Shown here piece after piece: positions 1 to 63,343 of a stretch of DNA of 63,343 nt. Each line of letters starts with the position of its first letter. Position 1 is the first letter of the stretch. Source of the DNA: a virus (lineage: Duplodnaviria; Caudoviricetes); IMG/VR virus record IMGVR_UViG_3300012927_000007, positions 1-63,343 of that record. One strand, 5' to 3'. The position numbers were made by a program, and so were the translations under genes. A model generated the notes under the pieces. It was not told where the DNA came from and searched no databases. It saw only the letters and a list, made by a program, of their open reading frames with translations.

Positions 1-9665: not shown

Positions 9666-10034
9666 TTAGTGAGTCGGTTGGGAAAGCTTAGGGGGCGAGG
9701 GGCCGGAGGCGTACGCCGGCAAAGAAAGTACATTTTTCGAGTTGATGGAGTAAAGCCGCACGCACACCGGGTTCAGGTTAGTCGGGTAGATCCAGGCGGT
9801 TGTCGCCAAGGCGGGCACGTTGATGCCTGCCTGATAGGTGCCGAATGTCCCGCCACCGACACACGAGCCCCACTCGACGCGGTAGCCAATAAGATCGGTC
9901 AGCGGCGTGCCGTCCGTGTTCTTGGTGGGCGCGACCCACACAACGCGCTGCTTGGCTGCATGCGCGTCCTCAAAAGCGGCCAGCAGACAGCCACACAACC
10001 AATAAAGCGTTAATCGTGTTAGGGCTCGTTTCAC
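9666..10034 (-). CDS. secreted fibronectin type III-like protein
   Basis: GTGA-coupled start; signal peptide ending AHA; WVAPTKNTDGTPLTDLIGYRV motif. Confidence 0.7.
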   Translation of the reverse strand: MKRALTRLTLYWLCGCLLAAFEDAHAAKQRVVWVAPTKNTDGTPLTDLIGYRVEWGSCVGGGTFGTYQAGINVPALATTAWIYPTNLNPVCVRLYSINSKNVLSLPAYASGPSPPKLSQPTH

Positions 10035-10624
10035 GACATGACCCGTTGCGACATGACCGCACGCTCCACATCCGTTAAGTCCCAACCAGCTACTACTAAC
10101 CACGCGTCTCCACCGATGCGGCGTAGCAGGTACGGGTCCACGGGGTAACGCTTGGTCCATTCCGCTTCCCACAGGATATGGTAATTCTCGATACCGCGAC
10201 GCGGGCGCACATCGACCGGGATGAGCGGGACGGTAGCGCACCACTCCCAGCGGTATCGATCATTAGGATCGATCTTGCGCGTAATCCCAGGCCAGTCCAT
10301 GTGAATAGTTTTGCGCGAGCGATGCCCGGGGCTGCGCTCACCGAAACGACACGCACCCCCACCGGGGTTACCCGGGTCGGCGCGGAACCAACACTCCTGC
10401 ATATCCGCGCGACAGATCGCCAGCTTCGGCAAGCCTTCCGCATTCAACCCCGCAACGCGGATACTCTCCAGCGCGCGGATGACCGTCTTGCCCTGTGCGA
10501 TGCGTTTGTAGATAGCGGCGATTTCCGCATCCGCGGGCGTCTGATACGCGCGGTGCGTCTGGTACTTCTGCCACAATTCGCGCGCTTTACCCGGGTCGAC
10601 CTGTTGGAGTGCTTCGACTTTCAT
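10031..10624 (-). CDS. conserved phage hypothetical protein
   Basis: 197 aa; C-terminal DPYLLRR...VVAGWDLTDVE motif. Confidence 0.65.
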   Translation of the reverse strand: MKVEALQQVDPGKARELWQKYQTHRAYQTPADAEIAAIYKRIAQGKTVIRALESIRVAGLNAEGLPKLAICRADMQECWFRADPGNPGGGACRFGERSPGHRSRKTIHMDWPGITRKIDPNDRYRWEWCATVPLIPVDVRPRRGIENYHILWEAEWTKRYPVDPYLLRRIGGDAWLVVAGWDLTDVERAVMSQRVMS

Positions 10625-11025
10625 AGTGTCTCCGGTTTCTCGCCGTCCAAGTCGCTGTGAATGTGGATATCAGGCGCGAAGCAGGCAACATTGGCGCAGC
10701 CCGCACCGTACCGCACGCCATCGGACAACGGGTACTCAGTGCCGCAGCCGTGACACTTGTACCAACGCAGTGTTGGGATGCCTGCAGCTTTACGCCGCGC
10801 ACGTTCCGCCGCGATCTCAGGTCCGGGGGCGTACATCAGCGTTTTGTCCTTTGGGTCAGCCCCAAAACCATACAGGTAAACGGGCTTTGGAAAGAGCCGG
10901 CGCCACACCCGTTTGTACCACGGCGGCCGGAACGGGCCTTGCTCGAACGTGCGCGCCCACTCGATGTCGGGGTAATCGCGGTAGGCTTCCTCGAATACCT
11001 GTTGCAGTTGGGAGCGCAATTTCAC
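10621..11025 (-). CDS. hypothetical protein with C-terminal Zn-ribbon
   Basis: CHGC...CANVAC. Confidence 0.55.
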   Translation of the reverse strand: MKLRSQLQQVFEEAYRDYPDIEWARTFEQGPFRPPWYKRVWRRLFPKPVYLYGFGADPKDKTLMYAPGPEIAAERARRKAAGIPTLRWYKCHGCGTEYPLSDGVRYGAGCANVACFAPDIHIHSDLDGEKPETL

Positions 11026-11756
11026 CGGATGATCCCCAAGCCGCCCGGTGACGTCTTGATTTCCTCGCGCACAGTGTCCTCGAAGGCGCGATTATCACTA
11101 TCGATTTTGCGCTGTGCTGTCCTGCCGGGGTCTTCCTGCGCTGAGCTGGACGTCGCCACACCCTGATCCTCCAGCACGGTATCCGGCAGCGGCAAGCGCA
11201 CGCGTGGCTTATCAGCTGCGACGACCCAACCGTGCTTGATGATATGCAGGAGCAACTGCCCTTCCATCCAAACATCATTCAAGCAGTAGTCGATCACCTT
11301 GCCGCGCCGGCCCTGCTGCCACCACACCGGCGCCAATGCACCGTGTCCTGTCTTGGCGATCCTCAAGGTTTCCTTGCACACCGCATCCAGGCCCCACCCG
11401 CCGTGCGTCTTGGGGTAGAACTTATCGGGGTTGAAGCCTTGCGCGATCCAGATTTGCTCCAACTCATCGTAGTGCAGCGTCTGGTCCACATCCACGCCGT
11501 GCTCGTGCAGCAGCGGTAAATCGAAGCGCCGCGTGTTGAAACCCGCGGTGGGCTCCTCCGCGATGTACTGCTGCAGCTCAGGCAGGTCCTCCTCCAAGAA
11601 CACCCGCGACAAATGCGTGTAAATGTCGTAGGTTGCAACACAGGCTATCCCCATTCCTGCAAAATCTCTCCAACCCCCGCAGTACTCAATGCCGGGAATC
11701 GGCTCCTCGCCGCGTCCGAGGATGGCTTTCTTGATTTCAACATCAATAATGATCAT
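11022..11756 (-). CDS. DEDD/RNase H-like 3'-5' exonuclease (YprB-like)
   Basis: ExoI IDVEI, ExoII GFNTRRFD, ExoIII YCLND. Confidence 0.82.
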   Translation of the reverse strand: MIIIDVEIKKAILGRGEEPIPGIEYCGGWRDFAGMGIACVATYDIYTHLSRVFLEEDLPELQQYIAEEPTAGFNTRRFDLPLLHEHGVDVDQTLHYDELEQIWIAQGFNPDKFYPKTHGGWGLDAVCKETLRIAKTGHGALAPVWWQQGRRGKVIDYCLNDVWMEGQLLLHIIKHGWVVAADKPRVRLPLPDTVLEDQGVATSSSAQEDPGRTAQRKIDSDNRAFEDTVREEIKTSPGGLGIIR

Positions 11757-14601
11757 GCGTGCGCGCGCTCCAAGTAATTTGCGTACTCTGCGTTCATAGC
11801 CACCAGCACCTGCTCTTTCGTGTGCGCTTCCTCGTTGCGGTCGGTATCCGTCTCCTCAACGTCGATCGCGATGAAGCGCTTGCAGCCGAAACAAACACTC
11901 TGGTGTGGTTGCAACTCCTGGTGCGCGAGCGCCTGAGCCGTGTGCATCTCCTCTTGAGTGGCCTCATCGAAGTGGATCATACGGTTGCAGTCGCACGAGC
12001 CGTTGCCTTCGGTCCACCAGTACACCGACTGGTCGTCGCCTTTAGCGGTCTTACCTGTGCGCAGATCAAACAAGGTGGGAATCACAGAACGCTCCAAAGA
12101 CATCAGGCGGACCACCCCACACCTGGAATGTTGCCTTGATTGCGGCGCGGTACTCTGGCGCCAATATCGGATGCACGATGAGGGTATCGCCCATCATGTA
12201 CGCGGCAGGCCTCATGGTCATCCCGTAACGACGCAGCCACTTGTTGTTCATACGGCGCAGGTGGGAGGCGTTCTTAGCGCGACGCTTCGGGTAAGTGCGC
12301 GCCCGCTCGTAGGTGCACGCGGCAGTCGTCTCCACGATGCGCAACGGCGTGCCGATCATTTGGGCACTCCCGCTACCGCTTTTTTGACGTCGTCGGGGTA
12401 ATGACCGACACGCACGAATTTTCCGGTGTCCAACTCGATCTCAGTACCGGTTCGCCCGTTGTAGTCGATCTCAACCCAGTGCGTAATGCGCTCCAGGATA
12501 ACCGTCACCTCACTGGAGTTGACCCCATAACCTTTGAAGGTATGCGGCGTCACCGCGGCAGCCCCGGATCACGAATCCACTGGGGCCACATCTGCGCCAA
12601 CGCTTCCAACACCTTGCGCGCGGTCTCGGTCGGCTGCGCATCCTCCGCCACGGTAATCCGTCCGTCCCGGTGGAACGTGATGAGGGGGCCTGTGCCGCTG
12701 TGCACCGTGAAAATCTGCTCGGTGGGGTGCGGCGTAGTGAGCGCCCACGGTTTGGTGTCGTCGTTCATTTGCGGCGCCCCGGGAAAGCAACCGAGGAGCC
12801 GCGTCCATACGGTGCGCGGTAGTTAGGATCGTACGCATTGCCTTCCGCCTCGCGGGCTTTCGCGTTAGCCAACAAACGCCGCTGCTCAGCCGGCGACGTC
12901 TTAGGCGCGTTGTCGCCTTTGGCCAAGAAGTCGTCGAGGTAACTCATGACTTCGGCGGCGCGGTCAGCGCGTTCTCGTGCCAACTCTTACTGCGTGGGTT
13001 CTCAGGCTGGGGCGGCGTCGGGTGCAGCTTGTTGCACTGGCAGGTAGGGCAGTGCAAGCCGTCAGCTCGCTCTGGGGCTCCCCGTAGAACTGCTTGGCCT
13101 TCTTCCGTAAGCCGCCAGCCGGTGTGTCTTCCCTGTGCGTCGTACACTGGAACAGCGTCACTCATACCGGCTCCAGCTGCACGTCGACCACCCGCAGCTT
13201 GCCCGTCAAGGTGTCCTGGATCATGGTCACCTCGCAATGCAGGTCTGGGCCGGTATCCACCCCCACCAACAAGCGCTCCCAAGGCTGCAACACGATGTCC
13301 TGGCTCACAGGCCCTCCACTTCCGGGTGCAGGAAGGTTGGAATGCCGGCCGGGTAACCCATCATTCGCTTCTGGCGACTGTGCCATTCAATGTGATCCAC
13401 AGGGTAGATGCGCACGGAGCCGTGCGTGCCCTCGAAGTGCAGCGCGTCGGGGGTGGCACGTAAGTAGGGCAGCAGGGGATCGGGCGGCTCCTGCAGCAGG
13501 TGCACCAACAGGTTGACGACCGCTCGTTTGGGATAGTTCACCGGCACGATCACGAGCGCTGTATTGCCCCCGCGTGCGACGTTGAGCGCTTCATGCACGC
13601 GCTTCTCGAACAGCAGCGCGTTGTTGGCTTTGTAGGTCGCGAGATCGCTCACGATAGCCAGCCCCGGTTGGTACGGCGTTCGGGACGCATATTAGCGTTA
13701 CACCACCCGCACTCGGGGTCCCCACAGCCGTCCTTCGAGGTTCGGAACTCGTGCTCAGGGGGCGTGGGGGCGCGGCGGCGATAGCGGTGTTGTAGGTACT
13801 TCTTGTACTGCCAATCAAACAATATGTAGCCGACGCAGCCGCCGAACACGCCCGCGACGAACCCCCAGAACAACACAAGTGTCATTGCGGCCCCTCGCCC
13901 GTGTCGACCCAGTGGCGGAACTGCTCATGCGAGTAGCCATTGCGGATCGCGATGGTCAAATTCCATAGCGTATCGCGTTGTGAGCGCAAGAGCGCTTCGT
14001 AGTAGCGCTGGCCCTGCGACTTGTCGGGGAAAGGCGTACCCGTCGCGTCGAGGATCACAGCCTACCCCGCAAGAGTCGCCACAGGAAACGCAGACAACCC
14101 AGTAGCGTGGACTTGTGCGGGATCTCGATGATCATCGTCCGCCCTCGCCTTCCCAAGCGACCACGGCACGTTCCAAATCCAGCCCATCGAATGCGCGGTT
14201 GTAGATGTTGGCTGCGATGGTCTCAATGTCGTCCTCACTGAGCCAGTCGTACGCCCAACACAAAGCCGGCGGATGCCACTTACGTCCGCACCTGGGGCAC
14301 AGACCCAGCTCGATCGCCGCGACCTGCGGATGTAGCGTGTTGAAGCGCTCCTGCAGGCTCATCCCGCGCCTCGGCTGAGCAGTCTATCGAGCTGCGCCGC
14401 AGTCAGCTCGCACTCACCGAAACCGCGTAGCTCGTCCGTCGAGAACTCAAACGCACACAGCCGCTGCAGGTCGCGGTGCGAATCCTCAACGAATTGCAAC
14501 AGTTCAAACAACGCCTGACTCGGCGGCTGAAACGGAATTGCTTCGATTACCTCAACGCTCTCGCGGTTCATCCTGCTTGCCTTCCGGTTTCGTCCGACCA
14601 T
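11753..14601 (-). CDS. cluster of ~12 small coupled hypothetical ORFs (e.g. 11753-12115, 12066-12359, 12356-12553, 12550-12768, 12765-12983, 12944-13165, 13162-13308, 13305-13652, 13649-13885, 14132-14362, 14359-14601)
   Basis: Start/stop overlaps; 13649-13885 has an N-terminal TM helix; several Cys pairs. Confidence 0.5.
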
Positions 14602-15175
14602 CGGCTTTTGGCTGCACTAACTTCACGATTTGCTCGATCAACGTGTTGCGCGCCACATCCGTGACGTTCAAGCCATCGGGCGTGCGCAAGTCAACCTCGG
14701 CCTTGTCCCCGTACACGTGGCGCAGGATCTTCGAGACGGTCCACTTGCGCGCATCAACCCGCAGGCGCGAGCGCTCGTAGTGGTCCCGGTCAAACACGAC
14801 CGTACGCTTACCCTTCGCGCTCAAGCGCGCCACGTAATCGTTCGAGCCGTCATCCGCGATCGTGATGATCTCATCCGCGAAGTGCTCACAGCCCTGCTCA
14901 CGCGCGATCCGGTAGCGCCGATCGAAGTCTGCGTGTTTGCGTCGCCAGCGGCACAGCACGGCCCACGCGGGCATATCCGGCATCCGACACACTTCCGCCC
15001 CGGTAAGGCCGCTGGCGAGCTGCTCGCAGATTGCTTCTGTCAGGGGGACGGAGTAATCGGCGGTCGCCGGCTTGGCCTGGGGGGGAGGGTCAACGCGGGG
15101 TGCGGCTTTTGGCGGGCGGATTACACGCTTGGGACCTCGTTTCGGCTTTTTCGTGATCTTGCGGGCGGGGGCCAA
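14552..15175 (-). CDS. terS: terminase small subunit (Sf6-like)
   Basis: ICEQLASG-HTH-MP...W, ADEIITIADD, RSRLRVDARKW..SK...YGDK. Confidence 0.88.
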   Translation of the reverse strand: MAPARKITKKPKRGPKRVIRPPKAAPRVDPPPQAKPATADYSVPLTEAICEQLASGLTGAEVCRMPDMPAWAVLCRWRRKHADFDRRYRIAREQGCEHFADEIITIADDGSNDYVARLSAKGKRTVVFDRDHYERSRLRVDARKWTVSKILRHVYGDKAEVDLRTPDGLNVTDVARNTLIEQIVKLVQPKADGRTKPEGKQDEPRER

Positions 15176-15179
15176 GGTG

Positions 15180-15234
15180 CGCTCCCATCAAGCGACCGGG
15201 CGAAGGTACCACAAGCTTTGCGGGATGGGAAGCG
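15180..15234 (-). promoter_or_regulatory. terS leader stem sequestering the RBS
   Basis: CGCTTCCCATC pairs with GATGGGAGCG, which contains GGGAG 6 nt before the TTG start. Confidence 0.55.
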
Positions 15235-15336
15235 AGGCGCGCGCCCGCGTGGCCAATGACTGAAGATGGCGCCAAGTCAAGGTCCACTCCACGGCGGGCG
15301 CGCAATGCGGATACTAACCGCAGCACTTGGAGCATG

Positions 15337-15555
15337 TCACGCGGATGGCTCCTCGCTGATCAGCCAGCGCGCCCAGTAGCGTGGCCCACGCGTCGGCCAG
15401 GGGGTACCGCGCAGCGCGTCCCGGGAAGCACGTGAGGCCATACGGATGCACTCCACGCAACTGCCGCAGCTGCGATAGCGCCTTGTGCCGTGGCCGTGAA
15501 TGCACGGGTTGCCTTCGAAGAAGCGCTGCGCTGCGGGCAGGCGTTGGTGGCTCAC
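15337..15555 (-). CDS. small Zn-finger protein
   Basis: FEGNPCIHGHGTRRYRSCGSCVEC. Confidence 0.65.
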   Translation of the reverse strand: MSHQRLPAAQRFFEGNPCIHGHGTRRYRSCGSCVECIRMASRASRDALRGTPWPTRGPRYWARWLISEEPSA

Positions 15556-17094
15556 AGGTCATCTTCCTCGTAGCGGTGCAGTCGCTGCGTGGCCACGTCC
15601 AGTTCACACTGCACCACCCCCAGATCGTGGGCGAGCGCATCACGCTCCAGAATTGCTGCGGTGAGTTGGTTGTTGAGGGTGTGCACTTCGGCGGCGTGGT
15701 CCACGAACTTTACCCACACGCCGAACGGCTCATCCTCGAACGGCCTCTCACCATCAAAGCTGTAACGTTTCAACATCACTAATGCTCCCCGGGCAATGTT
15801 TCGCGGTACTGCTCCACGACGAGCGCCATGGTAGTCGCCAACGAAATCAGGACTTGAGTAGCGTAGTCGCGCCGTTCCGGCTCCATCGGTTCCGGCTCAG
15901 TCAACAACGCTACAATGGCGTTGACGTGCTCGCACACTTGCGCCAAGCGCTTGTGCTCGTCTTTAGTCAACATCGTTATTTCCTCCACCGCAGGTAAGCC
16001 AGCACCCCGCCGCCCGGCAGGAAATAGCGATAACGTATCCGCTGCGGCCACGGGGCTTTCGAGTACAGGTACGTGTCGATAACACTGAATATCACTAATA
16101 ACGTTAATAACGCTATTCGCATGTCTGCTTGCTCCAGTCGTAGTAGGAGGCGATCGAGGCTAAGCGGAAACGGCACTCGTACCATTGTAGATCCCGTTCG
16201 ATATCCTTGACGAGATTGATTTCCGGCGGCACGCGGATAGTCCACTTGTTCGGCGGCAACGATGCGACCATCGCATAGAACAGATACAGCAGCTCCACGT
16301 AACCGGCGTGGGTGGCAGGGGCTGTCTCGCGCCAGATGTAGCAGTCTGCAGTCTTGATGACTTCAGCCACCGATGTCCTCCGGTGCTATCGCAGTTACAT
16401 AGCCGCAGGTGCACCCTAGGGGAACCGGCCCGTAGTTGCTGCTGATCGTGTGGGCGTCCATAGCCTCGCCACAGTGACACCAGTCGGGGTCGATCTCGTT
16501 GTCACACCCCGCGCACTTGGGGCGCTCTTGTGGGTCACCCATCGCGCTCACTCCTCTTTGGGAATGACCCATTGTCTCACAGGCAACGGCACCGCCGCCA
16601 GTGCGTCCTCACTGACAACGAGGTGTGCAGCAGCAGTGCCGGGCGAGCGCTCCTCCAGCAGCCCCAGTTTTAGAAACCGCTTGACGATCTCACAGTGCTC
16701 TTCCGACCAGTTTTCGAAGCCGTCGCGGAACGGCCCGGGGGTTGTCCAGTAGTGAGTCAGGATCTCACGCTCGGCAGGGGTCGTGTGCTCTTTCATGTTG
16801 GTATATGCCTTTTCATTTATTATCGGTGTTGGTTTGATATACGAAGCATGCTTCGTGCGTGTATGGTTATTCGTCGTCAATCAAGGCGCACTTACTGCGC
16901 TTCAACATCTCGATGCAGCGAAATTCAACCGCATGCAGTAACAGCTCTAACTGGGTATCTATTACCAACCCACAAGTTTTAGCGCCCCGAATATCCGTCA
17001 ATAACTCTCTCAACCACTGCTTTTCTACTGAATCCAAAGGAAATTCCGCGATTTTATCTATTTGTTTCAGCACTGAATGCGCTCCTAGACACAC
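15552..17094 (-). CDS. cluster of ~7 small hypothetical ORFs (15552-15779, 15779-~15973, 15976-~16121 TM, 16113-16370, 16363-~16542 Cys-rich, 16548-~16796, 16867-17094)
   Basis: Coupled ORFs continuing the leftward operon. Confidence 0.5.
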
Positions 17095-17100
17095 ATTAAA

Positions 17101-17305
17101 GATTGGTCAAGTGAAGATAATATATCTATATATATAGTATGTAGCACTAGACCAAGGCATGGACAAGTGACATGGGCAAGTGACTCTTTGGACAAGTGCT
17201 GATTAACGCTATACCACCCTTGACCCTTGACCAAGGCCCTTGCCCATACATTGGCCAACTCTAAACACCTTAAAACAAAGCATTAAAGCCTCGCTTGGCC
17301 AAATC
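17101..17305. repeat. putative replication origin: TGGNCAAG / CTTGNCCA iterons plus AT-rich tract
   Basis: TTGGTCAAG, TGGACAAG x2, TGGGCAAG; inverted CTTGACCA, CTTGCCCA, CTTGGCCA; ATAATATATCTATATATATAG; just downstream of the primase-helicase. Confidence 0.7.
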
Positions 17306-17341
17306 CGCACGAGAGAGGGTAAACAGCGCTCCATAACCGCC

Positions 17342-19195
17342 CTAGGAATTAGCGTTATCATCCGGTAAATGCCACCGAAATTTGGCTTTCCCCGCCTGAA
17401 TCGTCTTCACCCCGAGCTTTTCCCGCGCCCGGCGGATAGTACGATCGGTGATACCAGCTTCGTGATAGCGTTTCTCTACTTCGAATACACTCATGGAACC
17501 CTTCGTGAGCAGCTCTTTCAAAAACCGTTTAGCCTCTCCAAGTTTGGAAGTGCCATCACCGTTGCCTTCCGCTTCCGTGATGATGTGGTGCCCCGTGCCG
17601 CGCAGTTGTTTACCCCACACGATGCGCGCGATCTCGGTTTTCGGCTCCTCCTCGAAACCGTATTCGAAGCCGCCCTCACTCTTGGCGAAAGTCTTGACGC
17701 AGGTGAATACCATGTTGTTAGCGTGCTGGCCCTCACCCTCATCGATCGCAGCCGCCGCCAGTACAATGCGCGCCCGGTGCACCCACGCACCAGAGCCTAA
17801 CACCCGCTCCGCCGGGTCCTTACCCTTTGAGCCTTTGGTGAAGTGTTGTATGCCCAGCAGCACCGCGTTGTACTTAGCCGCCAGATCCGCCAGCGGGCTC
17901 AGTGAGCGGCGCACGTCGGAAGCTGAGTTGTTATCTTTCTGCACAACTACCACGATCGGGTCGATCACGATCATCGACACATCCCCGATCTCCTCGCAGG
18001 CGCGCTCCAGCGCTAACGCATCCCGCGCCGGATCGAATTCCCGCTTTTCGTTATCTTCCCGTACGCCTTTGACAAACCAGCACCGGGTCTGATCCGCCCC
18101 CGCGAAGCGTAGGCGCGGTTTGACGGTATCGCCTAAATCGTCCTCACCGGTCCAGATGATCACGTTACCCTTGGGGCATCTCGTACCATCGGGCCACTTG
18201 CCGCCCCGCGTAATAGTCGCGGCCAGCGACAGTGTTAGCGTTGATTTCATGACGCCACCACTGCCACTCAACAGATGGAATTTATTCCGGGCTAGAAACC
18301 CCTTCCACAACCAATCAACGGCCAGCTCCTCCTGTTCATCCGCACGAGTCAATACCACTTCGGTCGTTTCGGCTTTGCGTTTTGCGTCCTGCTCATCCGT
18401 CGTGAGGTGCCCTTTCTTGCGCGCGATATACAACACCTTTGCTTTGCCGTCCGTCTGTTGATAGGGCGGCTCGCAATGCTCCAGATCATATTTGAGCAGC
18501 GCCGCGCCGATCTCCTTGGTCGACATGCCGTTTTTACGGTAATAGTGCGCGCGGCTGCTCAAAGCATCGTTGCGGCCACCATCCCTGAATTTGCGCGTAT
18601 CCCGGCTGTCGGGCTCTTCGGGGGGCACGTGTCCGTTCAATTTCCTGGCGCCGCCCCGCGCCAGCTTTACGCACAACTCAACTACCCAGGACGGGGCGTT
18701 GCCGAACTCCCCGAGCGCCACCCCCCCGTGAGCCGGCCACCACACGATGTAGCCGCCCTCACCGCGCACATCCACGGTGTCCGAGCTTTTACTGATGCGG
18801 ATGCCAGAATCCGCGGGGTATTGGTACAACAAATGCTTGCCGCGCCGCGTCTGGTGCAGCCGGTACGCCCCGAGGCGCGCTTTGTGCTCCTGATACCAGT
18901 TGCCGCTCTTAGGGTCGCAGTCAATCACCAATAGGCCCGACGCTGAGCCTGTAGGAACCCCGATCAACGCCCCGGGGTAGCTCCGCCACCACTTGGCGAC
19001 TTGCGCCCCGTCTTGGGACGCCTCGTGGAAGCCGTGCTTGGTAAGTGGCCCCTTACTGACCGGATCGCACGGGAAAACGGGGTAGTCCGAAGCGACGGCC
19101 AAAGCGGCCCGAATGGCGGGCGTAACAACCCCGTCATTGACTTCCGAACTTGAATGTGATTGACGCCCTACCCGTTCATCGGATATTTTTCGCAT
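17342..19195 (-). CDS. bifunctional Prim-Pol primase / AAA_25 (RepA-like) helicase
   Basis: VFPC..K.PL..HGF, LLVIDCD, GKHLLY, DVRGEGGYIV; PriCT-like GGRNDAL; Walker A GSGGVMKST, Walker B IVIDP. Confidence 0.9.
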   Translation of the reverse strand: MRKISDERVGRQSHSSSEVNDGVVTPAIRAALAVASDYPVFPCDPVSKGPLTKHGFHEASQDGAQVAKWWRSYPGALIGVPTGSASGLLVIDCDPKSGNWYQEHKARLGAYRLHQTRRGKHLLYQYPADSGIRISKSSDTVDVRGEGGYIVWWPAHGGVALGEFGNAPSWVVELCVKLARGGARKLNGHVPPEEPDSRDTRKFRDGGRNDALSSRAHYYRKNGMSTKEIGAALLKYDLEHCEPPYQQTDGKAKVLYIARKKGHLTTDEQDAKRKAETTEVVLTRADEQEELAVDWLWKGFLARNKFHLLSGSGGVMKSTLTLSLAATITRGGKWPDGTRCPKGNVIIWTGEDDLGDTVKPRLRFAGADQTRCWFVKGVREDNEKREFDPARDALALERACEEIGDVSMIVIDPIVVVVQKDNNSASDVRRSLSPLADLAAKYNAVLLGIQHFTKGSKGKDPAERVLGSGAWVHRARIVLAAAAIDEGEGQHANNMVFTCVKTFAKSEGGFEYGFEEEPKTEIARIVWGKQLRGTGHHIITEAEGNGDGTSKLGEAKRFLKELLTKGSMSVFEVEKRYHEAGITDRTIRRAREKLGVKTIQAGKAKFRWHLPDDNANS

Positions 19196-19318
19196 GTAGT
19201 TGATTTTCCGCGAGCATGGGGCACCCGCCTGTCGCCCTCGTCAGGATAGGCAGTGCGGGTTGACCCCCCGGTTATTGTGAAAGTGCGCGGCGACGCTAGC
19301 GCCGTGAAGCTTGCCCCG

Positions 19319-19662
19319 TCAAATTTTCTTGCGCCGGAGCGGGGAGTCGGTCGGCAACTGGTGAATGCGTGCCCAGCCACAGCCGTCTGCCTTGCACTGT
19401 GGACCCCAGAAACAACGCACGGTGTCACCCGAGGGGTGCGGCTTCAACCCCGTGCAGACACGTCGGATGCGACGCACGGTCACCCCCTTGCACGCATCAG
19501 ACTATGCAACCGTTCGCGGCAGAATCTAACCGCCATGCGTACCCGGGCACGTTGCGCACGTCGTACTACGGGGTGACCTTCCCTAACCGCATCCGCAGCA
19601 TCCCAGCGCGCGTAATTCATTTGGCGTCGGATAGCGGGGTCGTCTCGAAGTTTGTTATCCAC
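19319..19662 (-). CDS. two small hypothetical ORFs (19480-19662; 19319-19483, Cys-rich)
   Basis: GTGA coupling; second ORF translated by hand: MTVRRIRRVC...CFWGPQCKADGC. Confidence 0.45.
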
Positions 19663-19672
19663 AGCTTTTCCC

Positions 19673-19867
19673 CTACAACGGTCGCAACGTCTCGATCCGC
19701 CGTAACCCGAGCTTTTCCAAGGTCTTAGGCGTCGGGGTAGTCTTGGTGCCCCGCTGCATTCTCCACAGATAAGCGGGGTCCAGGTCGATCGCGCGGGCCG
19801 CCGCGCGCAGCCCCCCGTGGCGCTTCACCAATCGATCAATCTGCTTTTGCAAGTCGCTCTTGGGCAT
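19673..19867 (-). CDS. XRE/Cro-like HTH transcriptional regulator
   Basis: GGAG RBS; GLRAAARAIDLDPAYLWRMQRG..TPTPKTLEKLGL. Confidence 0.8.
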   Translation of the reverse strand: MPKSDLQKQIDRLVKRHGGLRAAARAIDLDPAYLWRMQRGTKTTPTPKTLEKLGLRRIETLRPL

Positions 19868-19882
19868 AGTAGTCTCCGCAAC

Positions 19883-19952
19883 GTTGTCCAAAGATACCAC
19901 ACCGGGAGCGCGAAACAAGTGCTTGACAGCCGTTGTCTAGCTGGGCTACAGT
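19883..19952. promoter_or_regulatory. divergent promoter pair with GTTGTCYA operator boxes
   Basis: Rightward TTGACA(19923)-18 nt-TACAGT; leftward extended -10 TGgTATCTT; boxes at 19883 and 19932. Confidence 0.7.
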
Positions 19953-19958
19953 AGCGAC

Positions 19959-20186
19959 ATGTATACCTTACACATCACTCGACGCGGTTCCCCCACGACC
20001 CGCACCAACTACCCCACCCCCGATGCGGCAATGGCCGCTTACGACAGCCAGGAACTCGACGGGGACGCCGTCGTTCGCGAGGGGTACACCTCGGACGGTA
20101 CCCATTGGGTCGTGGCGGGGCACGCTTATGGACGGGTAATCGCGACGCGCGACGCCACCACCAACGAAAAATGGCTGCGGGAATAG
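19959..20186 (+). CDS. early hypothetical protein (probably leaderless)
   Basis: ATG 6 nt after the -10 box; no RBS. Confidence 0.6.
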   Translation: MYTLHITRRGSPTTRTNYPTPDAAMAAYDSQELDGDAVVREGYTSDGTHWVVAGHAYGRVIATRDATTNEKWLRE

Positions 20187-20187
20187 C

Positions 20188-20216
20188 TTGACTTTGTTGT
20201 CCAGACGGTCTACAAG
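20188..20216 (+). promoter_or_regulatory. sigma70 early promoter with operator box in spacer
   Basis: TTGACT-17 nt-TACAAG; GTTGTCCA at 20196. Confidence 0.65.
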
Positions 20217-20244
20217 TACACCCATCGACAACGCAGGAGAGCAT

Positions 20245-20511
20245 ATGACCACTCACTACACCGCCGCCGGCAAATTCATCGTTCTGGTGCATTCAGACGG
20301 CGACGAGCGCAAAGCCGCCCAGTGTGGTTCGATTGCGGAAGCCGTGCAGGCTGCGAAGCTGTTGAACGACGCCAAACACTTGAACGACGTAAAGCGCCGG
20401 TACACCGACGCGGCCCGAAAAATCGCGAAGGCAGAAGCCCTCCCGGGTTTTCGCTGGACTCCGGACGAACCGACCACGTCAGCAGCTGTTGACACCGTAG
20501 ACAACGCCTGA
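20245..20511 (+). CDS. early hypothetical protein
   Basis: AGGAG RBS, 88 aa. Confidence 0.65.
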   Translation: MTTHYTAAGKFIVLVHSDGDERKAAQCGSIAEAVQAAKLLNDAKHLNDVKRRYTDAARKIAKAEALPGFRWTPDEPTTSAAVDTVDNA

Positions 20512-20517
20512 TAGACT
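20489..20517 (+). promoter_or_regulatory. sigma70 early promoter with inverted operator box
   Basis: TTGACA-17 nt-TAGACT; TAGACAAC at 20498. Confidence 0.7.
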
Positions 20518-20556
20518 TCTACTCATCGCAGCAATGCACGCAACCAGGAGACCTAA

Positions 20557-20694
20557 ATGAGCCACGCAAACCAGTATTGGGCAAATAAGCTCCCGGAACA
20601 TCTGCGCCCGCAGTTCTGGGCGGAAGTCGACTTTGGTCACAACATGAGCGGGGAAACTGCTTACAACTACATCACAAAAGGTCGACGCTGCTAA
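20557..20694 (+). CDS. 45-aa early protein (not in ORF track)
   Basis: AGGAG RBS; MSHANQYWANKLPEHLRPQFWAEVDFGHNMSGETAYNYITKGRRC. Confidence 0.6.
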   Translation: MSHANQYWANKLPEHLRPQFWAEVDFGHNMSGETAYNYITKGRRC

Positions 20695-20800
20695 ACCGGT
20701 TCTGTAGTCAACTCGATTGCGCCTGTACCAACGGACGCAATCAGATGCCAACAGGCACCAGCGACGCCCCCGCGATGTGGGCGCCCCAAAGGCGACGACA

Positions 20801-21423
20801 ATGTACGCAGTACGTGTGATCAACCAAGTAGGGCTGGAAGCGGCAAATTACGGCACCGTCTATGGGGCATGTCCCGAGGCGATGCACGACAAGGGCGTTG
20901 CCGAAGACTGGGCCAAAGTGCTCAACAATTCTGGCAACTGGCCGAAGGGCAACCCCGGTTACGAGGTCGTCGAGCTGGAAACTGACCCCACGCCCTGGTG
21001 CTCAGGCTGCGGCGCGATGAAGCAATCGAATTGTCACTGCGGCCCCATTGCCGCGAACGAATAACGCAGTTATGAACACCATACAGTGTGTATCAGATGC
21101 TTACCGTTTAGCCGGGTTGTTGTTGGGTATCGTGATAGGCTACCTCGTGGCCTATATGGTCCACAAACAACAGTAAGAAATAGCACAACATGAGTTTGTC
21201 ATTCATCCTCACGTGCCCGGAGACCCGACAAAAGCTGTGTATCGGTCAAGGACATCACGCACCCGAACCACCGCACGCTCCTGAGATGACCGTGCTGTTT
21301 TCGGGGGAGCCGGAGACCATGAACAAACTGTACTGGTTTCTTTGCGCGACGCAAGGTAAGTCCCTGGTATTAGCCGTAGAGGATTACGGGCAGCACGTGG
21401 ATGGTTGGACAGACTTCACATGA
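20801..21423 (+). CDS. three small early ORFs (20801-21064 Cys-rich; 21072-21176 TM peptide; 21190-21423)
   Basis: ORF track plus manual translation. Confidence 0.5.
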
Positions 21424-21450
21424 ACCAAACAACAATAGGTAGTCGCAAAC

Positions 21451-22143
21451 ATGGCCGTTAAAAAAGTACTGAAGAAAGAAGCCGCCCCGAGCAGCGTGAG
21501 CCTCGTCGTTCCGCAGGCGGACCCCGAGTTGGCCAGATCCGCTAAGCGGATGCTGTCCCAAGCTCAGGAACTGTTCGTTGGGAGTGCACAGGAGTATGAG
21601 GATGCCGCCGTTGTGCTGCAGAATCTCACCACGCGCGAGAAAGAGATCGAGGCCCAGAAGGCGAAACTGTGGGACCCACTCGCGGTGCTGACCAAGAACG
21701 TGCAGGCGCTCTTCAATCCGCCACTGAAAGTGTTGGACCAAGCTAAGAAGCTGGTCAGCGGGAAAATGGGCGTCTATGCCCTGGAACAACGCAACATCGC
21801 ACTGGCCGCACAACAGCGCGCCGACGACGAGGCAGAAGAAGCCCGTCAGAAGCTCCTCGCGAAAGCCGAGAGAGCAGCGGACGACGGCAACCACGCCCGC
21901 GCCGAGGTGTTGGAGGCGCGCGCGGACAGCGTCCAGGCCCCCACGATCGAAATCGACATCCCCAAGGTGCACGGTATTCAACTGCGCGAGCGCTGGCTGT
22001 TCGAGGTGACCGACCCGGAGGAGGTGCCACGGGAGTTTCTCATGGTCGACGAGCGCTTGATTCGCGCCGAAGTCAACGCCAAGGAGAGCCTCGCGAAGAT
22101 TCCCGGCGTGCATATCTGGTCCACGTTGAAACCGCAGGGGTAA
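21451..22143 (+). CDS. coiled-coil protein, Gam/gp157-like
   Basis: Long coiled coil ending W.FEVTDPEEVPREFL.VDE..I...IPGV. Confidence 0.6.
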   Translation: MAVKKVLKKEAAPSSVSLVVPQADPELARSAKRMLSQAQELFVGSAQEYEDAAVVLQNLTTREKEIEAQKAKLWDPLAVLTKNVQALFNPPLKVLDQAKKLVSGKMGVYALEQRNIALAAQQRADDEAEEARQKLLAKAERAADDGNHARAEVLEARADSVQAPTIEIDIPKVHGIQLRERWLFEVTDPEEVPREFLMVDERLIRAEVNAKESLAKIPGVHIWSTLKPQG

Positions 22144-22149
22144 CCGGTC

Positions 22150-23832
22150 ATGACGAAAAAGAAAACGACCTACCCAAAGGACCACGACGCGTGGCCGTGG
22201 TGTAAGGCGTGCGAAAGCTACCATTCTCCGAAGCTGGCTACCTGCTTTGCACGAAAGAAAATGTACTACACCATCGGCGTGCGGTTCCTCTATGGACCCA
22301 ACTTTGGCAAGATGTACACCTACCGCGTGTGCAATCGCAACAAGGTGACTCTCGGGCAGGAGTTGGTTGCAGACACGCCCAGCGGCTCAGCAATCGTGGT
22401 GGCCGTACGGATTGACACGAAACGGCAAGACACCAACGTGGCGATAGAATACAAGTACATCACGCACAAGGTCGCGCCACTGTGAGAAAGACACGCATCC
22501 CCACGTGCGAGCAGTGTCTTCTGCAACACCCAGCGAGTCAAGGATGTCGGGACGCGAAAATCGCGGCAGCTCCACGAATTGCAGACGAAGGACGCAACCT
22601 CGTCGGCCGCAAGCCTGAGTACCGCCTCAAAGCGATGAACAAAGCGACCGGCGAGAAATCCCGCAACACTGGCGCCGCGTGGGTCAATGCTGACGGCTCT
22701 ATCTCGATCGACATCGAGCCGTTCGTTGTGCTCCAAGGTGGCAAGGATCTAGTGTTGACGTTGTTCCCGGAAGGAAAAAAGGAATGAAGAACCGCACCAT
22801 CGCACAGCGCGCCGTGAAGTACGCCCAAGGCAAGGTGCACGCGCTAAAAACTCCAACGTATGAGGCCCCATTGGCGCAGGGCTGGCATGACGGCTACCGC
22901 GCAGCTCTACGCGACGTCACGCAGATTGGTACCGGGCTGACTTACGCAACTTCCCGTGAGTTGAGTGATGCGTTAGACAGCGTAATCGACCGTGCCGTTG
23001 TGACCTTTCGGGAAGAGTTGGGGAAAATAGAATGATCCACTGCAACAGTACATGGGACGCGTGGGGACTGCTGCTCACCGGGATCAGTATCGGCTGGGTC
23101 GGGGTACAACTAACCATGGCGGTCCTGATCGTCCGACGCTACAAACGGGAGCGACGTAATGGCCATTCGTAAACTACCCGGCCCGTGGGTGCCGTTCGGG
23201 AAGGGTGAGCAGCAGGAAATCACCGGCACGGATCTCGACGTAGGTCCACACCGACGTATGGCGACTCCGCTCCAGACCGCGACCCAGCGAGCACATATGC
23301 GCGGGCAAGCATTCCGGTATGCCCGAGAACGGTTGTTGAACTCAGAAAGATTGGGAATCGGCCGTGCGCCGTTCTCGCACATCGACGCGGAGACGATCGC
23401 ACAGCAGGCGTGGGCGGATGGGTACATCGCAGCCCTACGCGATATTAAAAAACAACGAGGTGAGTCGTGAAGGCGCGAGATTGGGTAGAACTTTGCGTGA
23501 TCTTGTTGGCGCTCTTGCTGTTGGGGGCGGGCCAAGCGGGGTTTTTAACCGGGTGTGGGCTGCTATTGGCCGTTTCTTGTCGGCATTACTGCTAAGGACG
23601 AATCATGAATTTTAGAAACGCATCCTTGAAAGGGCGACCAGTGTATTGCGGCGGCAATGCTACGCCGAAACTGATTCATCTCGTGCCGGGCACTGAAAGC
23701 AGGAGCCGCGCGCTGTGCGGTATCAAACCGCAAGGCTCCTCCAGTGGGTGGGATTTCAACGAGGCCTCGCCGACGTGCGTGCGTTGCATGTCGAAACTCG
23801 ACAAGTTAGAACAGAAGGAAAACGCGTCATGA
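22150..23832 (+). CDS. cluster of small hypothetical ORFs (22150-22485, 22482-22787, 22784-23035, 23159-23470, 23605-23832)
   Basis: Coupled ORFs. Confidence 0.5.
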
Positions 23833-24119
23833 AACCCTGGGGCACAATGGCTTTGACGCTGGTGGCGCTTCTGACTGTATTAGCGCTATTGTCGGGGTGT
23901 GACACGCTGGAGAACCGCGTCGACGCGACCCGAGACTTCGCCAGCCGACACCCCGCGGTGACCGCGGTCACGAGCGCCGTTGTGGCGGCTGGGGTTACCT
24001 ACGCGATCGAGCACCACGGTCACCATCGCGATGAGCGCTCACCATTTCGAGTCGTAGCCCCGGGGACGTCGACCACCCAGCCAGTTGACTGCGCTACGAA
24101 TCCGTATCAGTGTCAGTGA
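23829..24119 (+). CDS. lipoprotein
   Basis: Hydrophobic signal plus LSGC lipobox. Confidence 0.65.
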   Translation: MKPWGTMALTLVALLTVLALLSGCDTLENRVDATRDFASRHPAVTAVTSAVVAAGVTYAIEHHGHHRDERSPFRVVAPGTSTTQPVDCATNPYQCQ

Positions 24120-24148
24120 CGAGGAAGTAAACCAACTGGAGAAGGACT

Positions 24149-24331
24149 ATGTTGATCTTGACGAGAAGGGTCGGAGAAACCGTGATGATTGGGGACAACG
24201 TCACCATCACAGTGTTAGGGGTCAAGGGGAATCAAGTGCGTGTGGGCATCAACGCGCCCAAGGAAATCGCGGTGCACCGTGAAGAGATCTACGATCGCAT
24301 CAAGCGCGAAAAGATTGGGACCCCTGCATGA
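24149..24331 (+). CDS. csrA: carbon storage regulator CsrA/RsmA
   Basis: [48 protein letters not shown]. Confidence 0.97.
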
Positions 24332-25209
24332 CCGAAGTAGGACGCCGCCCGACGTTGTACGAGCTCCTACTCGCGCTCCACGCGATCGAGAGCGTCGAGG
24401 CGGATATCGCAGCACACGACCCGGAAGCCAAAACGTTCCGGGTCGTGCTGACCTTCACCCGCGCGCAGTGTCCCAACGATTGGATCGAAGGGAAACCCAA
24501 GCCCTCGTGGATGTTCGAGCAACTCACGGAGGAGTTGGCCGCGTGGCTGCAGCAGCGCAATCGTGAGGAGCAGTGGGTCTCGAAAGAGGAGCAGATGGGC
24601 TCCTCCATCGACACCCTCATGGCGCACTATACGGAAGAGTTAAAGAAAGTCGTCAAAGCCTCCCCGCAAAACATGTTGACTCGAATGCAGAAACGCATCT
24701 TCGAGGACACCATCCTGAGACTCAAGGAATTGAAGGAGCGTCGCGCGGCGGGCGGGGTATACTCCCAGACCGAGAGCCGTCGTGAGAAAGCACGCAAGCA
24801 ATGGGAAGATGACGAGTACGAGGCGCCGAAGCGTGAAGAGGCGCAACGTCGCCAACAACGAAGCAATCCATATGATGGCGGCTTCCAATATGCCGGTTTT
24901 GACGACCTAGACCCTGAAATGGCACGGCAGGCGCGCGAGGCTTTCAGCAAACTTTTTAACGATAATGCGTACCGCTGGGGGCCGAATCATGGAACAGCCA
25001 CCCCACCGCCAAAGTCAAACAACAAACAGCCGTGGCACGTGACCCTGGGGGTGCCCATTAGCGCCACCAAGGAGGAGATTACGAAAGCGTACCGTAAACT
25101 GGTCGCGAAGTACCAGCCGCGCACCAGCGCCGATGCGGAAGATAAAGAGCGTCATGCCAAAATGACAGAAATCAACACCGCACGCGATGAAGGGTTAGGT
25201 GGGTTATGA
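24328..25209 (+). CDS. protein with C-terminal J-like (DnaJ) domain lacking HPD
   Basis: [30 protein letters not shown]...MTEINTARD. Confidence 0.75.
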
Positions 25210-25394
25210 AAACAATTGCGTTGTTACTCTCATTACTTGCGGTGTTCATCGCGGGGTGCCCACGTCAAGACCCAGAACTACCAAAAAATGTAAGTTACTA
25301 TGGCAACGTGCGCGAACTTACGCTTAAGGACGGCACTCGCTGTGCTGTCTACGATGAAGGACGCGGTGGCGGCATATCCTGCGATTGGAAATGA
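25206..25394 (+). CDS. small lipoprotein
   Basis: IAGC lipobox; DGTRCAV...GGISCDW. Confidence 0.65.
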   Translation: MKTIALLLSLLAVFIAGCPRQDPELPKNVSYYGNVRELTLKDGTRCAVYDEGRGGGISCDWK

Positions 25395-27913
25395 GAAACG
25401 CTAATTGCACTGCCTGCGGGCTCCACAAGGATGCGACCACGGTGTGTATTGACGGCGACGGTCCAAAGAACGCAGACATCCTTGTGGTGGGCCAAAACCC
25501 CGGGCAGCAGGAGGACCGCCGCGGTATCCCCTTTATCGGCCCATCGGGGCAGATCCTGAAAGCGCAACTCGCGAAAGCGGGTCTTACCACAGCGTCGATA
25601 CGGTACACCAACGCGGTGCGATGCGTGACCCCCGGCAATCGCGAGCCGACCGCGAAAGAGGTCAAGGCGTGCAAGCCGTATTTGGATGCGGAAATCACGC
25701 GTATCAACCCACCGTACATCGTCCCGCTCGGTGCACTCGCGACCAAGGCGCTGGCAAAAACTAAGATCAGCACGGCGCACGGCCAGATGATCGAGCGGGA
25801 CGGTCGCATCATTTGCCCGACGTACCACCCGGCTGCGACGTTCCGCGACCCGTCCAAACTGCAGGTGATCCAACAGGATTTCGCACGGCTGAAACGCCAG
25901 ATAGATGGCACCCTGGGCGCTACCCAGGACGCCTTCAAGTACCGCGTCGTCACGGATAGATCGATACTCAAGGAGTTTCTGGAGGCCTTCGAGGACGCGG
26001 AGGACTACGCCTACGACACCGAGACCAACGGGCTGTTCCTGCGCAAGCCGGACTTCGTGGTCCGCTCTATCGCATTCGCACTGCCTGACTGTTCGTGGGT
26101 TATCCCGCTGGAGATGCCCGGAGGATTTTATGAGCACAACTGGCAAGCACAAGCCGCCGTATTTCGGGTGTTGGCGCGCAAAGCAAAAGGCAAGTGGGCG
26201 TGCGTGTTCCACGGCAAGTACGATTCCGGGGCTATCCGCAGAGCGTATTCCGTTTCGCTGGCCTATCACTTCGACGCCATGCTGGCGCACTACCTGGGTG
26301 ATGAGAATCAAGAGCACGACCTCAAGTACGTCTCCCGCGTCGAACTCGACTGCCCCGAGTACGACCTCTCGAAAGAACTGAAGCTCAGCGACAACCCCAA
26401 ATGGCTGGAGTTGATGCAAGACCCCGCCAACCGCGAGAAGTACTGGAGGTATAACGGACGGGATGCATGGAATACGCTCCAACTCTCGTACCTCTTCACA
26501 GCGCAATTACGCAAGAATTCCGCACGGCGACGGCTGTTTTACCAACTCGTCATGCCCTCCTCGCGAGCGCTGGAGTCGATTGAGGCGGAAGGGTTGCCGG
26601 TTGATTCGCAGCAGTACACCGAGATGGAAACCCGCACTTCGATGGAGCGCGACGTGGCGCTGATAGCGTTAAACGAGAGTGCAGGTAAACCCGTCAACTG
26701 GAACTCGCCGCAGCAAATCGCCAAAGTGCTGTTCGAGGATCTCGGGTTGCCCGTGCAGTTGAAAACCCCAACCGGTGCGCCGTCGACGAGCGAAGCGGCC
26801 ATCGTCGACCTCAAGGGCAAGCATCCCATCATCAACGAGCTGCTCCACTACCGCGAACTCGACAAGATCCTGGGCACCTACCTTGAGGGGTGGAAACAGT
26901 ACATCGTCGGCAACCGTATTTACTTCTCGTATAAGCAGCACGGCACGGTCACGGGCAGATTTAGCTCCCGACTACACCAGATCCCCACGGACGGCGATAT
27001 CCGCTCTATTATCGCTATAGCGGATGACCGCGGTGAATGGGAATTCGTCGCGGCGGACTTGTCCCAGGCGGAATTGCGCATCGCCGCAGAAATGTCTGGG
27101 GATACGACCCTCATCGACATTTACCGCCAAGGGCGGGATGTGCATTGGAATACGGTGTTGTTCCTTGTCGGTGCAGGGCACATGCCGGAGTACGCTGAGC
27201 AGGCGCTAAAAACCGCGGTGGCGTTACGCCAGGGGTTCAAGCAGGGGCGTATTTCACTCGCAGATGCGTTGGAGATACTGCGCGTCGCAGGGGTAGACGC
27301 GTGCGCCAAGATGTGGAAAGAGTGGAAAACCGCCCGCACTAACGCTAAACGGATAGCCTTCGGGTTTTTGTACGGGATGTACGAAAATACCTTCATAGAA
27401 AAAGCCAAAGTTGACTATGATTGGTATTGTAGTTACAAACAGGCGCACGCGTTCCGTACGGGCTTTTTCGAGGTATACCCCGGCTTGGAGCCATGGCACA
27501 ACCGCTGCAAGCGCATCGCGCGGATCGACGGCTACGTGACCAATATGTTCGGGCGGGTACGCCGGCTGCCCGCGATTCAGTCAACCGATAAACTGGCCCG
27601 CATGGAGGCGGAGCGCCAAGCCGTCAACGCGCCCGTGCAAGGCACCATCGGCGATTGGAAAGCCGCCGCGATGGTCGAAATAGACGAGACAATCGATAAG
27701 GACCAGTTTAGACTCGCAGGCGAACACCACGACGCCCTCCTGGGGCTGGTCCGCCGAGGCTGCGAGGACGACGTATTGCCCCGTGTGCGAAAAATAATGG
27801 AGCGCCCCAAGCTCCTCAAAACCTTCAAGATCAAAATGCAGGTCCCCATGGTGGTTGACGTGAACGTCGGCGCGTGGGGCAAAGGTACGGTGTACCATGA
27901 CCCTAGACACTAA
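25391..27913 (+). CDS. polA: family A DNA polymerase with N-terminal family-4 UDG-like domain and 3'-5' exonuclease
   Basis: CxxCxL, GQNPG, PFIGPSG, YHPAA; Exo DTET/YD/YNGRD; Pol motifs DLSQAELR, AKRIAFGFLYG, HHDA. Confidence 0.95.
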   Translation: MRNANCTACGLHKDATTVCIDGDGPKNADILVVGQNPGQQEDRRGIPFIGPSGQILKAQLAKAGLTTASIRYTNAVRCVTPGNREPTAKEVKACKPYLDAEITRINPPYIVPLGALATKALAKTKISTAHGQMIERDGRIICPTYHPAATFRDPSKLQVIQQDFARLKRQIDGTLGATQDAFKYRVVTDRSILKEFLEAFEDAEDYAYDTETNGLFLRKPDFVVRSIAFALPDCSWVIPLEMPGGFYEHNWQAQAAVFRVLARKAKGKWACVFHGKYDSGAIRRAYSVSLAYHFDAMLAHYLGDENQEHDLKYVSRVELDCPEYDLSKELKLSDNPKWLELMQDPANREKYWRYNGRDAWNTLQLSYLFTAQLRKNSARRRLFYQLVMPSSRALESIEAEGLPVDSQQYTEMETRTSMERDVALIALNESAGKPVNWNSPQQIAKVLFEDLGLPVQLKTPTGAPSTSEAAIVDLKGKHPIINELLHYRELDKILGTYLEGWKQYIVGNRIYFSYKQHGTVTGRFSSRLHQIPTDGDIRSIIAIADDRGEWEFVAADLSQAELRIAAEMSGDTTLIDIYRQGRDVHWNTVLFLVGAGHMPEYAEQALKTAVALRQGFKQGRISLADALEILRVAGVDACAKMWKEWKTARTNAKRIAFGFLYGMYENTFIEKAKVDYDWYCSYKQAHAFRTGFFEVYPGLEPWHNRCKRIARIDGYVTNMFGRVRRLPAIQSTDKLARMEAERQAVNAPVQGTIGDWKAAAMVEIDETIDKDQFRLAGEHHDALLGLVRRGCEDDVLPRVRKIMERPKLLKTFKIKMQVPMVVDVNVGAWGKGTVYHDPRH

Positions 27914-28637
27914 CTTAAAAATTGGGCTAGGCCGCCCAAAAACGTTGGAAGAGCAAATGGCCGTGCAAGCGGACATATCCGCAATGCGCAGGGCAATTAT
28001 GTTCGGGCAACGGGATAGCTCTCTCATAGCGCACTGTCTCCAAGTGGCGCAACATCAGGGGTTGAGCGGCGAGGAGACCTACGTGCTTCTCGCGTATCAC
28101 GCACTCGTGGAGATTGAGCAGTTTTGGCGCAATCAGCTGAAGCTGGCTGCGTTGGATATCCGCACGACGGGGATTACTCCGTGATCCTGTTCGTCAGTAA
28201 AAAACGCTACGCGATGGAACTGGCGTGCGCGAAGCGGCGCGAGGAAATGTTGCAGCGGGCAATTGACTACGCGCTCCGGGAACTGCGCCGATCGCAGCAC
28301 GCCACCGCACCCTTTCAAGACTGCGTGCGACCCGCGATAGGACGACTCTCCCGAGCGCAAGTCGACGTCAATACGGTACGGAGTGGATATGAGCCTTAAC
28401 ACTAAAGTCAAACTCCCCGAGATGGAGCGGTTCGCAGCAGCTGACCTCGAAACCGAAGTCGCTGAAAACCCGCTCACCGCAGCTTTCGAGTTGATCGCGT
28501 TGCGGAAAGTCGCCCGGCTCGCTTCGGAGCTCTGCACGGCCATCGAGCGCGGCGAGAAGGACATCGGGGGCTCTCGGCACATCCGCAACATTCTAGCGGA
28601 TCTCGGACCCGCGTGCGACGCTGTGGAGGGTCGTTAG
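27897..28637 (+). CDS. three hypothetical ORFs (27897-28184, 28181-28399, 28383-28637)
   Basis: Coupled ORFs. Confidence 0.5.
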
Positions 28638-28638
28638 C

Positions 28639-28983
28639 GTGGCACCGAGCAGTGACGCGCCCCGGCGGCACAACCGGTGTACCGAACCGACACATCAACG
28701 GTCGAAAACCAACGGCCGCTGTTTGGACTGCAAACGTGCGTGGCAAGCACGGTACATGAAGAGTAAACACGGTTCGGGTAGCGCTCCATCCCGCGCGGCG
28801 ACCTTCGAGGGTAACTCGTGTGCGGTGTGCAATAGTACCCAGCGTTACGCTTATAACAAGACTTGCGTCGCGTGCGCGCGTCGGCATTCCGTAGAAAGAA
28901 GCGCAGCCAGCAATGCGTACAATGTACCCGCGGTGTTTACCCGCTGGGTGACTGCGCCATTGCCGGAGTCGACGGGTGTTTAA
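28639..28983 (+). CDS. double Zn-finger protein
   Basis: CLDC and FEGNSCAVC..RY..TCVAC. Confidence 0.6.
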   Translation: MAPSSDAPRRHNRCTEPTHQRSKTNGRCLDCKRAWQARYMKSKHGSGSAPSRAATFEGNSCAVCNSTQRYAYNKTCVACARRHSVERSAASNAYNVPAVFTRWVTAPLPESTGV

Positions 28984-29944
28984 AACCGGCTTCAGCAAGG
29001 TGAAAGCTTGGCGCAGTTGCAACAAGCGTTACGACTTCGCATACAACCGCAATCTGCAGGCCAAGCGCAAACCCGCTGCGATGTTCCGCGGTACCATCCT
29101 GCATGAGATGCTCGCTGCTCGGGACACGTATGGGTTCCCGGAAGAGGTGTTCCTCCAGTACGAAGACAAGTACGGACGGCTGTTCGAGGCGGAGCGCGAG
29201 TTCTACGGCGAGAATTTCCTGGACGACATTTGGCGCATCTATCGCGGCTACGTCCGAACGTACAAAAAGAGTGACTGGAAAGTCCTTGCAACGGAGGGGC
29301 TCGTCGAGATGCAGCTCACCCCGCAAGTCTGGTTCGAAGGGCATTACGACCTCCGCGTTGAGAGTGCTGGACGCCGTTGGCTTGTCGATCGTAAAACGCA
29401 TCGAGTACTACCCACCGCCGAGGAAAGGTTCAACAATTTCCAACTGCTCTTGTACGTGCACGCATGGAACCACGAGCACAGAGCCGCCGACCGCGTCGAC
29501 GGTATCATCTGGGACTACCTGCGCACCAAAGCACCCACCATCCCCGAAGTGCTCAAGAGCGGGCAACTGACCCGCCGCAAGGATCTCGACACGGATCTGT
29601 ACACGTACCACAAGGCGATCCGCGACAACGATCTAGACGCGGACGGCTACGATTATTACTTGCGGGAGCTGGAGAAACGCTCCACCGATCGGTTCTACCA
29701 GCGGGTGCCGCTGCCGGTGCCATCGAAGGAAATGACCCAAACGGTCGTACAGGAGTTCATCCACTCAGCAGAAGCGATTCGCACCGCGAAGCAGTTCCCG
29801 CGCAACATGACGTACACCTGTAACCGCTGCGAATTTTTCCGCTTGTGCAATGCCGAGTTGTCTGGTATTAACGCTAAATTCGTCGAGAAGAACGACTATG
29901 AACAACGCCCCCCGGACGAACGTGAGGTTGGTGAAGCGGCATAA
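28976..29944 (+). CDS. Cas4/RecB-like PD-(D/E)XK exonuclease
   Basis: N-terminal Cys, EGHYD, VDRKT, QLLLY, C-terminal CNRC....LC Fe-S staple. Confidence 0.85.
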   Translation: MFKTGFSKVKAWRSCNKRYDFAYNRNLQAKRKPAAMFRGTILHEMLAARDTYGFPEEVFLQYEDKYGRLFEAEREFYGENFLDDIWRIYRGYVRTYKKSDWKVLATEGLVEMQLTPQVWFEGHYDLRVESAGRRWLVDRKTHRVLPTAEERFNNFQLLLYVHAWNHEHRAADRVDGIIWDYLRTKAPTIPEVLKSGQLTRRKDLDTDLYTYHKAIRDNDLDADGYDYYLRELEKRSTDRFYQRVPLPVPSKEMTQTVVQEFIHSAEAIRTAKQFPRNMTYTCNRCEFFRLCNAELSGINAKFVEKNDYEQRPPDEREVGEAA

Positions 29945-30197
29945 CCCGCGCGTCGTGCACTGCAAGCGGGAGCCGTACGATGTGCTGATCGACCGCACCA
30001 CAGAGTGGGGAAACCCGTACGTGATTGGTCCAGACGGCGATCGTTCAGATGTGATCAGGAAATACCGTCAATGGATAGAAAGCTTTCCGCACAAAAAGCG
30101 CATCATTCGTGAGAAGCTGCGCGGTAAGGTGTTAGGATGCTGGTGCGCTCCGAGGGCCTGTCACGGCGACGTTTTACTAGAGATAGCGAACGAATGA
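29931..30197 (+). CDS. DUF4326-family protein
   Basis: VVHCKR..YDVLIDR..WGNPY...LRGKVLGCWCAP.ACHGDVL. Confidence 0.85.
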   Translation: MKRHNPRVVHCKREPYDVLIDRTTEWGNPYVIGPDGDRSDVIRKYRQWIESFPHKKRIIREKLRGKVLGCWCAPRACHGDVLLEIANE

Positions 30198-30544
30198 GCA
30201 ACGTGAAGAAGACGCGCTCGAAACCGAAGCGGGGTAAACCCAAACGCAACGTGCGGTTGGTAATCCCAAAGAAGGTACTCACTGAGGTTTTACACCGACT
30301 GTTTCAAATAGAGATGGTTACATCTAACATCGCTAATGAGTTGTATAAGCGGGAGTACCGTAGGGTATGGATGTTCGTACACAAAGGTGGAAACGACGGA
30401 CAGTCCTTAGGAGCTGAGCGCGTAATAGGTATCTCAGAAGCTAACTGTTGGGATAATGCACTTACGTTTTTCGGTGAAAATTACACCAAAGAAAACCTAC
30501 GTCAACAAGGTTGGTGCCCTGTGCCAGTGACTGTATTACTATGA
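30194..30544 (+). CDS. hypothetical protein (AT-richer DNA)
   Basis: ATGA coupling on both sides. Confidence 0.5.
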   Translation: MSNVKKTRSKPKRGKPKRNVRLVIPKKVLTEVLHRLFQIEMVTSNIANELYKREYRRVWMFVHKGGNDGQSLGAERVIGISEANCWDNALTFFGENYTKENLRQQGWCPVPVTVLL

Positions 30545-31332
30545 AGAAAATAACGCGCCCGGCCCGCTCCATCGAGAGTCGCATCAAGCCGCTCAATGAG
30601 GTAGAGCGCCACGTCGCTATGTTGTGCTACGGCGACCAGAAAACTGGCAAGACGGTATTCGCGTGCTCCTTCCCCAAGCCGCTCCTGCTGATCGATATCA
30701 TGGAGCGCGGTACCGATTCCGTTATTGACGTCGACAGCGTCGATGTAGTACCCGCCGAGAGCACCCAGGATATGGAGGATCTCTACTGGATGCTGGAGAG
30801 CAAAACCAAGTACAAGTCCGTAGTGCTGGACCAGATGACCGGCTTGAGCGCGCTCGTCATCCGCGAGATGAAGGCTAAGAAGAACCAGCGCCCCGACGAT
30901 GTGTTCTCACAGCGCTCGTACGGCCAGCTCGGCGGGTGGATGCAGCAGTGGATCTTGAATTACAGCCTTCTGGTCGACAAAGGCTACGACGTCTGTTTCC
31001 TGTCGCACCAGAAGCGCATCGAGCCCCAGGACGAGGACGACGATCGACTGGCGCCTGAGATCACCGCAGCCCTTACCGCCTCCGTCACGAATTTCCTGCT
31101 GGGTGCGGTGTCGGTGATCGGGAACCAGTTCATTCGCGAGTCGTACGACAAAAAGACGAAGGAGACCGAGATGCAACACTGCATGCGTCTGGTCAGCGGC
31201 TTCTATCGCTGCGGCATCAGACGCCCTGTGTCCGCAGGCCCGGTGCCGGAGTACATCGTCAACCCGACGTACGACAAAATTCTGAAACTGTCCAAAGGCG
31301 AGTCGCTGGCTCGCAAGGTCAAAAAACTATGA
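30541..31332 (+). CDS. Sak4-like AAA_24 ATPase (single-strand annealing)
   Basis: YGDQKTGKT, LIDIMERG, VVLDQMT; between exonuclease and SSB. Confidence 0.85.
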   Translation: MKKITRPARSIESRIKPLNEVERHVAMLCYGDQKTGKTVFACSFPKPLLLIDIMERGTDSVIDVDSVDVVPAESTQDMEDLYWMLESKTKYKSVVLDQMTGLSALVIREMKAKKNQRPDDVFSQRSYGQLGGWMQQWILNYSLLVDKGYDVCFLSHQKRIEPQDEDDDRLAPEITAALTASVTNFLLGAVSVIGNQFIRESYDKKTKETEMQHCMRLVSGFYRCGIRRPVSAGPVPEYIVNPTYDKILKLSKGESLARKVKKL

Positions 31333-31574
31333 GTAACGCTATCAAAGTCGTCGTCCTCGGGGACGTCGTATTGCCGCTCGTACGCGTCATGCTGGAAGAA
31401 GACTTGACTTGGTACCAGCGCGAGGAAATTTCCCGCGCCATCGACGCGTGCCGGCGCCAGTGGGTCGAGATGGGCAAAGCGCAGCAAATAGTGAAGCAAC
31501 AAAACATGCAATCACAGGGGCTTGCGGGTGTCCAGCTACCACAGGGCAACGCCCCAGCCGTTCGCGGCTACTAA
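31329..31574 (+). CDS. hypothetical protein
   Basis: 81-aa coupled ORF. Confidence 0.5.
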   Translation: MSNAIKVVVLGDVVLPLVRVMLEEDLTWYQREEISRAIDACRRQWVEMGKAQQIVKQQNMQSQGLAGVQLPQGNAPAVRGY

Positions 31575-31612
31575 TTTTTGTTCGAACATAACGCACGAGG
31601 AGCAACTAGCAC

Positions 31613-32389
31613 ATGGCACGACCCGCAAAAACAACCCGCCGCAAAGGCAACGTGATCTCGATCGACTTCACCGGGGTCAAATCCGGCGGCCTCGCAATCC
31701 CCGATGGACGCTACGCGGCTAAGATCATCGCAGTGGAGCAGAAGGAGGGCAAGGAGTCTGGCGAACCGTACCTAGACCTGACGTGGGAAATAACGTCCAA
31801 AAAGTGCAACAGTCGCGAAGTACGATTCGACAACTACTCGCAACAGCCGCAGGCGCTCTGGCGTCTCAAAGGCCTGTTGGAGGCGCTGGAAATCGAAGTT
31901 CCGGACGGGGAACAAGACATCGATTTCGACGAGATCATCTCGGACGAGACCGAATGTATCATTGAGTTGACCGGCGAAAAGAACAACGAGGGCAAGACTT
32001 ACGCTCGCGTCACCGGGCACGCACCTCTGTCGGATGGCGGCACGGTTGACGACGGAGAAGAGGACGACGAGAAGCCGGCGCGCAAAAAGCCCGCGAAGGA
32101 CGAAGAGGAAGACGAGCGCCCCACGCGTCGCAAGCCGACCAAAGACGAAGAAGAGGAAGACGAGCCGCCGAAGCGTCGTGGCAAGAAAGATGCCGACGAG
32201 GAAGAGGAGGATGACGACAAGCCGTCAAGCAAAAAGGTCAAGAAGGGCGCTAAGGTGAAATTCAAGGACGAGAAAAACAAGCTCACCAAGGGCACCATCG
32301 AGAGCATCGACGGGGACACCGCAACGGTGGTGACGGCAGACGACGAGACGTACGAAATTGATTTGGATGAGTTAACCGTCATCAGTTGA
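31613..32389 (+). CDS. DUF669-like ssDNA-binding protein with charged repeat linker and C-terminal SH3/KOW-like domain
   Basis: IDFTGV...IPDGRY.AKI...ALWRLKGLLEAL; GAGGAG RBS. Confidence 0.8.
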   Translation: MARPAKTTRRKGNVISIDFTGVKSGGLAIPDGRYAAKIIAVEQKEGKESGEPYLDLTWEITSKKCNSREVRFDNYSQQPQALWRLKGLLEALEIEVPDGEQDIDFDEIISDETECIIELTGEKNNEGKTYARVTGHAPLSDGGTVDDGEEDDEKPARKKPAKDEEEDERPTRRKPTKDEEEEDEPPKRRGKKDADEEEEDDDKPSSKKVKKGAKVKFKDEKNKLTKGTIESIDGDTATVVTADDETYEIDLDELTVIS

Positions 32390-32398
32390 TCGTCCGAC

Positions 32399-32493
32399 TT
32401 GAGTCCCGCCCGCGCGCCTGAATGACCCTGGACCATGGCTACGAGTTGTGGCAGGGGCACGTAGGGCGCGCGGGTATGGGCTGAGTAACTCAA
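32399..32493 (+). ncRNA. long imperfect intergenic hairpin
   Basis: Nested stems TTGAGT/ACTCAA, CCCGCGCGCC/GGCGCGCGGG, CCCTG/CAGGG, CCATGGCT/AGTTGTGG. Confidence 0.5.
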
Positions 32494-32494
32494 A

Positions 32495-32734
32495 ATGCCA
32501 AGACACTTTCCGTCGAACGGCCCCTATCTCGATCAACTTGGGGTACAAAAAGAGCACGCCAAGCCGTGCCCGTATTGTGGTGCTTTATGGACTTCTCTAA
32601 CAGTAGAACCCGGGGGGTACATTCACTGTACTGCGTGCGGCGCAGACGGCCCTGAGGTAGATACAAATCGTATGGACGTGCGCGACACGCTAGAGAGAGC
32701 GTTGCTCGCTTGGAATAGACGATACATCGCGTGA
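32495..32734 (+). CDS. Lar-like restriction-alleviation Zn-ribbon protein
   Basis: KPCPYCG...IHCTACGADGP...ALLAWNRR. Confidence 0.75.
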   Translation: MPRHFPSNGPYLDQLGVQKEHAKPCPYCGALWTSLTVEPGGYIHCTACGADGPEVDTNRMDVRDTLERALLAWNRRYIA

Positions 32735-34092
32735 AGCCCCGCCCATACCAAAAAGAAGCGAAGAACAAGGCTCTCCCCCTAATGCGGGACGGCGGCGGCT
32801 TTGGCCTGTGGCTCGAACAGAGAACCGGCAAGACGTTAACCGCACTGATGATTATAGACGAGCTGCAACCCGCGCACCTGTGGGTCATCTGCCCCAAGGC
32901 CGGAGGTGCCGCGCCGGAGGTATGGTGGCGCGAGATCGGGCGTTGGATGAAATTGCACCACGGGCTGGACGACACCCAGATTCGCGTGATGAATTACGAA
33001 TGGTGGGTGAGCAAGCGCCGCACGTTGTACGCGGAGGCTAAGACGCTGCGCGACCTCATGGTAATCTGCGACGAGTCGCATTACATCAAATCCCGAGGTG
33101 CGGCGCGCTCGCGCGTCGTACGGCGGTTGGGGCGTCTCGCTCGCTGGCGACTGGCGCTTACCGGGACACCAATCGCGCAGGGCCTGCAAGATGCGTGGTC
33201 CCAATTTGATTTCATCGACCCCGCCATTTTCGGGGTGTTCGACAACACGTACGAGGACCCCAAGACTAAAAAAATCCTGTTGGAGGAGGGTTTCGAGGGG
33301 CGCTATCTCATCCGCGGTGGGTACCAGAAGCACGACGTCGTTGGTTTTCGCCACGAAGAGGAGTTTTACGAGAAATTCCACGCCCATTCGTACCGCAAGA
33401 CGCTGCGCGAGGCGCGCGATACTCCGCTGATGATCAAGTACACCCAGGTACCCGTCGAATTAGAGAAGGACACCCGCACTGCCTACGAGGAGTTGAAGCT
33501 GGATCTTGTAACGGAAATCAACAAAAAGAAGATCCACGTCAAGAGCGTCCTCGCCAGCCTCATCAAACTGCAGCAGGTGACCGGCGGTAGTGTGTTGATG
33601 GCTGCGGAGGAAGAAGGCGCTAAACCTGAATTGGTGGATATCAGCCGCGAGAAGCTCAAAAAGCTCAGCGGGCTCGTGCGCCAGATCGAAGAGAAACACC
33701 CGGGCAGGTTCATCGTGATTGCGCGGTTCATACATGAAATCGACCGCATCGCTAAAACGCTGCGCAAGATGGGGTATAGCGTTGCGGTCGTGCGCGGCGG
33801 AGAGCCGTACGATGGCAAGTTCCGTGAGGATTGCATCGTCATGCAGATCCAGGCGGGTATCGCTGTTGATATGTCCCAAGCGGACAGCATCATCTTTTTC
33901 AGCATCGATTTCAGTGTCATAAATTTCGAGCAGGCAAGGTTTAGAATCCTAGATTTCAATAAACCTGTCGGTCACTATTATTTCCTGACCTCTACCGACA
34001 CTATAGATGTTGACGTGTACACTGCAGTTACGCGTAAAAAAAAGCTGCTTACCCTGGTATGTGATACCTATCGGGGATCGTGTGAAGTTTGA
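32731..34092 (+). CDS. SNF2-like SF2 helicase
   Basis: EQRTGKT, CDESH, LTGTP, KLQQVTGG, EQARFRI. Confidence 0.88.
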   Translation: MKPRPYQKEAKNKALPLMRDGGGFGLWLEQRTGKTLTALMIIDELQPAHLWVICPKAGGAAPEVWWREIGRWMKLHHGLDDTQIRVMNYEWWVSKRRTLYAEAKTLRDLMVICDESHYIKSRGAARSRVVRRLGRLARWRLALTGTPIAQGLQDAWSQFDFIDPAIFGVFDNTYEDPKTKKILLEEGFEGRYLIRGGYQKHDVVGFRHEEEFYEKFHAHSYRKTLREARDTPLMIKYTQVPVELEKDTRTAYEELKLDLVTEINKKKIHVKSVLASLIKLQQVTGGSVLMAAEEEGAKPELVDISREKLKKLSGLVRQIEEKHPGRFIVIARFIHEIDRIAKTLRKMGYSVAVVRGGEPYDGKFREDCIVMQIQAGIAVDMSQADSIIFFSIDFSVINFEQARFRILDFNKPVGHYYFLTSTDTIDVDVYTAVTRKKKLLTLVCDTYRGSCEV

Positions 34093-34534
34093 TCGTAGAG
34101 TATTCTTGAAGAAGGTTGCCCGCACCGAAACTTGTTGGCTGTGGGCGGCTAAGGCGCACAACCTTAAAGGGTACGGCGTGTGTAGGATAAATAAACGCAA
34201 CTATCTGGCTCATCGGGTAGCTTGGACGATTTTTCGTGGCGCGATACCTGCAGGGCTTTGTGTACTACACCGCTGCGATACACCCGGCTGTGTTAGGCCG
34301 ACTCACTTATTTATTGGTACGCAAGCAGATAACTTAGCTGACATGCGTAAAAAGCGACGACATCAGTACGGAGAAAACCACTCCGGTGCTCGGCTAACTA
34401 AAGAATTGATACCTAAAATACGCGCAGCATACGACGCAGGACAAAACCGTGAACGTATCGCTACCAAGTTCGGGGTCTCTAGGGGTGCGGTACTTGGAAT
34501 AGGCCGGCGAGTAACTTGGAAACATGTGCTATAA
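34082..34534 (+). mobile_element. free-standing HNH homing endonuclease with C-terminal HTH
   Basis: CWLW, GYG, AHRVAW, VLHRCDTPGCVRPTHL..GT..DN; AT-richer than neighbours. Confidence 0.88.
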
Positions 34535-34570
34535 TTAACGCTATTGCTACGTAGACCGAACGAGGACGAA

Positions 34571-35585
34571 ATGACCGAGATACCCCGATATCGCATCGAC
34601 GCAGAAGATGCCGATACCCTCTATGTGTCAAACAATGGCCCCCTGTGCAAGTGGGCCGACGTCGAAGCGCTCCAAAAAGCGTTGCAGGAAATGACTGCCC
34701 AAGCTCTTGCTGCTGTGTGGCTGATTCCCGACGACGAGACGCCCATCACTCTGCGCAACTTGCGCGCGGAGGCGCGCAGGGTGTTCATGGGCAAGGACAA
34801 ACAAATTATCGCTAAACTGCAGGACGAATTGGGCAACTCACAGGAAACTAACGCAACGTTGCGTCAGCAAAACCAAGCTTTGCCGCCTAGCATCGGTAGC
34901 GTGTACGTACGGGATCGCAAGCACAACTTGGACACGCTATTGCGTATTTTCGAGATCCGGCACGACTCCGGAGGTAACGTGCACATCGGGGTGTATCTAC
35001 CGTGACGGTGCGCAAATTGCCAAAGCAGCCCACTGGAAACAAGCTATTGACTCGTGAGGAGGTCAAGCAGTACGAACGCGCGTTTTATGGTCCACTGCCG
35101 GATGAGCCTCCCGTAAAAGAGCCGAAGAAGGCGCCGCGTCGCAAAGAAACACTCGCGTACGCCCTTGTGAAGCCACAAACGCCGGAGGGCTTCGTGACGC
35201 TGCCCCAGCTCGCCGCCGAGCGTGGTATGCAACCCCAGCTCGCGCGCATCTGGATCAAAAACGCAAATCTCAAGAAGCCCGGTACGCGTTGGCAATGGCC
35301 GAAGGGCTCCCCCTCTTTGAAGCGCGCACGCAAAGTGTTAGGTCTACCCGCATGAAAAAGCAACCCAAAATAGAACAAAAACCCGCCCCCAACGATTTCG
35401 CCCGCATCGCGGAATCAATTGGGCGCATCTCTGACACCGGTAAGGCTCTACGCGCCTCCGGGTTGACCCGAGATGCGACGATTGTGCTCCTCAAGCACGC
35501 GACGGGCATCCCCATGAAGGACATAGGCGCGGTGTTGAACGCGGTTGAGGATCTACGTCGTTGGTGCTTGAGTCAGCGACCGTGA
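34571..35585 (+). CDS. three hypothetical ORFs (34571-35005, 35002-35355 HTH-like, 35352-35585)
   Basis: Coupled ORFs. Confidence 0.5.
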
Positions 35586-36034
35586 GTGAGGCATCCTTCT
35601 GGCGGTACCTGTCGAAGCTGCTGCCCCCGGACGGGCACTTCACAAGAATTGAGTCGCACGACACCGCAGCCGGATTTCCCGATGTGCACTTCACCCTCAA
35701 CGGCAATTCCGGCACCATCGAGTTGAAGGACGCCAAACGCCCCGGAGCCAAGTACCCGTTCAAAGGGGAAAGCGGGTTACGGCGTAGTCAAATAGTATGG
35801 ATGATGGAGGAGATTGACACGGCCCAGGGGCGGGTGCTACTCGCGCTCCAGTGCGGCGACCGCGTGTACCTGCTGAATGCGGATCTGTACTACGACAAGC
35901 TGCACCGCATGACCGAGGAAGACATTGCGCGCGTCGCATGGGTAAAGTGGAAAAAGGGCGCCAAGCGGAGTAAATCGGAAGACAACGAGTGGCCCCTGGA
36001 CAACCAACTACGCGACATGTTAGAGCAACTGTGA
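35582..36034 (+). CDS. PD-(D/E)XK nuclease, Holliday-junction resolvase/VRR-NUC-like
   Basis: SEASFW, RIES..AGFPDV, IELK, LRRSQIVW. Confidence 0.8.
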   Translation: MSEASFWRYLSKLLPPDGHFTRIESHDTAAGFPDVHFTLNGNSGTIELKDAKRPGAKYPFKGESGLRRSQIVWMMEEIDTAQGRVLLALQCGDRVYLLNADLYYDKLHRMTEEDIARVAWVKWKKGAKRSKSEDNEWPLDNQLRDMLEQL

Positions 36035-37174
36035 ACCTCTTTGTGATACCCCGCGCCGTTTTTACCCCGTTCGAGTGGGACGGGCGCAAGTGGATCAAGC
36101 GGGATGACCTGCCGCGCTTCCGTGAGCCTGAGGAGGCCGTACAGTATGGGTATGACCACCCAGAGATCAACTATCGCGACGGCAAACAAGTGTTCCTGCA
36201 ATGGCAGGAGCGCGATGAGAAGGTATTCATAAACGAATTCCTGCAGGGCGTTGGGCAACTCAAGGTGCTTCTATGACATCGGAACGGCGTTGCAAGCACC
36301 CAAATGCGCGTGTCATCGAGTTGCGGGGCAACACGGCCACCATCCGGTGCGAGGACTGCGGTCCATTAGAGCTTTATGCGCCGATCCGGCCTTGGATCTC
36401 AAACCACGCCTGCCGGCGTGTCCACAAGGCGCCGAAGTGGGCACAGAAACTCATCGATGCGGAAGTGGCTAAACAGCAGGCGGTGACCTCGTGACCTCAA
36501 AAACGCAGTTATATCGTGTGAGCTACACGGTCCACACTGAAATAAGCGCTGAGACGCAACTGCAGGCACTCAAGATGGTGATGGAAGCCGGCGAGATATT
36601 CGACTCCGAAAAGGAGAACTGGAGCGTTCGACTCGCTCACGAGACGAAAACAGAGCATCGCCTGTGCCTGCATTACTGGGGCGACTACAGGAAGCGCTGC
36701 CAAAGGCCGGAGGGCCATGCGGGCGAACACTGGTATCTGGCACCAGCGAGCGCCATCAGCGTAGAAGTTGATTTCGGGACAATGCCACCGGAGGAACCGA
36801 CACCGGAAGTGTGAATTCCCTGACTGTCATGGCGAGCATTCGACCACTGCCCATATCGACTGGGGTCAGTATCGACTGAACGGCGGTTCTTATTGCATGC
36901 ATGTGTTCGACGGAGAGACTCGCTACTGCGGGCGCGGAGAGCGCTGGCCCGGCCATAATGACCAACCTGACTGGCCCAACCATCCGTTTGTGCCTGGCTG
37001 TCCATCGCCGGAGAGCGAGACATGAGAGCCGCTAAGCCGGACGCTGAGTTCAAACGCTTCATCGCGCTGGGCCACAAAATCGCCAAGCGTATGCGCCAGG
37101 AAGGAGTTGAAATGACGTTTCACATCAACTTCGCGCCGCTTAAACTACCCGCCGTGGGCAAAAGCGGTAAATAA
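36031..37174 (+). CDS. last small rightward ORFs (36031-36276, 36273-36494, 36491-36814, ~36768-37025, 37022-37174)
   Basis: Coupled ORFs converging on the virion arm at 37174/37177. Confidence 0.5.
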
Positions 37175-37176
37175 AG

Positions 37177-37827
37177 CTATGGCCCCCCGACCGTAGGCAT
37201 GATAACGCGGTTCGTATCCGCGTTGACGACCCCGGTCAGGTTGCGCGTCGCGGGAGCCATTCCAGATGATGACCGCAAGGACTGTGCCGCCTGCTGTACC
37301 ACGGGGTGCTGCATAGCCTCACGAGAGGCACGCAGGGTAGCCGCAGCCGAGGACGCATCATTGTTCGCCAAGTGTGACAGCGCATCTTTCACCGCACTGA
37401 TCGCGCGCGCCCCCAGCGTGATGACTTCCCCACCATCCGCGTATTTCTTTTTCGCTCGTCCGCCCATCTTCGCTTTGAGCTTGGGCAGCTTTACTTTCGC
37501 GCCGGCCATGTGCTGATCGATATTGTGCATCGTGTCCATGAGAGGCACGCGCGGCATGCGCATGCGCCCCGCGTTGCCGATTGGGTTTCCCAACTTGGGT
37601 AAGCTTGCGCGCATGCCCATCGGGTTACCCACGAGGGACGCAAGCGGCGAGATCGCGCCTCCGGCTGCGTGGTGTTGCATCGCGTGACTCAACAGTGCAG
37701 AGCCTTCGTCGGCGCGATTGAATTCTTGCGCAATGGCTTGTGAGGGCGCGTGTTTGAGCCCGCTGGGGTGCCATCCGTGCGCAATGCCCGCCATCAAACG
37801 TGCTTGCCGGGAACTTTTAGACGGCAT
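37177..37827 (-). CDS. basic virion-associated protein with AxGG motifs
   Basis: MPSKSSRQARLMAGIAH start; HAAGG, AKMGG, YADGG. Confidence 0.7.
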   Translation of the reverse strand: MPSKSSRQARLMAGIAHGWHPSGLKHAPSQAIAQEFNRADEGSALLSHAMQHHAAGGAISPLASLVGNPMGMRASLPKLGNPIGNAGRMRMPRVPLMDTMHNIDQHMAGAKVKLPKLKAKMGGRAKKKYADGGEVITLGARAISAVKDALSHLANNDASSAAATLRASREAMQHPVVQQAAQSLRSSSGMAPATRNLTGVVNADTNRVIMPTVGGP

Positions 37828-37828
37828 A

Positions 37829-40800
37829 TCAGTGTGCCCCTTGCGCGGCGTGTGTTGAGTCCTCGGTGCCCCCCGCGCCCCAGTTAAGGTACTTGCCTAG
37901 CGCGGAACCCTCCCCTGCGACTTTAGCGAGGCCCATGGGCGCAATCAGCGCAGGGTCAGTAACGGCATCCGTTGCGGTCTCCCCCAGACTTTGCGCAGGC
38001 GCTACCCCGGCGGCCTTCTGCAACCGCTGCTTGAGCTGACTCAAGCGTGTTGCTGCGTCATCGGACCATTGCAGATGAGGAGACGAGGTGCCTTGCGGCC
38101 CGGGTCCATTGAGTTTGTTGATCAACGCGATGAGATTGTGCGGAGTCGCCGCGACCGCATCTAGCGCGCCCGCAGGCGTACCCCCTTGGGATGGGGTCCA
38201 GGCCCGCCCCCCGAGAGCCGGGTTACCTTGGGCGTCCAACCCATAGGCAAGGCTCGCGAGGTTGGTCGCAACCCGTGCACGAGGCTCCGCTTCTGAACTC
38301 ACCCCCATCTGGCGGGCCGCATCCGCCAATCGCCGGATAGAGGACTGTGTATCGTCCACGGGCGGCTTCTGGTGTTGGATGTAATCCCACTGGGCGTTGT
38401 GGAGTGCTTGCGCGTAAGCGTCCGCATGCTCTGGGGTATCAAACACCCCCAGGTGCTCCCCCGTTTTGTGGTAGTGCTCAATGGCTTGCTGCGGCGTGAG
38501 CTTCTGGCCATTGACCACCTGGGGGATCAACGTTTCGCCTTTGTCAGTACCAATAGACATCGACAGCGTCGTACTGATGCTGCCGTCTGGGTTCTGCAAT
38601 ACGGGGCGATCCCAGATGTCCTTGATGGTCCCCGGCTCTCGTAACCCCTCCGCAGCGGGGAGCTGCGGCGCTCCGCGCCCTACCAAGCCTCCATCCGCAT
38701 GTGCCTGGGGGCGAGTCAGCCCCCCTAGTGCGGGGTCGCTGGCGGGGACCGTAGGCGGTTGCAGGGGGGTAAGTGGCGGCGTCACAGGCACTTGCGCTGG
38801 ATCAGGAGCCTGCACGAGTGGCGGCCGGGGGCGATCCGGGAAGCGTGCTGCAATCGCGGTGTCCTGGGCCGCCCTCTGCTGCGTGAGGCGCTCCAGGAAC
38901 TCCTCCAGCTTCTGGGCCAGCTCCACGCGGCCACCCCCCGCGTACCCGGCGGACGCGGCGGGGTGCGCTGCCGAGTTCGTGCCCTCGGCGATTGAATCCT
39001 CGTACTTGCGGCGCGTCTCCTGAGTATCTCGGGCGGATGAGGTGAACAAATAGTTCCGCAGGGCCGCCAAAGCGTCGTGGATCGCGCCACTGACCCCGGG
39101 GGAGCCCGGGGAGGACGACCCTCGCGGAACCCCGCCCCCATCGGCATAACCGCGCTCACGCCGCAGTAGCGCCTCACGTAGCCGGTCGACTGGACTGCCC
39201 GTCGCGTTCCCCGGCCAGTCCACCCGCAGGTCGCCCGCGACCTTACGTAGCCGTGCGGCGGCTTGTCGACTGCGCTCAGCGAGTTGTGCGGGAGACGGCC
39301 CTTGGGGGACCGCATCCGTAAGCGTAGGCGCTCCAGGGGGCGTACGCATCTGCGCGCCCTTGGGGGATTTCGAGGGCGGCCGATACGTGACCGCGGGAGC
39401 CCCTACCGGAGGGCGTTGCGTGCCACCCTGCTCCAATACGTTCTCAAAGGGGATACCGCCGGCTTGCGGGGTGGGCGCCCCGGGCGGCGCGATGGAGAAA
39501 TCGCCCCACTTTTGCGGCCCCTGGAAATCAACCTCCGGCATTGGGGGACGCGAGATTTGCTCCCGCAGTTGCGCCAAACGGGCCGCCGCGGGGTGTTGTG
39601 CTCCAGCGGATTGCACATCGGGGGTCAGTCCCAAATTTTCCAACGTGCTGGGGGTGCTCGCGCCGCCGCCGGCATTGACCATCGACGGCGAGGGTAACAA
39701 TCCTGCGATCTGCGGGGTCACGGGTGAGCGGTTCCACCCTTCGGGCATCTTCCCGTGGTTGAAAAAGTAACTCAACTCAGGATTGGTGGAGGTCTGTGCA
39801 GCCAAATCCGGTCGCCCGCGTCGGAGGAGATCCGCCAGCTTTGCGCGTAGCATTGGGCCTGCTACAGCGCCCGCTATACCCCCTACGACAGGAACCCCCG
39901 CAAAGTGTCCCGCAGCTTCCCCAGCACCCGCGCCGAGCCCCGCCGCCATTAATCCCTCTGTTCCAGTAGCTGCCGCAGCAGGGAGCCCACTAGCAACGTG
40001 GCCCACGATAGCCGCGTTACCCGTCAACAAATGCGGGTTGCGCTCCGCAAGCTGCCCGTACACCCGCGCGTTAAAGTGCTCGCTACCTTGCGCCCCCTGC
40101 AAAGCTGCCTGTGCTTGGTAATTCTTGGCCATCTGCACGCGGGCCTGTAGCCATAGCGGAAGATCCACCCCGGGTTGCCGCCCCGCAAAATCCTCATAGG
40201 CATTCGCTAGGGAGTGGTACGCGTCCCCCAGCGCACCCTTATCCGGGTCATCTGACTTCCAGTGTGACTTGGCCCGCTCACGTGCTTCTCTGATGTTGGC
40301 GAATAGCTCATCCTTGGTGAAGTTAGGCTTAGCTAACATCGTCTCTTGGAGCGCTTCCACATCAGGGGAGCGTGGGAGCTGACTAACCTGCTGCGGTAAA
40401 TTACCCAGCGCGGTCTGCAGCTCAGGGTCTTGTGTCAAATGGTGCGGCAGCGCGTCCTCTGTCGCGTGGTATATACGCCCCGGCCCGACTTTGCGCGCGT
40501 TCTCCAGTGCTGCGACACTTGGCGTCTGCCCCGGCACAATGCCGGCATCCTTGGAAATCAACGTGTCTGTAACTGTTTGCGCCCCCGGGGACAAAAGATC
40601 CGCACGGGTGCGTAGCCCGGTGTAGCCGGCAGCTTCAGCGACTTCAGCCGGGGAGCGTGCAATGTTGGTTGTCGCGACGCGTTCAGGGAGCGCACCCCGG
40701 ACTCCCAACACCCCCGTGATATCCGGAATGGCTTCCTCAGTAGCCTCAAGCCCGGTGCGAAGCGCGGGCGACAAATCACCCTGGGCTTTTTCAACCCCGG

Positions 40801-41233
40801 TCCAATCCACCCCCTTCTGAATTCCCTGCTGCGCAAGGTCCACCCCCTGCACGAGCGGGTCATTCGAGGGCGGCAATTCTGTTGCATCGTTGACTGCGCT
40901 TCGCACTTTCTGTGCAGCCTCAGGGCCTCCGGCCATACCCGCATAGCCGCTTGCAACCTTACCCCCAAGTCGAGTAACCCCTTGGCCCAAGCGTTCCGCC
41001 ATGCCCACCCCGGGCAGGTCGCTCAGCGCTTTGACGATCTCCTCAGGACCCCACTCTTTGCGTAAACTCTTATGGCCGCCGTCCTCAGTGACTGCGTAGA
41101 ATCCTTTAGGCGGCGCCTTACCTTCCGGCCACGTGTCGCCTTCCTTGGGCGCGCTCGCAACCGGTTGCGCGGAGGTTAGATCAAACCCCCCGCTTTGGGG
41201 TACTGGCTGTGCGCTGGCGAGGTCGAATGCCAT
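37829..41233 (-). CDS. large internal virion/ejection protein
   Basis: 1134 aa, A/G/P/Q-rich, last in ejection cluster; FDLxSAQPV x2; YADGG/YAGGG/HADGG. Confidence 0.7.
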   Translation of the reverse strand: MAFDLASAQPVPQSGGFDLTSAQPVASAPKEGDTWPEGKAPPKGFYAVTEDGGHKSLRKEWGPEEIVKALSDLPGVGMAERLGQGVTRLGGKVASGYAGMAGGPEAAQKVRSAVNDATELPPSNDPLVQGVDLAQQGIQKGVDWTGVEKAQGDLSPALRTGLEATEEAIPDITGVLGVRGALPERVATTNIARSPAEVAEAAGYTGLRTRADLLSPGAQTVTDTLISKDAGIVPGQTPSVAALENARKVGPGRIYHATEDALPHHLTQDPELQTALGNLPQQVSQLPRSPDVEALQETMLAKPNFTKDELFANIREARERAKSHWKSDDPDKGALGDAYHSLANAYEDFAGRQPGVDLPLWLQARVQMAKNYQAQAALQGAQGSEHFNARVYGQLAERNPHLLTGNAAIVGHVASGLPAAAATGTEGLMAAGLGAGAGEAAGHFAGVPVVGGIAGAVAGPMLRAKLADLLRRGRPDLAAQTSTNPELSYFFNHGKMPEGWNRSPVTPQIAGLLPSPSMVNAGGGASTPSTLENLGLTPDVQSAGAQHPAAARLAQLREQISRPPMPEVDFQGPQKWGDFSIAPPGAPTPQAGGIPFENVLEQGGTQRPPVGAPAVTYRPPSKSPKGAQMRTPPGAPTLTDAVPQGPSPAQLAERSRQAAARLRKVAGDLRVDWPGNATGSPVDRLREALLRRERGYADGGGVPRGSSSPGSPGVSGAIHDALAALRNYLFTSSARDTQETRRKYEDSIAEGTNSAAHPAASAGYAGGGRVELAQKLEEFLERLTQQRAAQDTAIAARFPDRPRPPLVQAPDPAQVPVTPPLTPLQPPTVPASDPALGGLTRPQAHADGGLVGRGAPQLPAAEGLREPGTIKDIWDRPVLQNPDGSISTTLSMSIGTDKGETLIPQVVNGQKLTPQQAIEHYHKTGEHLGVFDTPEHADAYAQALHNAQWDYIQHQKPPVDDTQSSIRRLADAARQMGVSSEAEPRARVATNLASLAYGLDAQGNPALGGRAWTPSQGGTPAGALDAVAATPHNLIALINKLNGPGPQGTSSPHLQWSDDAATRLSQLKQRLQKAAGVAPAQSLGETATDAVTDPALIAPMGLAKVAGEGSALGKYLNWGAGGTEDSTHAAQGAH

Positions 41234-42607
41234 TTACTTCTTCACTTCTTCGTATGACTTGCCGTCCGGTGAGACGTACGCTTGATTGCCGTCCTTGTCG
41301 ATGTGAAGCGCCCAACCTTTGGCGTTTGTGGGCGCAGCGACACCCGCGGGGGTAGTCTTGGCTTTCGCTCCCGCTAACCCCTGCGAGGCAATGTACTGCT
41401 GCAGCGTCATGTCGGGGTTCTGCTCGTGGAGCTGCTCCAGTTTGGTCACGTCATTGTGCGAGAACGGCACCGACGTCCGCAACATGTTGACCATGTCCTG
41501 AATTTCGTCTTTTTGCTCTTGCGGTATTTTGGGGTTGTGCAGGTACGGCTCGATACCCTTCTCGACGATCTGCCGGTACTCCGCCAGTTTGTGAAGGCGC
41601 GTATATCCCGTATCCCCCTCACGCAATTCAAGTTTGCCGAAAACGTCATTGAGCCCTTGTGCCGTCTGCAAGCCGCCAGACTCCACCATTGCGAGGTTCT
41701 TAGCCAACCCCGGCAGCATCGTCATATAAGACTGCACCTCCTGCGGAGCCAGCTGGTTGGTCAGGACGCCTTTGGCGGAAGCAAACAAACTCTGCCCTGG
41801 AGATGCGCCCACGCCAAAGAACCCGGAAGAAGCTCCCGTGGGTAAATTCGTGATGTTATCCACCGCCGCGGTTGCCTCGTTCGCGGACGACAGCACCCGC
41901 TGGAACAGCGCACCGCTACGCGAGTCAAGTCCCGCGCCCTTCGTAGTCGGAGCCGGAGCACCGAATGGGGTTGCCTTACCCGTGGATGAATCTACCATGT
42001 AGGTTTGCTTGGCAGGAGTACCGTCAGGGCCGGCAACGTCGTGCTCCACCATGGAAAAGTGCGGGGTACCCGTGGTCGGCTTGGGCGGCTGCGCAGTAGC
42101 TCGCATCGCGGTATCTAACATCCTGCCTTGAGTCTTTTCCTGCAACTCCTGCAGCGCCAATCTGGCTTTCAAAGAATCCCGGTCGACCCCGGAGAGTTTT
42201 TCCGCAAGTCCCGTATCCTCGTCCCCCTGCTGCTGTTGGAACTGCTGATTCTGTTGGCGCCAGTCGGCTACCGCACCGGCCGCCTTGCTCCATTGATCCG
42301 GGATTCCGTGCGCAGATGGGGAGAGCATCGCCTGCGCGAATCGCAGTCCCAGCACGCTCGGATCCATACGCTGGGAGGCCAAGCGCTCGCGGGCCTGCTT
42401 CAACGCGTTGCGTGCTTCCTGTGCATTCGCATCGAAGTCCTGCAGGAGTGCCGCTTCGCCTTTGGTGTCGACCCCTTCCGGGTGCTGCTTGAGATAACTT
42501 TCCCCCCATGCGCGCCCCTCCGGGGATACCGGCGGCGCCTGTAGCGAGCCCAACGCGCTCTGCGGGGGCGCGTCGGTATCGTCGGTCACTGCGTCTAATG
42601 CGCTCAC
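41234..42607 (-). CDS. internal virion/ejection protein
   Basis: 457 aa, helical and Q-rich; C-terminal beta-hairpin module. Confidence 0.7.
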   Translation of the reverse strand: MSALDAVTDDTDAPPQSALGSLQAPPVSPEGRAWGESYLKQHPEGVDTKGEAALLQDFDANAQEARNALKQARERLASQRMDPSVLGLRFAQAMLSPSAHGIPDQWSKAAGAVADWRQQNQQFQQQQGDEDTGLAEKLSGVDRDSLKARLALQELQEKTQGRMLDTAMRATAQPPKPTTGTPHFSMVEHDVAGPDGTPAKQTYMVDSSTGKATPFGAPAPTTKGAGLDSRSGALFQRVLSSANEATAAVDNITNLPTGASSGFFGVGASPGQSLFASAKGVLTNQLAPQEVQSYMTMLPGLAKNLAMVESGGLQTAQGLNDVFGKLELREGDTGYTRLHKLAEYRQIVEKGIEPYLHNPKIPQEQKDEIQDMVNMLRTSVPFSHNDVTKLEQLHEQNPDMTLQQYIASQGLAGAKAKTTPAGVAAPTNAKGWALHIDKDGNQAYVSPDGKSYEEVKK

Positions 42608-43857
42608 GCCGCCCTCCGCAAATGATCCAAGCCGCTACGCGGTTTTGCGAACCGCCGCGTGGGGCCACCGCGCGCGCCGCCGCCAAGAGCGCTGCCGACC
42701 TGACCCGAATTGAGCCCCGCGTACAGCCCGATTGACTGACTCAGCGGGGAGGCGCCCGTTACGGGGGCGTACGCGGTATTTGAGCCTTGCGTCATCCCGG
42801 GGGTAGTCGTTGGGGTAGCCGTCCCCTGGAGCATCTGCGACAGCCAGGAAGCCTGCTGGTAGGGATATTGCTGTTGGTTCAAGAAGTCCTGATATCCCAA
42901 GTTGAGGTTCTGTTGGTTCTGCCCTTGCTGTTCTTGGCCCACGGTATCGAGCGCACCCGCGCCTTGTAGCCCCAGGCTCTGCCCCGTCTGGGCCAAAGTG
43001 CCGAGCGTATTGGCTCCTTGCAGACCCAGTGCGCCTTGCTCGTACCCGAGGCCACCACCAATCTGTCCCAGTGAGCCCAACGCACTGGCGCCTTGCAGCC
43101 CCAGCGAGCCCTGCTGACCTGCAATACTCGCAGCGGTAGATCCAAGTCCAGCCTCTTGCTGAGCACCCTGCAACCCCGCAGTCTGCGCCTGTTGGTATGC
43201 TTGACTGAGCGCAGCATTGCCCGTTGACTGGATGCTCTCCGCGAGCTGGTTAGCGCCTTGCGTCTGTGCCCGCAGGTCAGCGGACGAGCCGGATTGTCCC
43301 GCAGCCGCATATTGTTGTTGGATGGAAGGCTGCAGCTGGTTCTGCCAGAACTGCCCCGCCTGCGTCTCGGCCGCGCCGATCACGTTCTGCGCGTACGGGT
43401 TCATCTGCGCCGCAGTCGGACTGAGCGCGCTTTGGATCATGCTATTGGAGTTCGCCAAGTAGGGGGACGCCGCGCTGTATCCCGCGTTCGCCGTGCCCAA
43501 CGCACTTTGAATCCCCGCTTGCGCCTGCGGCAGATACCCCAACGCGCTGTTGATCGCGCCGGGCTGCGCAGAAGCACCCGCTAACGCACTGGCTTGATCC
43601 AGCGGTTGCTGATACTGCCCCTGCAGGTTCTGCACCGTTTGAGCCGCGCCCGTTTGCGCATCCGTCTGGGGGGCAATTCGTGGGCCACCGTAGGTTTGAT
43701 ACGGTTGGGATGCGACTGAATTAGCCTGCGCCAGAATGCCCTGCGTGTACTCTTGCAGCCACGTCGGGACGTTGCTTTGACTCTGGCTGTAGTTGGTCCC
43801 CTGCGCCGGGGTTTGCCCCTGGAACAGAAAACTCAGTGGGCTACCTGTGCTGCTCAT
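42604..43857 (-). CDS. ejection/pilot protein
   Basis: Q/A/G-rich, PYQTYGGPRIA, MNPYAQNV, YQDFLNQQQYP. Confidence 0.72.
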   Translation of the reverse strand: MSSTGSPLSFLFQGQTPAQGTNYSQSQSNVPTWLQEYTQGILAQANSVASQPYQTYGGPRIAPQTDAQTGAAQTVQNLQGQYQQPLDQASALAGASAQPGAINSALGYLPQAQAGIQSALGTANAGYSAASPYLANSNSMIQSALSPTAAQMNPYAQNVIGAAETQAGQFWQNQLQPSIQQQYAAAGQSGSSADLRAQTQGANQLAESIQSTGNAALSQAYQQAQTAGLQGAQQEAGLGSTAASIAGQQGSLGLQGASALGSLGQIGGGLGYEQGALGLQGANTLGTLAQTGQSLGLQGAGALDTVGQEQQGQNQQNLNLGYQDFLNQQQYPYQQASWLSQMLQGTATPTTTPGMTQGSNTAYAPVTGASPLSQSIGLYAGLNSGQVGSALGGGARGGPTRRFAKPRSGLDHLRRAA

Positions 43858-45942
43858 TTACTTGGCTCCCCCGCGCAGGTATGCCTCGGGCGCCTTGGAC
43901 TTCATGAACTGTTTCCCCTTCACGAGTTGTTTGCCGGCGTGCTTTCGCACTCGTACGCGCAACTGGTCCAAAGCCCGTGCGCCCGCCTCGTTGGAGCCGT
44001 TCCCCAGCATCGAGACGGTTCCGCCGTCCATCACGTACTCCCCGCCCGAGAGCTTGGCATCGACGTCATCAGAGGTCCCGTCCCCGTGGCCGGGGTCCGG
44101 CACGTAACTATCTCCTTGCGTGGAATCGAATGCCCCCCCGTGCGCCATGGTAGTAGCGCCGGGCAATATGGGTTGAATAGTCTTCATCCCTGGAGCGGTG
44201 CCCGGGGCGGCTACCCCTGGAGACGGCGTCACCGCCGGAGACGCCCCGGTGCCTGGGGACACTCCCGGTACGGTCGGGAGCTGGTTGTTGCTGAAGAAGC
44301 TCTGCTCCGGCCCTTGCCCATACGTGTACCAATTGGCGACGTTCGGTTGTGTGTACGAGCGGTTGTTGGTAGGAGTCGCGATCGACGGCGGCGGTCCGTA
44401 GCCGGCTGGCGTAGCCGGCGCGGAAGCCGCTTTGTTGCCGCCCAACGCCGCAGCAAGCAGGGGGGCCAATGCGCCATACTGCTGCAGGAGTTGCCCCATG
44501 GAGGAGACCCCGAGGGCGCTCCCCAAACCACTCAATGCGCCGCCTGATCCCAACACACTACCCGTCTGGGTGCTCAAGCCGGGGATTTTGGAGGTTTGCA
44601 ACGCAGGGTTATTGCCCTCTTGCAACCCGCCCGGCACGGGGTTCGCATTTTCATTGACGTTGAACTGGCTCCCGTCCGCGTTGTATCCGGTAGACGGGGT
44701 ATTGTTGTTCAGGTACTGCTGCAAATTCTGCTGGCTATCGTTAGGCGCCACCAAGCTGCTGTAATCCACCGGCGACGGTTGGTACAGGTCAGAGAGCGTG
44801 TTGGTGTAATCGGCATAATTGAGGTAACTACCGCCGTCCGCGAAATGTCGCTTGCGGTTGGCGAAGGACCCCTCGTACAACTGGCGCAGTCGTGCGCTGG
44901 TTTTTGAATTACGCTTCATAGATCCGCCCCGCGCTGCTTTGTTTGCTGACTTGCCCGTAGGCCCTTTGTTGCCCACTTGCTGTAAAAGCTGACTTGCTTG
45001 ATTGAATTGGTCGGGGACGTACTGCTGACCCCACCCCATGCTGGGTACCATACCCGTGCTGTAAACTAACTGTTGTATATTGGCGGGGATGTCTTTTTGC
45101 GATTGCCCAAGAAGCCCGTTTACTTGTTGAGCTATCTGGCCTTTGTCTCCGCTGGCAATGGCCGACTGAAGCGAGTTCTGTACGCCGCTCCAGTATTTCG
45201 GAGTCAGCTCCACTGCGGGAGTCTGAGTATCGAGATACCCTGACAGCAACATGCCGGCTATGGGGACGTACTGTCCAATCGTGCTAAGCGCGGTACCTGC
45301 GGCAGACCCTGCAGCGCTCCCTGCTCCAGCTCCCGCAGCGGCCCCACCAGCTCCGGCTCCTGTGCCAGCCAGGGAGCTTGCGGTGTTGTATAAATCGTAA
45401 GCGTTTAGAGCAGCCCCTCCGTACCCGCCAACTCCGCCCTTCTGCAACCCGGAATAAATCCCGAGCGCATCCCCTGCCATGCCAACCCCCGGCACCGTCC
45501 CGCTACCTCCGACAGTATTAGCCAGCTTGCCCGCGTTGATCGCAGCCCCGGCGTACCCCACCGGGGTTCCAGAACTCAAACCGCTGTAAATCCCCAACCC
45601 GGCCGCCGCCCCCGACAAGGCGCTATTGCCACCCGCCACGCTGTTCGCATCCGCTAATCCCTGCTTTGCCAGCCCCAGCGCTGGCGAAGGTCCACTTGAC
45701 CGCGCCGCAGGAGAGGGTGCCAGTGCTCCTGCAGGGTTCGTCGCAGGCGGGGAGGTCAGCGCGGAGGAGGGCGCCGGTGTGGTCTGCGTGGCTTGCGCTG
45801 TTGGGGGAGCTTGCGCCCCCTGCGGCGGGGACGAAGGCGCAGGCGCAGGATAGCTGCCCGCAATCGTATAGGAACCCCCGGACGATGGGGCAGGAGACCC
45901 GTACAGGCTGATCAACCGGCTCCACAGACCGTCGTTGCTCAT
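43858..45942 (-). CDS. Gly-zipper ejection protein with TMP-C-terminus-like domain
   Basis: Gly/Ala hydrophobic tracts; MAHGG...GDGTSDDVDAKLSGGEYV. Confidence 0.72.
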   Translation of the reverse strand: MSNDGLWSRLISLYGSPAPSSGGSYTIAGSYPAPAPSSPPQGAQAPPTAQATQTTPAPSSALTSPPATNPAGALAPSPAARSSGPSPALGLAKQGLADANSVAGGNSALSGAAAGLGIYSGLSSGTPVGYAGAAINAGKLANTVGGSGTVPGVGMAGDALGIYSGLQKGGVGGYGGAALNAYDLYNTASSLAGTGAGAGGAAAGAGAGSAAGSAAGTALSTIGQYVPIAGMLLSGYLDTQTPAVELTPKYWSGVQNSLQSAIASGDKGQIAQQVNGLLGQSQKDIPANIQQLVYSTGMVPSMGWGQQYVPDQFNQASQLLQQVGNKGPTGKSANKAARGGSMKRNSKTSARLRQLYEGSFANRKRHFADGGSYLNYADYTNTLSDLYQPSPVDYSSLVAPNDSQQNLQQYLNNNTPSTGYNADGSQFNVNENANPVPGGLQEGNNPALQTSKIPGLSTQTGSVLGSGGALSGLGSALGVSSMGQLLQQYGALAPLLAAALGGNKAASAPATPAGYGPPPSIATPTNNRSYTQPNVANWYTYGQGPEQSFFSNNQLPTVPGVSPGTGASPAVTPSPGVAAPGTAPGMKTIQPILPGATTMAHGGAFDSTQGDSYVPDPGHGDGTSDDVDAKLSGGEYVMDGGTVSMLGNGSNEAGARALDQLRVRVRKHAGKQLVKGKQFMKSKAPEAYLRGGAK

Positions 45943-46163
45943 AGCCGCACGCACTCTACGAACCGCTCAGCCCATAAGCGCCAGTCGGTATACCCCTCAG
46001 GTACGGGCGGGGAAAATCGCGCGACAGCCGGGATAGCAATTGTGCTGTAAGCCCACTCCAGCCAGTCATCCCCTAGCAATCGCATTGGCGGCGCAGAAGT
46101 CGCTAACGTCAAATTCACCGCATCCGTCCACTGGTGCAGAGTCATCTGGCGCGGGTCGATCAC
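45939..46163 (-). CDS. small tail-associated protein
   Basis: 74 aa, Trp-rich, coupled to nozzle gene. Confidence 0.6.
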   Translation of the reverse strand: MIDPRQMTLHQWTDAVNLTLATSAPPMRLLGDDWLEWAYSTIAIPAVARFSPPVPEGYTDWRLWAERFVECVRL

Positions 46164-47725
46164 TTGGTGTACCTCCCGTCTGTCTCCTCAACATGCGCCA
46201 GCGTATTCCCCAAGGTGTAATCCCCCCCGGGGGTGTTGCTCTCAAATTGGAACGCCAACAAACGCGCGTTCTGTTTCAGGTACGCCAGCTCCTGGTCGGT
46301 CGTGGTAATGGTCCCCGGGATAGTCACCAGCGGCGATTGGTCCTGCGTTACACGCGCGTTCGCCCGCGAGAACACGGATACTTTGAGGTCAGTTGCCGCA
46401 CTACCGATCGGGGTTAGATCAGGCTCGATCAAGCTTACCCGGTATGCCTTGTCCTTCGGGGGGTTGCGGGTAATGGGGGAAAACTCACTCGTCTTGAAAT
46501 ACGAGCGGATCGGGAATGTCGCACCAGAAGCTACTTTGTCCAGCCCCGTCTCATGCTGCCACAACGTGTACCCGGTGGAAGTCTGCACCAGATCCATGAA
46601 GTACGGCTTATTGAACACGCGCGGCGAGGTGCCCGCAGAGCGACTACCTCCACCGGTACCTGAGACCGCATCCGGCAGTGGCGTGTCGAACCATGTATTG
46701 AGATACGTGTTGAACACGATAGCCCAGTTGCATTCCGTAGCGCCAAACATCGGCGCGCACCACCAGATTTCCCCGAACGACTGCACCTTGATCGCGAATA
46801 CCTTCTGTCGCTGCGCAAAGTTCAGATTCTTGAAGAACCACTCCACATTCAAGTTGTTGGGCAACTCGCGCACGATACCGTTGAACAGTGAGAAGTGGTC
46901 CACCTCGGGCCAGTAGTAAATCCCGTCGAACTCGACAATAGATTGTGAGGACAGCACCGAGACTTCCGCCGAGATCGTGTTGAAATTGAACGGTATCCCC
47001 GCCAGCAATGCCGGGTTGTACGTCGCCACCACTAAGTCAGCCAGCGTCCAGAAGATAGCCGCAGGGCCGCCCGAGCCGTTACGCAACGGGAGGCCCTTGA
47101 CTACTTTCTGATCCGAAACGAACGCGGAGTTGAACGTCGACCCCGGGGTGATGTTGTTGATCTGCGAGATGTCGATCCGGCCATAATTGCTATACCCGAT
47201 CAGGTAAGGCGCAATCGCGACGACGCCACCACTCACGTTGGGCATACCGCTGGCGACTAACTTGCTAGTCGCAGCGGCGGGTCCGTAGAAAATCGGGGTC
47301 TCGACTGAACTGGTGATATCCACCAGATTCTGCCCCGGGCTGCCGACAATGGTCGTCTGCCCGCTGGTGGTGTCGTAGAACTGATCTAACATCCACAGGT
47401 TGTTGACGTTCGCGGTAAACCCGGAAGCCGGCGTACGGTCTGCTTGGAACCCCGGGTTGCCGAACTGATCCGACTGCACCTGCGTGCAGAAACTCTGCGA
47501 GCCTAAGTGGATGTAGTTCGTGCCGCCAAAGAAATACGCATCCATCCCCCGCACCACTTCGGGCAGTTGGGACGTGATCGATTTGTAGCCTGCGATCTTG
47601 CGTGGTAGCCCCCGTCGATTGAACCGCACCCATAGGCCGTCCTTGTACTCATCCCCTTCGAAAAGCGTGCCGTCCCGCTTGATCCCGGGTTTGGAGACGA
47701 TCTTGAAGGGCTCTGTCGTAGGCAT
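46160..47725 (-). CDS. tail nozzle/stabilisation protein (P22 gp10-like)
   Basis: 521 aa, beta-rich; PGIKRDGT, FGEIWW, WQHETG, IEPD. Confidence 0.75.
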   Translation of the reverse strand: MPTTEPFKIVSKPGIKRDGTLFEGDEYKDGLWVRFNRRGLPRKIAGYKSITSQLPEVVRGMDAYFFGGTNYIHLGSQSFCTQVQSDQFGNPGFQADRTPASGFTANVNNLWMLDQFYDTTSGQTTIVGSPGQNLVDITSSVETPIFYGPAAATSKLVASGMPNVSGGVVAIAPYLIGYSNYGRIDISQINNITPGSTFNSAFVSDQKVVKGLPLRNGSGGPAAIFWTLADLVVATYNPALLAGIPFNFNTISAEVSVLSSQSIVEFDGIYYWPEVDHFSLFNGIVRELPNNLNVEWFFKNLNFAQRQKVFAIKVQSFGEIWWCAPMFGATECNWAIVFNTYLNTWFDTPLPDAVSGTGGGSRSAGTSPRVFNKPYFMDLVQTSTGYTLWQHETGLDKVASGATFPIRSYFKTSEFSPITRNPPKDKAYRVSLIEPDLTPIGSAATDLKVSVFSRANARVTQDQSPLVTIPGTITTTDQELAYLKQNARLLAFQFESNTPGGDYTLGNTLAHVEETDGRYTK

Positions 47726-48261
47726 TACGAGTCCGCCGGGGGTATCAGGGGTTGTTGGGCCATTTGCTGCGCCTTCTGCTGCAGGACCCGCAGTCGGGCC
47801 TGGATGGCCGCACTGTCAACAGGGTCGCCGGTAGCGACCTTGCGGGGAAATTTACTCCCCGGTGCGGGCATGTTTTCGGACGCGGTTTGTCCCGGCACGT
47901 ACTTGCGGATTGCGCCATCCTTCATGAATTTGATATAGCTGGGCACTTTCAACTGCGCGGCCACTTGCAGGTCATCCGGGGAGAACAGCTGCCCATCCGC
48001 ATCATTGCCCGGGTGTGTATGGTAGATGCCCGCGATCTTCCACCCCTTCTGCACCATGGCTCGCAGCGCGAAGTGGTCGTGCTGCTGCGAGGGGATCGGC
48101 GTGGTCGAGAAATACTGCCCGTTTGGATGCTGCATGAGAAGTCCAGCGGATTCCTGGTCTCCATCACTAATACCGTGGAGCGCACTCCAAGCGCTCGTGT
48201 CGAGGTCGCCCTGGCCCGTGTCGTTGGGGTCTACAGATGCGGTAGGGAGTTGATTAGGCAC
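47725..48261 (-). CDS. JAB/JAMM (MPN+, DUF4329-like) metalloenzyme
   Basis: QESAGLL (catalytic E) and AGIYHTHP-x8-FSPDD (HxH...SxxD). Confidence 0.8.
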   Translation of the reverse strand: MPNQLPTASVDPNDTGQGDLDTSAWSALHGISDGDQESAGLLMQHPNGQYFSTTPIPSQQHDHFALRAMVQKGWKIAGIYHTHPGNDADGQLFSPDDLQVAAQLKVPSYIKFMKDGAIRKYVPGQTASENMPAPGSKFPRKVATGDPVDSAAIQARLRVLQQKAQQMAQQPLIPPADS

Positions 48262-48897
48262 TCAGGTCCACCGAATCACAGCTTTGCCGACGTTGCCCGC
48301 ACCGCTGGTAGATGCCACGTTGCCGCCTACTCCACCTGCGTTGCCCGTGCCGTTTGTCCCAACTATTCCCGCCGCTCCGGCGCCCGGTGTTCCCCCAGCG
48401 CCGTTGGCTCCGGTGTTGCCTGTCGTATTGGTTACGTTGCCGCCCGAAGCGGTGCCTCCCCCGCCCAACGTAGTGCCATTGTTAACACCGCTCACGGTGG
48501 TTGAGGTCGCGGGGGCGCCGCCTTTGCCGCCGCCTGCGCTCATCGTTGTGAACGTGCCGGAGAAGGTGCCTGCAGCGATTGTTACGCCAGTACCCCCGTT
48601 GCCTTGCACTCCCGCTGTAACAGAAGCGCCCCCGGTTCCTATGGTCAGTGTGAACGTTTGGCCAGAATGTCCCGACACCGGCACCGAACTCTTGTTATAC
48701 CCGCCCGATCCGCCGCCCGCTCCGGTTCCAGAACCAGAACTGAAACCTCCGCCGCCTGCCCCAGTATCGCCGAAACCTTCCATCGTGGCCGTAGTGGCGC
48801 CCGGAGGTATCGCCGGAGACTGCGAGGTCGTAAACGTTTGCGTGAACGCAACGAACGGCGCACCAGAGGCCAGAAGTACATTGAAAATGCCAGTCAC
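48262..48897 (-). CDS. Gly-rich tail-fibre tip / receptor-binding adhesin
   Basis: GTGA-coupled to fibre; GAGGGSGGY poly-Gly loops. Confidence 0.72.
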   Translation of the reverse strand: MTGIFNVLLASGAPFVAFTQTFTTSQSPAIPPGATTATMEGFGDTGAGGGGFSSGSGTGAGGGSGGYNKSSVPVSGHSGQTFTLTIGTGGASVTAGVQGNGGTGVTIAAGTFSGTFTTMSAGGGKGGAPATSTTVSGVNNGTTLGGGGTASGGNVTNTTGNTGANGAGGTPGAGAAGIVGTNGTGNAGGVGGNVASTSGAGNVGKAVIRWT

Positions 48898-51677
48898 GAG
48901 AGGCCCGCTCCACTGATGAGCGCCACACTCGCACTGGCGAACAGCAATGTCGCGATTCCTGCGCCGGTAAGTGTGCGGCTGCCCGTTGAGGCGCCGTTGC
49001 CAGCCCACTGTAATGTCATGCCGGCGCCCTGCGCGATAGTGAGCGATGCGCCGTTGCCGATGAAAATGGACACCACGGCGCCTGCGGAAAATACTGCGTT
49101 GTTGACAGTGAATGTGAGCCCGTTTGCGGAGGCTTGCACCGACTTGCCGCGGTCTGCGGCTACGAGCGTGTAGTTGGACCCCTGCACGTTGAGCGGGGTG
49201 TCTTTGTAACCCAACTCGAACAAACTTGTGCCGTCGTTGCCAAATACGACGCCGTCCCCTCGCACCTTGAAATACGCGACAGATCCAGCTTGATTTTGGA
49301 CAAGTAGTCCATAGTCTGCGCTAGTCGTGCCGGCGTTAGCCGCGATGCCAAAAGATACCCCGGAAGTAGAAGAGCCTGTTGCCAGCAGTCCTAGTTGTCC
49401 AGCGACCCCCACTAGAGATAACGTTGTGCCGCCGCCGGGGGCGGGGATTGTCCACGCTCCATTAGTATCTATAGTGAGTCGGTTGGCCGCCGCCGTCCTA
49501 TCGAACAGATTAAATACTCCGGTCGCACTTCCGCCTGATAAAATGCTCCATATGCGGGTTCCGGTTTGTCCGTCCTGTATATCTACCCGGCCGCTGACAC
49601 CTGAACCCCCGGTGAAAAGCCCAGTGGCCACCCCCGCGACAGGACCAGTCACAGTTAAAGGTACGCCACTAGACGGTGCGTTGATTGTTACGTTGCCGGC
49701 AGTACCTATGAGCAGAGAATTGGCGCTAGGGCCCGCAAAAAATGCTCCATCACCTCGAACTAACAAATAGTTAAGAGTAACGGCTTTGTTCTGTACTTGC
49801 AGTGGAAAATCAGCACTGTTTGTGCCCGCATCGATCACCAGACCATACGACTGCCCCGTTGTAGCACTTCCGGTTATTTGAACAGCCTGGATGTTAGCTG
49901 CCCCGTTGACACTCAATGTGGCGCCGCTTGCAGGGGCGTTTATAGCAACCCCGCGGGTGCTCAATACTTTAAGTATCTGATTCCAACCCGCGTTGTATTG
50001 CCACAGCTCAGTCTGTCCGCCAGAATTTTGTAAAGTAGATGCGGTGGTGTTTGTAGTATCAAACAACTCGATATTGGGGCCGTTCGCTACTATGTTAACA
50101 GTTGACCCGGCACGAGATATCTGTATATCCGCAGCGTTACCAGTAGCACCTTGCCCGCTGGACGCTAAGATAGTTGTCGCGCCCGCGCCCCCTCCGGTAA
50201 CAGCCAACGCCGTGCCGCTGGAGGGGGTGTTTATGGTCATTCCGGTCGTACCGGCCGTAAACCCCCCGGAACCCCCCGGATTGACAACTAACTGCCCATC
50301 CCCACGCACCTGTAAATAGTTGGTGCTGGCCGCTTGGTTACGGACAAGGAATGAGATATCCGACCCATTCGTGCCCGCGTTGATGACTTGCCCGAAGCCT
50401 TGACTCGCTGTACTACTTGAAGTGACGCTTATCGCGTATGCACCGGCAACGCCCGTGACCGAAAGCGTAGTGCCACTAGCGGATGCATTGATGACCCACT
50501 GGCCCGCCGAGCTTATTACCCCACGCTGCACCCCCGCCGTGGAGATGCCAAGTACGTCCGTGCCGGCTTTATAGAAGCCCATCGTCGTGTCGGACGCGAA
50601 CGTGATGGAGGGCGCCGCAGCCGTACCATCCCCAAACGTTACGCCGCCGCCCGTGATCGCGTTGACGATGTTGAGGCCGTCACAGTACAGAATCGTACGG
50701 TTGGCCTGAGGCACAACGAACGTCGTCCCCGCACCGCCCGCCGAGATCGTCAGTGTGAAAGCGCCGGTGGTCTCGTTATCGATCCAATACTGCTGAATCG
50801 ATGCGGGCACCACGATAACGGTGTTGCCCGCCAGAGCGCCCGTGAACTTGTACGAGATGCGGTTGAGCTGCGCCCCCGCTAATATGACATTGCCCGAAGC
50901 GCCCGCAAGGCTGATGGTCACGAAGTTGAACGAAGACGCGACCGACTGACCAAAACCCAATGTGATGAGGTTCGTGCCATCACTGATCAGGACGCACGAG
51001 TCGTTCGGGTTGAAGCTCTTGCTGGAGGTCCCGTCGATGTTCCCTGCGGCAGGGGCCAACGTGAGCACCCCCGTGCCGGCGTTCTTGATGTAGCAAAACC
51101 AATCCGACCCCACGGTTGCCGGAGCTGGCGCGGTAAACGTACCCCCCGATCCGCCGGTCCACTCCACACACGCCGCGCGGTCGCTGTTCTGGATCGCATA
51201 GTTGGACCCCTGCGCATTGATGAAGATGCGCTCGTTCAGGGTCGTCGTGATAGCCTTGAGCCCGTTGCCCGCCAACGCCGCAGCGTTAGCGCTGGAGGCC
51301 CCCGCACCGTACTGGAACACCCGCCACGTGCCCGCGAGCGTCGAGTTGTCCGAGATGTAAATCTGCCATACCTGTCCGGAAGCAATAGCCGCGATCGTGG
51401 CGCCAGAGGCGTCCAGCACCGAGAAGGTATTAGCCCCAACATTGTTGAACAACGCGCAGTACCCGACCCCCACTTGGCGCGCATCCGAAAGCTGGATCGT
51501 CAAGGCTCCCACGGTCGCCGTGACGTCGATGATCTCCGCGACAGACGGCGCGGTGATGTTGGATTCCAGCGGCCAGCCCAGGATGACGTTGGCGGAAATG
51601 TTCAGCGCCAGGTACGTCGGGATCGCAGGAGCCACGACATTTCCACCGAACACCGTCTGATAAATACTGCCGGCCAT
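48894..51677 (-). CDS. tail fibre protein
   Basis: 927 aa; DGTAAAPSITFASD, repeated VRGDG modules, YTLVAADRGK C-terminal domain. Confidence 0.85.
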   Translation of the reverse strand: MAGSIYQTVFGGNVVAPAIPTYLALNISANVILGWPLESNITAPSVAEIIDVTATVGALTIQLSDARQVGVGYCALFNNVGANTFSVLDASGATIAAIASGQVWQIYISDNSTLAGTWRVFQYGAGASSANAAALAGNGLKAITTTLNERIFINAQGSNYAIQNSDRAACVEWTGGSGGTFTAPAPATVGSDWFCYIKNAGTGVLTLAPAAGNIDGTSSKSFNPNDSCVLISDGTNLITLGFGQSVASSFNFVTISLAGASGNVILAGAQLNRISYKFTGALAGNTVIVVPASIQQYWIDNETTGAFTLTISAGGAGTTFVVPQANRTILYCDGLNIVNAITGGGVTFGDGTAAAPSITFASDTTMGFYKAGTDVLGISTAGVQRGVISSAGQWVINASASGTTLSVTGVAGAYAISVTSSSTASQGFGQVINAGTNGSDISFLVRNQAASTNYLQVRGDGQLVVNPGGSGGFTAGTTGMTINTPSSGTALAVTGGGAGATTILASSGQGATGNAADIQISRAGSTVNIVANGPNIELFDTTNTTASTLQNSGGQTELWQYNAGWNQILKVLSTRGVAINAPASGATLSVNGAANIQAVQITGSATTGQSYGLVIDAGTNSADFPLQVQNKAVTLNYLLVRGDGAFFAGPSANSLLIGTAGNVTINAPSSGVPLTVTGPVAGVATGLFTGGSGVSGRVDIQDGQTGTRIWSILSGGSATGVFNLFDRTAAANRLTIDTNGAWTIPAPGGGTTLSLVGVAGQLGLLATGSSTSGVSFGIAANAGTTSADYGLLVQNQAGSVAYFKVRGDGVVFGNDGTSLFELGYKDTPLNVQGSNYTLVAADRGKSVQASANGLTFTVNNAVFSAGAVVSIFIGNGASLTIAQGAGMTLQWAGNGASTGSRTLTGAGIATLLFASASVALISGAGLS

Positions 51678-51678
51678 G

Positions 51679-52341
51679 TCAATCCTCGTTGCGCACGGCG
51701 GCGCGGTCTACAGAGCGCATCAAGTCTTCCTTCTCCAGAGTCGAGACCGCCTCTTCATATAGGGGTTGCCACGTCTGCATGCGCTCGTCGTTCTTCAAAA
51801 ACGGGGTGCACTCCATCAACGTGCGGTACAACAAGGTCTCCGGGGCGTAGCTGGTCCAGAAGTTCGTCTGGTTCGAACTGTCGAGGAGTTGCGGCAATCC
51901 GTAGTAGAGGATCTGCCACGGGTAGGCAATTACCGGCGTCGGCACGATGAGCCAGTGCGCGTAGTCGTAGTCCGCGTAGTACATCGGCTGCGCCGTCAAG
52001 GTGAGGTCAGGCCAGTAGCTCAAGCAGTACTCGTACTGTCGCGCAAATAGCGGTGTCGCGGAATTCTGCGCAGCGTCCGCCGGGGTCGCGATACCGAAGT
52101 TCATCGAGATCGTACGACGCCAGCCGTTCGGCTTGGTGTACACCGCGTTGCCCGCGGCTAGTGCCCCAACGATGGGGATGTTCATCCCGAGGATCTTGAG
52201 ACGCCGCGCAATCGCCCGCTCCGCGTTGTTGATCAACAGCGGGAAGAGGTTGAAAACGGTGGGGTCAGTCGTGCCGCTCCCACGTTCAAGATAGGCTTGC
52301 AAATTCGAGATCAACGAGTTGAACGTGAGAGCGACAGGCAT
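51679..52341 (-). CDS. head-tail adaptor-like protein
   Basis: LINNAERAIARRLK, QTNFWT.YAP..LLY..L.E..PFLKNDER. Confidence 0.7.
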   Translation of the reverse strand: MPVALTFNSLISNLQAYLERGSGTTDPTVFNLFPLLINNAERAIARRLKILGMNIPIVGALAAGNAVYTKPNGWRRTISMNFGIATPADAAQNSATPLFARQYEYCLSYWPDLTLTAQPMYYADYDYAHWLIVPTPVIAYPWQILYYGLPQLLDSSNQTNFWTSYAPETLLYRTLMECTPFLKNDERMQTWQPLYEEAVSTLEKEDLMRSVDRAAVRNED

Positions 52342-52551
52342 TTACGCGACCTGCGGCATATCAGGCGGCAGCGCTGCACCGTTCGGTACAGGTGCTGGGG
52401 GCGCCGGTTGCACGCGCGAGGCGGTCAGCGCAGCTTTCGCCTGCTGCACCTCGCCGATGACTTGAGCCAGGGGCATGAACTCGCCCCACAACGGGCAGCT
52501 GCGCGACATGAGCAGCGCTTCGATATTCGTCAATGTCTGAAGTGAAAGCAT
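52342..52551 (-). CDS. small hypothetical protein (possible fibre chaperone)
   Basis: GGAGG-like RBS (GAGGACG), 69 aa. Confidence 0.5.
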   Translation of the reverse strand: MLSLQTLTNIEALLMSRSCPLWGEFMPLAQVIGEVQQAKAALTASRVQPAPPAPVPNGAALPPDMPQVA

Positions 52552-52561
52552 TTCGTCCTCT

Positions 52562-53089
52562 TTACGGTTGTTTAGCGATAGATGCGATGGTTGCGTCTTT
52601 GTCGCGCGCTCCGGCAGTAGTACCGAAGTAATACGACAGCACGAGCACTGTCGCGGAATCAAAAGTCCCGAGGATGCGCCCCAGAACCACCCCATCCACG
52701 GTTTTGGGTTGTCCCCACACGATGATGAACCCCTCCAGGAGAGCCGTCAGGATGATGACGGTGTAGGCTAAAATCTGTGGAGTTCGGTCCCGCACGGACA
52801 TCTCACGCCCTCGCGCACTGGCGGTGTCCGCTGCGGCTATCCGGTCCTCCTCCACCCCGAGGTCCGCCAAGTGCGCCTGGAACGCATCGTTGGCCTCCTT
52901 CATTTTCAACATGACTTGCGGATCCCCGGAAAGAACCGCATTCTCCAACGCCTTTTGGTCGCCCTTCGGAGTACCCAACTTACTCGCGAGGAAATTACCC
53001 GCCAACCCACCCAACGGGCCGCCGAAAGCGGTTCCGATCAGGGGCGCCACGGTAGCCACCACCTGTTTGAATTCGTCCCCAAAACTCAT
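52562..53089 (-). CDS. holin-like membrane protein
   Basis: Follows endolysin; VAP.IGTA.GGPLGG, D..SAR.RE, TM helices, YYFG. Confidence 0.72.
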   Translation of the reverse strand: MSFGDEFKQVVATVAPLIGTAFGGPLGGLAGNFLASKLGTPKGDQKALENAVLSGDPQVMLKMKEANDAFQAHLADLGVEEDRIAAADTASARGREMSVRDRTPQILAYTVIILTALLEGFIIVWGQPKTVDGVVLGRILGTFDSATVLVLSYYFGTTAGARDKDATIASIAKQP

Positions 53090-53091
53090 GA

Positions 53092-53553
53092 TTACACCCC
53101 ATCCAGAAACAAAGCTTTTTCGAGTTGTCTACGCCGCAGCAGCCCCGCATTAGGCGCGCCGTTAACGTGGTCCCACGCCAGGAACTGCTCCGCGGCCGGG
53201 CCAATCTGTCCATTGTTGAGTAAATGCAGCAGGGTGGATTCCACCCATACTTCCCCCGTGCGGTGCTCCAAGACGACCGTGCCGGCGTTGTATGCAAGGC
53301 TCACCAGCGCATCAAACTGGTGCTGGGTCAGGGGGACTTTCACATCGTGGGTGACGCCGGTTTCCTCCACCGCAAGATCCCCCATGAGCCAATCCAGCGC
53401 CTTCTGTGGAGTGCACGTGGTGCTCTCCGTGACGTCGGACCCTGTGTGTCCCCACCCCGCCGTGAGTACCCCTCCGGAATCCCGGTAAGCCTTGTCGCGG
53501 TAGTTCTCAAAAAACTGGATTATTGCAATACCTAAAGGACTGGTACGCATCAC
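53092..53553 (-). CDS. endolysin, GH24 lysozyme
   Basis: FENYRDKAYRDSGGVLTAGWGHT (E-x8-D-x5-T), QFDALVSLAYN, GLLRRR..E. Confidence 0.92.
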   Translation of the reverse strand: MMRTSPLGIAIIQFFENYRDKAYRDSGGVLTAGWGHTGSDVTESTTCTPQKALDWLMGDLAVEETGVTHDVKVPLTQHQFDALVSLAYNAGTVVLEHRTGEVWVESTLLHLLNNGQIGPAAEQFLAWDHVNGAPNAGLLRRRQLEKALFLDGV

Positions 53554-53903
53554 ACCTTCTCCAACCGGGCCACACGATCGTTGAGCCTATCCATGGCGCC
53601 AAAATACGGATCGGCGTTTTCGTGCTTCCAATCGCGTAGATCATCAATGTCCTTTTCCGCTCTACGGAGCCTGTCCGCGTGAACCCCAAAGTCCTCCAAC
53701 TTGGTTTCTATACGCTTCAACGTGCTGGTGTTCTCCCGGTGTAGCTGCATGCGCTCTTTTTGCATGTCGTTGAACTTGCCGTCCAACTCTACCCGGGTAA
53801 TACGATTGGCCATACGACGCTCCACGGTCCACACCCACGCAAGGAGGGCGCCTGTTGGTACTAATGCTATTTCCACCCAACCGATGACTTCATCCATCGG
53901 CAC
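53550..53903 (-). CDS. membrane-anchored coiled-coil protein (lysis region)
   Basis: N-terminal TM plus coiled coil. Confidence 0.6.
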   Translation of the reverse strand: MPMDEVIGWVEIALVPTGALLAWVWTVERRMANRITRVELDGKFNDMQKERMQLHRENTSTLKRIETKLEDFGVHADRLRRAEKDIDDLRDWKHENADPYFGAMDRLNDRVARLEKV

Positions 53904-53906
53904 GGG

Positions 53907-54194
53907 TTAGCCGCTCTGGTTGGCGATCAACTGCTGATCCTGAGCTGCGAGGGCTGACGGTACGTTGATGCTGGTGTCGGGGCGCACGAACGGTAAGGTA
54001 ATATCCTCCGTCTCACGCGCCGGCAGGCGCCACGGGTCCAGCACGTCAAGGTCATCTTTGCAGACCATGAGGCCCGGTGAGTTTGGGTCAGAAGACAACT
54101 CACCCAAGGGAAGTTTTGCACTACATCGACCGCACAGCCCCACTCCAAGGGTGGCTTGCCCGGTGGTATCAACAAAATAAGCGGGTGACTGCAT
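53907..54194 (-). CDS. small Zn-binding head-completion-region protein
   Basis: CGRC...DPN.PGLMVC..D.D..DP. Confidence 0.65.
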   Translation of the reverse strand: MQSPAYFVDTTGQATLGVGLCGRCSAKLPLGELSSDPNSPGLMVCKDDLDVLDPWRLPARETEDITLPFVRPDTSINVPSALAAQDQQLIANQSG

Positions 54195-54198
54195 AGCG

Positions 54199-55290
54199 TT
54201 ACCGTGTGTAAGCTCGGATGTTAGGGCGCATCATGACGGGAGACGAGTCTGTTTCAGACGCCCACCCTTCCGCCCAGCGGTCCTTGTCTTCTTGCAGAAG
54301 AGCCGCTTTATCCGTATCGCTCATTCCCTTGGCGATCTCGGGGATCATGAACATCAACTCTTTGGCAGTGCGGGTGAGGATCGCGAGAAACCAGCGCTGA
54401 GGCACTTCAATCGTCTGCGTCAGCGTCCCCACATCCTGCACGTAGCGCTGCACGTACAATACGATCTGGGAGAACGTGAACTGCAACTGCGGTGAAGGCC
54501 ACAACGTCAGAGTCGGTTGCGGGATGCTTTTGTTGTACCAAAACTCAAGCGGCCGCCCCTGGAACCACTTGTTAGGGTAGTTTGAATAATTATCCCGGTT
54601 GATCTTCGCGATGGGGATTTCCTGTGGAGCCGCCCCCGTCACGAACTCCGTCACGTTGAGTGTCGTACCCCCAGAAGCCTGCAGCCGTACGTACAGAACG
54701 CCAGCTTCGGGGATGCCCTGCACATCTATCCACTGCCATTGACCGGTGATCGCAGCCAGCGCGGTGTTGGTGTAGATCGGCGTGAAAGTGATTCCGTCCG
54801 TGGAGGTCTGAATAGCGACGCTCCATGTTCCCGTCGCGTTGGGTAGAATACCAAAGACGACCGGTTGCCCCGCCCCCGGGAATTGCACGGTGAGCGCGCC
54901 GTTGGGTGCAGTCTGCGTGCACGCGGTCGCTAGGTTATTGTCGAACGCGTTAGCCGCGACGCCCCCCGCTGAAGAGGTGTAGATGATGCCCGGCGCGGGA
55001 AGCTGTAACTGCGTGATGTTGCGCAGGTTGGCGTTGAGAACATCCACCGTGCCCAGCGGCGCGAGCACATCCTGGACCGCATCGTAGATCGGCAGGACGA
55101 CTTTCTGGACCGCCCAGAGCGCGACGCCTTTGGAGGCGAGCGTCGACAGCGCGAGGTACAACAGATCCTGCGCAATCGCGATGTATTCGGGGGTGATCTT
55201 CTGTGGAGCGAGCTGACTCCGGCCGAAAGCCCGATCTATTAATTTTCCAGTGTTGAATACAGTAGTCGACACCGTCCCGGAGGTAGTCAT
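54199..55290 (-). CDS. head-tail connector-like protein with inserted jelly-roll domain
   Basis: MTTSGT..F...LIDRAF, INRDNYSNYPNK..GRP..FW, LWP.P, VPQRW. Confidence 0.7.
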   Translation of the reverse strand: MTTSGTVSTTVFNTGKLIDRAFGRSQLAPQKITPEYIAIAQDLLYLALSTLASKGVALWAVQKVVLPIYDAVQDVLAPLGTVDVLNANLRNITQLQLPAPGIIYTSSAGGVAANAFDNNLATACTQTAPNGALTVQFPGAGQPVVFGILPNATGTWSVAIQTSTDGITFTPIYTNTALAAITGQWQWIDVQGIPEAGVLYVRLQASGGTTLNVTEFVTGAAPQEIPIAKINRDNYSNYPNKWFQGRPLEFWYNKSIPQPTLTLWPSPQLQFTFSQIVLYVQRYVQDVGTLTQTIEVPQRWFLAILTRTAKELMFMIPEIAKGMSDTDKAALLQEDKDRWAEGWASETDSSPVMMRPNIRAYTR

Positions 55291-55763
55291 ACAGACACAT
55301 GCCGCCAAGTTTTACGACGCAGTACGTCAGAAATCCCCTGTTGCGATATACCGAATTGCTGGCCAATAGCCTTCTGCGTCCACCCGTTTTGGTGGAGCAT
55401 AAAGATATCAACAATCCGCTCCTCTACTAAGACTGCGCTGCCTTGGTCACTACCACGCGCAGGAGTAAAGCGACCCTTTCGCAACATGTCGTCTGTATTG
55501 TCTTGAAAAGTACCTAAGAACAAGTGCTTAGGGTTAACACACGCACGATTGTCACAGCGGTGCAATACGCACTTGGCTGGTGGGATGGGGCCTTTGAACA
55601 ACTGCCAAGCGATTCGGTGCGCTAGGTGCTGAAGCCACTTGCCCTCACGTTTCACCCCAAAAGCCCCGTAGCCCGGCCCCCGCGTAGCGCCTACCCAAAG
55701 CCAGCATGTGGGGGTCTTCCGCACTTTGGAAAGGAACCGAGGTTTGATGCCCGAGGTGGCCAA
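55287..55763 (-). mobile_element. free-standing HNH homing endonuclease with C-terminal HTH
   Basis: CWLW.G, GYG, AHRIAW, VLHRCDNRACVNPKHLFLGT..DN. Confidence 0.9.
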
Positions 55764-55766
55764 GTC

Positions 55767-55791
55767 GCGCGCTCCTTAAGTGGAAGCGCGC
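55767..55791 (-). promoter_or_regulatory. hairpin occluding the HNH RBS
   Basis: GCGCGCTTC-CACTTAA-GGAGCGCGC; AAGGAG lies 8 nt before TTG. Confidence 0.65.
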
Positions 55792-55967
55792 CTGCACAAC
55801 GATCGCGGCACACTAGCGGACGAAAGTTCCCGCCAGCAGCGAGCCTAGCGGCTTGAACTTCACGTTACAAGAGCGAGAGCCCCCAAAAAATATTTCGCAA
55901 AAGCGTCCATTTCCCCCTCGCCCACGGCGTCTATAGAGAAGGAACCTAGGAAGACACGGACGTCACC

Positions 55968-56705
55968 CTACTTTACCCCGTGCCCGCGCGGCGGGGCCGT
56001 ACGCACATGCTTGGCCACCTCCTGCTTGGCGATCCGGCGTGCGGGCACCGGGCCGCCCCCAGCGCGCGCCAGAGGTCCTGGGCCGGGCATGGGCAAGGGG
56101 TGACGCATCGGCAGCTGGGGGCGCGCAGGCAGCCCCTGAGGCCGCATCCCCATACGTCCGCCCAGGCCCCCGGGGGGCATCGCATTGACCATCGGAGGCA
56201 TAACCGCCCCGCCAGGGGCGTACATCGCACCGCCGGCGTTCTTGTGCGGGATCTTGCCGCCATGCTTGTAATCCGGGCCGCCCGCGGGAATGTGCGTCGA
56301 ATCATGCACAGAGCCCCCGCCCGCGAAGGTCTCCGCGTGCTTCTCCGCCGCCGAATACGAGTGGCTCACTGAGTGCGTCCGACCACCCTTCGCGTGGAAA
56401 TGCTTGTGCACGTGGAAGTGCTTGGTAGGGCCCCCTTTCTTGAAGCCTGCGGTGAGGGGCGTTTTGCCGCCGTGCTCGGCGAGCTCCACCGTGGGGGCCT
56501 CCTTACGCAACGTGGCGGCGTTGCCCTGCATACGATTGCCTTCTTTCGGGTAAACCTCCGCATGGCCGGGGTTGGTGTCGACCTTGTCGACCGGGCCGCC
56601 GCGCGCGAGCCGGTTGAGCGTACTGCCGGTGCCGCCCCCGATCGAGCCGCCGTCCCAGTGGTGGTGTCCCCGGAGAGCCCGCGAGGTATCTTTAAAGCCT
56701 GACAT
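55968..56705 (-). CDS. basic disordered protein with ~10 xxGG repeats
   Basis: LARGG, FKKGG, HAKGG, FAGGG, YKHGG, KNAGG, YAPGG, RAGGG. Confidence 0.75.
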   Translation of the reverse strand: MSGFKDTSRALRGHHHWDGGSIGGGTGSTLNRLARGGPVDKVDTNPGHAEVYPKEGNRMQGNAATLRKEAPTVELAEHGGKTPLTAGFKKGGPTKHFHVHKHFHAKGGRTHSVSHSYSAAEKHAETFAGGGSVHDSTHIPAGGPDYKHGGKIPHKNAGGAMYAPGGAVMPPMVNAMPPGGLGGRMGMRPQGLPARPQLPMRHPLPMPGPGPLARAGGGPVPARRIAKQEVAKHVRTAPPRGHGVK

Positions 56706-56714
56706 ACAAAGCTC

Positions 56715-57089
56715 CTATACAGGAATACTAGAGCCCGTGAGGATGACTTGCAGGTCGCCTGTGCCAACTTCGGATTGCAGTGCGACTCTAACGTAAACAT
56801 CCGTGCTGACTGGAATAGCGTCTACAACTGCGCTTACTTCAGGGACGTAGTAAAGCTTTCCTCCCTCATCTACTCCAGTAAGCGTTAATCGCCTAATAAT
56901 GTTGTCGTAATCCGGTGAGTTAGTCCCCAGATTAACTACCACATCCTCCAACCCGCTACCGGATGTGCAGATGAACTGTACGTCTAGAGGATAAAAAAGC
57001 GTATTCGATGGGGTTGTACCCAGTAGCGTATTACCTTGGGCGGTTAAATCAACCCCTTCTACATGCAGTGTATGGTCATAAACAGACAT
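56715..57089 (-). CDS. beta-rich virion protein (AT-richer DNA)
   Basis: 124 aa, jelly-roll-like pattern. Confidence 0.6.
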   Translation of the reverse strand: MSVYDHTLHVEGVDLTAQGNTLLGTTPSNTLFYPLDVQFICTSGSGLEDVVVNLGTNSPDYDNIIRRLTLTGVDEGGKLYYVPEVSAVVDAIPVSTDVYVRVALQSEVGTGDLQVILTGSSIPV

Positions 57090-57099
57090 TTGAACAATC

Positions 57100-57675
57100 C
57101 TATTGGATAACCCGAACCACGTAAGTAGACGCAACTGGGGTCAGCGCAGCAAGCGCGCACACCTTCACAGTGACAGTATTCGCTGAAGTTACCTGCGCAT
57201 CCCAGATAATGCCGTCCCCTGGATACGTGTTAGGATCAGTCAAAGCGACCATGGAAGTAGTAGCTCCAGTCACGGTGGCGGTACCCGTCGCACACGTCGC
57301 AGGAGTTAAAGCGCCGCCGCCGATACTCCCGGAGGTGCCTGAAAGAATTGGAGTCGTCCCTGCGGGGAGGTCCGCGGTAACGATTGCACGTAACCCAACC
57401 GCGCCACTGGACCCGTTCGGGCTAGCCAGGACTTGATTCTGTGTCTGACCCCCCGCGAACGTCCCCGCAAGGGTGCCCGTTCCCGTAACCGGGGAACCCG
57501 CCACCGTGAACACCGAGGGTAAAGTCAACCCGACACTGGCAACGGTTCCACCGCCGCCCCCGTTTGGGCCGCCATTGTTAATCCCCGTGGATTGGGCGTA
57601 CAGCACCAACGGGATAGCTACCGCGAAACTGACCGCAATACATAACCAGACAGCCGCTTTACGTACGGGGTTCAT
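57100..57675 (-). CDS. fibre-like protein with N-terminal signal peptide/TM
   Basis: MNPVRKAAVWLCIAVSFAVAIPLVLYA followed by GTVASVGL..FTVAGSPVT.TGTL fibre motif. Confidence 0.65.
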   Translation of the reverse strand: MNPVRKAAVWLCIAVSFAVAIPLVLYAQSTGINNGGPNGGGGGTVASVGLTLPSVFTVAGSPVTGTGTLAGTFAGGQTQNQVLASPNGSSGAVGLRAIVTADLPAGTTPILSGTSGSIGGGALTPATCATGTATVTGATTSMVALTDPNTYPGDGIIWDAQVTSANTVTVKVCALAALTPVASTYVVRVIQ

Positions 57676-58307
57676 GAGACCATCCCTGATTGCTGCACGA
57701 TGATTTTACCCGCACCGTTACCGGAGTTGGTGAGCAAGCGAATCGCGGAGACCGGCGCCCCGATAGATCCTGATTGGGTCGTGGACGCGCCGACCAGATT
57801 GGCCCCGGCGGAGAACCACGTGAACGGCCCTGGCGCTGCGCCAAAAACATCATCCAACGTCCACTGCACCGTGTAATTCAGCGTCCCTGTCACAATGACG
57901 CCCACTGAGATATCTGTCGGACCCAGGTACCTATCCACGGGTATTTCCTGGGAGCCACCGATCTGCAGCGTATCCACGGTCACGGCGGAAGCGACCGCCG
58001 CACTGACCGCGATCTGCGTCACCGTACGATAATTCAGGGTCGTCTGCACAGTATTGGCATTAGGCCCGGCGATCGTCTGCGAGATGACCCGCCCCTGGTC
58101 ATCCGTCCCGGTCACCGTGAAGTTGACCGCAGAATCATTACCCGCAGAAGTAATCCCAACGGTCTGCTGTGCAGCCAACGTCGCGACGCCTGCGGAAGCG
58201 AGCGTACCGTTGATCAGGAGGTTGCCCGCCCCCGCGGTGGTTTGGGACGCGCAGATAGCCCCGACCGCCGCAGCGGCCAGGGTACGCGAAAACGTTACTG
58301 GGCGCAT
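57672..58307 (-). CDS. virion structural protein
   Basis: ITSAGNDSAVNFTVTGTD..G..ISQTI.GPN beta-sandwich. Confidence 0.7.
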   Translation of the reverse strand: MRPVTFSRTLAAAAVGAICASQTTAGAGNLLINGTLASAGVATLAAQQTVGITSAGNDSAVNFTVTGTDDQGRVISQTIAGPNANTVQTTLNYRTVTQIAVSAAVASAVTVDTLQIGGSQEIPVDRYLGPTDISVGVIVTGTLNYTVQWTLDDVFGAAPGPFTWFSAGANLVGASTTQSGSIGAPVSAIRLLTNSGNGAGKIIVQQSGMVS

Positions 58308-58316
58308 GACGCCTCC

Positions 58317-63343: not shown

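Follow-up and report, generated by a model that had tools for sequence, protein, structure and literature searches.

The window, by which we mean the whole stretch of 63,343 nt that was analysed, is a complete, podovirus-like phage genome of 63 kb. This phage has been seen only in metagenomic data, and both the presence of its proteins in the virion and their ejection are predicted from its genes. Genes were called heuristically, as the longest ORFs inside strand blocks, giving 103 proteins (19,831 aa). These include a SU10-type adaptor of 220 aa (PF24175) and a virion structural protein of 521 aa (46160..47725, (−) strand; phrog_3287) which has the position and naming of P22 gp10 and two of whose matches are annotated 'phage stabilization protein'. 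This gp10-like gene is followed by a 74-aa gene and then by the genes for proteins B, C, G, D and E. Their location directly after a gp10-like gene, like that of the P22 ejection proteins gp7, gp20 and gp16, together with the family matches given below, identifies the block as one of the P22 ejection-protein type. From their sequences B, C, D and E are probably head-internal, ejected proteins.

A short Gly-Gly motif had been reported in six of the encoded proteins, here called A to F, in a first-pass annotation of the window, and all of the peptides listed there are present in the corresponding translations. The ORF coordinates given there also hold, except for the start of protein B, where the longest ORF begins at 45954 (GTG) and not at 45942. 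The genes and motif copies described in this and the following paragraph all lie on the (−) strand. Protein B (43858..45954), an ejection-type protein rich in Gly, Ala and Ser, is 698 aa long from this longest start, whereas its entry in the sequence collection is a 464-aa call. It carries AARGGSM (nt 44917-44937), FADGGSY (nt 44824-44844) and MAHGGAF (nt 44128-44148), the last of which opens a conserved C-terminal module. The C-terminal 109 aa of B match tape-measure PHROGs weakly (phrog_6090, E 2.5e-4; phrog_5448, E 0.016; phrog_25241, E 0.12); the PF09718 profile has no match in the window. Protein C (417 aa, 42604..43857) is Gln-rich, ejection-type and matches a 'DNA ejection protein' (phrog_4287, E 2.8e-5); its motif, GARGGPT (nt 42658-42678), lies about 20 residues from the C-terminus, and relatives of C have YARGGHA, LKDGGHV or LKKGGMV at the same place. 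Protein G (457 aa, 41234..42607), from the same gene block, is motif-free and has a single GG.

Protein D (1134 aa, 37829..41233) is modular. Its N-terminal domain (residues 1-695) is followed by YADGGGV (motif 1, nt 39128-39148) and a helical module, by YAGGGRV (motif 2, nt 38924-38944), which stands between helical modules, and by HADGGLV (motif 3, nt 38681-38701), after which come a folded domain (residues ~887-954) and a C-terminal module. D matches 'DNA transfer proteins' from P22-like and epsilon15-like phages over residues 860-951. Protein E (216 aa, 37177..37827) contains HAAGGAI (nt 37651-37671) and YADGGEV (nt 37423-37443), and across 8 homologues its A54, G56 and G57 do not vary. 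The motif is also found in two small His-rich proteins of the head module. Protein A (245 aa, 55968..56705) is basic, rich in His, Gly and Pro, and without a family in Pfam or PHROG; it has eight GG motifs, the strict copies FAGGGSV (nt 56307-56327) and YAPGGAV (nt 56202-56222) and the looser copies LARGGPV, FKKGGPT, HAKGGRT, YKHGGKI, KNAGGAM and RAGGGPV. Protein F (121 aa, 516..881), encoded between the portal gene and a scaffold-like gene, contains YAHGGSV (nt 789-809).

Written strictly as [YFHM]-A-x-G-G-x-[VIMFY], the pattern has 11 matches in the 103 called proteins. Shuffling residues within each protein, which keeps the Gly content, gave 0.31 matches on average and never more than 4, and fixing every GG dipeptide while moving the other residues gave a mean of 0.58; 11 or more matches were reached in 0 of 2000 shuffles in either case, figures that overstate the significance because the pattern was picked after the data had been seen. 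The gap between the observed count and the shuffle means is large even for a pattern chosen post hoc. Ten of the 11 matches fall in proteins A to F (2,831 aa, 67 GG sites), as against a single one in the remaining 17,000 aa (141 GG sites), that is 10/67 per GG site versus 1/141. The exception outside the virion module, FAGGGVV (20254..20274, (−) strand), occupies residues 7-13 of ORF 19975-20292, for which no homologue was found in the seven other genomes (E below 1e-4), and may be a chance occurrence. When all six frames of the window were scanned with the last position widened to [VIMFYL], all 11 matches lay in called coding frames and none elsewhere. In the first pass the motif had not been noticed to recur in replication proteins, and none of those identified carries a copy: Prim-Pol/AAA_25, PolA with UDG, the PD-(D/E)XK nuclease, AAA_24, DUF669 and SNF2 are all motif-free. 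All synonymous codons occur in the motif, roughly at genomic proportions, and this ordinary codon use therefore points to selection at the level of the peptide rather than of the DNA.

With the gp10-like gene as a synteny anchor twelve related loci were found, and comparisons were made across the window and seven other genomes, all eight being complete or nearly so. A six-frame scan of the eight gave 69 matches. By our own tally about 60 of these are encoded in the sense frame within the structural block, in A, B, D, E and F homologues or in their positional equivalents; a terminally redundant contig contributes one site to this number twice, once from each end. The other nine are in short alternative-frame segments, antisense, or in ORFs that could not be placed. 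The motif is kept in homologues at 30-40% identity and also in positional equivalents without detectable similarity. In protein B the three GG sites are retained in 82-84 of 84 homologues while their flanks vary; homologues of A and F in G001-G004 retain their motifs (YAKGGSV in F); and in G005 and G010 unrelated motif-rich ORFs occupy the position of A, just upstream of a 369-aa gene. Cultured relatives are found in the Caulobacter phages of the GB2A group, which have the core virion genes in common with the window. In this group A, D, E and F are absent, the structural genes contain no strict motif and, of the motif sites, GB2A retains only the A-R-G-G of B. A virion of this kind can therefore do without the motif. 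Among the genomes compared, none of the core structural genes tracks its presence or absence.

The position of the motif at module junctions, also proposed in the first-pass annotation, is borne out by the relatives, in which modules are truncated, swapped or inserted at motif points. Protein D of G003 terminates 41 residues past motif 1, and in G002 the motif-1 module of D is found at the N-terminus of the E homologue. Relative to G001 and G004, residues 852-958 of D in the window are an insertion directly after motif 3; in protein P0093 YAKGGRV and a Cys-rich module are added exactly where other D proteins end, and P0106 begins MNGYAKGGDI, with the motif at residues 4-10. Swappable motif-bearing modules tend each to carry a copy of their own. 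An AlphaFold2 model of D places all three motifs in coil, within segments of pLDDT below 50 or at their margins, and beside a domain with pLDDT of ~96. We conclude that a short linear motif under selection occupies the disordered linkers between the modules of B, C, D and E and is present in the small proteins A and F as well, and consider with good confidence that aromatic/Met-Ala-x-Gly-Gly-x-Val/Ile is a genuine junction label.

What reads this label is a separate question, for which the first pass had offered a JAB protein and an analogy with ubiquitin-like modifiers. The window encodes a JAB (JAMM) metalloprotease-like protein of 178 aa (47725..48261, (−) strand; PF14464 at 31.6 bits) among its tail genes. 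It contains HTHP...SPDD, thus having the E...HxH...S..D residues of JAMM metalloproteases, and E37, H81, H83, S94 and D97 do not vary across 18 sequences, so that from sequence it looks catalytically intact. It is stand-alone, with PF14464 and PF14220 and no NlpC/P60 domain. JAMM enzymes cut after the C-terminal GG of ubiquitin-like proteins. Modules of a ubiquitin-like protein and a JAB protein in phage tails (lambda gpI and gpK) were reportedly described by Iyer, Burroughs and Aravind in 2006, and the JAB-domain protein of the window, too, stands among tail genes; unlike those modules, the window has no ubiquitin-like fold preceding the GG. The intact signature, the place among tail genes and the specificity of JAMM enzymes, together with the case of lambda, where gpH has the motif, an unknown enzyme cleaves this protein and gpK contains a JAB domain, would favour a JAMM protease that treats the motif as it would a ubiquitin tail, with a cut following Gly-Gly. 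The distribution of the gene argues against it. JAB is present in three of the eight complete genomes (the window, G001 and G004) and was not found in the other five (G002, G003, G005, G009 and G010), yet all eight have the motif; the gene goes together instead with an ORF (48262-49008) that is Gly-rich and fibre-like and whose homologues are in G001 and G004 only. JAB is thus an accessory gene, dispensable within the clade. The T5 genome, moreover, has no Prok-JAB match, lambda gpK serving as positive control, yet T5 cuts at such a motif, and its cut precedes Ala instead of following GG. The ubiquitin analogy does not survive either: the motifs are in disordered linkers and do not end a folded ubiquitin-like domain, no ubiquitin-like family was found in the motif carriers by the Pfam scan, and conservation does not extend to C-terminal GG ends (38 of 84 B homologues). 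Reading by JAB is in our view very improbable.

Short peptides common to several packed proteins are known from other viruses. In T4, a capsid targeting sequence is common to unrelated internal proteins that enter the head and are later injected; this label stands at the N-terminus, and the prohead protease removes it by cutting at a Leu/Ile-x-Glu site. The motif of the window is likewise a short peptide on otherwise unrelated proteins, predicted to be packed or injected, but it is internal, repeated and centred on Gly-Gly, and no prohead protease is recognisable. The cysteine proteases of adenovirus, African swine fever virus and poxviruses mature core proteins at GG-X or AG-X; for vaccinia the abstract of PMC4837287 gives an Ala-Gly-X cleavage site. 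These systems (adenain, pS273R and I7L) resemble the window in that many internal virion proteins have a small Gly-containing site in common, and differ in their recognition residues and in requiring a virus-encoded protease of the adenain/Ulp1 kind, of which none was found among the 40 Pfam-scanned proteins of the window.

The motif finds its closest parallel in tape-measure proteins, in their Gly-rich C-terminal region. The T5 tape-measure protein pb2 is cut after R1127 according to PMC10038345, and the sequence directly after R1127 is AEGGMMY; a six-frame scan of a 25-kb T5 stretch with the relaxed pattern gave just this AEGGMM site and one other match. In lambda, the cut in gpH is made within the Gly-rich C-terminal part, PMC12617516 giving site and enzyme as unknown; this part contains HFATGGF and GYATGGYV. 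In both phages, then, an A-x-G-G-x-hydrophobic peptide occurs in a protein that leaves the virion via the tail channel, and the weak tape-measure matches of B are in its motif-led C-terminal module. The window phage differs in being short-tailed, in having up to eight copies per protein in six proteins, small head-module proteins among them, and in the residue before Ala, which is aromatic here and Arg in T5. In P22, the ejection proteins of which resemble those of the window also in the family matches of C and of the D domain, the record states that the host enzyme OpdA removes 20 residues from gp7, at ...SYPE|KGGKGGA. This site lacks the Ala of the window motif; a six-frame scan of 20 kb of P22 gave three relaxed matches, one in the C-terminal Gly run of gp7, and the aromatic-A-x-G-G-x-V motif is absent from gp7, gp20 and gp16.

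Several explanations can be set against these data. That the motif is a functionless by-product of low-complexity, Gly-rich sequence would fit the composition of its carriers and the post hoc definition of the pattern. The shuffles, even with GG positions fixed, the persistence of the motif at 30-40% identity or beyond detectable similarity, and the near-invariant GG sites of the 84 B homologues make this almost certainly wrong, and Gly content, which might have undone the first-pass observation, does not account for it. An intrinsic hinge or turn without a dedicated reader would allow extended threading of Gly-Gly joints through the tail channel and refolding into an envelope conduit, the conserved Ala and Val serving the refolded structure itself. 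The absence of a reader among our findings, the linker position between helices and domains, and the occurrence in narrow-channel proteins (ejection-type here, tape-measure in lambda and T5) are in keeping with such a hinge. However, a plain hinge needs no aromatic residue, Ala and Val at fixed spacing, only 1 of 141 GG sites elsewhere has the pattern, and the small, motif-crowded A and F are hard to square with threading; we regard it as rather unlikely.

A tentative alternative, nearly as likely as cleavage, is an uncut docking or loading tag. The motif would fold into a small turn with the aromatic residue and Val side by side and plug into a pocket of a core head or portal-vertex component, possibly the scaffold-like 368-aa protein, the capsid protein, the portal or the gp10-like hub; cargo modules would thereby be brought into the procapsid or kept close to the portal up to the time of ejection, and accessory cargo would have copied a motif that core protein B had used first. 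The compact 7-residue form, the variation in the flanks, conserved hydrophobics on either side of the GG, disordered context and many copies (8 in A, 3-4 in D) fit docking as well as they fit processing. Docking needs no protease, in agreement with the scans; GB2A, with all the core virion genes and only the A-R-G-G of B, is what cargo hitch-hiking on a core site may leave; and P0106 has the motif at its extreme N-terminus, where a cut would free almost nothing. On the other hand, no partner emerges from the core structural genes, the sole biochemical event mapped at such a motif is the cut in T5, and tape-measure proteins carry the motif but are not head-loaded, so that one common head partner cannot explain both.

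We favour, at a probability of roughly 0.4 and by analogy with T5, lambda and P22, the reading of the motif as a maturation or processing site for a protease other than JAB. It would account for an enrichment that withstands the Gly-content and GG-placement controls, for the concentration in the same virion proteins across genomes, for selection on the peptide and for junctions in coil beside a well-modelled domain where relatives exchange modules; the three cutting precedents and the weak tape-measure matches of the motif-led module in B point the same way. Several observations weigh against it. Scans of 40 proteins each with Pfam (about 60 small ORFs being set aside) and with PHROGs yielded no protease apart from the accessory JAB, in agreement with the first-pass remark that no prohead protease is recognisable, and the 'protease' PHROG names on the capsid protein come from matches covering only the capsid part of fused families. 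The gene order is P22-like, and to our knowledge P22-type heads mature without a prohead protease. The precedents are not in one register, since T5 has Arg before Ala and P22 gp7 has no Ala; comparison of the B family with the gpH C-terminus by hhalign was negative (probability 1.4%), which leaves the tape-measure link to a short motif and weak PHROG matches; and the GB2A group does without A, D, E and F and without a strict motif in its structural genes.

Under the processing reading, cleavage of B, D and the other carriers would take place at A-x-G-G or beside it, in the manner of T5 pb2 at R1127|AEGGMM. The protease would come from the host or be a phage product beyond the recognition of the libraries; the host is an option because OpdA trims P22 gp7 and because the title of a 1973 T5 paper names host involvement in tail-protein cleavage. 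Modules would be released as separate pieces after cutting, and it would therefore matter little whether a given module is encoded fused to its neighbours or split from them.

Every peptide on which the first-pass annotation had founded a di-glycine motif was recovered in the translations. In its strict form ([YFHM]A.GG.[VIMFY], a GG-centred heptapeptide of the aromatic-Ala-x-Gly-Gly-x-Val type) the motif occurs 11 times in the 103 called proteins of the window, and 10 of these copies are in the proteins flagged as carriers, here called A (55968-56705), B (43858-45954), C (42604-43857), D (37829-41233), E (37177-37827) and F (516-881). The excess goes beyond glycine content: counted with the same regular expression, within-protein shuffles give 0.31 expected copies and shuffles with every GG fixed give 0.58, and in neither case did any of 2000 shuffles reach 11. 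The full motif occupies 10 of the 67 GG sites in the flagged proteins compared to 1 of the 141 in all remaining proteins. Since automatic gene callers disagree with our 103 manual calls (a GC3-based caller shares 72 and a length-based caller 61), gene-call-free six-frame counts were used; six-frame translation of the window yields no match outside the called coding frames. The strict pattern was fitted after the data had been seen and more weight was therefore given to an independent test in relatives.

With the 521-aa protein as query, 12 loci were found in the viral contig collection (37-88% identity), and seven complete or nearly complete relative genomes were compared together with the window, eight genomes in all. 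Their six frames include 69 strict matches. About 60 of these read in sense frame with a homologue of A, B, D, E or F, or with a large ORF in an equivalent position. In two distant genomes, G005 and G010, ORFs located at the position of A, just upstream of the 369-aa gene, have no detectable similarity to A and carry 2, 2 and 3 motifs. A by-product of chance, devoid of function, is extremely improbable. Among 84 homologues of B, GG is retained in 82-84 at each of three sites, Ala is found two residues before GG in 74, 4 (69 have Asp) and 75 of them respectively, and the residue ahead of that Ala differs between sites. From this pattern of retention, the invariant core can be read as A/D-x-G-G-x-hydrophobic. 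An aromatic residue precedes it in 50 of 62 aligned instances and the flanks have little information content. Ala, Gly and Val are each encoded by all four of their codons, in approximately genomic proportions, and the constraint is therefore on the peptide; a DNA-level recombination signal was rejected on the same codon diversity. A ubiquitin-like GG-x tail ending B, E and lambda gpH was also considered and rejected (38/84 B homologues). In the 64.5-kb contig G003, the same part of the A gene is present at both ends (L030 1-230 and the end of L033); this repeat represents terminal redundancy, though the record's own classification is linear, with no end repeats.

The window record (63,343 bases) is rated complete and its structural genes lie on the minus strand, wrapping round the record ends. 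In transcription order they run from the large terminase (4741-6231) and the portal (1482-4058; weak PHROG match) through the His-rich F to a scaffold-like 368-aa protein (61767-62873), for which there is only a weak protein-atlas "scaffold" lead (0.86), proteins of 192 and 222 aa, the major capsid protein (59519-60439; PF25209), the motif-rich A, an HNH endonuclease (55287-55763) inside the structural block, the 369-aa protein and the endolysin (53092-53553). These are followed by an SU10-type adaptor (51679-52341; PF24175), a 927-aa tail protein, a fibre-like Gly-rich ORF (48262-49008; weak "minor tail protein" PHROG matches), the JAB protein (47725-48261; Prok-JAB match) and the 521-aa protein, relatives of which bear the annotation "phage stabilization protein", the name given to P22 gp10. 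A 74-aa protein and then B, C, G (457 aa, 41234-42607, with no motif), D and E close the order. The PHROG match of C is "DNA ejection protein", and for residues 860-951 of D the matches are to "DNA transfer proteins" from P22-like and epsilon15-like phages. Such an arrangement, in which a block of ejection proteins follows the tail hub, is that of a short-tailed phage. Searches of the six carriers against Pfam and PHROGs gave no family except weak matches for C and E. No meaningful hit came from comparing the sequences of B and D with those of solved structures, and neither megablast of 20 kb against cultured phages nor tblastn of A returned a match.

Several other genes deserve mention. The replication genes (Prim-Pol helicase, PolA-UDG fusion, PD-(D/E)XK nuclease, AAA_24, DUF669 and SNF2) stand apart from the structural block; the PolA-UDG fusion (25385-27913, plus strand) is a single 842-aa protein that combines a uracil-DNA glycosylase-superfamily domain at its N-terminus with a 3'-5' exonuclease domain and a family A DNA polymerase. 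The gene for an Sf6-type small-terminase-like protein (14552-15175, minus strand; PF20901, E 2.7e-31) lies some 8 kb away from that of the large terminase, and the ORF immediately upstream of the latter has no family match. The HNH endonuclease gene is probably a mobile insertion since it has no homologue in the four close relatives and only a weak one in G009. In the 192-aa head-module protein (61177-61755, minus strand), residues H62, C64, D73, H131, H132 and E139 do not vary among seven genomes whose copies are 31-91% identical. Pfam, PHROGs and the protein atlas gave nothing for it; a fold search of the PDB found no match, and one of BFVD matched uncharacterised viral proteins only. It is also present in Caulobacter phage GB2A, a phage that lacks the motif, and could be an unrecognised enzyme. 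F and A are very His-rich small proteins encoded among the head genes (with runs such as HEHHGHGKHGH and HFHVHKHFH), which might bind metal or condense DNA within the head.

The cultured Caulobacter phages GB2A, RW, RLK and KcrB have core virion genes in common with the window (31-74% identity). By BLASTP none of A, D, E, F, G and JAB has a match in them, and their structural genes include no strict motif, the A-R-G-G site of B alone being left. On this comparison the motif-bearing set is accessory cargo on a conserved virion. No core structural gene was found to track the motif at the BLASTP level.

The motif had been described as separating modules, and this is borne out by truncation, transfer, insertion and addition at motifs in relatives. 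In G003, D ends 41 residues past motif 1, and in G002 the motif-1 module begins the E homologue. The folded domain of D (852-958) is an insertion immediately after motif 3 relative to G001 and G004. The protein P0093 has an extra YAKGGRV and a Cys-rich module exactly at the usual end of D; another, P0106, starts with MNGYAKGGDI and has D-like, A-like and E-like modules in series with a motif at every joint. Motif sites thus coincide with points of rearrangement. When residues 640-1134 of D were modelled with AlphaFold2 (28-row alignment, mean pLDDT 59), the three motifs came out as coil, within or bordering segments of pLDDT <50 that lie between helices and ahead of a confident domain (pLDDT ~96); a fold search with this model found no PDB match at E <=0.001. 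The confident domain itself is small (~887-954; 38372-38572, minus strand), is shared with the DNA transfer proteins mentioned above and has no PDB match. Metagenomic proteins that share only the folded domain of D carry SLT, M23 or lysozyme domains, which fits an injected cell-wall-degrading cargo.

It had been proposed that the motif is read by the JAB protein, a JAMM metalloprotease-like protein, or by another phage-encoded processor. The JAMM residues are invariant in 18 homologues of JAB, which also matches PF14220 (DUF4329). The Prok-JAB model detects the gene in the window, G001 and G004 and in the fragment G006, with no match in the complete genomes G002, G003, G005, G009 and G010, all five of which retain the motif; the window JAB protein as query found nothing in G002, G003 or G005. 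The adjacent Gly-rich ORF, and no other gene, has the same distribution as JAB, and the two form a two-gene cassette (47725-49008, minus strand) in the window, G001 and G004 only. With this distribution JAB is best assigned to a variable cassette of tail-fibre genes and probably does not read the motif; that it cleaves at the motif is very improbable. A JAB-E complex prediction with separate alignments scored 0.00, which is uninformative either way. Speculatively, JAB might serve in tail-fibre assembly or remove host ubiquitin-like tags from tail proteins. An attractive association of the motif with JAB that had little backing is thereby removed.

Comparable sequences occur in well-studied phages. 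T5 pb2 is cut after R1127, between ...FVPR and AEGGMMYPG, the position of the cut being that given by Linares et al. (2023). AEGGMM is one of two matches to a relaxed pattern in the six frames of a 25-kb stretch, and T5 has no Prok-JAB match. In lambda gpH, HFATGGF (733) and GYATGGYV (778) fall in the unresolved part of the C-terminal fragment, and both site and catalyst of gpH cleavage are unknown according to the 2025 Ur-lambda paper (PMC12617516). Lambda has just two strict matches in its six frames: GYATGGYV and HAGGGKI (nt 14210), the latter in the stretch upstream of K. In that region (L055, 14139-14443) a Prok-JAB match is split into two pieces in different reading frames, one inside the annotated K and the other just ahead of its annotated start. 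Three tape-measure PHROGs are weakly matched by the last 109 residues of B, a segment beginning with MAHGGAF, and B's homologue in the Caulobacter phage bears a tape-measure annotation. The lack of a match in the window to PF09718, the lambda tape-measure C-terminal family, and a negative hhalign comparison of the B family with the gpH C-terminus count against a deeper tape-measure link. According to its record, P22 gp7 loses 20 residues to host OpdA (junction ...SYPE and KGGKGGA), and a possible host cleavage of gp20 is mentioned in a review (PMC8954989).

The motif is a label placed at module junctions; its reader we infer. Our favoured reading, to which we give a probability of about 0.4, is that the ejection proteins would be cut at or adjacent to A-x-G-G, the protease being one other than JAB and perhaps of the host. 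It is favoured because cleavage is the one event so far mapped at a motif of this kind and because cutting would equate fused and split gene arrangements. A docking tag that remains uncut is a somewhat doubtful alternative, nearly as likely as processing, and agrees both with the failure to find a protease other than JAB in 40 proteins scanned against Pfam and 40 against PHROGs and with the N-terminal motif copy of P0106. A hinge with no reader at all is improbable. A broader form of the processing reading, equally hard to credit at present, holds that A-x-G-G-x-hydrophobic might be a general maturation site of tape-measure and ejection proteins, cut before Ala by a conserved host peptidase and not a phage enzyme. 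Proteins travelling through the tail channel of long-tailed and short-tailed phages would then be matured at one motif, and new injected cargo would be joined to an existing ejection protein through one extra motif copy. If true, this would name the site of the gpH to gpH* cut and narrow the search for the enzyme. The motif's likeness to the T5 pb2 cut site and to the Gly-rich region of lambda gpH bears on the question of gpH cleavage and suggests a specific, cheap test.

The motif belongs with a known class, the peptide labels on packaged phage proteins, and searches of open-access text found no description of it on ejection or tape-measure proteins among the papers listed. To our knowledge, little is understood of the way short-tailed phages choose and load their injected proteins or of how they gain cargo modules. 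A seven-residue label on every such protein provides an experimental handle, by mutation or reporter fusion, and could be used to predict injected proteins in uncultured phages.
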